From Nitrososphaerota archaeon (GTDB lineage: Archaea > Thermoproteota > Nitrososphaeria > PSMU01), in NCBI GenBank assembly GCA_040290255.1, contig PSMU01000001.1, positions 96,001 through 160,000 of the forward strand: a stretch of DNA of 64,000 nt, written 5' to 3'. This document shows, piece after piece, positions 1 through 64,000 of the stretch. The notes below the pieces were generated by a model. It worked only from the letters and a program-made list of their open reading frames with translations, did not search any database and had not been told where the DNA came from. Both the position numbers and the translations under genes were made by a program. How positions within the stretch are numbered: the stretch's first letter is position 1; each line of letters opens with the position of its first letter.

Positions 1-38
1 CCCTTACCTGTTCGCTACAAAGCCCTCGCGCATGAGAT

Positions 39-130
39 TGGTGGGGTCGGTGGGATTTGAACCCACGATCACGGGCGTTCCCGTCGATAGATCCCGAGGC
101 CCGCAGCTTACCATGCTAGCCCACGACCCC
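39..130 (-). tRNA. tRNA-Pro(CGG), 15-nt intron at 37/38 (78-92), CCA encoded
   Basis: Reverse complement GGGGTCG...CGGGC CT CGG G[ATCTATCGACGGGAA]C GCCCG...TTCAAAT...CGACCCC A CCA; BHB CTCG GG^A / CGGG AA^C. Confidence 0.93.
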
Positions 131-180
131 GAGAATCATGTAAGAGATAAGGTTAAAACTTTTCCTCCTATGATGCTGCC

Positions 181-270
181 GCCCCGGTAGCTCAGGAGGT
201 TAGAGCGCGGCACTGGTAATGCCGAGAGGTATGGCCCGGCAAGTCGCGGGTTCGAATCCCGCCCGGGGCT
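181..270 (+). tRNA. tRNA-Thr(GGT), 16-nt non-canonical intron at 45/46 (227-242)
   Basis: GCCCCGG acceptor; CGGCA CT GGT AA TGCCG anticodon arm; variable loop AG[AGGTATGGCCCGGCAA]GTC; relaxed BHB GCCG AG^A / CGGC AA^G. Confidence 0.9.
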
Positions 271-291
271 GGAATTGTCTCCTTGGCCACG

Positions 292-307
292 GAAAAAGCT
301 TATTAAG
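292..307 (+). promoter_or_regulatory. BRE/TATA promoter of rRNA operon
   Basis: GAAAAAGC-TTATTAAG upstream of the structured pre-rRNA leader. Confidence 0.55.
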
Positions 308-438
308 CTGGCCGATGTTCAACGTGATTGCACGTCGGCGGCTCAGGGCCAAGTGAGGATGCAATCCTAGCGGTGAGGCTCTGACCTCCAGACGTGCAGA
401 CAATAATGCAGGCATAACCCGTGAGGGTTATGTCCAAG

Positions 439-2009
<1,571 letters not shown>

Positions 2010-2072
2010 AGGTAGATGCAGCCTGTTAGCGCAGCGCTAATAGGCGAAGGGCGGAGTGCATGTGCACGATTA

Positions 2073-5182
<3,110 letters not shown>

Positions 5183-5233
5183 GGATATTTTTTAGGGAAA
5201 CAGATAATTAGGTCCGCTCCAATTAGAGGAGCT

Positions 5234-5530
5234 GGGCGGGGTGCCGGGCAGGCGCGGGCAAAATGCCCGAGGAACCTCCCCACTCCACGCGGGCCGCGCA
5301 ACCCCGAGAGGGGGGGTCCGAAAGGACCCGGCCGCCACAGAAATGGCACCTCCTGCCGACGGGATGAGGATGATGGCGTCAAGCCTGCAGACGTGTGCGG
5401 GAGGGTGAAACAGGCGCGCCTGCGCGAGCAAGGCCAAGCAGGGCCCATGAGGGGGCCCGAGGAGGCCCGGGTAGGCCGCTAAGATGAATGCCTGCCTAGG
5501 AACAGGATGGGGGGTACGAGCACCACGCCC
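5234..5530 (+). ncRNA. rnpB: RNase P RNA
   Basis: P1 GGGCGGGGTGC/GCACCACGCCC; GAGGAACCTCCCC, ACAGAAA, TGAAAC, GAGCAAGGCC and AACAGGATGGGGGGTAC conserved regions. Confidence 0.92.
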
Positions 5531-5542
5531 TTAACCCTTGGC

Positions 5543-6388
5543 CTACAGTAGCGAGAGCAACGTCATGATATCTTCCTTATACTCCTGCCATTCCCTTACG
5601 GGGGTCTCAAGTATCATTGGCAGCCGCCTCAGAGCCCGCTGCTGCAGAATATTCCTGAACCCCCTTAGCCCAATATAGCCCTTACCTATTCGCTCATGCC
5701 TATCCAGCCCGGACCCAATAGCGGCCCTCGAATCGTTCAAATGTAGCACCTTAACCCTGTCGAAGTCACAGAGCTCATCTATCTGGCGGAGAAGGGCATT
5801 AAGCGCCTTTTCAGATCTTAGCTCATAGCCAGCCTGAAAGAGGTGGCAGGTATCAAGGCAGAGGCCCACTCGCTCCTCGCCTATGGCCGAGAGTATCCGT
5901 GCTATATCTTCTAGCTTGGAGCCCATGCTGTTAGCCTGTCCGCTCATGTTTTCCAACAGCAATATGACCCTTCCATCAAAGGAGTCGAGCACCTTCTTAC
6001 AGCCCGAGACCAGACGTTCAAAGCCCTTATCGAACCCGGTCCCTAGGTGGCTGCCTATGTGAAGCACAAGATAGGGTATCCCAAGCGCTTCACACCTCTC
6101 CAGCTCGTCCTTGACAGCCATAATCGAGAGTTCATGTACTTTTTCATCTGGGCTTGCCAGATTAGGCAAGTAGGAGGCATGGGCCACTAGCGCCAAGCCC
6201 GTCTTTCTGGCGGCCTCCTTAAACAGCTCCACTTCTTGGGCGTCTAGGGGCGCAGCCCTCCATCCTCGCGGATTTCTGGTGAAGATCTGTACAACCGCGC
6301 AGTTTATTTCGGTGGCGCGCTCAAGGGCCTTATGGAGGCCCCCTGCTATGGGCAGGTGAGCGCCCAAGAGCAACCGCTCGTCGGGCAA
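5543..6388 (-). CDS. nfo: Endonuclease IV (AP endonuclease)
   Basis: GAHL, QIFTRNPR, HASY, LENM, DTCH, HLNDS, DRHE, ETP motifs. Confidence 0.95.
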   Translation of the reverse strand: MPDERLLLGAHLPIAGGLHKALERATEINCAVVQIFTRNPRGWRAAPLDAQEVELFKEAARKTGLALVAHASYLPNLASPDEKVHELSIMAVKDELERCEALGIPYLVLHIGSHLGTGFDKGFERLVSGCKKVLDSFDGRVILLLENMSGQANSMGSKLEDIARILSAIGEERVGLCLDTCHLFQAGYELRSEKALNALLRQIDELCDFDRVKVLHLNDSRAAIGSGLDRHERIGKGYIGLRGFRNILQQRALRRLPMILETPVREWQEYKEDIMTLLSLL

Positions 6389-6432
6389 GGCGCACTTATG
6401 TCGGTCTTACAATAATTAATATTATGTTGGCC

Positions 6433-7533
6433 TTATGGGACAAGGGCGGGCACCCTCGCCTTAGCGGCCAGGCGCGCCCTTAGGATTTCGCCCAACTTCT
6501 CAAGCCCCTGGCCCGTTACGGCCGAGACAACGACGTATGTTTTATCGCTGGGCAGCAGCGCGCTGACCTTTTTTTCGATCTCATCCAGAGGCATGAGGTC
6601 CGCCTTTGTAAATACCGTAATGAGCCTATCCTGAGGGATTCCGATGCCCCCCAGCGTTGACCAGGAGACATGCAGCTTCATGGCCAGCTCAGGCTCCGGG
6701 TCGGTGCTATCTACCAGCAGCAGCACTAGGTCCGCGAAGTTAAGCTCCTCTAATATCGAGCGAAAGGCTTCGATCATATACGTTGGAAGGCGCTTTATGA
6801 AGCCTATGGTGTCCATCGCGTAAAACTTGAGGCCCATTAGCTCCGCTACTCGAAGATATGAAGTCAGAGTCGTAAAACTGCCCAGCCCGACGGGCATCGC
6901 CTCACGCGTAAGCCGATTGAAGAGCGTGGTCTTGCCGGCTCCTGTATAGCCAACAAGCGCCACCAAAGGCAGCTTGAGCCTTCTGCTCTGCCTATTTACT
7001 TCCCTGTGGCGCCTGACCTCTTCAAGCTCTTGCTTTAGCTTAGTGGCCTGCCTCTTGATCATCCTATAATAGACCTCTACATCGTACTTGCCCAACCCCC
7101 TGAAGCCGGGCTGCTCGCCCAGCTTGGCCAACCTGACCTTCTCTCTTGCCCTGGACATCTCATAGCGCAACTCAGCAAGCTTAACCTGCAGCTTCGCCTC
7201 CTTCGTTTTTGCCCTTCTCCAGAAGATGTTCAAAATCAATCTCTCCCTATCGATGACTTCCACGCCGACTACCTTCGCCAAATTATAGAGTTGCACGGGC
7301 CTTAGGTGCTCATCCACCACGAGCAGCTCGGCCCCGCTGGCCTTTACCAGCTCCTTGATCTCTTCAAGCTTACCTGCGCTCACGCCGTAGGGGCCTAGGC
7401 CGAGCTTATCTCTTACCATTAAGGCTACCGGCTCATAAAGCGCTGCGCTACAAAGCTCTATTATCTCCTCTATGGCCGAGGGGCTGTTGTAGGTCAGGGC
7501 TACTACCCTCGGTACGGGGCCTGGGCTCGTCAA
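6433..7533 (-). CDS. hflX: GTPase HflX
   Basis: LILNIF..RA.TKEAKLQV.LA.L.Y; GYTGAGKTT; DTIGFI. Confidence 0.93.
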   Translation of the reverse strand: MTSPGPVPRVVALTYNSPSAIEEIIELCSAALYEPVALMVRDKLGLGPYGVSAGKLEEIKELVKASGAELLVVDEHLRPVQLYNLAKVVGVEVIDRERLILNIFWRRAKTKEAKLQVKLAELRYEMSRAREKVRLAKLGEQPGFRGLGKYDVEVYYRMIKRQATKLKQELEEVRRHREVNRQSRRLKLPLVALVGYTGAGKTTLFNRLTREAMPVGLGSFTTLTSYLRVAELMGLKFYAMDTIGFIKRLPTYMIEAFRSILEELNFADLVLLLVDSTDPEPELAMKLHVSWSTLGGIGIPQDRLITVFTKADLMPLDEIEKKVSALLPSDKTYVVVSAVTGQGLEKLGEILRARLAAKARVPALVP

Positions 7534-7928
7534 GCCTCCTCTTCCGTGAGGAGCCTGATCTTAAGCACGCGCTCTAATTTCCTGGCCAACTCCAGCGTTG
7601 GCCTCAGCTTACCGCGTTCTATAAGGCTTATCACGGATGCCTTTTCGCCCACTAGCCCTCCCAGTTGATCTTGGCGCATCCCTAGCTTTTCGCGCGCCGA
7701 TTTTACTAACTCTGGGTACTCGGGTCGCAGACCGAGCTCGGCCTTGGTGGATATCTCCAGCGGAGCGGGGAGGCTTCTATTCCGCTTTCGTTCTGCCTTG
7801 ACCTGCTTGGCCACGACCGGCGTTCCAAGCTTACTGCATGATGCGCATGCGGCCAATATGGCACCCTCTATCTGAACGAGTATGGCCTCGCCTAGTACCT
7901 TCGTGCCGCATATCTCACAGGTGGCCAA
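7530..7928 (-). CDS. mbf1: Archaeal multiprotein bridging factor aMBF1 (probable TTG start)
   Basis: CEICG...CASC zinc ribbon plus C-terminal HTH (AREKLG...IERG.L.P). Confidence 0.9.
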   Translation of the reverse strand: MATCEICGTKVLGEAILVQIEGAILAACASCSKLGTPVVAKQVKAERKRNRSLPAPLEISTKAELGLRPEYPELVKSAREKLGMRQDQLGGLVGEKASVISLIERGKLRPTLELARKLERVLKIRLLTEEEA

Positions 7929-7987
7929 ACTGCGCTTAGTTCGTAAGCAACTAAGTAACATTAAAGCGTTCTGCCTTTAGAGGGTTC

Positions 7988-8443
7988 GTGCTCGAAGAGC
8001 TGCAGGTTAAAGCTATGCTCTGCTACCTCTTTGGATCGCGCGCCAAAGAGATCGATATGCAAGGGTGGTCCTTTGAGAGGTCTAAGAGGACGGGTAGGCT
8101 AAAGTATGTTAGGAATGCTGAGGGCAAGCTGCTCTTCGTCGTACGGGAGGACGGAACGATGGCTCCAACCTTGGACGGGGCCCGCGTTTTGTTGAAGCAT
8201 GGCGCGATGACAGACTGCTCTGTCATTGTAGGCGAGCAAGGAATGCAGCGTCTTGTGAGGGGATACAACGTGCTTGCCGCCCAGCTTGAGGGCGTAGGAA
8301 AGGGGATAAGGCCCAAGAGCGACGTGATAATTTTAGATAAAAGCGGGAACGTCCGCGGCGTTGGAAGAGCCGTCCTCTCGGCACACCAGCTTAAATTTAT
8401 AAGATATGGAATCGCCGTCAAGGTTAGAAGGGTGGAGGCGTAA
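7988..8443 (+). CDS. PUA-domain RNA-binding protein
   Basis: RTGRLKYV, PTLDGA, GVGRAVLS...GIAVKVR. Confidence 0.8.
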   Translation: MLEELQVKAMLCYLFGSRAKEIDMQGWSFERSKRTGRLKYVRNAEGKLLFVVREDGTMAPTLDGARVLLKHGAMTDCSVIVGEQGMQRLVRGYNVLAAQLEGVGKGIRPKSDVIILDKSGNVRGVGRAVLSAHQLKFIRYGIAVKVRRVEA

Positions 8444-8444
8444 C

Positions 8445-8810
8445 TTGAAGCCGCTCGCTTGGAACAGGGAGATGAGAAGGGCAATAGAAAGGATGGGGAT
8501 GAACTTCACGCCTCTAGAAGGTGTGAAGGAAGTGATCATCCGCACTAACGATCGCGAAATACTGATCAAAAAGGCGGCAGTAAACTATCTTTTATTTAAC
8601 GAAATCAAGATCTATCAGGTAATGGCGGAGGAGGTTGAGGAGAGGGGGCTCCAGGCCAAGCAACCGGAAGAGCGATTACCCGAAGAGGATGTGGAGCTCG
8701 TCGCCGCCAAGGCCGGCGTCGCCAAGGAGGTGGCCAGGGAGGCGTTGCGAAAGACTAAAGGGGATTTGGCGGAGGCCATCCTTTTGCTAAAGGGTGGACG
8801 GCAAGCATAG
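8445..8810 (+). CDS. nac: Nascent polypeptide-associated complex protein
   Basis: REMRR..ERMG...V.EVII; UBA-like EEDVELVA...GDLAEAIL. Confidence 0.92.
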   Translation: MKPLAWNREMRRAIERMGMNFTPLEGVKEVIIRTNDREILIKKAAVNYLLFNEIKIYQVMAEEVEERGLQAKQPEERLPEEDVELVAAKAGVAKEVAREALRKTKGDLAEAILLLKGGRQA

Positions 8811-8949
8811 GGTGCCGCGCTATAAGGTCTCTTAATCTGTTCTCGTGACCATTAGACGACCTGCTAACTATCTTCTCTGGCTATGAGAGCGGAGCAAGAA
8901 ACCTTTATAAAGACCCTTTATGGCAAAGCCCCAAACGGTGATGTGATAT

Positions 8950-10578
8950 ATGTCGGCTACTCAAGCAGGGATACCGGTCTTAATCTTAAAGGAGAGCGCG
9001 CAGAGAACTAAGGGCCGCGAAGCCCAGCTCAACAACATCACGGCCGCTCGTCTTGTTGCAGAACTAATTAAGACGACGCTGGGTCCCAGAGGTATGGATA
9101 AGATGTTGGTAACAAGCTTGGGCGACATTACAATCACAAACGACGGGGCATCAATTATGAAAGAGCTAGACTTGCAGCATCCTGCGGCCAAGATTTTGGT
9201 GGAAGTCGCCAAGACACAAGATAATGAGGTAGGAGATGGGACCACGAGCGTTGTCATCCTAGCGGGAGAGCTGCTGGCCAACGCAGAAAAGCTGCTCAAC
9301 CAGAACATACATCCTCGGATAATCGTTGAGGGCTACAAGCTGGCCGCCGCTAAATGCACCGCCTTATTAGAGGAGATCGCCTTGCCCGTAGGAATCGATG
9401 AGGACGACAAGCTTAGAAAGATAGCTGCCACTTCCATGAGAAGTAAAGGTGTAGCTACGGCTAGGGAGTATCTGGCTGAGCTTGCTGTGCAGGCCGTGAA
9501 ACAGGTACATGAGGTCATCAACGGCAAAATTAAGGCGGACATAGATAGGATAAAGATCGTGAAGAAGCACGGCAAGAGCCTCCTTGAGAGCGAGTTGGTT
9601 AAGGGCATCGTCATCGATAAGGAAATAGCGCATGCCCAGATGCCTAAGCGTGTCGCAGGTGCTAAGATCGCTTTGGTTAACCAGAAGTTCGAGATAGAGA
9701 AGCCGGAAATAAGTGCCGAAATAAGGATAACGAGCCCAGAGCAGATTAAGGCCTTTTTGGACGAGGAGACCAAGATCCTAAGGGAAATGGTCGACAAGGT
9801 CGCATCCGTGAGTGCGAACGTTCTCTTCTGCGAGAAGGGAATGGACGACATAGCCCTTCATTACTTGGCCAAGAGGGGCATCTTGGCCGTCAAGAACGTC
9901 AGCAGCAGCGATATGGAGAAGTTGGCGAAGGCTACAGGCGCTAAAATCGTCAGCAATGTTAACGACCTGACGCCGGAGTTCCTAGGGGAGGCAGGCCTTG
10001 TAGAGGAGCTAAAGGTGGGCGACTCAAAGCTCATCTATGTAAGGGAATGCAAGAATCCGCGCGCCGTAACGGTGGTGCTGAGGGGAGGCAGCGAACACGT
10101 AGTCTCCGAGGCGGAAAGGTCCTTCCATGATGCTCTCTGCGTGGTAAGGGATGCCATTGAGGATGGCAAGTACGTAGCAGGAGGGGGTGCCGTCGAGGCT
10201 GAGCTGGCCGCTAAAGTAAGGGAGTACGCCATCCAAGTTGGCGGGAGGCAGCAACTGGCGATAGAGGCCTTTGCGGAGGCCCTTGAGTCCATACCGCTGA
10301 CCTTAGCGGAGAATGCTGGCTTAGACCCTCTGGACATCCTAGTTAAGATAAGAGCTGCTCATGCAGATCCTAAAGGAAAATGGATGGGCGTGGACGTCTT
10401 TAGCGGCGATATAAAGGATATGCTGCTCCTGAACGTCGTGGAGCCCCTTAGAGTTAAACTCCACCTCGTGAAGGCTGCAACTGAGGCCGCTACCATGATT
10501 TTAAGGATCGATGACATCGTGGTAGCCAAGCCAATGAAGGAAGGCAAAGAAAAAGAGAAGGAGAAGACTGAGAGCTAG
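8950..10578 (+). CDS. ths: Thermosome (group II chaperonin) subunit
   Basis: [20 protein letters not shown]; GGTGA SD upstream. Confidence 0.98.
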
Positions 10579-10679
10579 GTCTCCAGCTCTCTAAGTTTTT
10601 CGACTTTTCCTTTCTTGACGAAGCGAGGTAGTTTTCTAATTATACCCTTTAGTACCTTAATCCCTTGACCATAGCTAAG

Positions 10680-10798
10680 TCGCCGGCACCGCTGCTTCCC
10701 GAGGGCATGCGCACCTCAGTACAACAGCGGCGACGCGTGGTTTCACTTCCGGGTTCGGTATGAGACCGGGTGGAGCCCACGCGCTATGGCCGGCTTGA
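10680..10798 (-). rRNA. rrf: 5S rRNA (unlinked from 16S-23S)
   Basis: Reverse complement GCCGGCCATAGC...CCCGGTCTCATACCGAACCCGGAAGTGAAACC...GCCGGC. Confidence 0.93.
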
Positions 10799-10884
10799 CC
10801 TAGCCTAGGTGTAGCCGCTTAAAAGTGTTTGGCCCAGAAGAGTTAAAAGAGACCGCCGCCAAACCCCACCGTAAAGTGTCAGGC

Positions 10885-11994
10885 GTGATCGCTCTCCAGC
10901 TGCTCCCTTCGGGGAATGAGAACATCCTCATGCAGATCTTACTGATAATAATCACTATGTCTCTCCTCATTCTTTACGGCGGAAGACTCCAGCTGCAGAT
11001 ATCACTCATGCAGCTCAGCAGTGCCTTAAACAAACTTAAGCATATTCGCGACGCTTCGAAGCGGGAAGTAGTGAATCACTTGAAAGACCAAGGCCAAGAG
11101 GGAATAAACGTCGATGAGGCCGTCGATAAATTCATAGAGTACTTCGTCGTCTATCCCGTCGACATAGAGCCGACGGGCTTGGTGAGCAAGATCGAATTCA
11201 TCTTTAATCAGCATGACGAAAGATTGAGGTACGAGGTAGCTCAATTAGTCAAAGACAAGAGCGACGTTAACGTAAGTAAGCTGGTAAATATGGTTGAAGT
11301 GGCGACGGCCCTAAACCAGTATTATAAGGTAGTGAGGCATTATTACCTGCTCAGTAAGAAAACCTCTTCCCTGCTTTATGTTATAACACTACAGAACCAG
11401 ATGCCGCAGATATTACAGGAGGCCAGCGCGCTGTTGAGCGCGTTAGAGGCGTTCAAGGCTGGCCAACCTATCGGCGATAGCATAGGACCCATCGTTGTCG
11501 GCAGGCTGATGTATAACCGCGAGAGAGTCAAGATAGAGAAGGACACAGTGATGAGTCAGGTAGAATATAAGGGCAGGCAGCTATACTTGCTGAAGGCAGA
11601 AGGCCCGGGAGGCAATGTAGGAGATATGGGAAACGCTACCCTCAAGCTAGTTAACATGTTGCCTGTTAGGCCGAGTGTGGTCATCATGATAGATGCGGCT
11701 TTGAAGCTTGAGGGTGAGGCGTCAGGCTCTATAGCTGAGGGCACCGGGGCGGTAATAGGTGGGCTTGGTACCGATCGCTTCAAGATAGAGGAGATATGCA
11801 CCAAGTACAAGATCCCTCTCTATGGCATCGTTGTGAAGGAATCCCTTATCGAGGCCATCACAGTGATAAGAAAGGAAATCTTCGATGCCGTGGAGGGGGT
11901 AATAAAGGCGATCTACAGGGTCGTAGAGCAGCGAACTAAGGAAGGAGATAACGTCATCATCATAGGGGTAGGGAACACCATTGGCGTGCTGTAG
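10885..11994 (+). CDS. DUF1512 family protein (start uncertain)
   Basis: N-terminal TM; GQPIGDSIGP, KAEGPG, MIDAALKLEGE, GVGNTIGV. Confidence 0.85.
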   Translation: MIALQLLPSGNENILMQILLIIITMSLLILYGGRLQLQISLMQLSSALNKLKHIRDASKREVVNHLKDQGQEGINVDEAVDKFIEYFVVYPVDIEPTGLVSKIEFIFNQHDERLRYEVAQLVKDKSDVNVSKLVNMVEVATALNQYYKVVRHYYLLSKKTSSLLYVITLQNQMPQILQEASALLSALEAFKAGQPIGDSIGPIVVGRLMYNRERVKIEKDTVMSQVEYKGRQLYLLKAEGPGGNVGDMGNATLKLVNMLPVRPSVVIMIDAALKLEGEASGSIAEGTGAVIGGLGTDRFKIEEICTKYKIPLYGIVVKESLIEAITVIRKEIFDAVEGVIKAIYRVVEQRTKEGDNVIIIGVGNTIGVL

Positions 11995-11996
11995 GT

Positions 11997-12182
11997 ATGT
12001 CGAAGGATATCTTTGATAAGAAGGGGTATCGTGTATTTACCGTCGAGACCTGCTTTACCGATAACATAAATATCAAAAGAAGCTTCCAGGTGGGTGACTA
12101 TATCTACAAGGATAGCGGGGAATGTCCTAAGTGCAAATCCAAAATGGTAATAACGGCTATTTTCGCGGAAACAATCAAGTAG
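11997..12182 (+). CDS. Small conserved Zn-ribbon-like protein
   Basis: R.FQVGDYI..GECPKC....ITAIF; follows the DUF1512 gene. Confidence 0.75.
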   Translation: MSKDIFDKKGYRVFTVETCFTDNINIKRSFQVGDYIYKDSGECPKCKSKMVITAIFAETIK

Positions 12183-12188
12183 GCTGGC

Positions 12189-13079
12189 CTATGCGGTTAG
12201 TACCAATATTCCGTTATCGGTGAGCGTGATTGTATGCTCGAACTGCGCAACGACGGCCGAGTTGCTTTCCATTAGGACGGGATAAGGCCTTAAGATGCCG
12301 AGGCGGGCGAGCTGTGCTAGGCGTTGCTCCAGCTCTTTAGCTCCATAAGTGTCGATGAGCCACCTAGACGTGAAGGGTAATGTTCTGTATCTGCTCCATA
12401 TCAGCTCTTCCATTTCATTAAGTTCCGGGGCGGAAAGGCGTCGTCGAGAGACCAAGCTGTAAATCTTCGTCATTGGGAGTTCTCTAACTTGGCCTGTTCC
12501 CTCTCTCGTCGTTAGGAAGGGCTCTACTGCATATACTCCTCCGCGCTTAAGAGTTTGGCGCGCGGGAACGCGCACATTTGGGATAGTGATGCCGCCATGA
12601 ATTTGAAAACGCTCTATATTGTGGCCTCCTAAGTTGGAGATGGCTTTAAACCCGCCGCTTTTGGCCGTCGCCTCGACCAGCGCGCCTATTTCGCCCACCG
12701 TGATTCCCTCCTTTATCATTTCCAATGCGCCGCGCAGAGCCCGCTCGGTAACGGCCACGAGCTCCGCATATCTCCTCCCTAAGCTAACCGTTAGTGCAGT
12801 ATCCACGATATACCCGTCTATCTGGACGCCAAGGTCGAGCTTAACTACATCATCCGCCTGTATGCTAGCCTCATCCTCGACGCCCGCCGTATCATGCGCG
12901 GCGATATGATTTATGGAGATATTACAAGGAAATGCGGGCCTTCCGCTAAGTTTTTCAATTCGAGATTCCACATATTGGCATATGTCTAAAACCTTAGCAC
13001 CAGGTCTTATTAGGGTAACGGCCTCCTCACGTACCCTGGCCGCTATTTTCCCGGCAAATAGGTAAGCTTGGATGGACAT
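12189..13079 (-). CDS. map: Methionine aminopeptidase type II
   Basis: AFPCNIS, DLGVQIDGYIVDTA, GHNI, AVEPF, AQFEHT. Confidence 0.96.
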   Translation of the reverse strand: MSIQAYLFAGKIAARVREEAVTLIRPGAKVLDICQYVESRIEKLSGRPAFPCNISINHIAAHDTAGVEDEASIQADDVVKLDLGVQIDGYIVDTALTVSLGRRYAELVAVTERALRGALEMIKEGITVGEIGALVEATAKSGGFKAISNLGGHNIERFQIHGGITIPNVRVPARQTLKRGGVYAVEPFLTTREGTGQVRELPMTKIYSLVSRRRLSAPELNEMEELIWSRYRTLPFTSRWLIDTYGAKELEQRLAQLARLGILRPYPVLMESNSAVVAQFEHTITLTDNGILVLTA

Positions 13080-13120
13080 GTGAGGGCTTTTATCCTACTG
13101 GTTAAAAAACTTCCAAGGAC

Positions 13121-13609
13121 GTGCTGCTTAATTTGGCCACTGTCGGAGGCACCTTTGATCTTCTGCATCGTGGCCATAAGGAGCTACTGCGCGTAGCGTT
13201 TCTTTCGGCAAAGCGGGTCATCATCGGCCTGAGCAGCGATGAATTCTGCAGTTCTAGGGGCAAGAAGCCACTATGGGACTACGCTAGACGCGAACAGGCC
13301 CTAAGAGGGTACTTGGAGAATGAGTTGCATGTGACGCCAGAGAGATACAGCATAGTAAGGCTGGATGAAGCCTTCGGGCCCGCGGCCACCTTGCGTGAGC
13401 TGGAGGGAATAGTGGTGAGCACCGAAACCAAAGCCGTTGCCGAAGAGATAAACAAAGTAAGGAGCCGCATGGGGCTTCCCCCTCTTAAGATTATAGAGGT
13501 GCCTCTAGTTTTAGCTGACGATGGATTACCTATCTCATCCACCCGGATTAGGGCCGGGATAATAGACGCGGAGGGCAAGCTAGTCGGGAGGGGCCTGCAG
13601 CGCGCATAA
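13121..13609 (+). CDS. coaD: Phosphopantetheine adenylyltransferase
   Basis: GGTFDLLHRGH, VVSTET, ISSTRIR. Confidence 0.92.
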   Translation: MLLNLATVGGTFDLLHRGHKELLRVAFLSAKRVIIGLSSDEFCSSRGKKPLWDYARREQALRGYLENELHVTPERYSIVRLDEAFGPAATLRELEGIVVSTETKAVAEEINKVRSRMGLPPLKIIEVPLVLADDGLPISSTRIRAGIIDAEGKLVGRGLQRA

Positions 13610-13654
13610 AAGACCGCGAAAAACGGTTTTAAGCTTCTGACGAATGCGTGCTTT

Positions 13655-13741
13655 GGGGGGTTCCACGAACTGCACGTCCGACGGCCGCTACCCGATAAAT
13701 GAGGGCTAGCGGTGACCCAAACGTGCTACAGTGGAACCCCC
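13655..13741 (+). ncRNA. H/ACA-type guide sRNA enclosed in an extra terminal stem
   Basis: Lower stem GCACGT/ACGTGC, pocket CCGACG/GACCCAA, upper stem GCCGCTA/TAGCGGT, K-loop CCCGA-TAAA-TGAGGG, ACA 14 nt from pocket top; TTTTAAG about 25 nt upstream. Confidence 0.78.
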
Positions 13742-13812
13742 TCTTTGTAGCTTAATATGGGCAGGGCATCCGAGGGCCATAAACGCTTAATTTATCCTTT
13801 TGCGCGCTTGGC

Positions 13813-15006
13813 GTGTCCCATATGCTTAGCCGGCGGTTCAGCTTAGAGGCGGGCCGCGCAGTATTGGTTGCTGGACCAGCGGTCGCGCAGATCCTACGAG
13901 GGCGGCTTGAGTGCTTAGGAAAGGAGCTTTACGAGGGGGAGAGGGTCGTTGTACGAGAGGGGAAGGAACTGCCTCTTGAAGCGCTGAGCAATGCTGAGTT
14001 AGAAGTTAAGGTAACGCGTGGAGCGAATTGCCGACTCATAGGCTCAGGTGAAAGCCTAGGCACGAGGATTTGGGATAGTGCTATCTCCAACATAGTAAGC
14101 CATAGCGAGAGCTGTAGGGACTGCGTGATAACCGCCCTCGGGCCTGTAAGCACCGGCAAATCTACCTTCCTCTGCTATGTTGCCAATCGCCTCCTAGATA
14201 AGAAGGAAAAGGAACTCGTGATAATAGACGCGGATATAGGACAGAATGATCTTGGCCCTCCTTGCTCGCTGGCGCTGGCTAAGGTAGACCGTCAAGTAAC
14301 CGATCTACGGGAGCTGAAGCCCACGATGTTCGACTTCGTGGGGTATTTCTCCGCCGGCCTTAACCCGCATTACGTCGCACAGCGTGTTATCGGTTTCGTT
14401 TCGAGACTTAAAAGGGACAGGGCCCGAGAAAGGCTAATCCTTCTTAACACGGACGGGTTTGTGGAGGGGGAAGGCCTGGTCACAAAACTATGGCTACTAA
14501 AGGGGACAGGAACACATTTGGCCGTGTTTACCGATAACGGCGTGGCCAGTAAAGCCCTGCAGTTAGGCCTAGCTCCAAACAAATTTATCGTGATAGCCAG
14601 GCCTGATATTAACGTCCGAAGCAGGCTAATAAGGGCCAACAGGCGCTTGCTGCAATACCTGAAATTCCTTCAGGGAGCAAGGCCCAGAAGATTGCATCTG
14701 AGCGACACAAGATTGGCTTTCCTAGGCAGGAGTTGCAGGGTGGTTGACTTTGAGCCCCACGCCAGGAGTTACCTTCTCAGCTTATCCAGCAACGAGGTCC
14801 TAGTGCCAGCTATAGCGATGGACCACATGTTCGTCGCACTAGCCCGTAACGACGAGGTGCAGGGCTTCGGCGTCATTAAACAGTATAGGCGTGATGGAGA
14901 AATGGTAGTACTGACTCCAACTTCTGGCCCCGTTAACACGATATTTCTTAGCCTAGTGCGGCTGCCAAGATTAGGTGCGGAGGAAGCCTTGCGCTTAGCT
15001 ACCTGA
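13813..15006 (+). CDS. Clp1/Grc3 (Nol9)-family polynucleotide 5'-kinase
   Basis: GPVSTGKST, IIDADIGQ.DLGPP, LNTDGFV. Confidence 0.88.
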   Translation: MSHMLSRRFSLEAGRAVLVAGPAVAQILRGRLECLGKELYEGERVVVREGKELPLEALSNAELEVKVTRGANCRLIGSGESLGTRIWDSAISNIVSHSESCRDCVITALGPVSTGKSTFLCYVANRLLDKKEKELVIIDADIGQNDLGPPCSLALAKVDRQVTDLRELKPTMFDFVGYFSAGLNPHYVAQRVIGFVSRLKRDRARERLILLNTDGFVEGEGLVTKLWLLKGTGTHLAVFTDNGVASKALQLGLAPNKFIVIARPDINVRSRLIRANRRLLQYLKFLQGARPRRLHLSDTRLAFLGRSCRVVDFEPHARSYLLSLSSNEVLVPAIAMDHMFVALARNDEVQGFGVIKQYRRDGEMVVLTPTSGPVNTIFLSLVRLPRLGAEEALRLAT

Positions 15007-15016
15007 GGATCGGTGT

Positions 15017-16903
15017 TTAGTTGTTGCGATGGGTAGATAGCATCGTCTGCAGGCCCTTCTTATCGGATATTGTCTTTGCGTCGCGTAGAAGCCACTCTGG
15101 TAAGTGTTCACTCACTTGAGGGCTGAGAAAGCGCTTGTCGAGAAGGTAGACAACTATCTTCTTCGACTTAGCCCTTAGCGCGCGGCCTATACATTGCAGG
15201 CATGCCTCTATCGCGGGCCTTAGGAACAGATGAGTGTAGGCAAGCCTTAAAGATGGCCGCAGTGCCCTGAGCGTGAGCAAGAGCGGCCTTTTCGGTTGTG
15301 GCAGGGCTAGACCTACGATGGCGACCCCTTGAATAGAATCTGGCGGGAAATCCTCCCCTTCCGAGAATCGCCCATTCTGAACTGCCATTAGCAGCGCTCT
15401 TGAAGCGAGATTTGCCTTAAAGAGGCGCATCATGTTCTCGGCTTCTTCCATGGAAAGCTGCCTTTCTTCGGTCATAATAACGATATTATCGGGCAATAAC
15501 AGATGGGGCTTCACGGCCTTCATCATCGCATAAGATGAGAAGAAGAGACAGGTGTTGCCAGGAATGCTGGCCACGAAGAGGCTGAGTCGCTCACCTATCT
15601 CCCTCAAGTTGGCTTGGCTTCGCTCCCTAAGCCTGCTGGTTAGAGCTGCATCTACTATGCAGAGAAGGCCAGGGAATGCGGCCTTGGCATCCCTTAATGC
15701 CCAGTAAGTTATAGGTCCTTCTAGATCGAGCAGCCTGCGTAACACCTCTGGCGACCCAAGTGTGGCGGAGAGGAGGATCTTACCTCCACGCCACAGAGGC
15801 TTGCTCGGGAGGCTTAACGAAGGCCTGATGCATTTTATGAGTATTGTGCTTCGCTCTTCTGGCTTATAGGAAGGTACGAACGTTATGCAGTCCTTCAACA
15901 TTCCCGCTTCCCGTAAAGAGGTGAGGCGTTCAAGGGCCTCAAGAACCCCTACAGATGCATGGGACCTCATGATTAGGGGGCTAGCGGCAAGAGTCCTTTG
16001 GAGAGATGTAGCCCTGAGGTCAGCATAGATTCTGTCTAGAGTATGATGTAGGCCACTAGTGAGCCGCATATAAGCTTCCTCGCCTGTAATGGCCTGCCCC
16101 TTACTAAGCTCTCCCGCCAAGGCACCTAGATTGGCCTTCAAGAGGCCAAGTTGTTCCGCCAGCGCAGGCGGAGCGCTTCCAGCTACTTCAGCTAGGGCTT
16201 CATGAAGAAGTGACCCGGAGAGGGCTACAGAGAACAGCGAGGTCAGACTAGAAAACAGGCTGTGAGCCTCATCGATGACGTAGCATAGACGGGTGGTGAC
16301 GGCACTTAGAAGCTGTACTAGGTAATTCCTGAAGGATAGGAAGAAATAGCGGTACGTCATAACAAGAACGTTAGAGTTGAGTGCGAGCCTTAGCAGGGCC
16401 TCATAGGGGCAGAAAGCGTTATGCCTGCTAGTCGCCAGCAAGTCCTCTAGCAGGTTCCTTCTTATGGAGGTGAGGGCCGCTATTGGTAAGGCGTGCGTCC
16501 TTTCGTAGTACTGACAAATTCTATTCCTCACTAGATGGTTACAATACGCGCTGAAAAGCGCGCGTTCTACCTCGATCTGCTCATCTCTCCTCTTCAAGCA
16601 TAGTTCAAACCTGGGCAGGAACGATATGGGTTTAAGCGATGTTAGTTTTTGGCTAACTCGCATATATTCCTCAATAACGCGAGCAACCTCTCTTCTAGTT
16701 CTAGCTAAAAATATAAGTTTGTACTCTTCGTGGGATCTCGCCACGTTGTCGAACGCTGATAGCACGCACACCGTCTTTCCGAATCCGCTTGGAGCTTCTA
16801 CTAAGAGTGTTCTTTCTTCTTCGAGGGCTTTCTGTATTAACCCTACTAATTCCTGCTGGCCCTGACGAGGCGGCTCGTAGGGGAATGGCTCTTTGAATGA
16901 CAA
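15017..16903 (-). CDS. xpd: XPD/Rad3-family Fe-S helicase
   Basis: EAPSGFGKT, four Cys, IDEAH, SATL, SEGEDF, QCIGRALR. Confidence 0.9.
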   Translation of the reverse strand: MSFKEPFPYEPPRQGQQELVGLIQKALEEERTLLVEAPSGFGKTVCVLSAFDNVARSHEEYKLIFLARTRREVARVIEEYMRVSQKLTSLKPISFLPRFELCLKRRDEQIEVERALFSAYCNHLVRNRICQYYERTHALPIAALTSIRRNLLEDLLATSRHNAFCPYEALLRLALNSNVLVMTYRYFFLSFRNYLVQLLSAVTTRLCYVIDEAHSLFSSLTSLFSVALSGSLLHEALAEVAGSAPPALAEQLGLLKANLGALAGELSKGQAITGEEAYMRLTSGLHHTLDRIYADLRATSLQRTLAASPLIMRSHASVGVLEALERLTSLREAGMLKDCITFVPSYKPEERSTILIKCIRPSLSLPSKPLWRGGKILLSATLGSPEVLRRLLDLEGPITYWALRDAKAAFPGLLCIVDAALTSRLRERSQANLREIGERLSLFVASIPGNTCLFFSSYAMMKAVKPHLLLPDNIVIMTEERQLSMEEAENMMRLFKANLASRALLMAVQNGRFSEGEDFPPDSIQGVAIVGLALPQPKRPLLLTLRALRPSLRLAYTHLFLRPAIEACLQCIGRALRAKSKKIVVYLLDKRFLSPQVSEHLPEWLLRDAKTISDKKGLQTMLSTHRNN

Positions 16904-16926
16904 CGTCCGTATGGGAATGCGCGAAT

Positions 16927-17307
16927 TTAAGCTCCCCTCCTCGGTTCTCTAGAGGACTGTATTAATTTCAGGAGCTGCAGGTAGGCTTTAGCGAGCTCAA
17001 CATACTTTAATTCCTCCTCCAGATTTAGCGGACTCTGCAACTTCTCGGAAAGTTCCTGCAGTCTCCTATAGCTAACATTTTCCAAGGTAGAGAAGGGGCT
17101 GGTCTGCTCGGCATGGGTTCCCGCGGCCTTAGAAGTGGTAACTTCCTTTGGCCCTGGCTTTGGCAATATGCCGCAGTTAAGGCAATATTGGGAGCCTTGG
17201 TACAAGAGTAAGATGCCGTTGCACTGAGGGCAGGGCTCCTTAAGGAGCGTGGCACCCTTTCGTAGCAACTCGGCCGCTTGGCGTAGATCTTTCCTTGTAG
17301 CGCTCAT
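16927..17307 (-). CDS. UPF0148 / SSSCA1-like Zn-finger protein
   Basis: AELLRKGATLL.E.CPQC...CLNC. Confidence 0.85.
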   Translation of the reverse strand: MSATRKDLRQAAELLRKGATLLKEPCPQCNGILLLYQGSQYCLNCGILPKPGPKEVTTSKAAGTHAEQTSPFSTLENVSYRRLQELSEKLQSPLNLEEELKYVELAKAYLQLLKLIQSSREPRRGA

Positions 17308-17373
17308 CTAGGACGACCACAGAGGTCGAAGCACTTATTTATGCTCTTTCTTCGAGGGCTGCTAGGGAGCTTT

Positions 17374-17640
17374 ATGATGATAAACGAGAAGCTCGACCGT
17401 ATAAAGAAGGCCTTGGAGCTGCTGAGGATAGTGGCCGAGGACGCAGCTACCCCCAGGGCCGTTAAGCGTATACTCAAAGAATCCCTCGAGACCTTACAAA
17501 ATGAAAAGCTAAGCCCCGGCGTCAGGGCTGCTAATGTCGTTAGCGCATTAGAGGAAGTGGTTCAGGATCCGAACCTGCCCTCTTTCTCACGCGTTCAGAT
17601 CTGGTCGGCAGTATCACAGCTCGAGGGCATTAGGGATTAG
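17374..17640 (+). CDS. UPF0147 family protein
   Basis: D..TPR.V...VRAANVVS.LEE...DPNLP..SR.QIW.AVS.LE. Confidence 0.88.
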   Translation: MMINEKLDRIKKALELLRIVAEDAATPRAVKRILKESLETLQNEKLSPGVRAANVVSALEEVVQDPNLPSFSRVQIWSAVSQLEGIRD

Positions 17641-18209
17641 GTGAACACGTCGTCCACGGAACCCATAGACTTCAGGTGGTGAGCTGTCTCTATGGGCAGA
17701 GTTAGCACATCGCCCTCCTTCACGGGTCCATATGTTCTTAGGTCCGTGTCCGTGACCTGATCTATAGGCTTAAGGCATCTGACTATAAGCCTTGATCCCG
17801 ACAATTCTTCCTTGATACGGCTCAGAGCGCTTACTCTTACATTCTTGAGCGCAAACCGAACAATGAAGAGACGTCTCTCGAATTCTAGCAGCGGCTCCAG
17901 AATGTATTTCTCTTCATCGGGTAGAGTAGCCCAAGGAATGTCCTCCGGTTTGCCACTAAGCAGCAAATCTATCATTTTAGTGACGCGACTCATGAGTAGT
18001 TTTGATAATAATTCTGATAACAGCTGTCGCCTTCTGCTCATCAGCCGTGAGTAGAGGCTATCGGTGTCTATTTCTCCCAATGTAAAATCCGCGACCGTGC
18101 CTAAGGCCTCCCGATAAAACTGTGATGGTAGTCTCCCGATGGTCTCCGAAGCCATCTCCTCCTTCAAGAGTGGGACGAGACGCTCTATATAGGGAAGGGC
18201 TCTCTCCAT
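17637..18209 (-). CDS. GINS complex subunit (Gins15/51-like)
   Basis: LPSQFY, EEKYI, C-terminal YGPVKEGDVLTLP; follows priS in pcna-priL-priS cluster. Confidence 0.75.
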   Translation of the reverse strand: MERALPYIERLVPLLKEEMASETIGRLPSQFYREALGTVADFTLGEIDTDSLYSRLMSRRRQLLSELLSKLLMSRVTKMIDLLLSGKPEDIPWATLPDEEKYILEPLLEFERRLFIVRFALKNVRVSALSRIKEELSGSRLIVRCLKPIDQVTDTDLRTYGPVKEGDVLTLPIETAHHLKSMGSVDDVFT

Positions 18210-18256
18210 CAATCCCAATTTCGGGAGTGGACTTATAGCGTTTGTGGCCTGGCGTT

Positions 18257-19408
18257 CTATTGCTCTATTACCAAGCTGGCTGCCCCCTTGCAAAGCAAGT
18301 AGATGGCCAGCCCTTGCGGTAGTCTTACGACCGTGTCTCTGGCTAGGCGATATTCCTGACCCTTCCAATAGAGGATGGGGACGAATTTCACCTTAACTTT
18401 AACCTGTGGATCATCCTCAAAGGCAACAGCCTCGGTAAAGGGATCGAACTTCGTTAAATCTCTACACCTGATCTTGATAAGCCCTGTATCTTCGTGAAGA
18501 CTGCCCTCAAGCCTAGCCAGCCTGTGCAGGTCGCCTGTCACCACTGGGTCCAGCCTGACTTTATGTCTCTCTACGGAAGCTTGCAGCAGGGCTGTGAGCT
18601 CGTTCAAACCCCCCCGCTTATAGCTCTCGAGTACGAGCTGCTCGGAAAGGTCAGCAAAGAGTTTCGTCCTCCACCCCCCGTCGAGCCTCAACCTTTGTAC
18701 TAGCGATGAGAGCTCTTTTTGGTTCATGTTATCGCGGAATCCGAGGGCCGTCGCATTGATGCCGCGCCCCAAGAAGTAATCCAGCAGTTCAAGCCGTTCC
18801 TGCTGGCCAAGATCCTGCACCGCGGTTGAAGTTACAAGTATGTGAAAGCCCCTATTGCCCGAGAAGTAAACGGAGATGTCTTGGGCATCAAAGCCAAGTT
18901 CCTCCTGCATGATCTTAAGGGCTTTCGCTACCTCAATTTTGGCTTGTTGCACACAGTTACCGCAAGTCCATTTTTGCGTCTTCAGGTTTGTAGAACCGCA
19001 GCTGCTGCACTGTGTAACTTCAGAGACTGCCTGTATTGCATCACAAGCTAGGCAGAATACGAGGTCATGCTTAGCCTTACAAGGTAGGTCCAGCATATCG
19101 GCATCAATATCGAGAAAGAGATCGGCGCCCAGGAAGCCTTTATCCTGGATGGGTAAGGCTGGATGGCTATAGTAAGCTACGGAGGCGAATATGCCTCTTG
19201 GTATAACTCGGAGTATAAGGCTCCTGAGCTCTCCGACATCTCTCACGCTCAGATGTCTAACCATAGCGTTGCTGAAGGTCAGGTACCCTATCTCCCTAGA
19301 CTCTATCTGAGGGGGGCCTGTTATGGTTTCTATATTTCTATAATAGTATTCCCTGAACTTCCTGTAAATGAACTCGTTTAGGTCAGGCTCAACGGTCAAA
19401 TCTAGCAT
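18257..19408 (-). CDS. priS: DNA primase small subunit
   Basis: SREIG, SVAYY, ADLFLDID, FSGNRGFH, D.VVT.D.HRL.R..GSLH. Confidence 0.95.
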   Translation of the reverse strand: MLDLTVEPDLNEFIYRKFREYYYRNIETITGPPQIESREIGYLTFSNAMVRHLSVRDVGELRSLILRVIPRGIFASVAYYSHPALPIQDKGFLGADLFLDIDADMLDLPCKAKHDLVFCLACDAIQAVSEVTQCSSCGSTNLKTQKWTCGNCVQQAKIEVAKALKIMQEELGFDAQDISVYFSGNRGFHILVTSTAVQDLGQQERLELLDYFLGRGINATALGFRDNMNQKELSSLVQRLRLDGGWRTKLFADLSEQLVLESYKRGGLNELTALLQASVERHKVRLDPVVTGDLHRLARLEGSLHEDTGLIKIRCRDLTKFDPFTEAVAFEDDPQVKVKVKFVPILYWKGQEYRLARDTVVRLPQGLAIYLLCKGAASLVIEQ

Positions 19409-20060
19409 AAGATCGCATCGTCTGTCTTAAGCTTGCTCTTCTCATAAGGTAGCCTATCAATTCAGCTAAGAGAGAGGAGCTATTAGGGGGATATCGAGTA
19501 GGGTCTCTTAATTTATTTTCAAGGTGACCATAAGAGGCCAGCATGGCAAGCTCTCCTAGTTCCAGCGTGTTTAGCTTTAGCGTTCCAGCGCTTAGGGATA
19601 AATTCGAAAGCCGTAGGCTGCGGTCAGCCATCCACTCAGGACACTTCTTCTTTATCTCCAGATAGCTAGAGAGCGGAACGCAGAAACTGGGTGAGCCTGA
19701 GGGGTCCATGCGGAACGTTATGTTGCCGATGATCGTTCTCAAGGCCCTAATGACTAGTTTATTTCCAATGTATATCAGCACTAGATGCTTTGTGCGGTAA
19801 GCGTTAAAGTAGGCCCAGTTGCTGATAAACTCACCTATACCTGAATTAGATACAGCTGTACTGATCAGGTGATAATAAACTGGATACCTCTCAGTAAGCG
19901 AGGCGGCCAGCTCAGCTGGATTCGCCTTGAAAGCAATTACAGGTTTCATCAGATCATGAATTTCCCTGAGCGCATCTTGCTTTAATTCGATGGGGTTATA
20001 ATACGTAGTCCTCACTAAAAATGGAAATAGGTAGGCCATGAGTGGCAAACGCTCCGTCAT
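19389..20060 (-). CDS. Short divergent primase large-subunit-like protein
   Basis: Located between pcna and priS; FPFL start, VPLSSYL, L.LSN..L..G motif; no Fe-S C-terminal domain. Confidence 0.5.
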   Translation of the reverse strand: MTERLPLMAYLFPFLVRTTYYNPIELKQDALREIHDLMKPVIAFKANPAELAASLTERYPVYYHLISTAVSNSGIGEFISNWAYFNAYRTKHLVLIYIGNKLVIRALRTIIGNITFRMDPSGSPSFCVPLSSYLEIKKKCPEWMADRSLRLSNLSLSAGTLKLNTLELGELAMLASYGHLENKLRDPTRYPPNSSSLLAELIGYLMRRASLRQTMRSYARFDR

Positions 20061-20098
20061 CCCGAGCTAGTTAAGCCCTGAGCTTTAAGCGCCCCTGC

Positions 20099-20863
20099 TT
20101 ATTCTAAACGCGGAGCCAGAAAGAACGTCAGCGTTAGACCCTCCGCCGGTCTGGATTCTAGTTTTAACGGACTTTTATTGGAGAACTCGAATAAGACCGT
20201 CGGCGTGGCCTTGCTTACTGATTTAATGAACGCGTCTAGGAAGTCCAGATTGTAAGACGCGGCTGCTGATTCTTTCACCTTGTAGTCGTAAATCTCCGAT
20301 GCGCTTTTTGGTACCGTTAGAGTTACTTCTCCAAATTCACTTCTACCCTTAAAGGTCAAGCTGTCAGGGTTCGCCTCTATCATTATGTGATCCGAAATGG
20401 TTGAAATACGTTTTATGCAGCGACCTAACAGGGCGGCCGAGAGCTGAGCTGAAACACTAAAATTGATCTTCGGCAAGGGCGGCGTACCTGTCTCAAAGAC
20501 TTCGACCATTTGAAGGCGCCATCTCTCAACGCCTCCTTCGTCTTCACTAAAAAACGAAAAGGTAACGGTATCGCCCTCCTCTATTGCCAATTCTACTCGA
20601 TTTGCCTTATCCACCCCCTTCAACATTTTCACGAGATCTTCCATGCGGAGCCCGAACCTTATCTTGCCTTCGCAGCTGTATTCTTCGAAGGCTGTCTTAC
20701 TCCAAGAAAGGTCGATCATAGCGACGTGTGAAGGGTCCATGGCTCTAAAGGATATACCTGCTTCATTGGCTTCGAATGAAGCCTCTTCCACGAGCGCCGC
20801 TATGCTCACGGCAACGGTCCGCCAGACATCTACGGATGAAGTTACGGCCTTAAGTGCCGCCAT
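20099..20863 (-). CDS. pcn: PCNA sliding clamp
   Basis: RAMDPSHVAMID; ends FFLAPR. Confidence 0.96.
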   Translation of the reverse strand: MAALKAVTSSVDVWRTVAVSIAALVEEASFEANEAGISFRAMDPSHVAMIDLSWSKTAFEEYSCEGKIRFGLRMEDLVKMLKGVDKANRVELAIEEGDTVTFSFFSEDEGGVERWRLQMVEVFETGTPPLPKINFSVSAQLSAALLGRCIKRISTISDHIMIEANPDSLTFKGRSEFGEVTLTVPKSASEIYDYKVKESAAASYNLDFLDAFIKSVSKATPTVLFEFSNKSPLKLESRPAEGLTLTFFLAPRLE

Positions 20864-20911
20864 ATCACACACTACTTACGGATATACTATTTAAGCGAGC
20901 AGCCCTTAGCC

Positions 20912-21244
20912 TTAGGCGTACTGTCGCCATGTGTAATTGCACTTTAGGCACCTATAGAACTGGGTGGAGGGCTCGTCGCCTCCCCTTGTTTGCACGATCC
21001 ACCAAGTGGCTTCATCATGACCACACTGAGGGCACTCGGCTCGTGTAACGGGCAAGGTCTTAAGTTCTGAGAGGTTCCTGTCTACTACCCTTACCGAGGT
21101 CGAACTCTGTTGTAGCACCTGACTAGTTATTATTCGAGGTGTTTCGTTGTAACCACATTTTTCGCATAAGAGCTGAAAGCCCGTAGACGAGCCCTTTACG
21201 GACTTTAGTCTCAGTCGAGTACCGCATCTAGGACAGAATCTCAT
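20912..21244 (-). CDS. tfs: Transcription factor S
   Basis: FCPRCG, CPQCG, QTRGGDEP.TQFYRC. Confidence 0.95.
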   Translation of the reverse strand: MRFCPRCGTRLRLKSVKGSSTGFQLLCEKCGYNETPRIITSQVLQQSSTSVRVVDRNLSELKTLPVTRAECPQCGHDEATWWIVQTRGGDEPSTQFYRCLKCNYTWRQYA

Positions 21245-21528
21245 TTTTTACTACTCTTTGTCAGGCTCTTGTCGAGCTCCGCTTCCAATGACTCTAAGAC
21301 TTTCATGCTACGTGCCCAAGCTTCCCTTAGAGCGGCCTTCGGTTGCTCCTTGGCTAAGACGTTCAGAACGACAACCTTCTGAAGGGGGTGTGGTATGACC
21401 ACGCCCGATGAGAGGACAGAGCTGTCCGCAAGGAGTTCATACTGCAGTATATCCGCTACAGATGCGTTTACCTCTCTAAATCTAACCTCCAGCCTGTCCT
21501 TCCCTTTCTCTATTAGCTCAACGGACAC
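21241..21528 (-). CDS. rpoL: RNA polymerase subunit L (Rpo11)
   Basis: PHPL motif; position between csl4 and tfs. Confidence 0.85.
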   Translation of the reverse strand: MSVELIEKGKDRLEVRFREVNASVADILQYELLADSSVLSSGVVIPHPLQKVVVLNVLAKEQPKAALREAWARSMKVLESLEAELDKSLTKSSKK

Positions 21529-21560
21529 GGGCTACTCGCTTGGCGGGCGCTATTTTAGGT

Positions 21561-22100
21561 TTACTTCTCGGCGGAACTGATGGCCAAAGGAACGCGCTCC
21601 TTGTTGCCACATGCTACACACTTGACCGACCTAGGGCCTATCTTAAGGGTACGCTCGCCACAGACCGAGCATCTTGTGCTCAGAACGCCCAACCCTTCGC
21701 CTTCGATTGAACATAGAGGAAGGCCGCCCACGACTCTAAGGACCTTAGCCTTTACCAAGTCCGTGGGCTTGATCCTTAGAGTGTTATCTCTATCGAAGGA
21801 CATCAGCAGCAGGGCAGGCAAGTTGTTACGCAAGGCCAGAGAGTTGATCTTGAGTATCTTAATGTTCGCGTGCTTGTGTGCCACTTCGGTTACTAAAGCC
21901 TCCACCATATCTCCTGGCCTGGGCAGCGAGAATGATCTATAAGGTACCACGCGCACCTTTCGGGACTCATAGTCATAGAGGGCCTCACCAAGCAGCTTAG
22001 CTCTAAGTTCGGGTCCCCACAGGTATACGCCTTCTCCTCCCTCAAACTCCTCTATCACCGCCAGTTTATCGCCGGGAGCGACGAGCTTCGATTTTGTCAT
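21561..22100 (-). CDS. csl4: Exosome subunit Csl4
   Basis: PGDKLAVIEEF..GEG, S1 domain, LGV...CSVCG...CVACG. Confidence 0.9.
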   Translation of the reverse strand: MTKSKLVAPGDKLAVIEEFEGGEGVYLWGPELRAKLLGEALYDYESRKVRVVPYRSFSLPRPGDMVEALVTEVAHKHANIKILKINSLALRNNLPALLLMSFDRDNTLRIKPTDLVKAKVLRVVGGLPLCSIEGEGLGVLSTRCSVCGERTLKIGPRSVKCVACGNKERVPLAISSAEK

Positions 22101-22103
22101 AAG

Positions 22104-22610
22104 TTACCGTTGAACAGCCGCGGTCGTTACTCTTATGTCCGTTGAAATGGGGAGCTTGCTCGAAGCCACCTTAAGCGCCTCTTTCACTTTGGCCAAATAC
22201 GTTGAGTAAGTTTGAACCTCCATTACTGGCTCCCCAGCTTTCACGCGAGCTGCCAGGCCTATTGGTTTACCGAAAGCTCTTCGCATTCCTTCCTGCAGTC
22301 GATCGGCCCCAGCTGTAGCTATCATCTTGTTTTCACGTAATATAACATGAGGGTACTTTTTGATCAGCAGATAGTAATTCGCGTCCCCTACCTCCCTAGA
22401 AAGGAGTTTGTTGGCTGCCGTGCGGGCCGCTTCAAGAGCGTTATCCCTTATCTGCGCTTCATTGCCCGCGACAAGAAGAACCTTAGTATCATAATCAGTC
22501 TTGAAGGTGCCCATCACGAACTTATTAAGCTTCGTCGAGGGAATGCTCTCTATGTACTCCTTTCTGGAGTACGGCATGCCCCTTACCGGCCGATAGCATG
22601 AACCGCGCAT
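22104..22610 (-). CDS. rpl10e: 50S ribosomal protein L10e (uL16)
   Basis: ALEAAR, YPHVILRENK..AGADRLQEGMRRAFGKP. Confidence 0.97.
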   Translation of the reverse strand: MRGSCYRPVRGMPYSRKEYIESIPSTKLNKFVMGTFKTDYDTKVLLVAGNEAQIRDNALEAARTAANKLLSREVGDANYYLLIKKYPHVILRENKMIATAGADRLQEGMRRAFGKPIGLAARVKAGEPVMEVQTYSTYLAKVKEALKVASSKLPISTDIRVTTAAVQR

Positions 22611-22646
22611 GTTAACCCTGCTCAGAAGAGCAACGGATTTAAACTT

Positions 22647-22991
22647 TTAATCCTGCCTATTGTCAGCCCTAGTTTCTTTGGTTATGATAGCGAGGATTCT
22701 CTGCAAAACCTCCGTACTCAGCAATTTTTTCCAGCCGCTGACTATGCCTCTTAGTTCGTCAAGAGTTTCGGGCAATATATTTACTATTTCGACCGCCTCC
22801 TCTTCAGCTAATCCTACCTCGGACTTTAGCTTGATTATCAGTTCCTTAGCGCGATCGCCGGGCAGCTTGGAGAACTTTGAGGTGTAGTCGAGAACTCGTT
22901 TCTGTATAGGATTTAGTTGCTCAGGAGCGACCTGCTTTAGCAGTTCATTTACCTCCGCGATGGTAATCGCCTTTTTCTTTAGGATCCTCAT
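22647..22991 (-). CDS. rpoF: RNA polymerase subunit F (Rpo4)
   Basis: IQKRVLDY..KFSK, EIVNILP.T.DELR. Confidence 0.92.
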   Translation of the reverse strand: MRILKKKAITIAEVNELLKQVAPEQLNPIQKRVLDYTSKFSKLPGDRAKELIIKLKSEVGLAEEEAVEIVNILPETLDELRGIVSGWKKLLSTEVLQRILAIITKETRADNRQD

Positions 22992-23275
22992 TATCCCGAC
23001 CTTAGTGGCTTAACATGCTCTAATCGCGTGTAAACTTGCTTAATCTTCTCGCCCATAGGTACTTCCACGACCAGAGCCCTTCGCATCACCTTTTTGACAA
23101 AACCCACTTTCCCATGAAACCGCTTATGAGGCATCCCTTTCTGCTCCTTGGGATAGCACAGTATCACCACACGGTCTCCCTCCTTATAATTGTATAGGAG
23201 GTAGGACAGGCCTAGGTTAGCCTCCTTAGCCATAAGGTGCCTAGTTTTCGCCCTAGGACCCTTACTCTTGGGCAC
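22991..23275 (-). CDS. rpl21e: 50S ribosomal protein L21e
   Basis: SKG.R.KTR, KGMPHKRFHGKVG, EHVKP. Confidence 0.96.
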   Translation of the reverse strand: MPKSKGPRAKTRHLMAKEANLGLSYLLYNYKEGDRVVILCYPKEQKGMPHKRFHGKVGFVKKVMRRALVVEVPMGEKIKQVYTRLEHVKPLRSG

Positions 23276-24386
23276 GCAGGCCGACGCCAAAAGGTGAATT
23301 TAAACTTAGAGCGCTTTCGAGCAGTTTGACCTCTAGGATGTCGTAGTGAATCAACTCTAATGAGGTCCTCAAGAGTTGGTGGGCATTAGGTTGGGCCCTG
23401 CTCTCTTTCTCACGGCCGAAGAAGGCCCGTATATCGAAACCGCCTTCAAAGGTGCCTGTCATCCGCAGCTCGCTATCAGATAGCCTAAAGCCTCCAAGCG
23501 ACAGGAGCCGCCTTGTCTTGGGAGGTCTTCCTGGTCTTTCGAAGAGCACGTCGATAGAGCTGAATGCGGAGAGTCCCGTGAACCGCGTCAACGCCCCAGC
23601 CGAACTGTTAATGAGCCTGCAGGCTATCTCCGCAGTAAATATATAATGAAAGGGAAGCTTAGGTCTCGAGGTAAGCACCTCGAGCTGCGTGACCCCAACG
23701 CCGAGCGCGCCCAACTCGTCATTTATGGAGTTTATGAGGGTAGGCGGCAAGGTTCTGCGCCTAGGGTTAGTAAGTTTGGCGACGAAGGGTCTTCCTTGGC
23801 CTAAAACCAAGCTATCTTTGTCCTCGCCGCCTGCCCAACTGAACTTCGCCTCTTCTGCACCAAAATGCAGAACTAATGCTCTTTCTAGCAGTGCTTCAAG
23901 AGAGGGGCTCTGAGTGTTGACTCGTTCTCGTGTCCTTAGCGGGATCCCCCTTTTCTGTTTGATATAGCGGCCCAACAAGTATATGGGTGATGCGCGAATA
24001 TCTACCGTCTCCGTTATAAAATCCAATGTTAGCGAAACGTCGGCGTTGATATGCGAGAGCATTACTGGCCTTCCAAGCATTGAGCGAAGCTCGGCGATGG
24101 CCACATTGGCCAGATACCTCTTGATCGTAGGCGGCTCCTTTAGCTTGAGTGACGCCCGCAGCTCGTCCTCCCTATTGATGATGTGCGCGGGCAAGATTAT
24201 GCCCAAGCTGACTGAACTGAACTCGAAAGCTTCAATGAGGCTAAGGTGTCTATATATCAACCCAGCGATCTTGTCAGTCAAGCCTTCGCACAGTTGGCAC
24301 TTGCCGCCTTTATCCGTCAGTTTCAAAGCAGCCCTAGCTCTCACGTGCCTTGCTAAACGCTGCCAGCAATGGCGACAAAGCCTCAT
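23262..24386 (-). CDS. pus10: Pus10-family pseudouridine synthase (divergent motifs)
   Basis: N-terminal Cys cluster, GRYIK..RGIP, GGEDKDSLVLG.GRPF; upstream of rpl21e. Confidence 0.85.
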   Translation of the reverse strand: MRLCRHCWQRLARHVRARAALKLTDKGGKCQLCEGLTDKIAGLIYRHLSLIEAFEFSSVSLGIILPAHIINREDELRASLKLKEPPTIKRYLANVAIAELRSMLGRPVMLSHINADVSLTLDFITETVDIRASPIYLLGRYIKQKRGIPLRTRERVNTQSPSLEALLERALVLHFGAEEAKFSWAGGEDKDSLVLGQGRPFVAKLTNPRRRTLPPTLINSINDELGALGVGVTQLEVLTSRPKLPFHYIFTAEIACRLINSSAGALTRFTGLSAFSSIDVLFERPGRPPKTRRLLSLGGFRLSDSELRMTGTFEGGFDIRAFFGREKESRAQPNAHQLLRTSLELIHYDILEVKLLESALSLNSPFGVGLRAQE

Positions 24387-24397
24387 TGTATGAGGAG

Positions 24398-25732
24398 CTA
24401 GAGGCTTAAGCGCTGACCGGACAGCATCTTAATCAGCCTTCCTCTGTTAGATCTCAATAGCTGCCTAGTTCGTTTATAGTATTCCAAGAGTTCCTTGACG
24501 GCCCGCTCATCCCGTCCGGATCCGCTAGCGATCCTCCTAATTCTCCTCCCATCGATTATGTCCGGATTTTCCCGCTCCTGTGGCGTCATAGAGTTTATTA
24601 CGCTTTTCCATACCTTCAGTCTTGACTCTATATCGTCTATGTTTATCTCCCCTCCGCCTATTGGCCCGATGGGAAGCAGCTCAAGAAGCTTCCTAAGCGG
24701 TCCCATCTTTCCCAGTCTCTGAATCTCCCTGAGCAGGTCGTCCAAAGTAAAGCGTCCTGACAGCATTTTCTTCACATACTTCTCCTGATCTTCCTCCTCT
24801 ACCGATGCTTCCTTAACTCTTTGGAGTAGAGCCTCTAGGTCCCCAAGGCCCAGTAACCGAGCTGCGAAGCGTTTAGCGTCGAATACCTCTAAATCATCTA
24901 GCCTGTCTCCGGAACATACGAAGTAGATCTTGGCTCCGATGGCAGCTACAGCCGATAGGGCGCCTCCGCCCTTTGCTGTGCCATCTAGTTTAGTTACCAC
25001 TATGCCGCCAAGGCCAACGGCTTGATTAAATGCGATGGCTTGCGCAGCGCTTTGCTGGCCCATAGCAGCGTCAATAACTAAGAAGGTGAGAGTGGGCTTG
25101 ATCGCTTCGTTAAGTGCTCTGACCTCCATCATTAGGGATCTTTCTTCCTTATGCCTGCCAGCCGTGTCGACTACAACGACATTATAGCCCATATCTCTGA
25201 AATGTTTTGTTCCGGCCTTGGCTATCTCCTCGGCGGAGCTGCCCTCAAGCCAATATACCGGGATGCCAACAGGCGCGACGAGCGACTTTAGCTGTTCGTA
25301 TGCCCCCGGCCTGTATGTATCCGCGCATACTAAGCCAACCTTGTAACCACGTTTTTGGAACCATCGCGCAAGTTTAGCTGCCGTTGTGGTTTTGCCGCTG
25401 CCTTCCAGGCCCACAAGCATTATTATATTGAATTCTCGTGGATCGATGTTTAAATGCGCGGTTCCCTCGCCACCTAGCAGACTCACGAGTTTCTCATAGA
25501 GAAGGCGGATCGCGTGCTCCCTCAGCGAAATGCCTGGAGGGAGCTTCTCCTTTCTCACCTTGTTTTCTATATCGCGAGTTAGACGCGCGACCTGCTCAAC
25601 AGCCACATCTGCTAACAAAAGACTCCGCTGTACATCCTTAGAGAATTCTTCGATTGCCTGCTCGACAGGGGTGGTGCTGCTGAGGAGCCTCTCGATCGCC
25701 CTTGCTAGCCCAGCCCTCAGCTCTGAAAGCAT
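24398..25732 (-). CDS. srp54: Signal recognition particle 54 kDa protein
   Basis: GLEGSGKTTT, DTAGRH, TKLDGTAKGGGA, SMT..ER, RIRRIA.GSG. Confidence 0.97.
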   Translation of the reverse strand: MLSELRAGLARAIERLLSSTTPVEQAIEEFSKDVQRSLLLADVAVEQVARLTRDIENKVRKEKLPPGISLREHAIRLLYEKLVSLLGGEGTAHLNIDPREFNIIMLVGLEGSGKTTTAAKLARWFQKRGYKVGLVCADTYRPGAYEQLKSLVAPVGIPVYWLEGSSAEEIAKAGTKHFRDMGYNVVVVDTAGRHKEERSLMMEVRALNEAIKPTLTFLVIDAAMGQQSAAQAIAFNQAVGLGGIVVTKLDGTAKGGGALSAVAAIGAKIYFVCSGDRLDDLEVFDAKRFAARLLGLGDLEALLQRVKEASVEEEDQEKYVKKMLSGRFTLDDLLREIQRLGKMGPLRKLLELLPIGPIGGGEINIDDIESRLKVWKSVINSMTPQERENPDIIDGRRIRRIASGSGRDERAVKELLEYYKRTRQLLRSNRGRLIKMLSGQRLSL

Positions 25733-25819
25733 TCTCTGGGCTTGAAACTCGCGGCAATTAAAAGCTTTCACTAATGTTTTTATTGCACGCATTGACGCTG
25801 GGCTCGGAGGTGATATGAC

Positions 25820-26234
25820 CTGAGCAAACAGGCCGAACTGGGAGAGGTTAAGGAGGGCAGCTACATGGTAATCGAAGGAGAGCCTTGCAGGATCGTGGAA
25901 GTAGAGAAGAGCAAGCCTGGAAAGTAGCGATATGCTACCCAGGTAGCATGGCTCTGCGAAGGTCAGGGTTGTAGGAATAGGCTTGTTTACCGGCTCGAAG
26001 AGAAGCTATCTAGGACCTGCCGACTCATTAGTAGAAATACCGCTGATCGATAAGCGCATCGCGCAGGTACTCGCGCTCCTGCCTGACAGGGTACAGTTGA
26101 TGGATTTGGAAACTTACGAGGTGTTCGAATCAGATATGCCACAGGAGGAAGGGCTTCGCGGTAAGCTTGAGCAAGGCAGGCAGGTGGAGTATTGGGTGGT
26201 AGGCGGGCGAAGGAAATTAATGAAGCTGCGTTAA
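25820..26234 (+). CDS. eif5a: Translation factor aIF5A, join(25820..25922,25945..26234), 130 aa, CTG start, BHB intron
   Basis: Spliced product [51 protein letters not shown]...; SD GGAGGTGA at 25806-25813. Confidence 0.93.
25923..25944 (+). other. 22-nt BHB mRNA intron in aIF5A
   Basis: GC CTGG AA^A GTAGC GATAT GCTAC CCAG GT^A GC; removal gives GGA A|AG CAT. Confidence 0.9.
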
Positions 26235-26275
26235 GGAACAAAATTTAATAAGCTCGAGCCTGCCTGTAGGCATCT

Positions 26276-26443
26276 GTGAGCAGCAGAAGGAAAAGGGAAG
26301 CGCCGCTGCCTGCCTCGGGCGCCGGGCTTCTGCGGTTCTTTGAGGATGAGACGAAAGGGATTAAGATCAGGCCCGAGGCCGTCGCAGCGATGTCGATCAT
26401 ACTGGTAGCGGTCTCGATACTGATTAAAATACTGATACGCTAG
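26276..26443 (+). CDS. secG: Preprotein translocase subunit Sec61-beta (55 aa; absent from ORF track)
   Basis: MSSRRKREAPLPASGAGLLRFFEDETKGIKIRPE followed by a TM helix. Confidence 0.92.
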   Translation: MSSRRKREAPLPASGAGLLRFFEDETKGIKIRPEAVAAMSIILVAVSILIKILIR

Positions 26444-26454
26444 GGCCTCGCGTA

Positions 26455-28212
26455 GTGAGCTGGAAGGCCCTTCCACCCAAGAGGCGCTATATAATATCAA
26501 TACCGCCGCTTTGGGCAAACCTGGTTTTGTATGTGGCCCTGCAGTTAGTACTCGCTTTCTCTTCGCCGTCTAAATGGATAGTGCCGTGGAGTGCAGCGAC
26601 GCAGTTAATTGCGTTACTGACAGTACCTCTGCTGTTTGGGTCCGGCACCGTGGTGCCTCACGGGGTAATAAGTAACCGGATGATCTTCTCTTCGAATGTT
26701 GCTAGCGTGATATATATAGTAGAAGTTACGATCATGAGATTCGCCAGGGGTTCGGATATCACCTTGGCAGAGCTCATGGTGCCCCTCTCAATGGGATATG
26801 CCTTTTCATTTATCGTAATCCGCTCCCTCTGTTTTCCCAACGGATATCTAGCCAGCGCGCTTAGCGTCCTTTGCGTGGCAACTCCCTTGGTAGAAGGCCT
26901 AGCGGTTGGAAGCGTGGCTGGCCAGTCACCTGTGCGCGCCTCTCTCCTGTTCATTCCCTCCATTTCCACGGTCTTCACATTAGTGCTCTCGGCCCATGCG
27001 GTCATTCGTAGGGGAAAAGCGGTTCTTAAGGAGGATCCCACGGTGATCCTGCCGGCGCTGCTTGAGGCCTGGAGAGGAAGGAATACGACATCGATCGAGC
27101 GGTGGCTAGAGGGCAAGGCCGAGCGAGCAAGGCTGAGCAATTATCTCCTATACTTTCGGTCTATTGATTCTAACGCGGCACAAGGCATATGGGCTATACT
27201 TGGCGCTCACCCAGGGCCCTTCAACCCGTTAGGCTCATATAATTTGCCGAGCCAAGTATATTCTTATCTTAAGCGTGCTTTGGGTAACGTCCCTACGTGC
27301 GTCTTTCATGGTCCGTCTACACATGAATTCGATTTGGTCTCGGCACGCGAGGTCATGAAATACCTGCAAGGCTTAACGCAAACGCAGCCCGATTATATCT
27401 CATCGGGGATATCTAGGGCAGAACTCCTAGTAAAGGATGCTGAATCAGCTTTTCCCTCACTCCTCTGGCTGGGCAAAGACCTGGTGCTATTTACTGGCCG
27501 AGCCTTAGACCCTTATAGTGATGATGTCGCGCCAGATCTGATCGGCGCCTTGCGCGACGCTTTGCGACTGGGGCATGCTAAGTGTGTGGTAATAGATGTG
27601 CACAATGGCATTACCTCACTAAGTAATGGAGAGGAACGTCTATCCAGCATGGGGAGTGAGTTAAACAACCTAATAAGAACGAATGAGGGCCCGAGGCAGG
27701 AGTCGCTGGTAGCGGGGTTTGCCGAAGTGGCCAAGAACCAGCTCTTGGATGTTATAGAGGTAGGGCCGGCTGGGGTCTGCTTCACCTACTTATCCAATGG
27801 ACAGCAGGCGTTGGGCGTAGTAGTGTTTGACGCGAATAGTATAGTTCCTACTGTGGCTAGATCGCTGACGAAGCTCTGCTCAGAACGCCTTGGTTACCCG
27901 ATATTGCTATGCACCACAGATAATCATATCACGGCTAGTGATGTCACATCACGTCACGGATATCTAAAACTGGCTCAAGTGACCGGAGTCGAGCGACTGG
28001 CTGACATAATTCTGGGCGGCATGTTGACCGCCCAAGCCAAGGCCGGGCGCGTTGTCGTCGATTTGCACGAGATACATACGGAGAGCCTAGTACTGGGTAA
28101 TCTGTTGAACGCCATTTCCGAACTCACGGAATTCGCTTCACGCGTTGTGCCGCGCGGCCTCTTATTGAGCTTAGCCCTACACGTTGTTGCCTTCGCAGGC
28201 AGTTTGCTCTAA
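26455..28212 (+). CDS. DUF2070-like membrane protein
   Basis: Multiple N-terminal TMs; HPGPF..GS.NLP, HGP.THE.D, IDVHN, TTDNH. Confidence 0.82.
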   Translation: MSWKALPPKRRYIISIPPLWANLVLYVALQLVLAFSSPSKWIVPWSAATQLIALLTVPLLFGSGTVVPHGVISNRMIFSSNVASVIYIVEVTIMRFARGSDITLAELMVPLSMGYAFSFIVIRSLCFPNGYLASALSVLCVATPLVEGLAVGSVAGQSPVRASLLFIPSISTVFTLVLSAHAVIRRGKAVLKEDPTVILPALLEAWRGRNTTSIERWLEGKAERARLSNYLLYFRSIDSNAAQGIWAILGAHPGPFNPLGSYNLPSQVYSYLKRALGNVPTCVFHGPSTHEFDLVSAREVMKYLQGLTQTQPDYISSGISRAELLVKDAESAFPSLLWLGKDLVLFTGRALDPYSDDVAPDLIGALRDALRLGHAKCVVIDVHNGITSLSNGEERLSSMGSELNNLIRTNEGPRQESLVAGFAEVAKNQLLDVIEVGPAGVCFTYLSNGQQALGVVVFDANSIVPTVARSLTKLCSERLGYPILLCTTDNHITASDVTSRHGYLKLAQVTGVERLADIILGGMLTAQAKAGRVVVDLHEIHTESLVLGNLLNAISELTEFASRVVPRGLLLSLALHVVAFAGSLL

Positions 28213-28228
28213 GCCGTCTGCGGAAGTT

Positions 28229-28468
28229 CTATAGCTCACCTCTATTGTATTTATCGACCGCCAAGTTATAAATGTCTATTATCTCGGGTTTCTTTTCGTA
28301 ATCGTAGCTAAATTTTAAGCCGCAATCTGTATTTCCACACATTACTATCACTCTGTTGGGATCCTCGTACCATGCCCTCACGCTTATTTGCCCACATTTG
28401 GGGCAGATGTACACTTTCGGCAGACTGCGCTTGAGCGGCTTAGGTATCTTTCGCCTTCTCCTACCCAT
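28229..28468 (-). CDS. elf1: Transcription elongation factor Elf1
   Basis: MGRRRRK...LPKVYICPKCG...CG..CG...IDIYN..VD. Confidence 0.88.
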   Translation of the reverse strand: MGRRRRKIPKPLKRSLPKVYICPKCGQISVRAWYEDPNRVIVMCGNTDCGLKFSYDYEKKPEIIDIYNLAVDKYNRGEL

Positions 28469-28506
28469 ATGGGCGCAGGCAGATCCCTAAATTTAAGTAC
28501 TTGGTC

Positions 28507-29088
28507 CTAATCCCTAAGCTGCGATAACGCTTCTCGTCCTTTTTCAGTTAACCGGTAAACGTAGGGCCTAGAGGCTGAGCGAGAGACCAAGCCCTGGTCC
28601 AGCATTGCCTTCAAAAGGCGTGATGTGTGCTCCCGGCTCCTGCGGATGCTCCGGCTAACCTCCGAAGCGCTCTTCTCGCCATCTTTGAGGGTGTAAAGAA
28701 CAGCTAATGATCCTGTCATGATATGTGACGAGCGTGATGATGTCACGCGTTCAGAGTTATCCTCAGGTGATTCTCTGCCACCCGGCGATCCCGTAGGTTG
28801 AGCATGCCCGCTGCTAACCATGCTCTTGGCCCCCGGTATAGGAGGTCTAGCCGAGCTCACTCTAAGTTCTAACATATCCATATCGGCCTTCAGTTTACCA
28901 AGATCCTGTTGCACTTTGGTCAATCGTCCGCTGAACGCCTCTATGATTACGCTCGCAGGTCCGATCCAACTCAAGGCCTTATCTAGCGAAGAGGACATCC
29001 TACGTATGCTCCATATCACTATGGTCAAGGATGCGACTGAAAGGATCAGGCTGATGATTAATGTGATGACGTCAATTGACGGCATCAT
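28507..29088 (-). CDS. Membrane-anchored coiled-coil/winged-helix protein
   Basis: N-terminal TM, coiled coil, C-terminal RSREHTSRLLK...GLVSR...PYVYRLT. Confidence 0.8.
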   Translation of the reverse strand: MMPSIDVITLIISLILSVASLTIVIWSIRRMSSSLDKALSWIGPASVIIEAFSGRLTKVQQDLGKLKADMDMLELRVSSARPPIPGAKSMVSSGHAQPTGSPGGRESPEDNSERVTSSRSSHIMTGSLAVLYTLKDGEKSASEVSRSIRRSREHTSRLLKAMLDQGLVSRSASRPYVYRLTEKGREALSQLRD

Positions 29089-29111
29089 GTTGTTGACTCC
29101 AAGTCATCATT

Positions 29112-29501
29112 TTAAGTCTTTCCCTCTGCTAGCTGATGCACCAAGGCGTCCAAGGTGGCTATTATATCCTGCAGCTTATCTTGTCTAGCTTTCGGCCCAC
29201 GGCCCGCCTCATGCACTAACGTAAGTGCTCTGCTTATGGCGTCTAGATCTAGCAGGTCTAGGTAGGACAACAAGAGCAACGTATAAAAGCAGCGCCTAAC
29301 CTGGGTTATCCCCTGACGCAAACTTCTGTAGTAGGCGCCTTTAGAGACAGCACCACCATCCTTGAGGCGGAGTCTTTCGAATAATTTCAGCTTTCTAGCG
29401 GTCTTTTGGATTAAAAATATGTCGAATGATGCAGGCTTTAGGCCGCTTCTCGAGAACAGATGCTCGGCGAGGGGGTCGTCGGCAAGAAGTCCTTTGAGCA
29501 T
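29112..29501 (-). CDS. Hypothetical protein (HTH-like SKGAYYR motif)
   Basis: 129-aa ORF co-oriented between two wHTH genes. Confidence 0.7.
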   Translation of the reverse strand: MLKGLLADDPLAEHLFSRSGLKPASFDIFLIQKTARKLKLFERLRLKDGGAVSKGAYYRSLRQGITQVRRCFYTLLLLSYLDLLDLDAISRALTLVHEAGRGPKARQDKLQDIIATLDALVHQLAEGKT

Positions 29502-29546
29502 AGTAGAGGGTGTTATACGACTCCGTATAACCCTATGCGAAGGTGG

Positions 29547-29963
29547 CTATTGAGTCGAGATTGCTGGAGCGGGTAGCCTGTAGAACCAGATTCGACCTAT
29601 TTTTTGTCGATAAAGAAGGCCCCTACTGACATACCTGCCGAGGTAGGTCGCTATAACGCTTAGCTCTATTGGCCGGCCAAAGTAATTTTCGTAGATCCTC
29701 TTCAAATCCTTAGATGTAAAGCTGCCGTATCTGAAGTTTAGTTGCAAGAGTGAAAGGAGCCTAGAATTAAGGGATTGATCGTCTGCGTCTGACAGCTCTG
29801 GGTTGGCCATAGCTGCTGGCTCAGTGGGTGGGGAGACTGACTCACGAGCCTCCACCTGTTTCAAGATGGAAGCTATGATTGTCGAATCCACATCGCCTTC
29901 AAATGACATGGTTATCTTTGAGCCCGGCTGCTCTATCGTTACCTTTACCCTCCTCGGAGGCAC
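29547..29963 (-). CDS. Hypothetical winged-helix protein
   Basis: FTSKDL..YE......LSVIATYLGR....GLL.R.K.GR.W.Y. Confidence 0.75.
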   Translation of the reverse strand: MPPRRVKVTIEQPGSKITMSFEGDVDSTIIASILKQVEARESVSPPTEPAAMANPELSDADDQSLNSRLLSLLQLNFRYGSFTSKDLKRIYENYFGRPIELSVIATYLGRYVSRGLLYRQKIGRIWFYRLPAPAISTQ

Positions 29964-30115
29964 CGATCGGCATAGTGGGGGCCGTTGTTAATAGGGTAAC
30001 TGTTAAGATTGTTGACATTATTGTTAAGTTAGCAATGAACGCGCACTCAACGCTCAGTCCATAACAGCGCTGTGAAAAGGAGTTAATCTTCGATGGAGGC
30101 AGATCCTCCACCTGC

Positions 30116-30390
30116 TCCACTGGAAAGGCAGGGGTCTTGAAATAAGGTAGAGGGTGGGTTACCACAGTTTAGTGGGGCATTTAGCTAGCGCGAGGGCGCA
30201 CCCCTCCGTTTCCTGTCGAACGTACCCCAGCGAGCCGACACCGATACTATATTGTTTGTACGCAGGATATCAATAACGCTTGACCTAACTACAGAAATAA
30301 GGACCCTGGCGACCAAGCCCGAGCTAGGATATATGACCACAGATAAACCTAATATTGAAGAGCTAGGATCTTCCACTGGAAAACCAGGGG
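30116..30390. promoter_or_regulatory. oriC: Replication origin with three ORB-like elements
   Basis: TCCACTGGAAAGGCAGGGGT (30116-30135,+); GTTCGACAGGAAACGGAGGGGT (30200-30221,-); TTCCACTGGAAAACCAGGGG (30371-30390,+); adjacent to cdc6. Confidence 0.82.
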
Positions 30391-31601
30391 CCTCACCGGC
30401 ATCGTTACTCATCGATCAAATCCTAGAGAGGGCTGCCCGAACCAGCGCGGTATTTATCAATAAGAACGTATTAAGTATGGACTACATTCCTGATTACTTG
30501 CCTTTTAGAGACAAGCAAATAGCCGAGGTAGCGTCCACTTTATCCCCCATTCTTAAGAAGGAAAGATGCTCCAACCTTTTCTTATACGGCAAACCCGGTA
30601 CAGGTAAAACCGTAGTCGCCCGCTTTGTGCTTCGAAGGTTGGCTGCAAAGGCGGTCTCCTTGGGCCTTCAGGACGTGTTCGTCTATGTCAATACAAGGCT
30701 ATCCGGTACAGCATACAGGGTTGTTTGGGAGCTGGCTCACCAGCTTGGCCTTTCGCTTCCATTCACAGGTCTATCAATACCGGAGATGATGCGAAGAATC
30801 TACGGCCATATCGCTAGGCAAAATACCAGGGTAATAATAGTCCTCGACGAAATCGACTTCTTGGTGAAGCACTTCGGTGACGATCTACTATATGAACTAA
30901 CCAGAGCGCGCCTAGATACAGGTGAGTACGCAGGATCTGCCTATACCATCGTGGGCATATCAAACGACCTAATGTTTAAGGAAGTTTTGGATCCTCGTGT
31001 CCTTAGCACCCTAGCCGAGGAAGAGATAGTGTTTCCTCCATATACTGCTCAGGAATTAGGAGAGATATTAAGAGAGCGAGCCCGGATCGCATTTAAGTCA
31101 GGGGCAATTAGCGACGCAGCGATAAATCTTTGCGCAGCTCTTTCCGGGTCTGAGCATGGCGATGCAAGGAGGGCCGTGGAGCTGTTGAGAGTAGCAGGCG
31201 AGATAGCAGAAAGGGCCGGGGCTTCACAAGTCACCGAGGAACATGTTCAGCAGGCTTCAATTCGTATAGAGAGCGACCGCCTACAGGATGCAGTCTCTAC
31301 ATTACCCCTCCACGCCAAACTCTTACTTCTATCCTCTCTAAGGCTTCAGAACGCCACTACCGGACAGGTTTACAGGAAATATGAGAGGCTCTGCGAAGCC
31401 TGCGGTGCCTCGCCAGTAACCCCCCGACGTGCAACAGGAATACTCAGTGAGTTAGACGCCCTAGGCCTTCTTCACGCCGAGCTGATTAGTTCTGGCAGAT
31501 ACGGCCGGACCAAACGTATAAAGACACAGGATAGTGAGCGCCTGCTGTCAATACTAGCTGCGGATCCAATACTCAAAGATCTAGTATCTTCAGAGGGCTA
31601 A
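30333..31601 (+). CDS. cdc6: Orc1/Cdc6 replication initiator (start uncertain)
   Basis: YGKPGTGKT, VLDEID, FPPYT..EL, GDARRA, GRYGRT. Confidence 0.96.
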   Translation: MTTDKPNIEELGSSTGKPGASPASLLIDQILERAARTSAVFINKNVLSMDYIPDYLPFRDKQIAEVASTLSPILKKERCSNLFLYGKPGTGKTVVARFVLRRLAAKAVSLGLQDVFVYVNTRLSGTAYRVVWELAHQLGLSLPFTGLSIPEMMRRIYGHIARQNTRVIIVLDEIDFLVKHFGDDLLYELTRARLDTGEYAGSAYTIVGISNDLMFKEVLDPRVLSTLAEEEIVFPPYTAQELGEILRERARIAFKSGAISDAAINLCAALSGSEHGDARRAVELLRVAGEIAERAGASQVTEEHVQQASIRIESDRLQDAVSTLPLHAKLLLLSSLRLQNATTGQVYRKYERLCEACGASPVTPRRATGILSELDALGLLHAELISSGRYGRTKRIKTQDSERLLSILAADPILKDLVSSEG

Positions 31602-31652
31602 CAGACACCTGCCGCTGATAGCCCGCCGGATCAAGTCCCCTTGACCCTCAGG

Positions 31653-31748
31653 CGCCGGGGGAGGGACTCGAACCCTCACGGGCCGTGAGGCCCACCGGCT
31701 ATCATGTAGGATCTCGAGGCCGGCGCGTTACCACTCCGCCACCCCGGC
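31653..31748 (-). tRNA. tRNA-Ser(CGA), 12-nt intron at 37/38 (31701-31712)
   Basis: CCGGC CT CGA G[ATCCTACATGAT]A GCCGG; long variable arm. Confidence 0.9.
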
Positions 31749-31851
31749 GATAGCTTTACTTGCTCCGGGCCCATTTTAATGTTTATACCCGTGGGCTAAG
31801 CGTCAATATAGACCGATTCATAACCCATAGGACGATACTAGTGAGCTGAGA

Positions 31852-31961
31852 TGCGGGGGGTGGGATTTGAACCCACGAACCCCTTAGGGGAGCGGATCCC
31901 CCGGCGAACTTGAGTCTCGGCCTTATGACCGCCGCCGTTAACCGGGCTTGGCTACCCCCGC
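31852..31961 (-). tRNA. tRNA-Leu(CAA), two introns: 30/31 (31916-31928) and 37/38 (31898-31908)
   Basis: GCGG[TCATAAGGCCGAG]A CT CAA G[TTCGCCGGGGG]A TCCGC; long variable arm. Confidence 0.87.
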
Positions 31962-32078
31962 GATCACTCGCTGATGAAACAACAACATAAGCTTTTATTC
32001 TGCCTTATTTTCCGACGATAAAGACATATCACACCGTTTATATCTCATGCCGCTCATGGCGAACGGTAAACCATAAGG

Positions 32079-32180
32079 TGCCGGGGGCGGGATTTTCGCT
32101 CGATTTCGAACCCGCGACCTCCGGATTATGAGTCTCGCCCTACATGACCGGCGCCCAAAACCAGGCTAGGCGACCCCGGC
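32079..32180 (-). tRNA. Elongator tRNA-Met(CAT), two introns: 30/31 (32134-32147) and 59/60 (32093-32104)
   Basis: CCGG[TCATGTAGGGCGAG]A CT CAT AA TCCGG; T-loop TTCGAA[ATCGAGCGAAAA]T with BHB TTCG AA^A / CGAA AA^T. Confidence 0.88.
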
Positions 32181-32233
32181 ACTTCTCATGATATTCGCAA
32201 GCTATATATAAGTTAACCTTTCGCTGAGTCGAA

Positions 32234-32350
32234 GTGAGCCTCACCGACTTTTTCAATGCGGCCGTGAGCCTCACGATAGCCTCTGCAATTCTTACTCTCA
32301 TCATCATCTTCCTATACCTTAGACCTGAAGCTACGTCGGCCTCTGGCTAG
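32234..32350 (+). CDS. Possible 38-aa single-TM peptide
   Basis: GTG start; MSLTDFFNAAVSLTIASAILTLIIIFLYLRPEATSASG; TATATA about 25-30 nt upstream. Confidence 0.35.
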   Translation: MSLTDFFNAAVSLTIASAILTLIIIFLYLRPEATSASG

Positions 32351-32363
32351 CTGTGCCCCTATA

Positions 32364-33788
32364 CTAAGGCATATTCCTGGGTGATAGCACTTGAACCATC
32401 GTATACTTAGTCACCTCTAGCGTGACTCTATCTCTGAACATCTTGGGTTTTGCGGCCCTTATTAACACCTTTTGCCCTGAGCGGAGCATCTTTACCTGGT
32501 GCGCGTTACTGCCCCAGGCCACCAATTCCACCTCACCACTGCTATCTCCTATTAGGATCCTCGCCTGCTCGACCTCCTTGCCATCGCTCAACTTCACAAC
32601 TCTAACCATTGGCCCAGATAACGTGATGGCGGGCAAAAAGACCCATTGTTCGCCCGGCCCTATATCAGCTATTTTCTTGGAAAGTGCCTCTACCGCTGAT
32701 GCCTTCGTGTTTCCTTCGACGCTCTTTATCTCGACAACATCATGCGCCCTAATAAAGCTCGCTGAGCTCCTACTGGTCAGATGCACGTTCGCATCCAATA
32801 TATCGCCTAACCTCAGGACAAGGTCCCTAGAGGCTTCCACAAAAATAAGCTCCCCGACGTCGTTCCTGCACACCAGATAAGCAAGGTTGCTCTGCGGGTC
32901 CTCTCTGAACGAGAGCACGGTTAGCGCCTGGGTTCTCTGCAGGTCTTCCACTTCAAGATCGCTTTCATCGCCACCCTTTATGAGGAGGCCCCCATAGCTG
33001 CTTTTTGTCACTCTTACATTGTATAGGTACACCAACCTTCCCTCTGCCTCAGATATTCTCTCCAGCGTCAATGGAGGCCGGCGGAAGAGAACTCTTAAAG
33101 GCAGACCCACGCCCCTTACATCCCTGATTCCAAAGGTAACATACTCTAGACCCTTCCCCTCCGTATCCATAGACCCTCGCACCTTCCCCGCGACAATCCC
33201 CCGGAGGACCAAAAAATGCGTCCTGTTCCCAATCGCCGATACATCCGTCGCCAGTTCCTTGGGACTGCTAACGCCTTCTATGTCCGATAGCTTCTCAACC
33301 ACACTATTCTCTCTAACATGTACTGTCACATGATAATCTCTAGCCTCTGTTACAGCTACATTTGAGACCCTGAGCGCATCACCCCTTGAGATCTGTAATG
33401 ATTCCAGCTTCTGCGCTGCTCGCTCCCAAAAGATCATAAGAGCACAGGCACGCTCATCATAGAGAACCCCTTTTCGATAAACCAGCTCGCCCCCTTGGTC
33501 CCGGTTCCCCTGCTTCATCTTAGTAGGGCCTAGAGTAAGGACACGTCCTATCACAGTTACGCCTCTAAGTCCTGCTGTCAGATCACCTACCCTCAGGGCC
33601 AGTATTGGTTCAGGTTCTAAGCGAACACCTAAGTCAGCAGCCACTAGGTAAGCCGCGCCGAGCCGACTCAAATAACCGCCCCCGATCCTCTCACGCTTCT
33701 CGTCTATTAGCCTAAGGAGTTCTTGGGAATCCCTGCCCGTTCGCTCGCTGATGAGCCTAAGCAGTTCGTCTAGCTTCCTTACACTCAC
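32364..33788 (-). CDS. RPA-like multi-OB-fold ssDNA-binding protein
   Basis: GGYLS..GA.YLVA.DLG N-terminus; OB folds (GDSSGEVELVAW). Confidence 0.82.
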   Translation of the reverse strand: MSVRKLDELLRLISERTGRDSQELLRLIDEKRERIGGGYLSRLGAAYLVAADLGVRLEPEPILALRVGDLTAGLRGVTVIGRVLTLGPTKMKQGNRDQGGELVYRKGVLYDERACALMIFWERAAQKLESLQISRGDALRVSNVAVTEARDYHVTVHVRENSVVEKLSDIEGVSSPKELATDVSAIGNRTHFLVLRGIVAGKVRGSMDTEGKGLEYVTFGIRDVRGVGLPLRVLFRRPPLTLERISEAEGRLVYLYNVRVTKSSYGGLLIKGGDESDLEVEDLQRTQALTVLSFREDPQSNLAYLVCRNDVGELIFVEASRDLVLRLGDILDANVHLTSRSSASFIRAHDVVEIKSVEGNTKASAVEALSKKIADIGPGEQWVFLPAITLSGPMVRVVKLSDGKEVEQARILIGDSSGEVELVAWGSNAHQVKMLRSGQKVLIRAAKPKMFRDRVTLEVTKYTMVQVLSPRNMP

Positions 33789-33843
33789 TTTCCTTCCCTC
33801 TTCAATCAGTTCCCCTATTAAACTTCCACTATTTAGTCCGAGC

Positions 33844-34155
33844 TCATAGTGACTTCGCTGTTGCCGCCCTCTTGCGCTTACAGATCATCAGCTCTAGCGA
33901 GGACAGATGCTTTATTCCGCCACCAGGCACTTCGATCGAATCCTTTTCAATTTTCCAACCCTCAATGCTCAGATCCTTTATGAAGCTCTCCCTCAACAAG
34001 TTAACCACCCGCGCCATATTAATTATGCCTACCCCTCTAGCCCTAACTTTAACGCTATTGCATCCCGTATTGAAATGCGTGAGAATGGCGGTCACATAGC
34101 TGAGGGGCGGCTTCTTGCTGCCTATTATGACGAGTGGTAGCTCTTCCTCCAACAA
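33844..34155 (-). CDS. albA: Alba-family chromatin protein
   Basis: IIG.KKP..SYV, VKVRARG..I. Confidence 0.85.
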   Translation of the reverse strand: MLEEELPLVIIGSKKPPLSYVTAILTHFNTGCNSVKVRARGVGIINMARVVNLLRESFIKDLSIEGWKIEKDSIEVPGGGIKHLSSLELMICKRKRAATAKSL

Positions 34156-34245
34156 GGTCGCACGCTCCGCTCATAATATAACTCTTTACCAGCCAAGAGC
34201 TTCAGCTACGGCCTCAGCCATGATGTCGGAATCGCGCCAGCGAGA

Positions 34246-34343
34246 TGCGGGGGGTGGGATTTGAACCCACGAACCCCTTAAGGGACGAGGTCTCTCAATA
34301 TATCCTAAGCCTCGCGCCTTTGACCAGGCTCGGCCACCCCCGC
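34246..34343 (-). tRNA. tRNA-Leu(TAG), 12-nt intron at 37/38 (34292-34303)
   Basis: CGAGG CT TAG G[ATATATTGAGAG]A CCTCG. Confidence 0.92.
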
Positions 34344-34432
34344 ACGCTAAACTGCATTGTATTCTCTTATAAGTAAAACGTCGGCGTTTTTTGACAAGAG
34401 CCACTTTACATGATCCAAGTTAAGCCGTTAGT

Positions 34433-34891
34433 ATGCTGTTGGCCGATTGGCAGATTCGACGGGCCCTAGCGCTAAAGCGCTTGGTCATAGATCCTCTGGA
34501 CGAGGCGCTCATTCAACCTAATGGCGTAGACATAAGGATGGGCTCGGAGTTCAAGTTTCTAGACAAGACGGAAAGCTTTCGGGCTTCCTCCATTCTGCTT
34601 GAGCCACATCGCAGTGTCCTCTGCACTTCGTACGAGACGTTTAGAATGCCTAACGATTTAACTGGCATCATTTGCTTGAAGAGTTCCTACGCCAGAAGAG
34701 GCCTGTTAGCGCCTACCACAGTTATAGACTCCGGGTATTATGGCCGCTTAACGCTTGTCTTGACAGCCGGCAGCGCAGCCATCGAGCTCAGGAGCGGTGA
34801 ACCCATATGGTATCTCCTGCTGGTCCGCTCAGCCAAAGTAAAGAAACCCTATTCCGGCAAGTACCAAGGCATCGACGTTTTGTCGCAATAA
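34433..34891 (+). CDS. dcd: dCTP deaminase / trimeric dUTPase family
   Basis: IQPNGVDIR, KSSYARRG, IDSGY.G, YSGKYQG. Confidence 0.85.
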   Translation: MLLADWQIRRALALKRLVIDPLDEALIQPNGVDIRMGSEFKFLDKTESFRASSILLEPHRSVLCTSYETFRMPNDLTGIICLKSSYARRGLLAPTTVIDSGYYGRLTLVLTAGSAAIELRSGEPIWYLLLVRSAKVKKPYSGKYQGIDVLSQ

Positions 34892-34908
34892 ACCAGCTTA
34901 ACCTAGAG

Positions 34909-34980
34909 GGCCGCGACCGGGAATCGAACCCGGATCTGGAGGTCCACAGCCTCCCGTGCTGCCATTGCACCATCGCGGCC
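34909..34980 (-). tRNA. tRNA-His(GTG), G-1 encoded
   Basis: G-GCCGCGA...GGAGG CT GTG GA CCTCC...TCGCGGC C. Confidence 0.94.
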
Positions 34981-35058
34981 ATACGCCTAGAACAGTTTAG
35001 CACCTTTAACCTTTTCATCGACGGCGCATCTCATTCATGTGAGTTAGTGTGCAAGCAG

Positions 35059-35132
35059 TGGACCGGGCGGGATTCGAACCCGCGACCTCCCGCGTGCGAG
35101 GCGGGCGTTCTACCAGGCTGAACTACCGGCCC
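35059..35132 (-). tRNA. tRNA-Ala(CGC)
   Basis: GGGCCGG/CCGGTCC with G3-U70; CCCGC CT CGC AC GCGGG. Confidence 0.95.
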
Positions 35133-35226
35133 ATCAGCATCTCAAAGCAGGCTCCTTTAAAGTTACCAAGCCTTAACTCACCGAGAACCTGAGGATATAC
35201 CTTTGGCGCTTCGATCATAGCTTAGT

Positions 35227-35318
35227 TGGCGGGCCCGGTGGGATTCGAACCCACGACCTACGGGTCTCTCTACAGCGGTCTAAGAGCCCGCCGCTCTACC
35301 GTGCTGAGCTACGGGCCC
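35227..35318 (-). tRNA. tRNA-Lys(CTT), 15-nt intron at 37/38 (35266-35280), CCA encoded
   Basis: GCGGG CT CTT A[GACCGCTGTAGAGAG]A CCCGT; perfect BHB. Confidence 0.94.
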
Positions 35319-35380
35319 GTGTTGTGAGGTCGAGAGGACCCCCTTTAAACTTTAACTTACCCCATCCTAGTTCCAAGCGC

Positions 35381-36406
35381 ATGGCTCTGTTCTTGATAGG
35401 GCTTGGTATTTACGGGATAGAGGGCATGCCCTACAAGTTAAAGAGGGTCGCAACAAGCTGCAAGACGCTCTATCTCGAGGATTATACGGCTTATGTGCCG
35501 AACAAGCTGATAGACCTCCTGTCGGGCGAGCTCAACAAGCCCATCATAAGGGTGGGCAGGCCTTTCCTTGAGGACGGCGATGAGCTCCTCAGACAGGCGA
35601 AGCAGGATGACATCGTACTGCTCGTATACGGCGACCCGCTCATAGCTACTACTCATTTGCAACTAATTCTAAGGGCCCTCGCACAGGGCGTCAGAGTTAA
35701 GGTGATGCACAATAGCTCTATACTAAATCTTGCATATGGGGGCTTGGGTCTGCAGCCCTATAGATTTGGCAGGTTTGTAACTTTAACGCGCAGCCTAGCA
35801 CCCCCGCTTACCGCATATATGGTGCTGCATACCAACCTAGCTAATAACCTGCATACCCTCATGCTCCTAGAGTACGCGCCGGGCACCGACATCCTTACCC
35901 CGGCCGAGTGCCTCAACCTGTTGCAGAAGGCCGAGGAACAGCTGGGCCTAGGCATAATAAACGCGGACCTTTTCGTAATCGCTCTTTGTGGTTACGAGGA
36001 GGAGACCCAGATTAAAGCAGGCACGTTAGGTGAGCTGGCTAAAATGCGTTTTGGGCTAGGCCAATACTCGCTAATTATACCCGCGCGATTGCACTTTATG
36101 GAGGAGGAGGCGATCAAGAGGCTTTGTGGTTATGACGCCCCTATCCCGGATAATACACAAAGGGTCGTACCGGTTTGGCGTAAAATATTGGAGCCACGGT
36201 TAGCCGAAGTACGTCAAGCGCTCACCAAATTATATGAGCAGAAGGGCTCGCGGGGCGTTTATACGCTACTGGAGAAGGCCCAAACTTACTATGACGACAT
36301 CGACAGATACATTAAAGAGGGAAGGGCCGAGCTGGCCATTCTTACCCTTGGCCGTCTCGAGGGCTTACTCGAGAGCCATTCCAGCCACTTGAAGGTGAGC
36401 AGTTGA
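35381..36406 (+). CDS. dph5: Diphthine synthase with C-terminal DUF357-like domain
   Basis: LIGLG, YLEDYT, GDPLIATTH, GLQPYRFG, HTLMLL, LHFMEEE. Confidence 0.9.
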   Translation: MALFLIGLGIYGIEGMPYKLKRVATSCKTLYLEDYTAYVPNKLIDLLSGELNKPIIRVGRPFLEDGDELLRQAKQDDIVLLVYGDPLIATTHLQLILRALAQGVRVKVMHNSSILNLAYGGLGLQPYRFGRFVTLTRSLAPPLTAYMVLHTNLANNLHTLMLLEYAPGTDILTPAECLNLLQKAEEQLGLGIINADLFVIALCGYEEETQIKAGTLGELAKMRFGLGQYSLIIPARLHFMEEEAIKRLCGYDAPIPDNTQRVVPVWRKILEPRLAEVRQALTKLYEQKGSRGVYTLLEKAQTYYDDIDRYIKEGRAELAILTLGRLEGLLESHSSHLKVSS

Positions 36407-37029
36407 TAGCTACTCGGCTGCCCCGGCATCTTAAGCAGCTGCTCTCTAAGATTTACGCCATGAGCCTAGCCCAAGACGTCGTTAGCGTCTCGGCCATTCA
36501 GAAGGAACTGCCCGTAGAGAGGACATATTTAATGAAGGAGTTGGCTAGACTCAAGGCTTTAGGCCTTATAGCACTGAATAAATCCATTAAGCTAACCGCA
36601 GAGGGCAGAAAGGCCCTTACCGTTGTTTTGGCCGGCGGCGTCTTCGATATCATACACGCCGGCCACCTCTACACCTTGAGCAAGGCCAAGCAGCTTGGTG
36701 ACGTCTTGGTCGTGGTGATCGCTACCGATAGAAGAGTGCTCTCACTTAAAGGGAGGCACGCTCTCCACAGCGCTGACCTGAGAAAGGAGTTGGTTAGCGC
36801 GTTAAAGTGCGTCGATGTCGCGCTCATTGGTAGCGAAGGCAGTATATTTGATACCGTCGTTAAATTAAAGCCTGACATAATAGCCTTGGGGTACGATCAA
36901 GCACATGATGAACAGGAACTCGCCCTAAAATGCAGAGAGATGGGGTTAAACACACGCGTAGTCAGGATAAAGGGCTACGTTAAAGGAGTAAAGACATCTA
37001 GGATTCTTAGGAAGCTTTATCGAGAATAG
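36403..37029 (+). CDS. ribL: FAD synthase-like cytidylyltransferase with N-terminal HTH
   Basis: GGVFDIIHAGH, PDIIALGYDQ; convergent with ribK. Confidence 0.82.
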   Translation: MIATRLPRHLKQLLSKIYAMSLAQDVVSVSAIQKELPVERTYLMKELARLKALGLIALNKSIKLTAEGRKALTVVLAGGVFDIIHAGHLYTLSKAKQLGDVLVVVIATDRRVLSLKGRHALHSADLRKELVSALKCVDVALIGSEGSIFDTVVKLKPDIIALGYDQAHDEQELALKCREMGLNTRVVRIKGYVKGVKTSRILRKLYRE

Positions 37030-37717
37030 AGCGATCGAGCTTCGCTATCACATCAATAACATCTCCATCTTTGGCCGCCAACGCCTCGCGCAGGTTACGC
37101 TCCGCAATTAACTCAGCTATCTGCGCCTGATAATGTGTTCTATCTATATTGCAGAGGAACGCCTCCTCTTCCCTATTCCCGAACCGAACTACAACAGGAT
37201 AACAGGTTAGCCCACCATAGCTCCTCACCCCATCATTCCATTCTCCAATTCTAATGCCGGGCAGAGTAAAGAGCAGCAACTTCTTCAGCACATCCCTCTT
37301 CGTTAGCAAGCTTAGATTCAGGGTGCCCGGGTAAGGTACCATGCCTAGCTTCGCTTGAAACTGTCTCCTGTAACCCTCCAGAGCCATATAATAGCCCCCC
37401 TCCCTTATTCCTGTCATGACGGCTCCTCTCATTCTAATCTCGAGCGACTCTATCCCTAGGGCCTTAACGAGCATAAAAAGCATATGCGATAATTCGCCTA
37501 GGGCTACCTCGTTCACTACTATGTCGCTACGCTTGCCCGTTCTCAGCCGGCTGACATATCCCTGTCTTTCAAGGGCGATGAGATGAGCTGATATGGTTTG
37601 CTGAGCTAGGCCTAGCCTCTTTCCAAGCTCTTTTTCGGCGACCTTTATGCCCTGCTCTAGGCCTCCAAGCCTCGCAAGCTCAAGCAGCGTAAGAAGTAGG
37701 TTACCCTTTAGCTTCAT
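37007..37717 (-). CDS. ribK: CTP-dependent riboflavin kinase with HTH
   Basis: TG..EG.YY, PYPGTLN, RTHY...ELIA..NLR..L...DGD. Confidence 0.9.
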   Translation of the reverse strand: MKLKGNLLLTLLELARLGGLEQGIKVAEKELGKRLGLAQQTISAHLIALERQGYVSRLRTGKRSDIVVNEVALGELSHMLFMLVKALGIESLEIRMRGAVMTGIREGGYYMALEGYRRQFQAKLGMVPYPGTLNLSLLTKRDVLKKLLLFTLPGIRIGEWNDGVRSYGGLTCYPVVVRFGNREEEAFLCNIDRTHYQAQIAELIAERNLREALAAKDGDVIDVIAKLDRSILDKAS

Positions 37718-38339
37718 TTGCCATCCTCGTGGCAAGATCATGGGCCTCTCGAAGCGGCGCTGGGTAGCTCCCCCCTAACTCTAACACGATCCTCCTTACG
37801 TCCTCATTAGAAACTGCATGGCCAATGCTCGCATAGTACCTCTGCGGCCCTGCTGACGCCCATCCTATCACTTCTCCATCAGCAACTATAGCAGAAACTT
37901 CACCTTCCACTTCCTCAACCCTACCCTCTAGCAGCGACTTCGCTATTCCGACCACAGGCCTATCTAGGAGAACTCCTACTATGACGGCTAGCCCCGCCCT
38001 TCTTGGGTGAGCGTACCCGTGTCCATCCACTAGGGCTAAATCAAACTCGTCCTTTAGGGGTTCGGCGGCCGCCAGCATAAGCGGTGCTTCCCGTAAGTAG
38101 AGCAGGCCAGGGATATAGGGGAAAAACACTTTTCCCTTATATACGTTGGATTTGATCGTCGTTTTCTCTTCATAGTCATAGAGAACGGCCGCGGCCACCC
38201 CGACGCCCCTGGCGTAGCTTACATCTAGGCCCAAAAGATACCTGAGGCTCCCATTCCATCCGCGCATATGCATGGCCTTGGCGAGCTGCCTCTGTAGCCT
38301 AATGAAGAAGGATATAGTCGCCTTATCTATCCCGCTCAT
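37701..38339 (-). CDS. nfi: Endonuclease V
   Basis: GLDVSY, PYIPGLL.LRE, VDGHG.AHPRRAGLA, GIAKS. Confidence 0.94.
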   Translation of the reverse strand: MSGIDKATISFFIRLQRQLAKAMHMRGWNGSLRYLLGLDVSYARGVGVAAAVLYDYEEKTTIKSNVYKGKVFFPYIPGLLYLREAPLMLAAAEPLKDEFDLALVDGHGYAHPRRAGLAVIVGVLLDRPVVGIAKSLLEGRVEEVEGEVSAIVADGEVIGWASAGPQRYYASIGHAVSNEDVRRIVLELGGSYPAPLREAHDLATRMANEAKG

Positions 38340-38405
38340 CTGAATAAAAAAAAGTAAAGGGTACTAAAAAGTTTACAAAAGGCCCTAATCAGAGAGGGCT
38401 TACAA

Positions 38406-39395
38406 ATGCAGGCGAAAAGAGCCTCCCGGCCTAGTGCATTTAAGCCAGTGATTACTCAAGCAGCTAATGAGCTTAGCAGGGCAGGGTTTAAGGTCCTCCC
38501 GCTCTCCGGCCCCTCTATGCCTCATATGCTAGCTGCGCGGCGAGGCATGGCAAAGCTGGTCTGTCTTTGCGAATACAGACGCCAGAGAGACTTACATAGA
38601 GCTCGCATCAATTTATCGGAATTAGCTAAAACATTAGGTCTTACGGCCGAGTTATGGAGCAAGAAAAACGCCAGAATGAGTAAGTCCGTGGTCTATAAGG
38701 CGCCTAGCTTTATCGAGCCAGCTCGTGGCAGGGCACTTGCTACCGGGGAGATGCTCGCTATCGAGAAGCTGGCCGGCGCAAGCGGATTGAGCAGGCTTTT
38801 AATGATGGAAAACGCTGGTCGGTCTATAGCGGAGGCGGCAGGCAGACTCTTTGGTTTGACGCAGGGCATGCGGGTCGTGGTGGTCGCAGGCCTGGGCAAC
38901 AACGGCGGAGATGGCCTTGCAGCAGCCAGACATTTAAGATCGTTAGGACTTAAGGTGGACGTCTTTCTTCTTGGGGGAGAGGATGAGATAAGAACACAAG
39001 AAGCGCGTACCAACTGGGGCATACTCAAGAATTTGCGGGCAGCTAGGCTTTATACCCTGAAGGAACACGGCGTTAAAGTGCTGGGCAGGCTGCTGCGACA
39101 CGCCGATTTAATTATCGACGCCCTGCTCGGCACAGGGCTCAAAGGCGCCGTTAGGCCTCCTTTTGACGAAGCAATAAGGCTCATAAACGCCTCTCAGAAG
39201 CCCGTCCTCTCCGTCGACATACCTTCTGGCCTTGACTCAGATACCGGCAGGGCGCTGGGCTTAGCCGTTAAGGCCACCATCACAGTTACTCTACACCGGC
39301 CAAAACTAGGATTGTTGCGGCGAAGCCCCTACGTAGGCGAACTCTATGTGGGCAGCATCGGTCTGCCTGTGCTGCGGAAGAGTCAAGCTATATAA
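38406..39395 (+). CDS. nnrE: NAD(P)H-hydrate epimerase (YjeF-N) with about 100-aa N-terminal extension
   Basis: MMENAG, GNNGGDG, IDALLGTG, SVDIPSG. Confidence 0.88.
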   Translation: MQAKRASRPSAFKPVITQAANELSRAGFKVLPLSGPSMPHMLAARRGMAKLVCLCEYRRQRDLHRARINLSELAKTLGLTAELWSKKNARMSKSVVYKAPSFIEPARGRALATGEMLAIEKLAGASGLSRLLMMENAGRSIAEAAGRLFGLTQGMRVVVVAGLGNNGGDGLAAARHLRSLGLKVDVFLLGGEDEIRTQEARTNWGILKNLRAARLYTLKEHGVKVLGRLLRHADLIIDALLGTGLKGAVRPPFDEAIRLINASQKPVLSVDIPSGLDSDTGRALGLAVKATITVTLHRPKLGLLRRSPYVGELYVGSIGLPVLRKSQAI

Positions 39396-39418
39396 CTTGG
39401 CGAGTGATATTCCCTACA

Positions 39419-40447
39419 ATGGGCGTTAATCTTAGGGATCTAGTAACGCCAGTAAAAGTGAGCCTGAAGGCGCTCAGCGGTAAAACTATTGCCGTAGATG
39501 CTTATAATGCGCTCTATCAATTCTTGGCCATTATAAGAGGAGAGGCCGGCGAGCCCCTTATGGACAGCCAGGGCAGGATAACAAGTCACTTAAGCGGCCT
39601 CTTTTACAGAACCTTAAATCTGCTTTCCGAAGGCGTTAAGCTCATCTACGTATTTGATGGCGTGCCTCCCTCGCTAAAGGCCGCTGAGATAGCGCGCAGG
39701 AGGGCCGTCAAGGACGAGGCCACCCAGAAATACGTTGAAGCCTTAAAGAGGGGCGATCTAGCCGAGGCCAAGAAGTACGCGCAGGCCACCTCTATGATCA
39801 AGGACTATATGGTGGACGACGCGAAGCGGCTCTTAAGGCTGCTCGGGGTGCCCTATGTCGATGCGCCCTCTGAGGGTGAGGCGACGGCCGCCTATCTGAC
39901 TCAAAAGAAAATGGCGGACATGGTGGCTTCACAGGACTTTGACAGCCTACTCTTTGGAGCCACATGTCTAATTAGAAATCTTACGATAAGTGGGAGGAGA
40001 AAATTGCCAAATAAGCCTGTATACGTTGAGGTCGAGCCCGAGCTTATAACGCTTAACGAATTGCTTACCCAGTTGGGCCTGACGCGTGAGCAGCTAATCG
40101 ATGTCGCCATTCTCATAGGCACCGACTTCAATCCCGATGGATTTGAGGGAATTGGCCCCGCAACGGCCTTGAAACTGGTTAAACAGTATGGCCGCCTAGA
40201 GAACATCCCCTCTTTACAGGAGAAACTAAAGGAGGTCGACTACAATCAGATAAGGGAAATCTTTCTGAAACCAGCTCTACCCGCCCGAATAACTCTAGAG
40301 TGGGGCGCGGTAGATGAGCAGGGGCTAATAGACTTCCTATGCAGGGAGAGGGACTTTTCTGTCGAGAGGGTCACCAACGCCCTTAGCCGGTACAAAGAAG
40401 CTCAAGCAAGATCCGCTTCTAGCCTGGAAAAATGGTTTAGAGCCTAG
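39419..40447 (+). CDS. fen: Flap endonuclease 1
   Basis: DAYNALYQFL, APSEGEA, GTDFN, PIP-like SLEKWF. Confidence 0.97.
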   Translation: MGVNLRDLVTPVKVSLKALSGKTIAVDAYNALYQFLAIIRGEAGEPLMDSQGRITSHLSGLFYRTLNLLSEGVKLIYVFDGVPPSLKAAEIARRRAVKDEATQKYVEALKRGDLAEAKKYAQATSMIKDYMVDDAKRLLRLLGVPYVDAPSEGEATAAYLTQKKMADMVASQDFDSLLFGATCLIRNLTISGRRKLPNKPVYVEVEPELITLNELLTQLGLTREQLIDVAILIGTDFNPDGFEGIGPATALKLVKQYGRLENIPSLQEKLKEVDYNQIREIFLKPALPARITLEWGAVDEQGLIDFLCRERDFSVERVTNALSRYKEAQARSASSLEKWFRA

Positions 40448-40712
40448 CGCTGAATCTTCCGACCCCGAGCACCGTTACTGAGCCAACCCCCTCAATGCTA
40501 CTGAGCTGCCGCTCTAACTCGTCCACACTCCCTTCGGCATCCTTCACGCGAACGTCTAAGACCAAAGCGTTTAAACCAAAGGCTATGGGCTCTTCCCAAG
40601 ATCTCTGGACCAACGATGATTTTAGCGACTCCTTTATGTTCTCAAGCAGGGAACTCAGCGGAACCTCGATGCCGCTAGGTAGAACACGTACCCGGACCAG
40701 CAGCTCCCCCAT
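40437..40712 (-). CDS. ef1b: Elongation factor 1-beta
   Basis: RVLP, EEPIAFGL.AL. Confidence 0.92.
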   Translation of the reverse strand: MGELLVRVRVLPSGIEVPLSSLLENIKESLKSSLVQRSWEEPIAFGLNALVLDVRVKDAEGSVDELERQLSSIEGVGSVTVLGVGRFSARL

Positions 40713-40794
40713 AACTCTCGCCCTCGACATCTCGCCTAAACCCGTAGTTATGCCTTCCGTCAAGGCCACCTCAGAGTCCAGAAGTGCTCCTAAT

Positions 40795-40983
40795 TTACGG
40801 CCCTTCAAAAAGGCAATTGATGCACTTATAAGTTCTCATCAGCTTTCTGCAAACCTCACACCTCCAAATTAGAACTTGCTTGCAATTTGGGCAATAGAAT
40901 TTAATGGCCAAGCTCTTAGGTCTTATTGGCCTATTGCAAGACGTACAAAGGGGCAAAGCCAGCTGGCTGCTCACTCCTACCAC
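40795..40983 (-). CDS. Zn-ribbon RNA-binding protein (DUF1610-type)
   Basis: CTSC, FYCPNC, IWRC..CRK, YKC..C.FEGP; upstream of ef1b. Confidence 0.9.
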   Translation of the reverse strand: MVGVSSQLALPLCTSCNRPIRPKSLAIKFYCPNCKQVLIWRCEVCRKLMRTYKCINCLFEGP

Positions 40984-41061
40984 GGACTCTTTTACGCCGT
41001 CCTAATAACATATTCCCTAGCTCCTGAAGCGGCTGCTCTGCTTACTCATGCTTCGCATCTT

Positions 41062-42228
41062 TCACTCGAAAAGCGCCTTCACTAAGGATGGCACAAGAGC
41101 GCTCAGGGCCTGCCCTGCTAATTCGAGGATCGAGGAGAGGCCCGCCATGCCGATAAACCTCCTTATTACGCGTGAGTGCTCGTCGAAACTCCCTAGCTCA
41201 AACTCCACATGCTCTATCCCTGCCCTTTTAGCCATTCCTATCAACGCTTCCAGTTGCTTGTTGCTCAGGTTCCGGTATACCTGTCGCATCAGGCTCATCA
41301 ACTTGAATTCCTTGCCGAACCTCTGAAGCCAAGCACGTTCATACTCTCTACCCGGTTCACACCCTTCCTTAAGGCTCATGCCTAGCGCCCTGCCTGCTAG
41401 CACGCCTCCCATTCCCGAGGTGAAGATCCCTCCCGCCGTTGTGGGTTTAGCCTGGCCCGCCGCATCACCAACGACGAGTTGATTCGGAGCTATGAAAAAG
41501 CTCTCAAGCGCTCCTCCTGTCACCAGCGGGGCAGCCACCCTCTTTACTACATTTGCATCAAGGCGTCTTACTAGCCTTTCAAAGGCGGGCGCAGGGCTGG
41601 CGCCTACACTCGCCGCTCCTATCCTCACCATGTTATCGCCAAGCGGTATGACCCATGAAAAGAAGCCAGGCGTCGCCTCCTGATCAATATAAACCAATAC
41701 CTCCTTATCGTCCAAGCCCCTTGCCCAAGCATCGCACTGAACGGCTCTAGCCACGTCACCCTTCTTTCTTCTAAGATAAGAATACGCGCCGCCGGCGTCC
41801 ACGACCCAAGTGGAAGATACAGCTCCACTTTGTGTCAGCACCTGACCCCCTCTAATCTCTAAGACGCGTCGACCTACTTCAAGGCGAGCTCCTGCCTCGC
41901 TTGCCTGCTCTGCTGCCCGTTTATCTAGGGCGCGCCTGCTAAGCACCAGCAGCCGCTGTCGACCGGCGTTTATGGTAAGCTTTGAGCCATTAGGGGAGAT
42001 TATCGTGCCTGTCTCTATCCTGTTTAAAACCTCGTCCTTAGGTATGATGCCCAGCTCAAGGAGGCCTTGGGCGCTTACCAATCCCCCGCACTTCTCAGGA
42101 GATCCGACCTCCAGATCTTCTTCTAACACCATAACATTAAGCCCCCTTAAAGCGCACTCACGCGCCGTCAAAAGTCCTGCGAGGCTCCCTCCAACAACTA
42201 CTACATCAAATTCAGCTTCCTCGTCCAC
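41062..42228 (-). CDS. Geranylgeranyl reductase-family flavoprotein
   Basis: DVVVVGG, CGG, FSWVIP, VGDAAGQ.KP.T.GGI. Confidence 0.88.
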   Translation of the reverse strand: MDEEAEFDVVVVGGSLAGLLTARECALRGLNVMVLEEDLEVGSPEKCGGLVSAQGLLELGIIPKDEVLNRIETGTIISPNGSKLTINAGRQRLLVLSRRALDKRAAEQASEAGARLEVGRRVLEIRGGQVLTQSGAVSSTWVVDAGGAYSYLRRKKGDVARAVQCDAWARGLDDKEVLVYIDQEATPGFFSWVIPLGDNMVRIGAASVGASPAPAFERLVRRLDANVVKRVAAPLVTGGALESFFIAPNQLVVGDAAGQAKPTTAGGIFTSGMGGVLAGRALGMSLKEGCEPGREYERAWLQRFGKEFKLMSLMRQVYRNLSNKQLEALIGMAKRAGIEHVEFELGSFDEHSRVIRRFIGMAGLSSILELAGQALSALVPSLVKALFE

Positions 42229-42275
42229 GTTCCTAGGTTCGAGAAGACATTATTAATGGTTTGTAAAATCTTCTT

Positions 42276-42644
42276 GTGAGCCGGGGCTTGGAGGAACTTA
42301 AGATGGCGATCGTTCTCAGAGCCGACATCAAAATGGGCAAGGGCAAGCTTGTGAGCCAGGCCTGTCATGCGGCCATAGAGGCCTATGAATCGGCCAGGGC
42401 AAAGAGCCCCGACCTCTGCGCTACCTGGCGGGAACAGGGAGCTAAGAAGATCGTGCTAAAGGTAGATTCTCTACAAGCGCTCTTGGAGTTGGCCGCGAGA
42501 GCTGCAGCCCGGGGTTTGCCACATGCCCTTATAGTTGATAGGGGCCTGACTCAAATCCCGCCCAATACTCCTACAGCCCTAGGAATAGGCCCGGCTCCAT
42601 CTTCGTTACTTGATCAGATAACCGGCTCACTTAAGCTCCTTTAA
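42276..42644 (+). CDS. pth2: Peptidyl-tRNA hydrolase Pth2
   Basis: MGKGKL..QACHA, KKIVLK, D.GLTQ, GIGP. Confidence 0.95.
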   Translation: MSRGLEELKMAIVLRADIKMGKGKLVSQACHAAIEAYESARAKSPDLCATWREQGAKKIVLKVDSLQALLELAARAAARGLPHALIVDRGLTQIPPNTPTALGIGPAPSSLLDQITGSLKLL

Positions 42645-43117
42645 TCCTCGCTCTTCAGGGAGGTGGCCCTTTTTCCTAATCTGTGCTTTAGCTCCCTATC
42701 AGAGAGTATCTGAGGCGCTCTTGGGTCAACGCAAATCAATTCGACGAAGACGTACCTTCCATCTTGAAATAGCTTATAACCACCCAAGGGGACTAGGTTA
42801 GGATATCTCTTCCGAGCCCTCTGCAAGGCCACCTCAACATAGTTCAGGCTCACCTTCCTTCTCTTTACGCCCAGCGCCTTCTGTCGCCTTCCGGCCCTCG
42901 GCCGCTGCCTTCTCATGGCCTTCCGGCCAACCCTTACCCGCAGTACTACCATACCCGGTTTATCCTTGTAACCTACTCTGCGGGCCCTATCGATTCTAAT
43001 CGGCTTGTCAAGACGCACGATAGCCGGCTCTCTCCTCCACTTTACCAGCCTACTCATGAGTAGGTGCCTCTTTTCTTTCCACAGCTCTTGCCATGTTTCG
43101 GTCATATAGCTATACAT
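42641..43117 (-). CDS. rpl15e: 50S ribosomal protein L15e
   Basis: WRRE, DRARRVGYK.K.G, RYPNL. Confidence 0.95.
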   Translation of the reverse strand: MYSYMTETWQELWKEKRHLLMSRLVKWRREPAIVRLDKPIRIDRARRVGYKDKPGMVVLRVRVGRKAMRRQRPRAGRRQKALGVKRRKVSLNYVEVALQRARKRYPNLVPLGGYKLFQDGRYVFVELICVDPRAPQILSDRELKHRLGKRATSLKSED

Positions 43118-43193
43118 AACCTCCTCCCAGCCCCCCTCCGCCTAGTATAAAAGTGCACGTTGATCCACACGGCTCTAGTTATCAGGCTCACTC

Positions 43194-44346
43194 TCACTTA
43201 TCCGCCTCGACAGGCCAATAATTTAGTGACCAGAAGGATACGGGAACGTCGGCAAGGCGATACCCTTCTATAACCTTCGGTATGGCCGGCAGGTTCCTAA
43301 AGGAGGGAGTCGAGATGCGCACTCTGTAAGGATGAGGACCTCCGTCGGAGATTATATGGTAGGACATGCAGCCTCGGGCGGCCTCGGTTCTGGCGTAGGC
43401 TTCCCCCACCCTGCCTCGTAACTGCCCTCTTAGGGGCAGCCTGACAGGGCCCGGCCTCATCTTCCTGATCGCCTGTTTGATGATCTTTAGGGACTCCAAC
43501 ATCTCGTAGAAGCATACCCAACAGCGCGCCCATGAATCCCCCTCCTGCATAACTGGAACCGAAAACTCGAAGGTATCATAGAGCGAGTAGGGCTCGTCTA
43601 TCCTTACATCCGATTTAACGCCGGAGGCCCTAAGGGTTGGGCCTACGCATCCTAGGGCTATGGCATCCGCCTTGCTCAGGAAGCCCACGTCCATAGTCCT
43701 TTTTTCGAAAACAGGGTTTTCAAAGTAGATTTTCTTGTACTCTTGGAGCCTGCCCTCGAAGTACTCGCAGACTTTAAGCACCTTATCTTCCCAGCTGGGA
43801 GGCACATCACACCTTACCCCACCAGGCACATAGTAGGCAAAGGTAACCCTAGCGCCTGAGGCCATGGCAGCCAAGTCGATAAAGTACTCGCGATCCCCGG
43901 TTGCCCACATGAACATCGTGCTGTGACCCGTAAATATGCCCTGTATGGCAAGCCAGTACAAGTGGCTGATAATCCTGTTAAATTCCGCCATTATCACGCG
44001 CAGGTATTGCGCGCGTTCCGGCACCTTCTCGCTCAACCCTAGCAATTCTTCTACCGCCAGCACATAAGGAAACAATATGCCACATGAGTCTAAGATTACA
44101 GGCCGTTCAAGGTGAGGTATATTCTGAATATAGGTCCTATACTCGCACATTTTCTCCTCGCCCCGGTGGACGTACCCTGGGTCGGGGATACACTTGATGA
44201 CGATATCGCCATCTAAGGTCACTATTAGCCTAAAGTGCCCACTTCCCGGATGTTCCCCCCTACTAGGTCTGGGGACCTATTGAGACAGTGAGCACGTTAT
44301 CTGCTACTCGCTCCTCTGTGTAGACATGTTTGAGTGCCGACTCCAA
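43194..44346 (-). CDS. nuoD: NADH-quinone oxidoreductase subunit D, complement(join(43194..44252,44269..44346)), about 378 aa, BHB intron (TTG start; GTG at 44355 possible)
   Basis: Spliced ...TVSIGPQHPGSGHFRLIVTLDGD...PGYVHRGEEK...EAARG..; no NiFe CxxC motifs. Confidence 0.9.
44253..44268 (-). other. 16-nt BHB mRNA intron in nuoD
   Basis: GGT CCCC AG^A CCT AGT AGG GGGG AA^C ATC; removal gives CCC CAG|CAT CCG. Confidence 0.87.
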
Positions 44347-44468
44347 GAGGACCACCGCATCACGCTTAAGGCTACGAGCTTTTAAACCTGCCCCTGCCGT
44401 TCTTGCGGCCCAGCTATTAGGCGAGAAAAAGCCTTTTTACCAAGCGAAGCCTTGGCCTGGATAACAGC

Positions 44469-45503
44469 TTGCAAGCACTGGAATCGCTCGAGGCCCTCTT
44501 CTACGAGGATCTCGGATTACTTGAGGCTAGGATTCAAGAACTTGCTTCAAGGCTCCACTTTCCCTCCTACATGCTGTACATGACTCGAGGGGGCAAGCGA
44601 TTGAGGCCGCTAATCGCCTTAGCCGTTTGTAAGAGCTTAGGCGGTTCAGCTATGGGGGCCGTGGACTATGCTGCTGCGATAGAACTGGTTCATTCCGCCG
44701 TCTTAGTACATGACGATATACTTGACAGGCATAACATGAGGCGAGGTAAGAAACCGCTCTATAGGCTCTTGGACCCCCGCCGCTCTCTTCTGTTGAGCGA
44801 TATGCTTCTGAGCTCAGCCCTCAAGCTTACCAGCTCCGCTGACGGCAGCAAAGATACGCTCAGCGATACTGTGTATACGCTCTGTAGGGGCGTGGCCATG
44901 GAGCCGCTTAACCCCCTCCGCTTTCTTAGGAGGAGCCTTAACTTAGGCATCTTGCCTACATTCTATGAGTTAATAGCCCGGCTTAAGACGGGGGAGCTCT
45001 TCGGTGCGGCGGCTAAGATGGGAGCGATTGCCGCTGGAGCACCAGCCAAGACCATAGCTGCAGCGTATCAATATGGCGTTGAGGTTGGCACGGCCTATCA
45101 GCTCGCTGATGACCTGGTCGATTTCATATCATGGTCCAAATACGGCTCGATACCAGACCTAGGTTCTTTGCTGACGGTCACTTTATTCATTCCTTACGCC
45201 TCCACTAGCTATGAAATGAGCAGATATTTGCTGAGCCGCGTCCTTCATTCTTATGTGCTGTTCCGGCTACTAACACCGATAAGGCTTGGAAAAGCCCTAG
45301 TGGCGTTGACGCCTCCGAGGGGCATAGTTCAGAGCTTGGTCAGATCCGCGCTTAATAAGATTCGCTCGTACTGCTCCTCAGCTAAGAGGGCCTTGGCTTC
45401 CTTCCCTGACAACAAATACAGCTGGTTACTGCTTCAGCTCCCAAATTATGTGGTTAACAGGCAGCTAGCTGAAGTTGGTCTTTCGCTGGAAGAGACAACA
45501 TGA
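44469..45503 (+). CDS. Polyprenyl diphosphate synthase
   Basis: GGKRLRP, VHDDILD...RRG, KTGELF, YQLADDLVD. Confidence 0.9.
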   Translation: MQALESLEALFYEDLGLLEARIQELASRLHFPSYMLYMTRGGKRLRPLIALAVCKSLGGSAMGAVDYAAAIELVHSAVLVHDDILDRHNMRRGKKPLYRLLDPRRSLLLSDMLLSSALKLTSSADGSKDTLSDTVYTLCRGVAMEPLNPLRFLRRSLNLGILPTFYELIARLKTGELFGAAAKMGAIAAGAPAKTIAAAYQYGVEVGTAYQLADDLVDFISWSKYGSIPDLGSLLTVTLFIPYASTSYEMSRYLLSRVLHSYVLFRLLTPIRLGKALVALTPPRGIVQSLVRSALNKIRSYCSSAKRALASFPDNKYSWLLLQLPNYVVNRQLAEVGLSLEETT

Positions 45504-45555
45504 TAAGACTCTTTTAAGTTTGCCTGCAGGAGACTGAACGCTTTTACCTATTCTC

Positions 45556-46080
45556 TTATGCTATCGTAGCATACCTTCCTAGATTGCCTACGCTGCCAAG
45601 ATAAAGCGCCGGCTTATAATGGGCGTAATCCCAATAATCGCCGAAGGCCTCCTGTGCCTCGGCGCGGATAGCTCTCCCTATTACTAGCACGTGATCTCCC
45701 ATTCTATGGCTGCTCCGCAACCTCGCTAGCACTAAGGCGGCTGCCTGCTCCAGATACGGTATGCCCTTCCAGGACTGACAGGTAAGCGTCATGCGCGCTA
45801 GCTTCTCCACACCCCTCGCTATAGTGAAGCCAGCCACGTCAAGCGCGCGCACGTGCATGAAGTCAAGCCAGTTTAGAGAAAAGCCCTTATGCCTTAAGAT
45901 AGCGCTAAGGGTTCTCGACCCTTTCAGCAGGGCCAGCGCTACATATGGAGGCTTCTGTGCAACAGGCATGGCCGAGCTTACGGCCGCCATAGCAAGGCCT
46001 TCGCCCTCGCCAGCCATAACTATGACAGGCACAACGGGGTAAAAGAGCCTATGAAGGCGCGTGGGGCCTACCTCCTTCAT
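45556..46080 (-). CDS. Flavin reductase-like protein
   Basis: RLFYP.VP, GDHVLVIG. Confidence 0.8.
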   Translation of the reverse strand: MKEVGPTRLHRLFYPVVPVIVMAGEGEGLAMAAVSSAMPVAQKPPYVALALLKGSRTLSAILRHKGFSLNWLDFMHVRALDVAGFTIARGVEKLARMTLTCQSWKGIPYLEQAAALVLARLRSSHRMGDHVLVIGRAIRAEAQEAFGDYWDYAHYKPALYLGSVGNLGRYATIA

Positions 46081-46117
46081 ATACTTATATGAAGCATACC
46101 TTTATAAAAGGAGTGGG

Positions 46118-46936
46118 TTGGCGGCCGAGATCACATACGTCAAGGTAGTAGGTGATAAGAGAAGGTCAGAGTTAAAGCGTGAAGCGGAGCGCCTACTACG
46201 GGAGCTGGGCTTTAAGCTGGACGGCAATCCTCAACTTATAATCGTCCTAGGAGGCGATGGCCTCTTCAGCTACTGCGCAAGGCTATACGACCGCCCCCTG
46301 CTGTTCGTAGGGCTTAAAGGCAAAGAGCCCGCCGCCTCCAGAGCCTTCTTGGCTCAGATCGATTATTATGCGTTAGAGGGGGCCCTCAAGCAGATAAAAC
46401 AGGGAAGCTATGAGCTCGTTTCCTACCCTAGGCTCGCCGCCTCGTTAAATGGCACGCTAAAGGGAACGTCGCTGACAGACGTCTACCTTGAAAGGGGGGC
46501 AGAGGCGGGATGCCTTCGCCTTCAGGTCGAAGTCGAGGGGCCACGAAGTTTCACCGAATTCGCCATCGCTAACGGCATCATAGTAACGACTCCTTTGGGA
46601 GCCTCAGGCTACTACTCATATGTAGACAAGATAAAAGGCGATCTCCTAAACGTGGACGCCGTTACCACCTTAGCTCCCAACGACCTTGGAGTTTGCTATA
46701 TCTTGCCCACTTATACGCTGAGAAGAGGATCTGATTTACATCCCCTGCGCTACTCGATAGCTAATACGTCTAAAGTTTCCGTGCGCCTCCTCAGAGAAGG
46801 CGATGCGAGGCTCTATGGCGTGGGCAAGGCGCTAAGGGGCTACCGAGTACGGCTGGGGGACGTGGTGAGCATCTCACTTCACGATAAGCCCGCGAAGCTA
46901 ATTAAGCTCCAGCTGAACTCAAGCAGGCGACCCTGA
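46118..46936 (+). CDS. NAD kinase-family protein
   Basis: LGGDG, NGIIVTTPLGASGY. Confidence 0.8.
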   Translation: MAAEITYVKVVGDKRRSELKREAERLLRELGFKLDGNPQLIIVLGGDGLFSYCARLYDRPLLFVGLKGKEPAASRAFLAQIDYYALEGALKQIKQGSYELVSYPRLAASLNGTLKGTSLTDVYLERGAEAGCLRLQVEVEGPRSFTEFAIANGIIVTTPLGASGYYSYVDKIKGDLLNVDAVTTLAPNDLGVCYILPTYTLRRGSDLHPLRYSIANTSKVSVRLLREGDARLYGVGKALRGYRVRLGDVVSISLHDKPAKLIKLQLNSSRRP

Positions 46937-46984
46937 GTAATAAAATATATTAGCGGCCGCGAACTACCTAGCCCCTGAACCGCA

Positions 46985-47506
46985 TTGGACCAACATGAAG
47001 AGGGCCTTAACGCTAAAGTAAGAGCGCTGAGCAACGAGGCCTCCTGGTTTAAGGAGCTTTCCGAAAAATTGGAATACTTTTTAGATACAGAGGAAGGCAG
47101 GAGAGAGCTGCTGGCCAGGGCGGAGGCGAGGGCCAAGAGCTACGCGCTTCTGGCTGAAGAGGAGGAAAGAAGGGGGAATAAGAGGGAAATAATCTGGCTC
47201 TCCTATTACTGCCTGCACTGCAAGAATTTTACGCGCTTGAGCTCACAGCGCATGCGCTGTGAGAAGTTCCAAGTTCGGCTAGTGAAGCCCTTCTACGGAA
47301 AGGCCATCTGGTCCGTGGTAGCCGCCGAAGGAGGGGGATATGAGAGCGTGGTAAGCGAGATAGACTGGGACAAAAAGGTAGACGGCGCTAATGAGCTTAT
47401 GGCGAACCAAGCTATGAGGCTAATCAATAATGGCCTCCCTTATCCTTGTTACAGCTCGAGGCTGAACTTTAGGGAGGTACGGCCACTGCTTAAGAGGCCT
47501 CGCTAG
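46985..47506 (+). CDS. Hypothetical Cys-containing protein
   Basis: 173-aa ORF with CLHC...C...PC. Confidence 0.6.
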   Translation: MDQHEEGLNAKVRALSNEASWFKELSEKLEYFLDTEEGRRELLARAEARAKSYALLAEEEERRGNKREIIWLSYYCLHCKNFTRLSSQRMRCEKFQVRLVKPFYGKAIWSVVAAEGGGYESVVSEIDWDKKVDGANELMANQAMRLINNGLPYPCYSSRLNFREVRPLLKRPR

Positions 47507-47588
47507 CTTATTGGCCAAGTGGGATATCTCAAGGTAGTAATACTTATAACGCTAGACCTAGCTCCCGCTCAGATTAGGCAAGAAGGAG

Positions 47589-47915
47589 ATGTCCCAGCAG
47601 ACACGCATGGCGCGGATAAAGCTCTCCAGCCCGAGCCTAGAGGATATAGAGAAACTCTGCCAGCAGATCAGGGAGATCGCCCAGCGGACCGGCGTAAAAA
47701 TGAAAGGTCCGATACCATTGCCCACGAGGAGATTAAGGGTCGTGACACGTAAGGCTCCTTCGGGTCAGGGCACGCACACCTTTGATAAGTGGGAGATGAG
47801 GGTCCATCGGCGCATCATAGAAATCGATCCCAGCGATAGGGTCATACGGCAGCTGATACTCTTGAAGCCACCGGAAGCCGTCTACATGGAGGTAAAGCTA
47901 CCCCGTTATTCCTAA
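47589..47915 (+). CDS. rpsJ: 30S ribosomal protein S10
   Basis: GPIPLPT, RKAPSGQG, WEMRVHRR. Confidence 0.96.
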   Translation: MSQQTRMARIKLSSPSLEDIEKLCQQIREIAQRTGVKMKGPIPLPTRRLRVVTRKAPSGQGTHTFDKWEMRVHRRIIEIDPSDRVIRQLILLKPPEAVYMEVKLPRYS

Positions 47916-48797
47916 GCTCTTAATCCACGCGATCGTTCTGTTAAGCCCCTCCTTTAGATCTACCACTGGCCGATAACCCAATTCGTGCTTGGCCTTTTCA
48001 ATAGAGGGATAACTGACCATGGTCTCCTCCAAGGGATGTCTTGGCGGCAGCTCTAGGATCCTCGATGAGGAGCTCGTCAGCCTTACTATTTCTTGCGCTA
48101 ACTGTTTTATTGAAATCGGGGTCCCTGTACCTACGTTGTATACGCGGAGAGAAGAGCTGGGCCTTTCGAGCACCAGCTCGACGATCCTGCAGTAGTTAGC
48201 GATATAAGTGAAATCACTCACATCGCGCCCGCTATTGTAAAGCTCTAGGGGCTCGCCGCGCAGAGCACGAATTATGAACCTGCAGACCGCGCTGCCTAAG
48301 CTATCCCATTCTCCGAAGAGCTTCCAACTCCTCAGTATGGTCACCGGCAGTCCCTTGGCCCTTGCATACGCTTCAAGGATTTGCTCCCCAATACACTTAG
48401 AGTAGTCATAAGGCGTCCTTGGGGCCCTAGGAGCTGTTTCATCGACAGGAACGGAGCTAGGATTGCCATAGACATTAGCGGTTGAGGCGTATATGAGCTG
48501 AGTAACCTTCTTTCTGATCGCTAATTCAGCCACATTTAGCGTTCCTACCGCATTAACTTTGATCGTCTCGTAAGGCTTCTCTATGCTCTGCGGTATATTG
48601 GTCAGGGCTGCTAGGTGTATGATTGCGTCAAAGCTGAGCTCGCCCAAGCGGGTGAATACGAAGTCAGCGTCAGTAACATCTCCCTCTACTTCGGCCTCCT
48701 TTAAATCCAGCGCTATCAACTCGTAGCCCCTTTGGGCCAAATGCGCCATTAAATTGCGGCCCACAAAGCCAGATGCGCCCGTGATGAGGACCCTCAT
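47898..48797 (-). CDS. NAD-dependent epimerase/dehydratase
   Basis: ITGASGFVG, HLAA, YDYSK. Confidence 0.9.
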   Translation of the reverse strand: MRVLITGASGFVGRNLMAHLAQRGYELIALDLKEAEVEGDVTDADFVFTRLGELSFDAIIHLAALTNIPQSIEKPYETIKVNAVGTLNVAELAIRKKVTQLIYASTANVYGNPSSVPVDETAPRAPRTPYDYSKCIGEQILEAYARAKGLPVTILRSWKLFGEWDSLGSAVCRFIIRALRGEPLELYNSGRDVSDFTYIANYCRIVELVLERPSSSLRVYNVGTGTPISIKQLAQEIVRLTSSSSRILELPPRHPLEETMVSYPSIEKAKHELGYRPVVDLKEGLNRTIAWIKSLGITG

Positions 48798-48880
48798 TGC
48801 CTCCTTGACCGCGCGGCGGGTCTAATAAAATGTAATGATGCCTTCAAAAAGGTTTTAGGCCTTAGCGGTTCTGCTCCCTT

Positions 48881-48953
48881 GCCCCGGTAGCTCAGTCGGA
48901 AGAGCATCCGCCTCGTAAGCGGAGGGTCGCGGGTTCAAATCCCGCCCGGGGCT
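48881..48953 (+). tRNA. tRNA-Thr(CGT)
   Basis: GCCCCGG...TCCGC CT CGT AA GCGGA...CCGGGGC T. Confidence 0.95.
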
Positions 48954-48958
48954 CTGAT

Positions 48959-50173
48959 TCATCCTGCAGCAAGATCAACTCGCATGTATTTACTCACCAA
49001 CTCCTCGAACTTGGCAATGAACCCCAGCTCGGCCCCCGTGGGGATTATCCATGACGCCGCAACCGAGTATCCATCTCCAAACCCTCCTAGCGCCTCACAC
49101 GCCTCAGCTATTAGGGACGATAACGGTGGATAGCGCCCTTCACGAACCTGTCTTTCCAGTTTAATGCCGGTCCTAGCAGATAGCCTCGTATAGTCCACGC
49201 TCAGCTCTCCCAATCCCGGTACATGCCTGGGGATATTCATGAAGCCCACTAGGTACTTGTTTGGGTTGACGAAACCTTGGTGCCGCAGGTATGAGCAGAA
49301 GCTTCCGAGCACCTTGCCACTCATCTCGTTAAAAAGATCGCCCGTGTTAAACCATTGGACCCAGGTCCCTCGCTGCAGCTTTCCCCTTCGTAGCTCGTAC
49401 AAGAGCTTTCTATTGAGATCACGGCGCTCTTCCTCTAACTGTTCCGCCTGCTTCCTGATCGATTCCGGAAAGCCGCTTAAACAAAATTCCACTGCCAGTT
49501 CGGGCCACCCCTATAATATCCTACTGACGCAAGCACGGAGATGAGTGTGCTAGCCCGCGAAACGGCCATGCTCCTTTTATCAATCATGATGGAGGACGTC
49601 TCAACACTATAGAGACCGCTTTGAACAGCCTCTTCTACCGCTATTGAGTTGAAGCCCCTGTAGCTTCCTCCCAGTTCAAAGGCACCTATCAGCGCGAGAT
49701 GTGCGTATTTTTCACATCCCGACTCATCTTTAACCCAAATAGGTATGCAATGGTGGAAGCTGACGCGTCCGCTTCTCCGCTATAGCCTACCAGCTCGGGA
49801 TTTACATTTACAAGGCCCTCATCCTACATATGCAGGGGATCGTGGCGATCAAGAATTATCGCGGGCTTAGCCCGGCGCGCTTTACTTATCTTGGGGCATG
49901 AGCGGAGCCCAGGTCAGTAAATATAACGATATCCTCGCCCGAAGAGTATGTTACGGGGAGAAGCTCTGGAAACAGCTTGTCCAGACACGCCCTTCCCACC
50001 CGAAGGCCGGCGCTCTCCAGGGCTATTGAAGTTAGCGCAGCAAAGCAGACGCCATCTATCTCATCGTCATGTATTATTAGTGCGGACCTGGCTCCTCGGG
50101 CCAATTCCTCCGCTTCCTTTAAAAGCTCCTCCAGTCCCCCCCTAGCACGGAAAGCTAAGAACCAGCCCTTCAC
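48959..50173 (-). pseudogene. DHH/RecJ-like phosphoesterase pseudogene
   Basis: HDDEIDG, FTDLGS, ILDRHD (DHH altered), VNP.L.G..G...SAS across frameshifts at about 49890, 49712 and 49500, plus in-frame TAG at 49824-49826. Confidence 0.82.
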
Positions 50174-50176
50174 TAA

Positions 50177-50623
50177 TTAAGCCTTTTCAGCCTCTTCCTT
50201 TATCTTGGTCAAAATAGTTTGAATGACCTTATCGGCCTGAGCCCTAATCAGCCTCTCACCGGGGCCAGTTAAAAGGCCGCTTATATCGGCCTCCGCGTTC
50301 CATTTCATCCGCGTCATCTCTCCCTGCTCAGAAAGGGAGAAGGCGGCCTGGATCTTAACGGTGCTTCCTAAGCCCTTTCCTTCGGTCACCAAGGTAGCAG
50401 CCTCAGGCTCCTTCTTATCCACGATTTTCCCCCTCACATCCAAGCTCCCTTTGATGAAGGCCACTCCCACCTTCACCTTGGCCTCGAACTCATCCTCACT
50501 TATCTGTCGAAGCTGCTCTACATCGGGAAGGGCACTTCCTATGAGCTTTGGATCGACCAAGATCTTATACACTCTCTGCGCAGATGCCTTCACGTCAAGT
50601 TGCCCTTGGAAGGCTATCTTCAC
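50177..50623 (-). CDS. CoxG/SRPBCC family protein
   Basis: DPKLIGSALP, KVKVGV..IKG, W.AEA...G. Confidence 0.85.
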   Translation of the reverse strand: MKIAFQGQLDVKASAQRVYKILVDPKLIGSALPDVEQLRQISEDEFEAKVKVGVAFIKGSLDVRGKIVDKKEPEAATLVTEGKGLGSTVKIQAAFSLSEQGEMTRMKWNAEADISGLLTGPGERLIRAQADKVIQTILTKIKEEAEKA

Positions 50624-50642
50624 GTCAATCCCCTGAGTCCCC

Positions 50643-51809
50643 TTAAGATATTTCTTTACCCTTTAAACTTCGAGCGGCTTCATAGAAGCGCCTATCGAAC
50701 TCAAGGGTCGTCTCAAATAACGTCCATAAGGCCTGCGTATCAAGATAGTGCCTAGCGATGGGTGACAGGAGCGAGTAGCCGAATCCGCCGAAGATCTGAA
50801 CGGCGCTATCGGTCGTGGTTGCCGCCAGCTCAAGGGCCGTCCTAAGCGCGGCGCCCTCTTGAACCATAAGGCAAGCGGCGCCCTCCACATGTTTTGTTTG
50901 ATCTTTGTTTTTAGCTACCTGCTCACAGAGATAGAAGGCCAACGCATCGACTATTTGGTAGCCCTTCACCATTCCGGCTAGGTGCCTCTTAACTAAGGCA
51001 TGCTCTATAATCGGCTTGCCCCATTGCACCCTTTCTTGAGCCCTCTCAAGGCTACTGAGCATCGTCTCCTTAATGACTCCGGCCAGCGCACCCACCAACC
51101 AAGCTACGGACAAAACCGTGATAATCCTAGGCAGATTCCCTTGCGCGGCTCCGGTAGCCACGTTCTCCTTAGGTAAGCCCCGTAGACTAGCCTTGACTAT
51201 CGCGAGATCCGTGCTTAGTAAGCCCATGCGGCTTTCCATCCTATCCAAGACCTCAACCTGCTCTTTGTCCAACACGAAGACAGCCCACCTGTCCTCGCTT
51301 CTATCGCGCGCTAGGACCACGAAGGCATAGGCGTCCACCGCATTGAAGATCGGTTGTGGAGCTATTTCGAGGTCGGTTCCTCGATCATCATGCCCATAGA
51401 CAGCCGAGGCAAAGGGCGGGCCCACATAGGCCAAGAGGGATTCACTGCCGCCTCGCCGGAGCGCTCTTTGCAACGATTCCTCCCCTCCCCTTGACCTTGA
51501 GATCACGAGTGAAGCCTGCAAGGAATGTGAGAGAAGTAGCAGAACGGGGGAAAGTCCTATCTTGGCTAACCGGGCCGCTGTGCGTGTCATGAGCTTTATA
51601 TTCGCTAACTCTTCTCCCAAGCCGATCTCCTTGTGCAAATTGTAGAGCCCGGCTTTATACAGCCCGTCCTTTACCTGACGGCTCGGCCCCCTTGGGCGTG
51701 ATATATAGTGCTCGTATTCCATGGGCGCCAGCTCATCAGCGGTCCTTTCTACGAGATTCAGAAGCTCCGCCTCTTTAGGCGTTTCTGTAATTTCCAAGAA
51801 GCCGGCCAT
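50643..51809 (-). CDS. Divergent acyl-CoA dehydrogenase-family protein
   Basis: ERVQWGKPI, AVQIFGGFGY. Confidence 0.75.
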   Translation of the reverse strand: MAGFLEITETPKEAELLNLVERTADELAPMEYEHYISRPRGPSRQVKDGLYKAGLYNLHKEIGLGEELANIKLMTRTAARLAKIGLSPVLLLLSHSLQASLVISRSRGGEESLQRALRRGGSESLLAYVGPPFASAVYGHDDRGTDLEIAPQPIFNAVDAYAFVVLARDRSEDRWAVFVLDKEQVEVLDRMESRMGLLSTDLAIVKASLRGLPKENVATGAAQGNLPRIITVLSVAWLVGALAGVIKETMLSSLERAQERVQWGKPIIEHALVKRHLAGMVKGYQIVDALAFYLCEQVAKNKDQTKHVEGAACLMVQEGAALRTALELAATTTDSAVQIFGGFGYSLLSPIARHYLDTQALWTLFETTLEFDRRFYEAARSLKGKEIS

Positions 51810-51860
51810 AGGGGCAAAACGGTGGCTGGCTTAATAGGTTAGCAGTTATAGGGCTAGGTC

Positions 51861-52862
51861 ATGGAGGTGCTCTGGCACACAGCTGAAGCGGAGAGGCTAA
51901 TAGGCATAGCGATGCGCCGCTGCTATACATCTAAGCCCCTTCAAGAAATTATGGAGGAAGTATCTGCAGAGTATGGTGCGTACTTAACCTGCTCAGCTTA
52001 TCAAAGGATGGAGTTCGATGTCTACGAGCACGTTAGAATAAGCGGGCTGATGACTGCTTCGCCCGAAGAGCTGCTGTCCTTGCTTTTGAGGTTCCGCTAC
52101 CTTGATGTGACGCGATTAGACCGAGAAACCTGGCTCGTTTCCTTCAATCTTAGGACAGCCCTGGAGGCTATGTTGGCAGGCGTAAATGGGTTTAGCGAGG
52201 TAGTCCAGAGCGTAGCACCCAACCTTCATAAGGCCGTGGGAGGTCATCCCCTCCCCCCTCGTCCCGCAGGGCTGGAAACAAAGCAACGGGCGGGAACGGA
52301 GGCGGGCGTGCAGATGAAGGTAGAAGTCATACAGGCCTTAACCCCCCATATCCTAAATGATGCCCTTCGCTCGCACGGCTATAGGCAGATAGACTCCAAA
52401 CAGGAACTTGCCAAGCATTGCTTTGTGACATTGAGCATTGAGGGCATCTCCAGGGTCTGCTCGCACCAACTCGTAAGGCATAGGCCCGTATCATTTAGCC
52501 AAGAATCACAGCGATTTTCCGCTGCCGTTGAAGAGGACTTCGTGGTTCCGGATAGCATTGCCGCCAACACCACGGCTCGAGAGGTGGCGCTGACGCTATT
52601 TGCGCATGCCCGGCAATGCTACGCAAAGCTAAGGGAATTGGGCATAAAGAAGGAAGATGCACGCTTCGTGCTGCCGATGGCTATATCTACAAAATTGATG
52701 ATGACCGTGCAGAGCAGATACTTGAACCACATACTGTTCTACAGGAGCAGTGCGAGCAGCGTGGGATTGAAGGCACAGTGGGAGATAAGGAGGCTTAGCG
52801 ATAAGATACTCACGCTCGTCAGCGAGCTAATGCCAGATCTATTCTCAGAGCTGACCCCCTAG
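51861..52862 (+). CDS. thyX: FAD-dependent thymidylate synthase
   Basis: SRVCSHQLVRHR..SFSQESQRF, EDARFVLP, AQWEIR. Confidence 0.93.
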   Translation: MEVLWHTAEAERLIGIAMRRCYTSKPLQEIMEEVSAEYGAYLTCSAYQRMEFDVYEHVRISGLMTASPEELLSLLLRFRYLDVTRLDRETWLVSFNLRTALEAMLAGVNGFSEVVQSVAPNLHKAVGGHPLPPRPAGLETKQRAGTEAGVQMKVEVIQALTPHILNDALRSHGYRQIDSKQELAKHCFVTLSIEGISRVCSHQLVRHRPVSFSQESQRFSAAVEEDFVVPDSIAANTTAREVALTLFAHARQCYAKLRELGIKKEDARFVLPMAISTKLMMTVQSRYLNHILFYRSSASSVGLKAQWEIRRLSDKILTLVSELMPDLFSELTP

Positions 52863-52884
52863 CGCCTGCTGTAGCTTCTGTCGC

Positions 52885-53103
52885 CTAAGCCTGCGCCTTC
52901 TTCATTAGCCACTCGATGTATTCCGCCATGACCCGCTTGCGCCTCTCCTTAGCGTCCAACTCCACTTGCTCCTTCTTCCTCTCCCTGATATCCTGTAGCT
53001 CCTCCCTAGTTATGAAGAGGCCGCAGTTCCTGCAGATGAGGTGCTTGGTGCTCGGCTCATAGAACAGGGCAGAGTTGCACTCCGGGCAGACCCTACTGCT
53101 CAC
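52885..53103 (-). CDS. Small Zn-ribbon protein
   Basis: CPEC...CRNCG, EYIEWL. Confidence 0.75.
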   Translation of the reverse strand: MSSRVCPECNSALFYEPSTKHLICRNCGLFITREELQDIRERKKEQVELDAKERRKRVMAEYIEWLMKKAQA

Positions 53104-53184
53104 GCCGGCGCCGAGAGGGCACATAGATTTATATGCTTCTATCAACATCTGGTTTTTAAAGCCCCAGCTGGGTGCTGTAAGGCC

Positions 53185-54075
53185 TTGCCATGGGCTGTTG
53201 CCTCTGGGCCTGCCTCTTACGATCTAGCTAAGAAAATCTGCTCCGGCCTTGATGCTGAATGGGTAGACGTTCAATGGCGCACCTTCCCTGACGGGGAAAA
53301 CCTGCTCAGGCTTACCTCCAGCGTCCTAGGCAAGAAAGTCCTGCTCGTACAGTCCACCTACCCTCCCGTTGATACTCACTATATGCAATTATTTCTTTTG
53401 GCGAGCAAGCTCTCGGAGGCCGGGGCCGAGGTCTTTTGCATAATGCCTTACATGGGCTATGCCCGACAGGATAGGGAATTTATGGAGGGCGAGGTGGTCA
53501 GCATAGGGGTCCTAGGCAGGCTCCTCAAGTATACAGGCGTAAAGAGGTTGGTTACCGTCGACATTCACAGTCCGAGGGCTCTGGCCCAGATTCCCTTAGA
53601 AGCCTACAGCCTTTCGGCCATTCCGTTGTTGGCAGAGTACGCGAAAACACAACTAAAGCTAAGGAACCCGCTGGCCGTGGCCCCCGATCAAGGCGCTGCA
53701 ACAAGGGTGCAGGCCTTCTCGGCTTTGTATGGCTGTGAATGGCACGTACTGACAAAGAGGCGGGATAGGGTGACGGGCGAAGTAGAGGTAACCGCAGCAG
53801 GACTCGAGAAGGTCGCGGTGGAGGGCCGAGACATCCTGCTCATCGATGACATATTGAGCACGGGCTCCAGCCTCCTAAAGGCTGGCTCGCTTTTCTATAG
53901 CCTTGGGGCTGCAGGAGTAAGGGCCCTATGTGTCCACCCCTTGCTCGTCGGCGGTGCCTTAGAAAAGCTGAAGGCCGCAAGGATCGACGTCATAGGGACA
54001 AATACGGTCCCCAGCCCCGTGAGTTATGTTGATGTCTCACCCTTAATCATCAGCTACTTCTCACATGGAGCCTGA
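53185..54075 (+). CDS. prs: Ribose-phosphate pyrophosphokinase
   Basis: FPDGE, PYMGYARQD, APDQG, DDILSTG. Confidence 0.95.
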   Translation: MPWAVASGPASYDLAKKICSGLDAEWVDVQWRTFPDGENLLRLTSSVLGKKVLLVQSTYPPVDTHYMQLFLLASKLSEAGAEVFCIMPYMGYARQDREFMEGEVVSIGVLGRLLKYTGVKRLVTVDIHSPRALAQIPLEAYSLSAIPLLAEYAKTQLKLRNPLAVAPDQGAATRVQAFSALYGCEWHVLTKRRDRVTGEVEVTAAGLEKVAVEGRDILLIDDILSTGSSLLKAGSLFYSLGAAGVRALCVHPLLVGGALEKLKAARIDVIGTNTVPSPVSYVDVSPLIISYFSHGA

Positions 54076-55072
54076 GGAGCGCTTCTTTGTATATTTGGCT
54101 GGGGATGTCCCAGAAGCGGGGGCTGCCGAGCTTAGGTCGCTCTTAGCGGGCCAAGAGGGGGTGGAGATCAAGCCCCTGACGGACAGGCTCTTCTTGATTA
54201 AAGGGGCTCTCGATATCGCTACGCTTTGGCATAGAATGGCACTCATCAAGTGGGCGGGAAGGATACACGCCGAGCTTCCCGGCCTAGAGCCAGAGAGCTT
54301 AAGACAAGTGGCCTGGGAAAGGATAGTAACATCTAAGGAGGTGCTGATAGCCCTCCACGGATTTCAAGGGCAAGTTAAGAGCCCTATTGAAGAGCTAATC
54401 CTTTCGGCTATAAAAGAGAGGGGCAACGCCGCGCTTCTCCGCCCGTCTCGGGCGGAGCAGGTCATTCATCTCTTCCGAACGCCAAGCTCGTACTACGTAG
54501 GAACCTCGGGGCGCCCCCCTCGACGGCGCTGGCTCGATAGAAGGCCAAGGGCTAGGCCCTTCTTTCATCCCGTAGCTCTTCATCCCCGCCTGGCAAGGCT
54601 CATGGTAAATCTCGCCGGGCCTTTAGGGAATGCAGTGCTCCTAGATCCATTTTGCGGTACAGGCTCAATACTCATAGAAGCCGCCATCCTTGGCCTGCGG
54701 GCATTGGGGTCCGATCTTAGCTTAAGGATGTGCAAGGGCGCCTTATTAAATGCCAGGCATGCGGGCCTCACGGACATCGACATCATACAGGCCGACGCCA
54801 GGAACATGCCCCTGCGAGAGGTGGGGGCCATCGTCACCGACCTACCCTATGGCCGCGCCTCTTCTCTTCATCATATAAAGGCCGAGGAACTCATAGGCGC
54901 GTTCCTAACGGAGGCGGGGCGTTTACTTGTAGGGGGAAGTAGTATGGTCCTGCTCTATTCCCATGACCTAGAGAGGTATGTGCGTTCAGGTGAATTCTTA
55001 AGGGTCCAAAGATTTAGGATACCTGTACATAGAAGGTTAACCAGAATTCTCGCCGTTCTTAAGAAGTCGTGA
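54065..55072 (+). CDS. tRNA m2G10 methyltransferase (Trm11-like)
   Basis: RPFFHP..L.PRLAR.MVNL, DPFCGTG, TDLPYG. Confidence 0.85.
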   Translation: MEPEERFFVYLAGDVPEAGAAELRSLLAGQEGVEIKPLTDRLFLIKGALDIATLWHRMALIKWAGRIHAELPGLEPESLRQVAWERIVTSKEVLIALHGFQGQVKSPIEELILSAIKERGNAALLRPSRAEQVIHLFRTPSSYYVGTSGRPPRRRWLDRRPRARPFFHPVALHPRLARLMVNLAGPLGNAVLLDPFCGTGSILIEAAILGLRALGSDLSLRMCKGALLNARHAGLTDIDIIQADARNMPLREVGAIVTDLPYGRASSLHHIKAEELIGAFLTEAGRLLVGGSSMVLLYSHDLERYVRSGEFLRVQRFRIPVHRRLTRILAVLKKS

Positions 55073-55104
55073 TGGCTTATATCATGGCGGGCCTGGCGTA
55101 AACC

Positions 55105-56007
55105 ATGCGCATACACTTCCTAGGGGTCTCAGCGGCGGGCCCCATCGCCGACTCACATTATACCTCGCTTGCCCTACAGTATAAGGGCGAGGTTCTGCTG
55201 TTCGACTGCGGCGAAGGCACCCAGCGACAGCTGCTCAAGGCCGGTCTGGGTCTGCTTAGGGCAATGCGCATCTTTATTACACATATGCACGGCGATCATG
55301 TAGTAGGGCTACTGGGCATACTTCAATCGATGAGCCTGCTTAACAGGGAAAGGCCCCTTTACGTATACGGGCCTAGGGGCATAAGGAGCTTCATTGAAAC
55401 TAACTCACGCCTTCTGAAATTCAGTCCAACCTTCCCTCTTTACATACAGATAGTTCGAGAGGGGCTCGTAGCAGAGGGCCAGGATTACAGGGTGCTCGCA
55501 AAGCGGGCCCGCCACAGCATAGAGGCCTACTCGTATCTGTTTGAGGAGAAGCCGAGGCCTGGCACGTTTTATCCCGAAAGGGCTATGCAGCTAGGCGTGC
55601 CGAGGGGCCCCCTCTGGAAGGAGCTGCAGAGGGGCAGGGACGTCGTCATACAGGGAAGGGTGATAAGGGCAACGGAGGTGACAGGGCCACCTAGGCGGGG
55701 CAGGCGCGTAGGATATAGCGGCGATACGAGACCCTTCCCCTCATTGGCCAAGTTCTTCAGGGACGCCGACCTCCTTGCGATGGAAGCGACCTATAGCAGC
55801 GAACATAAGGATAGGGCTGTGGCCAACTATCACTCTACGGCCGAGGAGGCAGCTAGGTTAGCCTTGAGGGCAGGCGTAAAGCGGCTATACCTGATACACT
55901 TTAGCGCTCGATATGGCGATAGGGCAAAGTTGCTCGATGAAGCGCGGAGGATCTTCCCGGCGACTCACCTAGCCACAGAGCTGGCTACGGTGGAACTTCC
56001 TCCTTAG
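55105..56007 (+). CDS. rnz: Ribonuclease Z
   Basis: DCGEGTQ, THMHGDH, GVPRGP, SGDT, EATY, HST, HFSARY. Confidence 0.96.
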   Translation: MRIHFLGVSAAGPIADSHYTSLALQYKGEVLLFDCGEGTQRQLLKAGLGLLRAMRIFITHMHGDHVVGLLGILQSMSLLNRERPLYVYGPRGIRSFIETNSRLLKFSPTFPLYIQIVREGLVAEGQDYRVLAKRARHSIEAYSYLFEEKPRPGTFYPERAMQLGVPRGPLWKELQRGRDVVIQGRVIRATEVTGPPRRGRRVGYSGDTRPFPSLAKFFRDADLLAMEATYSSEHKDRAVANYHSTAEEAARLALRAGVKRLYLIHFSARYGDRAKLLDEARRIFPATHLATELATVELPP

Positions 56008-56804
56008 CGCCTCCATTCCTTACGGGCCAAGATGTTCGTGACGATATCGCGCAGCTCGCTCACCGACGCGTAGGGCTCGGCGATGGACTCAACCGACAGG
56101 TTACCCGCGAAGCCTAAGCCCAGCATCTGGCTTATGATGGTTCTCCATGGCACGACCCCCGCTCCTATCTTTAGATGATCATCCCTGAGACCGTTGGTAT
56201 CGGAGCAGTGGACGACGAGCACCCTGTTCGTCAATTTCTGAATAAAGTGGTCCAAAAAGCCCGCTATGTAGGCGTGCGCCACATCCAGAACTAATTGGGG
56301 GGCCTGCGCGGCGGTTTTATAAAACTCCAAGAACTCGTCAGGCGCTACGAAGGCCATATCCTTAATCGGAGGCATGTTCTCGATCCCCATTTTTATCCCC
56401 CTTGAAGAGGCATAGTCGAACAATTCGAAGAGGCCCTCGATCAAGGCCTCCTTCACGCCTTCCTTTGTTCCTCCAGGATGTACCACAATATAGGAAGCCT
56501 CTATCTCCGAGGCCGCGTCGATGCTCTCCTTAATGCGCCTAATGCTGGCGAGCCTGCGCCCCGCCTCGAGCGAGGAGAGGTCTACTTCCCTAAAAGGAGC
56601 ATGTATGCTGAACTTGTAGCCTATAGCCGCCAAATCCTTTATGAGTTTGGTTCTTGCCCTGCTGAGCTTATGCGCTCCCTCGTCCACTAGCTCCCAGAAG
56701 GCAGGGCGGCCCTGAGGGTTATCGCTCGCAACCTCAGCCGGCACACTCTCGAAGTTAGCTCCGTTCATATAGAGGTATAAGGTTGAAAGCCCCACCTGCA
56801 GCAC
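56004..56804 (-). CDS. Sugar phosphate isomerase/epimerase (TIM barrel)
   Basis: HAPF, VVHPG, IENM, DVAH, HCSD, DDHL. Confidence 0.82.
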   Translation of the reverse strand: MLQVGLSTLYLYMNGANFESVPAEVASDNPQGRPAFWELVDEGAHKLSRARTKLIKDLAAIGYKFSIHAPFREVDLSSLEAGRRLASIRRIKESIDAASEIEASYIVVHPGGTKEGVKEALIEGLFELFDYASSRGIKMGIENMPPIKDMAFVAPDEFLEFYKTAAQAPQLVLDVAHAYIAGFLDHFIQKLTNRVLVVHCSDTNGLRDDHLKIGAGVVPWRTIISQMLGLGFAGNLSVESIAEPYASVSELRDIVTNILARKEWRR

Positions 56805-56862
56805 GTACTTGATACGACCATGGCGCTTATTTCTCTTTCCGGTTAGAGCGGAATATGCCTGA

Positions 56863-57261
56863 CTAGGCGGTCAGCTCCTCTATAATCTTCTTGATGTCCC
56901 CTTCATAGATCAGGGTAAGCTTTATCGGCCCTAGCGGCGATTCGTTCTCTACCTCACAGGGCACAAGCCGTCCCGCGTAGGCGGCTTGCTTGTTAAGGTA
57001 GACCCAAGTGGCGCCCTCGTTAACGTGCTCGCTTAGCAGCCTGCGAAGGGCCGCCCTTATCCTTTGCGTCCTCGCTTCAAACTTTAGCCTCTGAAGGCAG
57101 GCGTTTCCCTTACAGGTTGCCCTGATAGTCCTTTCGCCTAGGTTAATTTCGACGGTGGTCGAGCCGAAGACGTTCTGCAGGGCCCTGGCCACCTTCTCCC
57201 TGCTTTCTGATTCATATACCTCTGCTTCGGCCAGCACTAGGAGCCCCTCAGAACCAGCCAT
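56863..57261 (-). CDS. UPF0201/DUF54 RNA-binding protein
   Basis: ES.EKV..AL.N, LNKQAA, SPLGPI. Confidence 0.85.
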   Translation of the reverse strand: MAGSEGLLVLAEAEVYESESREKVARALQNVFGSTTVEINLGERTIRATCKGNACLQRLKFEARTQRIRAALRRLLSEHVNEGATWVYLNKQAAYAGRLVPCEVENESPLGPIKLTLIYEGDIKKIIEELTA

Positions 57262-57820
57262 GACCCTTTAGCCAGACGATTATCTTTTCCTTGGCCGTTC
57301 TTTTAAAGTCTTCTATAAGCATGCCCTCTTCATTTACTATGACAAGGTCTGCCAGCGCGATGGCCTTACAGAGCCCCGCCGCCAGCTCCCTTTCATCCCT
57401 TCTGCTGAGTTCCTCCGGCAGCTTCGGGTCGTCGCTCCGACCCCGCTTGGAGAGCAGGGCGAAACGCCTAGAAGGGGCTGCATGAACAGCGATTAGGAGA
57501 ACCTCGCCCCGTTTCTTGAACTCTTCGACCTCCTCCATGCTTCTTATGCCATCCACGATGACACAACCCCTCAACTCCCTATTCTGCTCGAGGGCCAGTT
57601 GCGCTACGGCCCCGCCGCCATGAACCTGTCTGAGCTCATGAAAGAGCTTGCTGAGGTTCTCGTCCGTAGGTTCCAACCCCCTGCTCAGGGCAGCCTGTCT
57701 GACCACATCGCCTAACGTTATCCTTCTGAACCCCATATCCTCCAATGCCCTGGCCACCGTCGTCTTTCCCGCGCCAGGCATGCCCGTGATGCATAGAAAG
57801 AGCATTCTGCCCTGCGCCAC
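57248..57820 (-). CDS. UPF0200 dephospho-CoA-kinase-like P-loop kinase
   Basis: TGMPGAGKT, VDGIRS..E, RGRSDD, RD.REL. Confidence 0.85.
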   Translation of the reverse strand: MAQGRMLFLCITGMPGAGKTTVARALEDMGFRRITLGDVVRQAALSRGLEPTDENLSKLFHELRQVHGGGAVAQLALEQNRELRGCVIVDGIRSMEEVEEFKKRGEVLLIAVHAAPSRRFALLSKRGRSDDPKLPEELSRRDERELAAGLCKAIALADLVIVNEEGMLIEDFKRTAKEKIIVWLKGHGWF

Positions 57821-57883
57821 TTCTATTCCCCTCTAAACGACAGCTTAAAAATTGCTTTAGAGAGGCAAGGACTTAGTCGGGAC

Positions 57884-58438
57884 ATGGTGAGGGCCTTCCT
57901 AGCCGTCGAAGCCAGCGAGGGCGTAGATGCCGATAAGCTGACAGAATTGTATAGGAGGCTGGGTGAAGTGGGACAGCTTAAGTTCGTTAAGAAGGAGCAG
58001 CTCCACTTCACGATAAAGTTCTTCGGCGACATCCCACCGGCGACGATCGAGACAATCAGGGGGCTGCTCTCCGGCTTGAGCATAGCCCGCTTTAGCATCA
58101 CGTTAAAGGGCATTGGCACGTTTCCTACGCCGCTCAGGCCACGGGTGATTTGGATAGGCGTAGATGAAGAGGGCCGGACTCCACTTATGGATCTAGCTAA
58201 AAGGGTCGGAAGTCTCTTGGCCGGCAAAGTGCCGTTTGATCCGAAGCCCTTCGAGCCACATCTAACGGTGGCCAGGGTAAAGAGCCTTAAAGATAGAGCC
58301 CGTTTTGAGTCCACCCTTGCAGATTTCAGGACGACGAAGTTTGGGAGCGTTGATGTGAAGGAGATCAAATTAAAGGAGAGTGTGCTCACTTCTCAAGGCC
58401 CCATTTATCACGATCTCTTCTCCTTGGGCTTGGAGTGA
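57884..58438 (+). CDS. thpR: RNA 2',3'-cyclic phosphodiesterase (2H family)
   Basis: RAFLA, HFTIKF.G, PRVIW, PHLTVAR. Confidence 0.93.
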   Translation: MVRAFLAVEASEGVDADKLTELYRRLGEVGQLKFVKKEQLHFTIKFFGDIPPATIETIRGLLSGLSIARFSITLKGIGTFPTPLRPRVIWIGVDEEGRTPLMDLAKRVGSLLAGKVPFDPKPFEPHLTVARVKSLKDRARFESTLADFRTTKFGSVDVKEIKLKESVLTSQGPIYHDLFSLGLE

Positions 58439-59820
58439 CGGGAATGTCTGAACAAGAGCTCGAGAGGGTCCTGGACGAGGCGAGACGTGGTCTCTCACCC
58501 ACAGAGCAGCAGGAACAGGAGCTCATGAAGCAGGCTACCGAGTTGATGAAGAGGGTAGAGGCAGAGGCCAAACGGCTGGGGGCAGAGGTAGAGCTAGGGG
58601 GCTCTTTGGCGAAAGGGACATGGCTGCCCGACGACGTTGACATCGACATCTTCGTCAAATTTCCCGCTGACCTAAGCGAAGATGAGCTGGAGAGAAGGGG
58701 GATAGAACTGGGCCTTAAGGCTCTGGGCGAGACGAACGCTAAATTGCGCTATGCAGAGCACCCCTATGTCGAGGGCGTTGTTAACGGTAAAAGGATTAAC
58801 ATTGTGCCCTGCTTCTCCGTTGAACCCGGAAAGTGGAGAACAATCGCTGACCGCTCGCCCTATCACGTTCGGTGGGTGAGAGAGAGGCTGAGTGAGCGCC
58901 AGAGGGAGGAGGTACGCCTGTTGAAGGCCTTCATGAAGAAGGCCAAGGTATATGGCGCGGAAATAGAGGTAGAGGGATTCAGCGGTTTCGTGTGCGAGCT
59001 TTTGATAATTCACCATCAGAACTTCACAAACCTGCTAAAGTTTCTGGCATCTTGGAGGCCCGGCGAGCCCTTGTCGCCTCAATTAGCCGGCGGGGACAAG
59101 AGGGAATCCATTTGGCTCCCGGACCCAGTTGACCCGGCCAGGAATTTAGGCAGGGCAATTTCCCTGAGGCAGATGGCCCGCGTTTGTCTGGCCAGCCGCG
59201 CCTTCTTGAGTAGCCCCAGCACGAGTTACTTTCTTTACAAGTCCCCCTCTAAAATCAGCCCCTACTACCTGCTGAACTCCCCCCTCATGACTCAGCTTCT
59301 GTTGGTGATCTTCAAACATAAAGTCAGGAGCGAGGACATTCTCTTCGGTCAATTGAAGAAGACCTTGAAACATCTTGTCAATCAACTTAAGCAGGCCGAG
59401 TTCTCGCCGTGGCACGCGCAGGCTATAAGTAACAAAAGCGATGAGAGCGGCTTCATATTCCTGTTGGAGCGAACACACCTTTCTCGCTATAAGCTCAAGC
59501 TGGGGCCCTTGACATTCGACCGCGAACATGCCGACGACTTCCTAAGACAGAACGCCGGGGAGGCGCTCATGTTGTGGATAGGCGAAGAGGGCCGCCTGAG
59601 GGCCGTCACGAAGAGAAAATTCGTATCGGCAGCGGAAGTATTGAAAGCCCTGATAACTCAAGGCTCCGGCGTAGCGGAGGGCCTTCGCGATGAGCTGGCC
59701 AAAGGACGGATCTATGAGGGTTTAGATATAGTGGAGGCCTTGGATAAACACGAATGGCTGCTCCCTCAGCTATCGGAATTCATCCGAGGGGATGTACCAC
59801 GGCTTCTTACCGCTGAGTAG
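58435..59820 (+). CDS. cca: CCA-adding enzyme (class I)
   Basis: GGSLAKGTWL..D.DIDIF, YAEHPY, DRSP.H, GFSG..CEL, DPVDP.RN. Confidence 0.95.
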   Translation: MTGMSEQELERVLDEARRGLSPTEQQEQELMKQATELMKRVEAEAKRLGAEVELGGSLAKGTWLPDDVDIDIFVKFPADLSEDELERRGIELGLKALGETNAKLRYAEHPYVEGVVNGKRINIVPCFSVEPGKWRTIADRSPYHVRWVRERLSERQREEVRLLKAFMKKAKVYGAEIEVEGFSGFVCELLIIHHQNFTNLLKFLASWRPGEPLSPQLAGGDKRESIWLPDPVDPARNLGRAISLRQMARVCLASRAFLSSPSTSYFLYKSPSKISPYYLLNSPLMTQLLLVIFKHKVRSEDILFGQLKKTLKHLVNQLKQAEFSPWHAQAISNKSDESGFIFLLERTHLSRYKLKLGPLTFDREHADDFLRQNAGEALMLWIGEEGRLRAVTKRKFVSAAEVLKALITQGSGVAEGLRDELAKGRIYEGLDIVEALDKHEWLLPQLSEFIRGDVPRLLTAE

Positions 59821-60601
59821 GATCGCGCAGGGGCGCGCCAGAATACTTCTCTGCTACCCACACTGTCATAGAAGCGATGAGGTCTTGGCCGAGCTCTCTA
59901 ACTTCAACGTGGAAGGGCTGTTGTTAGAGGGCCCTACACAGGCACACGGCTTCAACGTGCTCGGCAAGGGCCACAGCTCGGTCGTGGTAAAGGCCCTGTT
60001 ATCAGATGGTCGCCTGGCGGCCCTAAAGATCAGGAGGAGTGATTATAATGGTAAGGGCTTCGATTTTGAGGCAAGGGCCCTAAGTGCGGCGAACTCAAGG
60101 GACATAGGCCCCCGCTTCTACTGGCAGACCAAGAATGCCATAGCTATGGCATACGTGAGGGGAACGGGCCTAGTAGAGTTCCTCTCCTCCGCTTCTGGCG
60201 AGAGCATAGCGCTCGCCTTAAGGAGGCTCATCTCACAATGTTACGAGCTCGACCTCTTAGGGATATCCCATGGTCAGCTCTCGGACCCGCGGAGACATGT
60301 AATCATCTCGCCCGATGCGGCGCCCATCATCTTGGACTTCGGAAAGTCTCAACTGAACTCCTCCAAATCCAATGTAACGGCCATAGTCCAGGCCCTATTT
60401 TTAAGGAACCCTCTTCGTAGGTTGGTAACGGGGCGCTTGGGTGGGGTAGAGGTACAGGCCGTGCTCAAGAGCCTAAGGAGGTATAAGGCCGAGCGCTCAA
60501 GGGATGCCATCGAGGCCCTCCTGCGTAACATTAAGCTACAACCAGCGCAGGACCACTACGAGTCCGACCAGGTAAAAGTTAAAACGGGCGCGAGCCCCTG
60601 A
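59792..60601 (+). CDS. RIO-like Ser/Thr kinase family protein
   Basis: LGKGH.SVV, ALKIRR, LD..GI.HG.L, ILDFG. Confidence 0.8.
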   Translation: MYHGFLPLSRIAQGRARILLCYPHCHRSDEVLAELSNFNVEGLLLEGPTQAHGFNVLGKGHSSVVVKALLSDGRLAALKIRRSDYNGKGFDFEARALSAANSRDIGPRFYWQTKNAIAMAYVRGTGLVEFLSSASGESIALALRRLISQCYELDLLGISHGQLSDPRRHVIISPDAAPIILDFGKSQLNSSKSNVTAIVQALFLRNPLRRLVTGRLGGVEVQAVLKSLRRYKAERSRDAIEALLRNIKLQPAQDHYESDQVKVKTGASP

Positions 60602-60605
60602 GAGG

Positions 60606-60693
60606 GGGGCCGTCGTCCAGCTTGGTTAGGATGCCAGCCTGAACTCTTGGCTAAGGGCGCTGGTGGTCCTGGGTTCAAATCCCAGCGGCCCCA
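60606..60693 (+). tRNA. tRNA-Pro(GGG), 13-nt intron inside the anticodon at 34/35 (60642-60654)
   Basis: CCAGC CT G[AACTCTTGGCTAA]GG GC GCTGG; BHB AGCC TG^A / GGCT AA^G. Confidence 0.88.
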
Positions 60694-60711
60694 CTTAGCC
60701 CATCCATCCTC

Positions 60712-61659
60712 TCACCGCACAGTCGCCTTACGCCCGCGCACCTCAAGCAGGGCATGAGCTAGAAAGGGCAGGACGATGGTGGCATCGCTGTGTACGGTGA
60801 CGTGCTTGGCGCTCTTGGCTATCTTGCCCCAGCTAATCGCTTCCTTCGTTAAGGCGCCGCTTAGGCTTCCATCATACTCAGCAGCGGTGGTGATATAGAC
60901 CGCATAGGTTAGCCCCCCGCGATACTGGCTCCACCAGATGAGATGGTGCTTCGAGACACCACCTCCTATTATCAGGCCCCCCAGCCTTTTGGCGCTGAAG
61001 ATCATCTCGGCCAGCAAGTCCTGGTCCTGCATAAGATCTACGTGGAAGGACTTGTCCTTCTGATGGGCAAGCCAGAATTGGTGGCCTACAGCGCCATCGA
61101 AGGGCGCCGGGACAATTATAGGGACCCTGTTCTTGGCGGCCCACCACAGGATGCTGGATTCATCGCATAGCCGCTCGCCCATTCTCCAAAGAATTTCATG
61201 GAAGGGCTTATTCGCCAGCTCTTCCATGCCCTCCTTCTCCAGGAAGAGGCGCACCTTCTCCTCGATTAACGGGCCGTAGGCCTCCCTAGGTATGTATACA
61301 TTGCCCAGGCGGTGATAGCCCCGCCTAAGTAGCTCGACATCATCTGCGTAAAAGGAGCCAGCGTAGTAGTGGCCATAGCATCTCGCTAAGTCATGGTCTA
61401 CGGTGCCGCAGGTCGTAATTATGACATCGAAAAACTTTCTCTTTACGAACTCCACCAACACGCCCCTAATGCCCGTGCCGACCATCGCGGCCGGGAAGGA
61501 TAGAAGCCTGAGGCAGTCGGCGTCGTCCAGCATGCTCCTAAGGATTTGAAAGGCCTCGCCTAGGTGCCTGCCCCCGAACCCACCCATATCGCTCATCTGG
61601 TAAAGGATGCGAGTGTAATCCCTGCCCGTGATGCGTAGGTCCCTGACTTTCCTCAGCAT
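60712..61659 (-). CDS. dys: Deoxyhypusine synthase
   Basis: TG.R, ITT.G, HRLGNV, GGGVSKHH, DGSLSGA...EAISWGK. Confidence 0.96.
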   Translation of the reverse strand: MLRKVRDLRITGRDYTRILYQMSDMGGFGGRHLGEAFQILRSMLDDADCLRLLSFPAAMVGTGIRGVLVEFVKRKFFDVIITTCGTVDHDLARCYGHYYAGSFYADDVELLRRGYHRLGNVYIPREAYGPLIEEKVRLFLEKEGMEELANKPFHEILWRMGERLCDESSILWWAAKNRVPIIVPAPFDGAVGHQFWLAHQKDKSFHVDLMQDQDLLAEMIFSAKRLGGLIIGGGVSKHHLIWWSQYRGGLTYAVYITTAAEYDGSLSGALTKEAISWGKIAKSAKHVTVHSDATIVLPFLAHALLEVRGRKATVR

Positions 61660-61777
61660 GCGTCGGTTGGGTCAGAGGGCATTAAAAGCGTGCGCTGGCC
61701 AGCGAGGGGGTGAAGGGCCCGCGTTACCGACGGCAAGCACAACAAAAGTTTTGAGAGAAAGTAAGCCAAGCAGGGCC

Positions 61778-62206
61778 GTGGAGCAGGATTACCCAGAGCC
61801 TACGGTGGGAGGTCTCATAGTAGATGGCCTTGGCAGGATCTTGTTGGTTAAGTCACACAAATGGAGGGGCTATTACAGCGTGCCTGGCGGGCACGTCGAG
61901 TTCGGCGAAACCCTTGAAGCGGCGGTGGTAAGGGAAGTGGAGGAGGAGACGGGCCTTAAGGTCAGGCCCGTTAAGCTCCTCTTGGTCCAAGAGGCGATCT
62001 TTGCGCCGGAATTTTACCTGCCCAGGCACTACATCTTCTTCGATTACCTCTGTGAGCTAATAGGGGGGACGCTCAGCCTGGATAAGAGGGAGCTACAGGA
62101 CTATCTCTGGACCAAACCTGAGGAGGCTACGGGGCTGTCCGTAGAGCCCTACACGCGGAGGGTGATAGAGGCGTATCTTCATTTCCGCGATTCGGCAGCC
62201 TCCTAA
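61778..62206 (+). CDS. Nudix hydrolase
   Basis: GGHVEFGETLEAAVVREVEEETG. Confidence 0.92.
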   Translation: MEQDYPEPTVGGLIVDGLGRILLVKSHKWRGYYSVPGGHVEFGETLEAAVVREVEEETGLKVRPVKLLLVQEAIFAPEFYLPRHYIFFDYLCELIGGTLSLDKRELQDYLWTKPEEATGLSVEPYTRRVIEAYLHFRDSAAS

Positions 62207-62207
62207 G

Positions 62208-62516
62208 CTACCACTTCTCAGCGGCCTCGTAGCGGATGGGAGTGCCGGCGCAGTCCACGACGCCCGTGACCCTGCGTATAAAGTTAGGACATGCGAAGCA
62301 TATAAGGAAGGGAAGATCCTTGGCGAAGACAGGGCACGACACATATTCCTTCTTCATCGCGCTCATGAGCTTTGGCGAGCCAAGGCCCTTAAGCTCAGCC
62401 GTGACCTCCTTAGGGACGTTCATGGGCCGCGGGGCCTTCTTGACCTCCACCTTGTACTTCGCCTCATCGGACAAGGTGCGCCGCCATCCTGGCTCCGGTA
62501 TATGAGCTTGTGCCAT
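62208..62516 (-). CDS. Conserved hypothetical Cys-rich protein (start uncertain)
   Basis: MKKEYV.CPV....PFLICFACP.FIRRV.G.V.C. Confidence 0.7.
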   Translation of the reverse strand: MAQAHIPEPGWRRTLSDEAKYKVEVKKAPRPMNVPKEVTAELKGLGSPKLMSAMKKEYVSCPVFAKDLPFLICFACPNFIRRVTGVVDCAGTPIRYEAAEKW

Positions 62517-62563
62517 GGACTAAAGCAAGAAATAAATAGTAGTCCCCAAGGGGCCCGAGTACC

Positions 62564-62719
62564 TTGAGCAAGAAAGGCGGTGAGATTCCGAGCAACGCGG
62601 TCTTTGAGTATAATTGCACATGCGGGGCCCACTTCCAGCAGATAGGCCAAGCCGTCGCTCACATCAACAAGTTTAGGGATCACCAGCTTTCGAGGATAAT
62701 CATCGAAAAGAAGCAGTAA
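62564..62719 (+). CDS. Small C2H2-type Zn-finger protein (51 aa; absent from ORF track)
   Basis: TTG start; YNCTCGAHF......VAHINKFRDH; fills the gap between two minus-strand genes. Confidence 0.6.
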   Translation: MSKKGGEIPSNAVFEYNCTCGAHFQQIGQAVAHINKFRDHQLSRIIIEKKQ

Positions 62720-62721
62720 TT

Positions 62722-63225
62722 CTAGCCCGAACCTGAGCCCGAGCGCTGTAGGCTCAACTGGTAGCTTATCTTGCAGATCGCGAGCAGCAGAAGCACCAGA
62801 AAGGAAGAGGATAGGACCAGCGCCCACCAGCCGCCGAAGATCGGCCCCTGATCGAGCAGTATAAGGGGCAGCAGGGGGGCCGCCAAGGCCACGCCCAAGC
62901 CGCCCGCCATGACCTTCAGGGCATAGAGGGTGCCGTTGGCCAGTGAGGCGCTCTCAAACAGGCTGAGGATGATGAAGGCGAGCAGCACGTAGATATAGCT
63001 CCAGCCCAGGGCCATGAAGGGGTTAGGCGCCCTATGCGAGGCGGCCCTATAGCCAATGGCCGCGGAAATGAAGCACCAGGCCACGAGGTAAAATAGCCCA
63101 ACCCTGGCCAACTCGTCTAAGGTGCCGGGAACCCCGGTAGGGCCGAGGCTCCTCGAGAGAAAAAGGGATAACGCTAGCAGGGGCAAGAGGGGCACCTGGC
63201 TGCAGAGCAGCAAGAGGAAGCGCAC
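62722..63225 (-). CDS. Hypothetical multi-pass membrane protein (start uncertain)
   Basis: About 5 hydrophobic segments. Confidence 0.65.
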   Translation of the reverse strand: MRFLLLLCSQVPLLPLLALSLFLSRSLGPTGVPGTLDELARVGLFYLVAWCFISAAIGYRAASHRAPNPFMALGWSYIYVLLAFIILSLFESASLANGTLYALKVMAGGLGVALAAPLLPLILLDQGPIFGGWWALVLSSSFLVLLLLAICKISYQLSLQRSGSGSG

Positions 63226-63256
63226 TGCCCCGTGACCTACGGGCGCCCTTCGAGAG

Positions 63257-63688
63257 TTAAGCATGGCGCAGCAGCCTGCTGACTTCCCTAACGGCACGCG
63301 CAACGGGTAGGTTGTCTAGCTCGTCGATCTTGAACCACTTCGCATCGCTCACATCATCGCCAGCCATAGGTTCCCCTCCCCTCGGTTCGGCCTTGAAGCA
63401 AATTATCAGAAAATGATACTCATTAGAGTCTCCTCGTGGCCCAATATCCTGGACGACCGCCAGCACCTCCTTCGGCTCTATGCTTAGGGAGCACTCCTCG
63501 CGCACTTCTCTAATGACAGCCTCCTTAAGGCCCTCGCCTAGCTCCACCAGCCCTCCCGGCAGGGACCAGAGCCGCTTATATGGCCCCTTGGCCCTCTTTA
63601 CAAGTAGAACGCTGTCGCCTTGGATGACCGCGGCCGATACGGCCACCAACGGCCTCGCCTGCCCTATCCTAGGTTCCTCCCGCTTCAC
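63257..63688 (-). CDS. Nudix hydrolase (ADP-ribose pyrophosphatase-like)
   Basis: WSLPGGLVELGE....AVIREVREE. Confidence 0.92.
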   Translation of the reverse strand: MKREEPRIGQARPLVAVSAAVIQGDSVLLVKRAKGPYKRLWSLPGGLVELGEGLKEAVIREVREECSLSIEPKEVLAVVQDIGPRGDSNEYHFLIICFKAEPRGGEPMAGDDVSDAKWFKIDELDNLPVARAVREVSRLLRHA

Positions 63689-64000
63689 CCACTACCCTCC
63701 CTCCCTCCTTTTCGGCCAGTTGCAGTAGGGCCCTGAGGGCCCTCTCAGCCTCCTCTTCCTCGCCTTGGACCTCAAGCTCGATAAGCGGCCCCTCGAGTTC
63801 TGAGCGGTTTGGATGAGACTTTATGTAAACGGATGGACTCTCGGAGCGGACAATATCTATCAGGGGTGCAAGTGTCGATTCCATGATGCCGACGAGCACG
63901 GCCCTCTTGACCGAAATGCTGGGTCCCTTAAAGCGGGAGGTGAGGAGAGACCTTATATGTCCTTCAAAGATGGCCTTCATCTCATCGGGGACCCCCGGGA
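63669..64000 (-). CDS. CinA/molybdopterin-binding protein, C-terminal part (runs off window)
   Basis: PGVPDEMKAIF, ES.LAP, VYIKSHP. Confidence 0.8.
   Translation of the reverse strand, partial: PGVPDEMKAIFEGHIRSLLTSRFKGPSISVKRAVLVGIMESTLAPLIDIVRSESPSVYIKSHPNRSELEGPLIELEVQGEEEEAERALRALLQLAEKEGGRVVGEAGGT

Follow-up and report, generated by a model that had tools for sequence, protein, structure and literature searches.

A probable tRNA-type intron in the hypusine codon of the aIF5A gene, conserved in some lineages of Nitrososphaeria

In a 64,000-nt stretch of DNA from an archaeon of the class Nitrososphaeria (hereafter the window), the aIF5A gene is interrupted inside the codon for its hypusine-site lysine, and the insert is very probably a genuine archaeal bulge-helix-bulge (BHB, tRNA-type) pre-mRNA intron, its cleavage and ligation being predicted from sequence. 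The finding is larger than first noted: on comparison of relatives, a conserved, covarying BHB element of this kind, a predicted intron, is present at the same site in at least 20 Nitrososphaeria genomes, those of heat-loving ammonia oxidisers among them.

The split aIF5A locus and its bulge-helix-bulge structure

The upstream piece of the gene occupies a + strand frame from 25814, has a typical N-terminus and ends ...EVEKSKPGK immediately before a TAG (25925-25927), while the downstream piece, in another frame, opens at 25947 with HGSAKVRV... and stops at a TAA (26232-26234). Profiles for the family run across the interruption: Pfam IF5A-like_N matches at 6-36 on the upstream piece and 37-60 on the downstream piece, NCBIfam NF003076 at 4-36 and 37-128 of 129, and TIGR00037 at 5-37 and 38-129 of 130. 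Because the halves of the IF-5A profile abut at 36|37, with no position lost or doubled, the two pieces are exact halves of one aIF5A. Taken alone, the downstream piece reaches 89.4 bits, which exceeds the cut-off of 75.45 for TIGR00037. The features of the locus and of the gene for the enzyme that modifies the lysine are as follows.

25806..25814, + strand: Shine-Dalgarno-like GGAGGTGAT upstream of aIF5A, read directly from the sequence
25820..25822, + strand: probable aIF5A start codon CTG, 5 nt past GGAGGTGAT and homologous to the TTG of family f5 relatives
25820..25922, + strand: aIF5A exon 1, 34 codons plus base 1 of the hypusine-site Lys codon (NF003076 4-36)
25915..25947, + strand: BHB motif, with outer helix h (2 bp), 3-nt bulge, central helix H (4 bp), 3-nt bulge and inner helix h' (5 bp plus loop)
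25915-16 (GC) with 25946-47 (GC), + strand: outer helix, 2 bp
25917-20 (CTGG) with 25939-42 (CCAG), + strand: central helix, 4 bp
25921-23, + strand: 5' bulge, 3 nt (AAA)
25924-28 with 25934-38, + strand: inner stem, 5 bp
25943-45, + strand: 3' bulge, 3 nt (GTA)
25923..25944, + strand: predicted intron, 22 nt, cut after the second nucleotide of each bulge (BHB rule, frame restored)
25945..26234, + strand: aIF5A exon 2, the last two Lys codon bases and HGSAK... to TAA (NF003076 37-128)
60712..61659, - strand: deoxyhypusine synthase, modifier of the Lys encoded across the junction (PF01916, E 3.9e-100, profile 2-287 of 288, intact)

Deleting 25923-25944 in silico gives a single open frame of 130 codons from CTG 25820 with the universal KPGKHG loop, which is present only once the exons are joined. 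The lysine codon is rebuilt from A (25922) and AG (25945-46), placing the intron between codon bases 1 and 2; deletion of 25924-25945 or 25925-25946 yields the identical product, since an AG occurs at each border. The initial annotation, made from the window alone, had described a 22-nt insert inside the hypusine-lysine codon with an A|AG join, a spliced product of 130 residues, an unspliced frame stopping directly after K35 and an intact deoxyhypusine synthase at 60712-61659. Each of these points was borne out, with K35 the last residue before the TAG in the unspliced frame.

The 5' end of the gene contains no in-frame ATG, GTG or TTG before M18. In eight relatives the homologous codon is a TTG start preceded, at a distance of 5-6 nt, by a GGTGA-type motif, and family f5 relatives carry TTG followed by Ser at the position of CTG 25820. 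A frameshift at the 5' end, suggested by an out-of-frame ATG at 25815 that meets a stop after two codons, was also considered; the TTG starts of the relatives favor a CTG start instead. CTG 25820 is thus the probable start of aIF5A, and would be a rare start codon.

Genes on both sides lie close to the locus. Divergently upstream is an SRP54-like gene (24398-26005, - strand, recognized by eye from its translation), whose stop-to-stop frame of 535 aa covers exon 1 and the intron and reaches into exon 2 from the opposite strand, its real start probably lying near 25740. Downstream, a small + strand frame (26270-26443) with a hydrophobic tail resembles by eye a Sec61-beta/SecG-type protein.

The geometry of the BHB is as first described, with the qualification that the open 3' bulge belongs to a suboptimal fold in the source genome. 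A 53-nt segment folds at -20.9 kcal/mol (z -3.27), a value equalled by 1 of 200 shuffled sequences, and a 37-nt segment reaches a z of -3.55, equalled by none of 200. In the fold of lowest energy, the 5' bulge is retained along with the central helix and inner stem, but G25943 and U25944 pair with C25916 and G25915, which closes the 3' bulge. At -10.8 kcal/mol against -15.4 kcal/mol, the canonical BHB is 4.6 kcal/mol worse than this fold, and cleavage in the source genome would need an enzyme that imposes the motif or tolerates a relaxed one. For three relatives (loci L144, L131 and L136), energy minimization yields the canonical hBHBh' directly. A search of the source genome for further copies of the intron, allowing 5 mismatches over the 22-mer and 8 over the 33-nt motif, found none.

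Probable same-site introns in relatives and rival explanations

Twenty distinct genomes of the class Nitrososphaeria, the source genome and 19 others, carry an intron-like insert at this position. Of 401 class genomes scanned with a pattern that covers the motif, 15 matched, namely the source, all 10 of family f11 and all four of family f14, and none of the 224 genomes in family f4 or the 78 in family f12 did; a reversed control pattern had no match in the 401. Family f11 is the Nitrosocaldaceae (Ca. Nitrosocaldus and Ca. Nitrosothermus), and family f14 is Nitrosomirales-like, with one 'Ca. Nitrosomirales' genome in it. In the survey of these 401 genomes, 385 of which had an aIF5A match, the reading frame ends exactly at the His codon in every one of the 10 f11 genomes and in three of the f14 genomes listed. 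Five unpublished genomes (G364, G131, G230, G282 and G326) are counted in these class tallies only, and none of the five bears the intron.

A survey of genome contigs returned 80 aIF5A loci, 18 interrupted and 62 intact, the intact ones mostly from Nitrososphaeraceae, and among the first 40 class relatives searched, the 38 with a match were all uninterrupted, with KxGKHG (seen by direct reading of 29 loci). Metagenome contigs gave another 80 loci at no more than 63% identity, of which 79 were intact and one was cut by a contig end.

The inserts measure 17, 21, 22, 30, 31, 32, 35 and 40 nt across 32 loci with 20 distinct sequences, and so fall in all three phases; those that keep the frame contain stop codons. 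KPGKHG reappears in 32/32 loci and 20/20 sequences when both bulges are cut after their second nucleotide, and the junction always falls between lysine codon bases 1 and 2. Eleven core pairs are formed in 218 of 220 cells (99.1%; alignment A2, 20 sequences), compared with 13.6-37.3% in a control in which the partners were slid by 1-3 columns. Three of the five core pairs of the inner helix change on both sides (CG16/UA4, GC11/AU8 and CG10/UA10), and this helix ranges from 3 to 11 bp across the 20 sequences. For the 2-bp outer helix, one pair is formed in 20/20 sequences and the other in 19/20. The central helix is paired in all 20 genomes and invariant, hence without covariation signal, because one of its strands encodes Pro-Gly. 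As read from the alignment, the BHB structure is under selection.

Individual introns differ in detail. The shortest, 17 nt, occurs in Ca. Nitrosothermus koennekii (locus L142, about 672-703), where the Lys codon is rebuilt as AAA; this locus lacks a stop codon immediately ahead of the His codon, its outer helix is unformed and its BHB is of the relaxed type. The 22-nt introns of the source genome and of family f14 share an architecture of a 5-bp stem and a 5-nt loop, and about 13 of their 22 bases as read by eye.

The initial annotation had proposed a survey of aIF5A in related genomes, and this survey was decisive, since it returned the same-site intron with compensatory changes in 19 other genomes. 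It bears first on translational recoding, in which ribosomes would bypass or frameshift over the insert as in T4 gene 60, without RNA splicing. The stop directly after the Lys codon, followed by a hairpin, superficially resembles a take-off site; however, no landing codon matching AAG precedes the CAT, the 20 genomes have inserts of 17-40 nt that represent every phase, with only BHB-defined cuts restoring KPGKHG in all of these genomes, and the element that is conserved and covarying is the BHB, the recognition motif of the splicing endonuclease. We consider recoding very unlikely.

Still less credence is due to a decaying pseudogene, that is, an aIF5A inactivated by insertion whose function was lost or taken over by another copy. 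The frame is indeed broken, and the source genome (1.21 Mb in 9 contigs, metagenome-assembled) is 91% complete, which leaves room for a second copy outside the assembly. An intact second copy, named at the outset as a possible refutation, was sought in the source genome and none was found, aIF5A having one locus there. All five intron-bearing relatives tested likewise have only one aIF5A locus, which is split, including G115, a one-contig, 99%-complete genome with the interrupted copy only. The interruption is moreover conserved across three families, and deoxyhypusine synthase is intact.

Strain-level differences also argue against decay. In strain X6, 96% identical to the source, 40 of 1001 positions differ, 38 of which are listed; among those listed, the exons account for 16, of which 13 are synonymous and 3 are non-synonymous (6 and 0 in exon 1, 7 and 3 in exon 2), and the remaining two of the 40 could lie in aIF5A. 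With each exon counted in its own frame, the listed differences correspond to a pN/pS of about 0.07 (S 89, N 301 sites), and the sole listed change in the intron, at 25932, falls in the loop. Judged by this strong excess of synonymous differences, both exons are under purifying selection in their separate frames.

About as improbable as decay is a split gene, whose two separately translated polypeptides, of 35 aa and about 95 aa, would assemble into aIF5A. While both pieces are conserved as coding sequence, exon 2 lacks a start codon at its 5' end (scanning in frame for ATG, GTG or TTG reaches only a TTG, roughly 13 codons downstream), the modified lysine would be the C-terminal residue of the 35-mer and the conserved BHB would be left unexplained. 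An assembly or sequencing artefact is the least probable explanation of all: the source genome was assembled from a metagenome and consists of 9 contigs, yet nineteen other genomes have an insert at the same site, and the 22 nt, sought in independent DNA assemblies as another possible refutation, were present without indel in Logan contigs covering 25500-26500 from all four DNA runs examined (four coded studies, although runs X6 and X7 look like one data set).

Together, insert lengths, cut rule, covariation and copy number rule out frameshifting, bypassing, pseudogenisation and artefact as explanations that hold in general, and endonuclease-ligase splicing, as judged from these comparisons, is the sole mechanism that fits all 20 genomes. 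The splicing interpretation put forward in the initial annotation is thereby supported, decisively so by the conserved intron of the relatives, with excision itself predicted.

Splicing machinery, proposed mechanism and evolutionary history

The source genome encodes two EndA paralogs (open frames of 184 and 189 aa, both PF01974) as well as RtcB. Two EndA paralogs were likewise found in all five intron-bearing relatives tested, and RtcB in the six intron-bearing genomes searched. According to PMC5829648, non-canonical introns are cleaved only by the two-subunit heterotetrameric and epsilon2 endonuclease types, and the cut between the second and third bulge residues is described for cbf5 introns in PMC2738675. 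Applied to the source genome's own tRNA introns in Ser-GCT, Arg-GCG, Lys-CTT and Lys-TTT, this 2|3 rule reproduces the mature sequences given by aragorn exactly.

Aragorn placed an intron in 24 of the 43 tRNA genes it predicted; a few of these introns are implausibly long and most of the rest measure 10-20 nt. Within the window lie tRNA genes of 89-92 nt, most with short introns, at 39-130 (- strand), 181-270 (+ strand), 35227-35318 (- strand) and 60606-60694 (+ strand). Aragorn's name for the last of these changes with its settings: Phe(gaa) if no introns are sought, Leu(gag) carrying a 13-nt intron if they are.

In the mechanism that we propose, the exonic Pro-Gly codons (CCU GG) would pair with an intronic CCAG to form the 4-bp central helix between two 3-nt bulges, and a heteromeric endonuclease composed of the two EndA paralogs would cut after the second nucleotide of each bulge. 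Joining of the exons by RtcB would then recreate AAG (Lys) and the 130-codon aIF5A frame, and an mRNA left unspliced would give only a 35-residue peptide.

Further mRNA introns were sought in the source genome by a loose genome-wide BHB scan, which returned 42,879 motifs. A filter for the joining of open reading frames retained 9,923 real candidates compared with 9,836-10,066 for decoys with shifted cuts, and an added codon-usage filter, which missed aIF5A itself, retained 1,162 compared with 1,124-1,247, giving no signal above background. Ninety-eight short mRNA-intron candidates mostly look like gene boundaries. One candidate, a 16-nt BHB-like motif (44253-44268, - strand) upstream of NuoD, lacks domain continuity and was rejected as a gene boundary; the NuoD-like gene that it precedes lies at 43197-44436 on the - strand (PF00346, E 9.5e-80).

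The history of the intron was considered on a tree of RtcB (28 rows, quick method, midpoint-rooted), from which G022 and G080, two of the 29 genomes queried, are absent for lack of a match. The source genome, a 1.2-Mb, order-level lone lineage of Nitrososphaeria and alone in its order among the genomes surveyed, is sister (SH-aLRT 94) to a clade (99) of families f11, f14, f4 and f12, and the intron label requires two changes. Given this sister position to the ammonia oxidisers, one early gain plus a loss needs two changes, and two independent gains need equally few. The distribution suggests that the intron is probably old, gained once before the ammonia-oxidiser radiation and lost in f4 and f12 (Nitrosopumilaceae- and Nitrososphaeraceae-like). 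An amoA query had no match in the 91%-complete source genome, and its control query likewise had no match anywhere; the source lineage may be closely related to the ammonia oxidisers without oxidising ammonia itself.

More speculatively, an ancient intron might have been kept in thermophilic early branches since splicing at the hypusine codon gates aIF5A synthesis, and lost in mesophilic crown groups, a scenario that we regard as unlikely. If gating of this kind did occur, the output of an essential translation factor would be tied to tRNA-splicing capacity or to temperature-dependent RNA folding, and the archaeal intron would be a counterpart of regulated mRNA splicing of the HAC1/XBP1 type.

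Significance and comparison with known systems

In these lineages, gene callers will miss aIF5A or present it as a truncated or frameshifted gene, which affects annotation. IF-5A is included in archaeal marker sets, and completeness estimates and marker-gene phylogenies would be affected wherever aIF5A is among the markers used. A second such intron, located in another class and in a translation factor that is both essential and universally conserved, would mean that the tRNA machinery splices mRNAs beyond a one-gene curiosity, and Ca. Nitrosocaldus, cultured or enriched, offers organisms for testing. The apparent retention of the intron since before the ammonia-oxidiser radiation, together with its location in the hypusine codon, raises questions on intron gain, loss and possible regulation.

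In the literature searched, cbf5 is the sole precedent of a BHB intron in an archaeal protein-coding gene. A 2020 paper (PMC7714728) gives cbf5 as the only BHB intron reported by then besides those of tRNA and rRNA, and itself adds a case from a Haloferax 5' UTR; the initial annotation had named cbf5 as the established example of an archaeal mRNA intron. For mRNA introns, the reference list of a 2025 endonuclease paper (PMC12397907) gives only the cbf5 work. We found no report of the aIF5A intron in the literature searched, which leaves out most subscription journals, and an earlier mention is possible.

The cbf5 intron of Crenarchaeota (Watanabe 2002; Yokobori 2009, PMC2738675) is likewise a short BHB intron (16-44 bp) in a gene of the translation and RNA machinery, cut between the second and third bulge residues, there by a hetero-oligomeric endonuclease, and patchy in distribution in a way that implies gain and loss. 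The two differ in host gene and lineage, aIF5A in Nitrososphaeria as opposed to cbf5 in Sulfolobales or Desulfurococcales, and the aIF5A intron lies within the codon of a post-translationally modified residue. Splicing of cbf5 was shown by cDNA, whereas excision of the aIF5A intron is predicted; the source genome's own cbf5 is uninterrupted. HVO_1309 of Haloferax volcanii, which has a BHB intron in its 5' UTR, supplies another mRNA substrate of the archaeal splicing endonuclease, but, as described in PMC7714728, that intron lies outside the reading frame and leaves it untouched, and it belongs to a euryarchaeon with a homodimer-type enzyme.

Archaeal tRNA introns share both the motif and the cut rule, which the source genome's own tRNA introns of 11-15 nt obey. 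In the case of aIF5A, however, the substrate would be an mRNA, and the exonic strand of the central helix consists of Pro-Gly codons rather than the anticodon. In eukaryotes, HAC1/XBP1 mRNAs undergo a non-spliceosomal excision in which an endonuclease, IRE1, acts first and RtcB or a tRNA ligase follows, the reading frame being changed and splicing being regulated by stress. The aIF5A intron would depend on a different endonuclease, and a regulatory role comparable to that of HAC1/XBP1 splicing is for now a hypothesis only.

Follow-up and report, generated by a model that had tools for sequence, protein, structure and literature searches.

Two interrupted protein genes and the tRNA genes of the window

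The window analysed here, a stretch of 64,000 nucleotides from one contig of a Nitrososphaerota archaeon, contains two protein genes, aIF5A and nuoD, whose reading frames are each broken by a short insert (positions below are those of the window). On the forward strand, the aIF5A frame opens at 25814 and closes at a TAG (25925-27) immediately past ...SKPGK, and the remainder of the protein (HGSAK..., stop codon at 26232-34) follows from 25947 in a different frame. Excising the 22 nt from 25923 to 25944, which interrupt the GKHG motif within its Lys codon, restores the frame, and shifting the excised segment by +1 or +2 yields an identical product. The gene would then comprise exon 1 (25820..25922), whose CTG at 25820 aligns with the start of its relatives and whose last base is the first of the GKHG Lys codon, a predicted BHB intron (25923..25944), and exon 2 with the stop codon (25945..26234). 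The translation of 25820-25921 corresponds to positions 4-35 of 129 in the IF-5A model NF003076, and the first residue translated from 25947 matches position 37, so that 35 and 37 adjoin around a split codon 36. The predicted spliced product aligns without gaps to 24 relatives, and the gene is single-copy in the genome and otherwise intact. An in-frame ATG, GTG or TTG was not found upstream of 25865; this missing canonical start is a second oddity of the gene, unexplained by splicing.

The aIF5A insert and its flanks form a BHB fold. Its central helix pairs CUGG (25917-20) with CCAG (25939-42) through four Watson-Crick pairs and is bordered by two 3-nt bulges (25921-23 and 25943-45). Five inner pairs join 25924-28 to 25934-38, while outer pairing comprises 25916/46, 25915/47 and five more pairs between 25908-12 and 25951-55. 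The motif was recovered in both the MFE and centroid folds, with a z-score of -3.2 and with equal stability in 0 of 200 shuffles.

The nuoD gene lies on the reverse strand. Its exon 1 (44269..44355; start at GTG 44355 or TTG 44346) ends in ...SIGPQ and is followed by 16 nt, from 44268 down to 44253, after which HPGSGH... continues in another frame. This predicted BHB intron (44253..44268) interrupts the GPQHP motif and contains two in-frame TAGs, and the product is restored with a single choice of boundaries. Exon 2 with its stop codon (43194..44252) begins at position 9 of 384 in the NADH-quinone oxidoreductase subunit D model NF004739 (E = 1.9e-56). A family match to the 29 residues of exon 1 by themselves was not found, but exon 1 aligned gaplessly to 11 relatives, and the predicted spliced protein is likewise gapless against relatives. 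The gene is single-copy (E <= 1e-30) and otherwise intact. Its BHB motif consists of a CCCC/GGGG central helix, bulges AG^A and AA^C, an inner CC/GG helix of 2-3 pairs closed by a 5-nt loop, and three outer pairs. The MFE fold preserves the inner hairpin as well as the central helix and 5' bulge, but its stability does not exceed that of dinucleotide shuffles (z = -0.04).

The sequence-only reading from which this work started had described both inserts as frame-breaking introns with in-frame TAG codons, placed early in the coding sequence and within the most conserved motifs. The frame breaks, the TAG codons and the placement were borne out: the inserts lie 78-108 nt into the coding sequence, within motifs invariant among the aligned relatives. 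Across 123.7 million position-and-length pairs of this genome, BHB motifs of the aIF5A grade occurred at a rate of 6.5e-6 (809 pairs) and those of the nuoD grade at 4.9e-5 (6,010 pairs). The product is restored by three such pairs in aIF5A and by a single one in nuoD, and motifs of these grades would fall on the required sites with a chance of about 2e-5 and 5e-5, respectively. At gathering thresholds, Rfam returned only rRNAs, RNase P RNA and tRNAs from the window, with no group I or group II match.

Neither insert is present in any matching relative (38 of 40 relatives matched for each gene); outside this genome, both were seen only in contigs at least 95% identical to it. For aIF5A, 77 of 80 metagenomic loci were uninterrupted, two were cut by contig ends and one lacked the motif. 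The best of these matches was 63% identical, and thus close kin were not found in that set. Among the contigs that do carry the inserts, X1 and X2 match near-exactly and X6 and X7 differ at ~5% of bases; the latter two could represent a single data set deposited twice.

Introns also occur in the tRNA genes of the window, as had been proposed, but the suggested number of ten, each of 11-16 nt, was too high. Of the 10 tRNA genes, seven exceed the normal length and are interrupted. We count 7-8 introns in total, including six inserts of 12-16 nt and, in one further gene, 24 extra nt in the anticodon arm. Three further inserts, of 12-14 nt, are not introns: they belong to type II tRNAs (one Ser-like, two Leu), whose long variable arms they form, and were probably included in the suggested ten. 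According to Rfam alignments, a cluster of six tRNA genes on the reverse strand (31653..35318) includes four with short anticodon-arm introns and three with long variable arms; BHB matches lie at 37/38 in its tRNA-Lys and tRNA-Leu.

A third interrupted gene and the extent of the phenomenon

Scanning the whole genome revealed one more case, an 18-nt BHB insert in the serine hydroxymethyltransferase (SHMT) gene, which lies on the same contig outside the window. This insert, too, carries an early in-frame TAG and sits in an invariant motif. The predicted splice joins adjacent positions 46|47 of the NCBIfam family model and is gapless against homologues. Among the 40 relatives assessed, eight from two other families have an intron at the identical site, giving nine genomes of three families with lengths of 18, 29 or 32 nt; in family f4, the intron was not found among the matches listed, a sample that includes G117. 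When the nine sequences were aligned on the BHB motif, 95.5% of 134 cells paired, compared with 34-52% in slid controls. Both sides had changed in 9 of the 16 pairs, a degree of compensatory covariation matched by 0 of 500 shuffles, and the helices showed BHB geometry (3-nt bulges, 4 bp between) in all nine genomes. In this genome, the SHMT motif has four Watson-Crick central pairs and four inner pairs but only one outer pair, and its local fold shows no extra stability over dinucleotide shuffles (z = +0.54). All three host genes look essential.

No other split gene held up. In the strict BHB scan, none of 138 ORF pairs (248 parts, searched with Pfam) had a family split across the junction. 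Pfam is blind to short first exons and could not see the aIF5A and nuoD junctions: aIF5A exon 2 gave no match, and the NuoD domain begins at residue 109. Full-length NCBIfam models do detect such splits and showed both genes as split. When these models were applied to 77 candidates with short first exons, only aIF5A, nuoD and one decayed ABC-ATPase gene were still truncated. Relaxed scans yielded 44 and 168 ORF pairs, which were screened by junction peptides and nearby starts, with 6 further pairs passed to NCBIfam; they added SHMT alone. These scans were confined to motifs with at least four central pairs and to introns other than stop-free in-frame ones. A scan for introns of 61-200 nt gave 592 matches, mostly gene junctions, and was uninformative.

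Several candidates were discarded. The gene for pantetheine-phosphate adenylyltransferase (window position 13188) is intact in frame, as are the N-termini of TBP, uL22, RFC, QueE, S17e and reverse gyrase, and the IF-2B-like, GGPP synthase and other junctions proved to be ordinary adjoining genes. MetRS has a 19-nt BHB motif just past an out-of-frame ATG, where splicing would shorten the N-terminus; it was not counted because the strand that removal would delete is conserved in relatives. The sequence-only reading had further supposed that many apparent frameshifted pseudogenes of this lineage might be spliced genes. The one other broken gene seen is the ABC ATPase located at about 33.7-34.4 kb on C7, a true pseudogene disrupted by several stops and changes of frame.

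Splicing enzymes and competing explanations

Typing of the splicing endonuclease, which the same reading had proposed, identified a heteromeric enzyme of two subunits. The alpha subunit (183 aa) matches the catalytic chain 3p1z_B of Aeropyrum pernix (E = 7.6e-48), retains the catalytic Tyr, His and Lys, and carries a Crenarchaea-type loop in which K-P-K aligns with APE K44-P45-R46. In its 182-aa paralogue, which matches 3p1z_A and 3ajv_A, both structural chains, the aligned position holds no His. Judged from these alignments, the enzyme is an EndA of the (alpha-beta)2 type with the Crenarchaea-specific loop; a Lys-Pro/Val-Lys/Arg loop is linked to broad specificity in a passage of PMC12397907. 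The genome also encodes the ligase RtcB, in a 495-aa open frame with a full-length PF01139 match (566 bits over positions 1-426, E = 1.7e-170).

We consider it probable, with good confidence, that the aIF5A, nuoD and SHMT inserts are archaeal BHB introns in pre-mRNA, cut by EndA and joined by RtcB. After transcription, each site would adopt a fold in which a 4-bp helix lies between two 3-nt bulges; the heteromeric EndA would make one cut per bulge, RtcB would ligate the exons, and the joined mRNA would encode the full collinear protein. Cutting past the second bulge base at both sites gives a collinear reading frame in all three genes. In unspliced mRNA, the in-frame TAG stands one to three codons past the 5' splice site, and translation would therefore produce only a short N-terminal peptide.

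That the inserts are artefacts of assembly or binning has almost no probability. The genome is a draft of nine contigs and the window occupies a low-GC valley of its contig, but the same sequence, free of indels at both the aIF5A and nuoD inserts, is present in DNA contigs of four runs from four studies. It is also very unlikely that the inserts inactivate their hosts and that aIF5A, nuoD and SHMT are pseudogenes of a reduced genome. The genome is indeed small (1.21 Mb, 91% complete) and holds at least one decayed gene, the ABC ATPase. However, each of the three has a single lesion in an otherwise conserved, full-length sequence, aIF5A and nuoD exist in one copy only, and both of their inserts are indel-free in a relative differing at ~5% of bases. 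Moreover, an SHMT insert at one site in three families, with compensatory changes, is not a product of decay.

Ribosomes might instead bypass the inserts without splicing, by programmed frameshifting or by translational hopping of the kind known from T4 gene 60, where the last sense codon is immediately followed by a stop and then by a hairpin. A stop directly past the last sense codon occurs here as well, and in aIF5A a hairpin comes next. Yet matching take-off and landing codons flank none of the three inserts, displacements of 22, 16 or 18 nt do not amount to a frameshift, and the covarying SHMT helices have the geometry of a BHB motif, all of which leaves bypass still less probable than decay.

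The broadest proposal of the sequence-only reading was a genome-wide system of introns in many protein genes, acting as a regulated gate that ties translation and respiration to splicing capacity. It draws on the occurrence of three hosts in a single genome of 1.2 Mb, on the early TAG and invariant motif common to all three inserts, and on an EndA of the broad-specificity type. Nevertheless, it is improbable: strict and relaxed scans with family checks showed an interruption in just 3 of some 1,330 ORFs, and SHMT, an enzyme of C1 metabolism, belongs to neither translation nor respiration. The gate is not supported. What is supported is the narrower point that the inserts fit EndA-type BHB introns, for which the loop type, RtcB and the SHMT case speak, in three genes of this genome.

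If the inserts are BHB introns in pre-mRNA, a joint reading can be offered, tentatively and as one we hold to be rather unlikely. Within this archaeal class, BHB introns might make up a small but recurring group of mRNA introns, retained by preference within the codons for indispensable residues, from which imprecise removal would be lethal, with the early stop as a fail-safe against unspliced translation. With aIF5A itself among the genes to be spliced, translational output would then depend on the activity of EndA and RtcB.

Relation to known mRNA introns

A BHB intron in the cbf5 pre-mRNA was reportedly described by Watanabe in 2002. Part of a 2020 paper (PMC7714728) names cbf5 as the sole coding-sequence BHB intron, excerpts of a 2025 paper (PMC12397907) cite the cbf5 papers alone, and our literature search found no BHB introns in aIF5A, NuoD or SHMT. 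Our interpretation, if true, adds three host genes beyond cbf5, including one whose intron covaries and is conserved in three families, and makes EndA-type mRNA splicing more than a cbf5 curiosity. Gene callers will report such genes as truncated or as pseudogenes, thus lowering completeness estimates for such lineages. The features common to the inserts, an invariant motif and an early in-frame TAG, provide a testable hypothesis for intron persistence.

The cbf5 introns of Desulfurococcales and Sulfolobales measure 16-44 bp, as given in a section of Yokobori 2009 (PMC2738675). As far as that section goes, they resemble the introns predicted here (16, 18 and 22 nt) in being short, located in coding sequence, marked by a BHB motif, associated with a heteromeric EndA, and gained or lost in particular lineages; the aIF5A intron, like that of cbf5, falls within the codon of a key residue. 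The differences are the hosts, the lineage and the presence of three hosts in one genome. In addition, splicing of cbf5 was shown experimentally, whereas here it is predicted from sequence. No frame break was seen in this genome's own cbf5 gene, which stays open over at least 310 codons. Another EndA substrate outside tRNA and rRNA, according to part of PMC7714728, is the HVO_1309 mRNA of Haloferax volcanii, whose BHB intron was shown to undergo cleavage both in vivo and in vitro; it is located in the 5' UTR, in contrast to our predicted introns within coding sequence.

The predicted mRNA introns share motif and size range with the non-canonical tRNA introns of archaea with (alpha-beta)2 EndA, a kind found in the window as the 12-16 nt introns of its tRNA genes (7 of 10), and presumably the same enzymes process the tRNA and mRNA introns here, the host RNA of the latter being mRNA instead. 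The aIF5A and nuoD introns have no sequence similarity elsewhere in the genome (blastn-short), and thus there is no sign of recent transposition of a tRNA intron. HAC1 and XBP1 undergo unconventional, stress-regulated mRNA splicing of the IRE1/RtcB type, which is named in PMC13149111. This splicing likewise combines an endonuclease with RtcB-type ligation to remove a short, frame-changing mRNA intron without a spliceosome. The archaeal introns proposed here differ from it in the nuclease and in the recognition motif, and it is the IRE1 system that is regulated by stress.

Frame-breaking inserts in aIF5A and nuoD

Two genes in the window are broken by short inserts whose excision restores the reading frame, one of 22 nt in aIF5A (25923-25944, forward strand) and one of 16 nt in nuoD (44253-44268, reverse strand). 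The N-terminal frame of aIF5A stops at a TAG (25925-27) immediately past ...SKPGK, and the remainder of the protein (HGSAK...) is encoded in a different frame, from 25947. Against the full-length IF-5A model, the pieces on either side of the insert align to positions 4-35 and 37-129, position 36 being a split Lys codon, and once the insert is removed the product aligns without gaps with 24 relatives. In the NuoD-like gene, ...SIGPQ is followed by 16 nt with two in-frame TAGs and then by HPGSGH... in a different frame. The match of exon 2 begins at position 9 of 384 in the NuoD model, and the product after excision aligns gaplessly with 11 relatives. Both genes are single-copy.

The archaeal splicing endonuclease EndA acts on a bulge-helix-bulge (BHB), in which two 3-nt bulges lie 4 bp apart and the cut follows the second base of each bulge. 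The motif formula of the sequence-only reading agrees with this established geometry, and its two frame-breaking inserts were borne out: in aIF5A and nuoD alike, the frame is restored by the very cuts that the motif dictates. The aIF5A BHB has a central helix CUGG/CCAG, bulges AA^A and GU^A, an inner helix of 5 bp and outer pairs of 2 + 5. It is present in the minimum free energy (MFE) and centroid folds (z = -3.2), and none of 200 shuffles was equally stable. The nuoD BHB consists of a central helix CCCC/GGGG, bulges AG^A and AA^C, an inner hairpin of 2-3 bp and three outer pairs; the MFE fold keeps the central helix, 5' bulge and hairpin, at an energy ordinary for the composition (z = -0.04). 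Across this genome, BHBs of aIF5A grade occur at 6.5e-6, and those of nuoD grade at 4.9e-5, per tested position-and-length pair.

Matches to aIF5A were found in 38 of 40 relatives, all with open frames of 131-205 aa as against 95 aa here; among 80 metagenome loci, 77 were uninterrupted and three could not be judged. NuoD likewise matched in 38 of 40, and the open frames of its closest matches, which span the whole query, measure 376-417 aa versus 360 in this genome. It follows that both introns are young and restricted to this lineage. Contigs from four runs in four studies cover the two genes with zero inserted or missing letters. Two of these runs, of equal size and with about 5% of bases different from the window, could be the same data set deposited under two entries.

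The start of aIF5A is also unusual. No in-frame ATG, GTG or TTG lies ahead of 25865, and a CTG at 25820 lines up with the codon at which relatives start. An out-of-frame ATG at 25815 forms part of a GGAGGTGAT motif and runs into a TGA two codons on; the contigs of the four runs contain no indels at 25806-25865. Several other genes have no canonical start. The MetRS gene (L131:17140-17210, reverse strand, which is contig C3 near 257,200) shows no in-frame ATG, GTG or TTG over 72 codons, and an ATG stands one base out of frame immediately ahead of the conserved N-terminus. We rejected a 19-nt BHB at this site as an intron, since its excision would delete a strand conserved in relatives. Coding signal also extends far upstream of the first canonical start on contigs C2 (near 39,376 and 88,040, both reverse) and C4 (near 90,300, forward, and 64,030, reverse); two of these four genes, an EPSP-synthase-like gene and one for a signal-peptide protein, have CTG at the expected N-terminus. 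CTG initiation may be used in this lineage.

A conserved probable intron in the SHMT gene

The third interrupted gene encodes serine hydroxymethyltransferase (SHMT) and lies outside the window on the reverse strand. An 18-nt insert, itself in frame (L138:9864-9881, or G000:C3:389864-389881), forms a BHB with an in-frame TAG and parts ...NRYAE from GWPGER...; the first part matches SHMT model positions 2-46, the second 47-233. Its BHB has a central helix GCGG/CCGC, bulges AG^A and AG^G, an inner helix GGGC/GCCC and one outer pair.

The match also begins at model position 46-47 in eight relatives, namely every one of the six genomes from another family and two from a second, and all eight carry a 32- or 29-nt insert at the identical site with full BHB geometry. 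When the nine sequences were aligned, 95.5% of 134 cells were paired, both sides had changed in 9 of 16 pairs, and at one central pair a synonymous exon change is answered by a change in the intron. None of 500 shuffles equalled this pairing and covariation, a figure that is no probability because the nine sequences are kin; slid controls, which keep the relatedness, gave 34-52% paired. The SHMT intron is conserved, with strong covariation. In seven of the nine genomes an in-frame stop comes no later than three codons past the 5' site; one genome has it at the fifth codon and one lacks it. Both second-family genomes (G001 and G033; loci L209 and L210) have two SHMT genes each, one uninterrupted and one with the 29-nt intron.

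Extent of interruption across the genome

The draft genome comprises 1.21 Mb in nine contigs and is 91% complete; its closest kin among the species genomes compared share its class and nothing nearer. We scanned all contigs on both strands for BHBs enclosing 10-60 nt that, once excised, would join two coding frames. The strict motif yielded 314 ORF pairs, nearly all junctions of neighbouring genes. The best 138 of these, as 248 parts, were compared with Pfam, and 77 short-first-exon candidates with NCBIfam. Only aIF5A, nuoD and one decayed ABC-ATPase gene were still truncated; the remaining apparent truncations were rejected, their N-termini being present in frame. The ABC-transporter ATPase gene (G000:C7:33650-34420, forward), with several in-frame stops and frame changes, is a true pseudogene. 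A BHB-independent list of ORFs with coding signal reaching upstream of the first start codon exposed SHMT, which the outer-helix rule had missed. Relaxed rescans gave 44 and 168 ORF pairs, screened by eye for junction peptides and nearby start codons, and six further pairs compared with NCBIfam included no split gene.

The scans covered BHB inserts with at least four central pairs that break the frame or carry a stop, and within that scope three interrupted genes were counted against about 1,330 ORFs; a search for longer introns was uninformative. Neither the many hidden spliced genes proposed in the sequence-only reading nor the regulatory gate on translation and respiration that it suggested is supported.

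Some further features were noted. Two small ORFs of 47 and 66 aa, alike in sequence pattern, are separated by a BHB-compatible 40 nt (L169:18476-18857, forward, on contig C8 at 38476-38857); neither had a family match, and they may be one gene or two. The window contains an rRNA operon, RNase P RNA, 5S rRNA and 10 tRNA genes. In one tRNA-Leu gene (31852-31961, reverse) the anticodon arm is longer by 24 bases, which probably represent two short introns; its long variable arm is normal. In tRNA-Thr(GGT) (181-270, forward) the anticodon arm is intact, but some 16 additional bases separate it from the T arm; the scan picked up no strict BHB. The window belongs to a stretch of contig C3 (about 60-160 kb) where GC dips smoothly to 52-56%, against 62-67% in the rest of the genome, and climbs gradually on either side; the aIF5A and nuoD introns fall inside this valley, the SHMT intron outside.

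Probable splicing and its alternatives

The genome encodes RtcB, the RNA ligase, and two EndA paralogues of 183 and 182 aa. The former matches the A. pernix catalytic chain (E = 7.6e-48), carries the Tyr/His/Lys residues, and has a loop K-P-K aligned to A. pernix K44-P45-R46; the EndA loop rule is that of PMC12397907. The latter is without the His and also matches structural chains.

As judged from sequence, it is likely that EndA and RtcB splice the inserts out of the aIF5A, nuoD and SHMT pre-mRNAs. That the genes are pseudogenes is a weak alternative, since the lesions, one per gene, are conserved. Translational bypass is weak too, the inserts having no flanking take-off and landing codons. 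So is an artefact, given the presence of the inserts in contigs of four runs from four studies, two of which may be one data set.

Our literature search, with subscription journals and supplements outside its scope, found nothing on BHB introns in aIF5A, NuoD or SHMT. Introns in protein genes other than cbf5 had been predicted but never confirmed, according to a 2009 paper (PMC2738675), and a 2020 paper, which itself adds a case in a 5' UTR, names cbf5 as the sole additional BHB intron reported (PMC7714728). The aIF5A intron resembles that of cbf5 in its placement: it splits a Lys codon, and the cbf5 intron, as described in the 2009 paper, interrupts the catalytic Asp codon (PMC2738675).

What the first reader, a model, noticed from the sequence alone, without database searches (positions are those of the whole stretch)
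44245..44278. Second BHB mRNA intron splitting the GPQ|HP motif of NuoD
Seen (minus strand): GGT|CCCC|AGA|CCT-AGT-AGG|GGGG|AAC|ATC. Canonical cuts (AG^A, AA^C) remove 16 nt (44253-44268) and join CAG|CAT. This links a 26-codon exon missed by the ORF track to the body and restores SIGPQHPGSGHFR. Unspliced mRNA reads CAG ACC TAG. The same AAC bulge occurs in this genome's 23S and tRNA-Pro(CGG) BHBs. Established: GPQHP lies in the conserved N-terminal loop at the quinone site of complex I subunit D. Inference: a respiratory (non-RNA-related) gene depends on splicing.
Basis: partly seen in the sequence, partly recalled or inferred. Interest (0 to 1): 0.9.

Follow-up and report, generated by a model that had tools for sequence, protein, structure and literature searches.

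The report
Tiny splice-out intron in archaeal nuoD
The only gene for a core subunit of the respiratory complex I in this hot-spring archaeon is interrupted by a 16-base insert that has the exact shape cut out by the tRNA-splicing enzyme, so the cell most likely has to splice this messenger RNA to respire.

Summary
On the minus strand, 16 nt (44253-44268) interrupt the genome's single nuoD between the codons of GPQ and HP. They form a bulge-helix-bulge (BHB): 3 bp, 4 G-C pairs, 3 bp, and two 3-nt bulges. The cuts that give the correct 37/38 junction in this window's tRNA-Pro(CGG) restore a 381-aa NuoD.

The insert is real DNA. Gap-free contigs bridge it in 3 of the 4 runs laid, each run from a different study.

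Of 198 homologous loci read (not de-duplicated), 197 are uninterrupted. The exception is the closest relative, L033 (75% identity). It carries an unrelated 30-nt insert one base away that also folds as a BHB. A public gene call (P0132) equals its predicted spliced product, 380 of 380 residues.

Both exons show mostly synonymous differences between the two lineages. A two-subunit EndA, RtcB and 15-nt tRNA introns are present. The aIF5A gene in the same window is split in the same way.

No RNA data could be laid, so splicing is inferred, not shown. Verdict: a BHB mRNA intron of the cbf5 kind, in a new gene and in the class Nitrososphaeria. I found no report of it in print.

The parts
44380..44386 (-). 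TATA-like box TTTAAAA, centred 28 nt upstream of GTG 44355. It would place the transcript start at or just before exon 1, giving a leaderless mRNA.
   Evidence: Read. The reading as an archaeal promoter rests on recalled consensus and spacing and was not tested.
44269..44355 (-). Exon 1 of nuoD: 29 codons from GTG 44355 (26 from TTG 44346), ending ...TVSIGPQ.
   Evidence: It aligns to the N-termini of relatives. Against L033 the last 20 codons are 4 identical, 10 synonymous and 6 replaced.
44253..44268 (-). 16-nt intron ACCTAGTAGGGGGGAA, with two in-frame TAG codons just after the 5' cut.
   Evidence: No gap at this place in contigs of runs X1, X2 and X6.
44249..44277 (-). The bulge-helix-bulge motif. 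Outer helix 44277-44275 with 44251-44249. Central helix 44274-44271 with 44258-44255. Bulge 1 at 44270-44268 (cut after 44269). Inner helix 44267-44265 with 44261-44259. Loop 44264-44262. Bulge 2 at 44254-44252 (cut after 44253).
   Evidence: The minimum-energy fold shows the inner hairpin and central helix.
44235..44295 (-). Longer exon-exon stem (44295-44282 with 44247-44235) that carries the BHB at its tip.
   Evidence: the 76-nt fold has z -2.24, and 4 of 200 shuffles fold as well. The control makes it unremarkable for this genome: 15 of 101 uninterrupted homologues pair as well.
43194..44252 (-). Exon 2 of nuoD: 352 codons plus stop, starting HPGSGHFR.
   Evidence: Pfam PF00346 E 9.5e-80. 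NCBIfam NF004739 scores 400.1 bits against a cut-off of 360, starting at profile position 9.

Best explanation
The 16 nt at 44253-44268 are an archaeal bulge-helix-bulge intron inside the coding sequence of the only nuoD gene.

Proposed mechanism:
1. The gene is transcribed from a promoter just upstream of exon 1.
2. The pre-mRNA folds so that the last bases of exon 1 (CCCC) pair with the 3' part of the intron (GGGG), leaving two 3-nt bulges.
3. The splicing endonuclease, here apparently built from two different subunits, cuts after the second base of each bulge (AG^A and AA^C).
4. RtcB joins the exons, and the mRNA then encodes a complete 381-aa NuoD with GPQHP restored.
5. Unspliced RNA ends at TAG TAG after 30 codons.

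What is shown: the DNA, the fold, the exact restoration of frame and motif, conservation of both exons, the presence of the enzymes, and a second such insert in the closest relative. What is inferred: the cleavage and ligation themselves, the promoter, and that the endonuclease is a heterotetramer.
For: 1. Canonical BHB whose cuts restore the frame and GPQHP exactly. The chance rate is about 5e-5 per site and length. The cut rule was validated on tRNA-Pro(CGG) and tRNA-Lys(CTT) of this window.
2. Real DNA. Gap-free contigs bridge the site in X1, X2 and X6, which come from three studies. X6 is a strain with 25 differences in 1227 nt and none in 44225-44300. Of the 20 listed differences inside the joined coding sequence, 12 are synonymous and 8 are not.
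3. Only one nuoD is found in the 91%-complete genome. nuoB, nuoC, nuoH and four antiporter-type subunits are intact at C3:235-246 kb, and a nuoI-like frame lies between nuoB and nuoC.
4. The closest relative, L033 (75% identity), has an unrelated 30-nt insert at 1461-1490, one base upstream. Its central helix is ACCG/CGGT, its bulges are CA^A and AG^G, and its inner helix has 5+3 bp. The cuts again give GPQHP. The fold has z -4.2.
5. P0132, a 380-aa public gene call, equals the predicted spliced L033 product in 380 of 380 residues.
6. Between this genome and L033, the last 20 codons of exon 1 are 4 identical, 10 synonymous and 6 replaced. The 11 codons between the 3' cut and the internal GTG are 4, 6 and 1. 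The next 49 codons are 15, 27 and 7.
7. This gene, L033 and P0003 form one clade (SH-aLRT 97, quick tree).
8. Two EndA-family genes of about 183 aa and one RtcB gene are present.
9. aIF5A in the same window has a 22-nt BHB insert inside a Lys codon, with Pfam profile positions 6-35 before it and 37-60 after it.
Against: - There is no RNA evidence of any kind for this organism.
- The outer helix has only 3 bp, one of them G-U. In L033 it has only 1 bp. The unconstrained fold of L033 prefers a register, CCGC/GCGG, that would be out of frame.
- The 46-nt fold of the motif alone is no more stable than shuffles (z 0.40).
- The long exon-exon stem is not unusual here: 15 of 101 uninterrupted homologues pair as well.
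- P0132 may come from an intron-free DNA allele rather than from RNA, and I could not tell which.
- Only two insert-bearing DNA sequences could be read, so covariation rests on two sequences.
Confidence: 0.85

Rival explanations
1. Recoding during translation. In this genome a +1 shift on CCC_C would read SIGP-RPSRGE-HPGSG. In L033 the in-frame TGA would be read through.
For: The exon-2 frame is open back through the insert as VPRPSRGEHP. In L033 the insert is a multiple of three with a single TGA. Archaeal cbf5 introns were once mistaken for frameshifts (PMC2738675, passage read).
Against: - Two different recoding mechanisms would be needed in two sister lineages.
- The inserted peptides are unrelated and would sit in a motif that is unbroken in 197 of 198 loci read.
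- The codon after CCC is CAG, not a stop.
- P0132 lacks the ten extra residues.
Confidence: 0.04
2. A dead or dying gene: the insert inactivates nuoD, and nothing removes it.
For: Gene callers give only truncated products. All 7 members of the 90% cluster are 342 or 318 aa.
Against: - It is the only nuoD, while the other complex I genes found are intact.
- No other stop or shift occurs in 381 codons.
- Substitutions are mostly synonymous against a strain and against L033.
- The interruption is kept in lineages 25% apart in protein sequence.
Confidence: 0.04
3. A small insertion that comes and goes at the DNA level. Function would be supplied by cells with the uninterrupted allele, of which P0132 would be an example.
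For: P0132 (380 aa, on one 4,630-nt contig) shows that a sequence without the 30 nt exists in public data of the L033 lineage.
Against: - Truncated calls of that lineage are recorded on 28 contigs (11, 5, 5, 5, 1 and 1) against 1 for the full form.
- For this genome no contig lacks the insert in the runs laid, at word depths up to about 1250.
- The BHB shape and exact boundaries are not expected of a DNA element.
Confidence: 0.04
4. No splicing: a shortened NuoD is made from GTG 44222.
For: The 342-aa ORF exists and is what gene callers report.
Against: - It would lack GPQHPGSGHFRLI, which is present in every homologue read.
- The 11 codons upstream of that GTG and the 29 codons of exon 1 evolve like coding sequence in the joined frame.
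- The TATA-like box sits in front of exon 1, not in front of 44222.
Confidence: 0.03

Closest known systems
cbf5 pre-mRNA intron of Desulfurococcales and Sulfolobales
   Same: It is a short BHB intron (16-44 bp) inside a protein-coding gene. It interrupts a codon at a functionally critical, conserved site, is present or absent by lineage, and is linked to the two-subunit endonuclease. Gene callers mis-annotate the host gene (PMC2738675 passages; PMC10485636 passages).
   Different: The host gene is a respiratory enzyme subunit, not an RNA-modifying enzyme. The organism belongs to the class Nitrososphaeria, according to the record titles of its relatives. cbf5 itself is uninterrupted in this genome. 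Splicing here is not shown experimentally.
HVO_1309 mRNA of Haloferax volcanii
   Same: It is an mRNA cut at a BHB by the archaeal splicing endonuclease, with the spliced form seen in RNA-seq (PMC10485636, passage read).
   Different: The enzyme there is a homodimer in a euryarchaeon. I recall that the site lies in the 5' untranslated region, but I did not read that. Here the intron lies in the coding sequence and shifts the frame.
Archaeal tRNA introns of this same genome, such as tRNA-Pro(CGG) at 42-130
   Same: Same architecture and size: 15 nt against 16 nt, bulges GG^A and AA^C against AG^A and AA^C, and a tiny inner hairpin.
   Different: The host RNA is a messenger, and the outer helix is made of codons.
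XBP1/HAC1 unconventional splicing in eukaryotes (recalled; only the abstract line of PMC8718801 was seen in a search listing)
   Same: A very small intron is removed from an mRNA without a spliceosome, the exons are joined by RtcB, and the reading frame changes.
   Different: The cutter there is IRE1 acting at two stem-loops, and the splice is a regulated stress switch. No regulation is known here.

Membership tests
Archaeal bulge-helix-bulge intron (substrate of splicing endonuclease EndA) | Two 3-nt bulges on opposite strands, separated by a 4-bp helix | tested here: met
   CCCC/GGGG with bulges AGA and AAC. In L033, ACCG/CGGT with bulges CAA and AGG.
Archaeal bulge-helix-bulge intron (substrate of splicing endonuclease EndA) | Flanking helices on both sides (strict hBHBh' form) | tested here: met
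   This genome has 3 bp outside (one G-U) and 3 bp inside. L033 has only 1 bp outside, which is a relaxed form, and 5+3 bp inside.
Archaeal bulge-helix-bulge intron (substrate of splicing endonuclease EndA) | Cuts at the symmetric bulge positions give exons that join into a working product | tested here: met
   The joined frame gives a 381-aa NuoD with GPQHP. The rule was checked on two tRNAs. The predicted L033 product equals P0132 in 380 of 380 residues.
Archaeal bulge-helix-bulge intron (substrate of splicing endonuclease EndA) | The host encodes the endonuclease and an RtcB-type ligase | tested here: met
   Two genes carry PF01974 and PF02778. RtcB matches PF01139 at E 1.7e-170.
Archaeal bulge-helix-bulge intron (substrate of splicing endonuclease EndA) | Spliced RNA, or the excised and often circular intron, is found in cells; or the enzyme cuts the RNA in vitro | not testable with these tools
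   No RNA holder was listed. Reads were laid on DNA contigs.
NuoD / 49-kDa subunit of complex I | Match to the family profiles over the whole length | tested here: met
   PF00346 at E 9.5e-80. NF004739 at 400.1 bits, above its cut-off of 360. Thermus Nqo4 chain 2fug_4 at E 2.5e-72.
NuoD / 49-kDa subunit of complex I | N-terminal GPQHP-type motif, uninterrupted | tested here: met
   Met only after removal of the 16 nt. The motif is unbroken in 197 of the 198 homologous loci read.
Programmed frameshift or stop read-through site | One recoding signal shared by the related genes that carry the interruption | tested here: not met
   This genome would need a +1 shift and L033 a TGA read-through. The inserts are unrelated in sequence and length.

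The most novel reading that the evidence does not exclude
This Nitrososphaeria clade may use the tRNA-splicing machinery routinely on messenger RNAs. At least two essential genes in one 64-kb window need it: nuoD, and aIF5A, which is split inside the codon I recall as that of the hypusine lysine.

The nuoD intron has been inherited while the protein diverged by 25%. Over that time it changed length from 16 to 30 nt and slid by one base. It may also be polymorphic for presence. That would make this a prokaryotic lineage with heritable, evolving mRNA introns placed at the most conserved sites of proteins. Splicing could then act as a gate on respiration and translation.
Probability: 0.4. Interest if true: 0.85.

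Novelty: new member of a known kind. Interest (0 to 1): 0.7.

Why it matters
A 2023 review counts only two archaeal genes whose mRNAs are spliced by the tRNA endonuclease, cbf5 and HVO_1309, and expects more (PMC10485636, passage read). A frame-shifting BHB intron in a core respiratory gene would extend this beyond RNA-related genes and beyond the Crenarchaeota. The parallel intron in aIF5A of the same genome adds to that.

It also has a practical side. Every public gene call of this clade's nuoD that I saw is truncated, except P0132. Automatic annotation and metabolic reconstruction therefore mis-score complex I in these genomes.

The pair of this genome and L033 gives a natural experiment on how such introns change in length, sequence and position. 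It also supplies a defined substrate for testing the specificity of the two-subunit endonuclease.

Tried and rejected
- RNA evidence: no RNA holder was listed for the gene, so expression and splicing could not be examined.
- Run X4: its listed contig (44236-44414) has only 17 letters on one side of the insert. It therefore does not count as bridging, and only X1, X2 and X6 do. X1 may be the source of this assembly.
- Genome-wide hunt for further split genes: I tested whether each of 3068 BHB-like hits merges two coding frames. Random sites passed at the same rate, for example 11 observed against 11.8 expected above score 45. The test mostly picks up boundaries between neighbouring genes, so I rejected it as uninformative.
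- Window-only versions of that scan recovered nuoD and aIF5A. A candidate in the S10 gene is false, because the gene is uninterrupted. The other candidates were not followed up.
- The exon-exon stem as evidence: it is significant for L033 (0 of 101 controls pair as well) but not for this genome (15 of 101). Seven of the 108 loci were dropped because they lacked the stricter motif or contained N.
- The careful tree did not finish, so the quick tree is the one cited.
- The PDB alignment starts at residue 4 of exon 2 and is offset by one residue in the HPxxH stretch. I therefore make no claim about which histidine binds quinone. The statement that this loop lies at the quinone site is recalled.
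- The nuoD intron resembles the tRNA-Pro intron (15 of 26 positions by eye). I treat this as a lead only.
- Literature: searches returned no paper on a BHB intron in nuoD or aIF5A. The list of cbf5 intron lengths is in a supplement of PMC2738675 that I could not open.

Full report
WHAT IS THERE. An ORF of 30 codons (44263-44355, GTG start) ends ...TVSIGPQT and then meets TAG TAG. Sixteen bases further on, in the +1 frame, a 352-codon frame starts HPGSGHFRLIVTLDGD... and runs to 43194. That frame is NuoD: Pfam PF00346 at E 9.5e-80 and NCBIfam NF004739 at 400.1 bits against a cut-off of 360, beginning at profile position 9. Removing 44253-44268 gives one frame of 381 codons with GPQHP restored.

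THE FOLD. The 16 nt and their flanks form a bulge-helix-bulge.
- Outer helix: GGT/ATC.
- Central helix: CCCC/GGGG.
- Bulges: AGA and AAC.
- Inner hairpin: CCT-AGT-AGG.

Cutting after the second base of each bulge removes exactly the 16 nt. I checked this cut rule, which I knew only from recall, on two tRNA genes of the same window. In tRNA-Pro(CGG) and tRNA-Lys(CTT) it removes 15 nt and leaves a normal seven-base anticodon loop with the junction at 37/38.

A looser version of the motif occurs about 120 times per intron length on both strands of the genome, or about 5e-5 per site. Its coincidence with the one deletion that repairs the gene is therefore not chance.

ViennaRNA finds the inner hairpin and central helix at the tip of a longer exon-exon stem. 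The 76-nt fold has z -2.24. The 46-nt core alone is no better than shuffles (z 0.40). The long stem is not unusual either: 15 of 101 uninterrupted homologues pair as well.

IS IT REAL DNA? No RNA run holds the gene. I laid contigs of four DNA runs. Gap-free contigs bridge the site in X1 (possibly the source), X2 and X6, which come from three studies. The listed X4 piece has too little sequence on one side to count. No indel was reported in any run. X6 is another strain, with 25 differences in 1227 nt. Twenty-two of these are listed, and none lies in 44225-44300. Of the 20 that fall in the joined coding sequence, 12 are synonymous.

IS THE GENE NEEDED? The genome (1.21 Mb, 9 contigs, 91% complete) has one nuoD. 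nuoB, nuoC, nuoH and four antiporter-type subunits are intact about 95 kb away on the same contig, and a nuoI-like frame lies between nuoB and nuoC. So nuoD has left the operon but remains the only copy.

RELATIVES. The record titles of similar genomes place the organism in the class Nitrososphaeria. Every genome the tool offered as a relative shares only the class with it.

The N-terminus with the GPQHP-type motif is unbroken in 29 of 29 loci from 40 relatives, in 79 of 80 metagenome loci, and in 89 of 89 further loci. These sets were not de-duplicated. In a scan of 400 class genomes, the 150 listed rows all have open frames of at least 369 aa, against 360 here. A further 180 matches were not listed and so were not examined.

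The one exception is L033, the closest relative at 75% identity. At 1461-1490 it carries a 30-nt insert, unrelated in sequence, that begins one base earlier in the Gln codon. This insert is in frame but contains TGA.
- Central helix: ACCG/CGGT.
- Bulges: CA^A and AG^G.
- Inner helix: 5+3 bp.
- Result of the cuts: GPQHP again.
- Fold: z -4.2, and 0 of 200 shuffles fold as well.
- Exon-exon stem: stronger than in all 101 controls.

Two points count against the L033 motif. Its outer helix has only one pair. The unconstrained fold prefers the neighbouring register CCGC/GCGG, which would be out of frame.

In both lineages the 3' part of the intron is complementary to that lineage's own exon bases.

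INDEPENDENT CHECK OF THE BOUNDARIES. In the protein collection, all 7 members of this genome's 90% cluster are truncated calls of 342 or 318 aa. Four of them are only about 89-90% identical, so further relatives probably share the break. The L033-like cluster holds truncated calls recorded on 28 contigs (11, 5, 5, 5, 1 and 1) plus two fragments. It also holds one 380-aa call, P0132, on a 4,630-nt contig. P0132 is identical, 380 of 380 residues, to the product I predicted by removing L033 1461-1490. I could not learn whether that contig is RNA or DNA. Either way, a sequence lacking exactly these 30 nt exists in nature.

SELECTION. Codon-by-codon comparison of this genome with L033:

| Segment | Identical | Synonymous | Replaced |
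|---|---|---|---|
| Last 20 codons of exon 1 | 4 | 10 | 6 |
| 11 codons between the 3' cut and the internal GTG | 4 | 6 | 1 |
| Next 49 codons | 15 | 27 | 7 |

Both pieces that a truncated protein would leave untranslated evolve as coding sequence in the joined frame. This gene, L033 and P0003 form one clade in a quick tree (SH-aLRT 97). A single gain before their split is therefore the simplest history.

MACHINERY AND CONTEXT. Two EndA-family genes of about 183 aa, each with both domains, and one RtcB gene are present. One EndA copy keeps a Tyr/His/Lys pattern that I recall as catalytic and the other does not. That fits a two-subunit enzyme, but it is an inference. A heterotetrameric enzyme and non-canonical tRNA introns are reported for Caldiarchaeum (PMC3082918, passage read), which I recall belongs to the same class. 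A TTTAAAA box lies 28 nt before GTG 44355, and reading it as a promoter is an inference.

A SECOND CASE IN THE WINDOW. aIF5A is split by a 22-nt BHB insert at 25923-25944, inside the Lys codon of SKPG-K-HG. Pfam IF5A-like_N positions 6-35 lie before the insert and 37-60 after it. The fold has z -3.3. In 38 relatives with a match, the aIF5A frame is 131-205 aa, against 95 here. cbf5, the classic host of such introns, is uninterrupted in this genome.

[quoted passage not shown] A 2023 review lists cbf5 and HVO_1309 as the spliced archaeal mRNAs and expects more (PMC10485636, passages). Six searches found no report of such an intron in nuoD or aIF5A.

The finding is therefore a new member of a known kind. 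The mechanism is the same, but the host gene, the functional class and the archaeal class are new.

VERDICT. I put about 0.85 on the BHB mRNA intron. The missing piece is RNA or enzyme evidence. The rivals each explain less and together hold about 0.15: recoding, pseudogene, a polymorphic DNA insertion, and a truncated protein.

Noticed in passing
window 25814-26234 (+), insert 25923-25944: The aIF5A gene is split by a 22-nt BHB insert: central helix CTGG/CCAG and an inner helix of 5-6 bp. The insert lies inside the Lys codon of SKPG-K-HG, which I recall as the hypusine site. Pfam profile positions 6-35 lie before it and 37-60 after it. Relatives have uninterrupted frames.
   Followed up: partly
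window 25811-25826 (+): The aIF5A reading frame has no ATG, GTG or TTG upstream of its conserved N-terminal part. The nearby ATG at 25815 is one base out of frame and runs into TGA. This could be a CTG start, a one-base assembly error or another recoding.
   Followed up: no
contig C3 of the genome, about 60-170 kb (the window is 96-160 kb): G+C falls to 0.52-0.56 across this stretch, against 0.62-0.69 in the rest of the contig. The stretch holds the rRNA operon, many tRNAs, nuoD and aIF5A. nuoD itself is 0.53, against 0.63 for its L033 homologue. The cause is unknown; it could be regional composition, foreign origin or a chimeric join.
   Followed up: partly
genome C3:235-246 kb against window 43194-44355: nuoD lies about 95 kb from the rest of the nuo genes (nuoB, a nuoI-like frame and nuoC on one strand, nuoH and nuoL/M/N on the other). 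In L033 it directly follows nuoC. The interrupted gene therefore moved, and the insert moved with it.
   Followed up: partly
L033 3-449 (+): The NuoI-like frame upstream of nuoC contains a stretch ending ...NQVVHNC followed by the ferredoxin-type CxxCxxC motif. This looks like the C-terminal end of an intein.
   Followed up: no
window 42-130, 31653-31961, 34246-34343, 35230-35318, 60606-60693: Most tRNA genes in the window are 88-110 nt long and so carry inserts. The two whose junctions I parsed have 15-nt introns at 37/38. For several others ARAGORN gives doubtful anticodons, and the BHB scan finds no clean canonical intron, which suggests non-canonical positions.
   Followed up: partly
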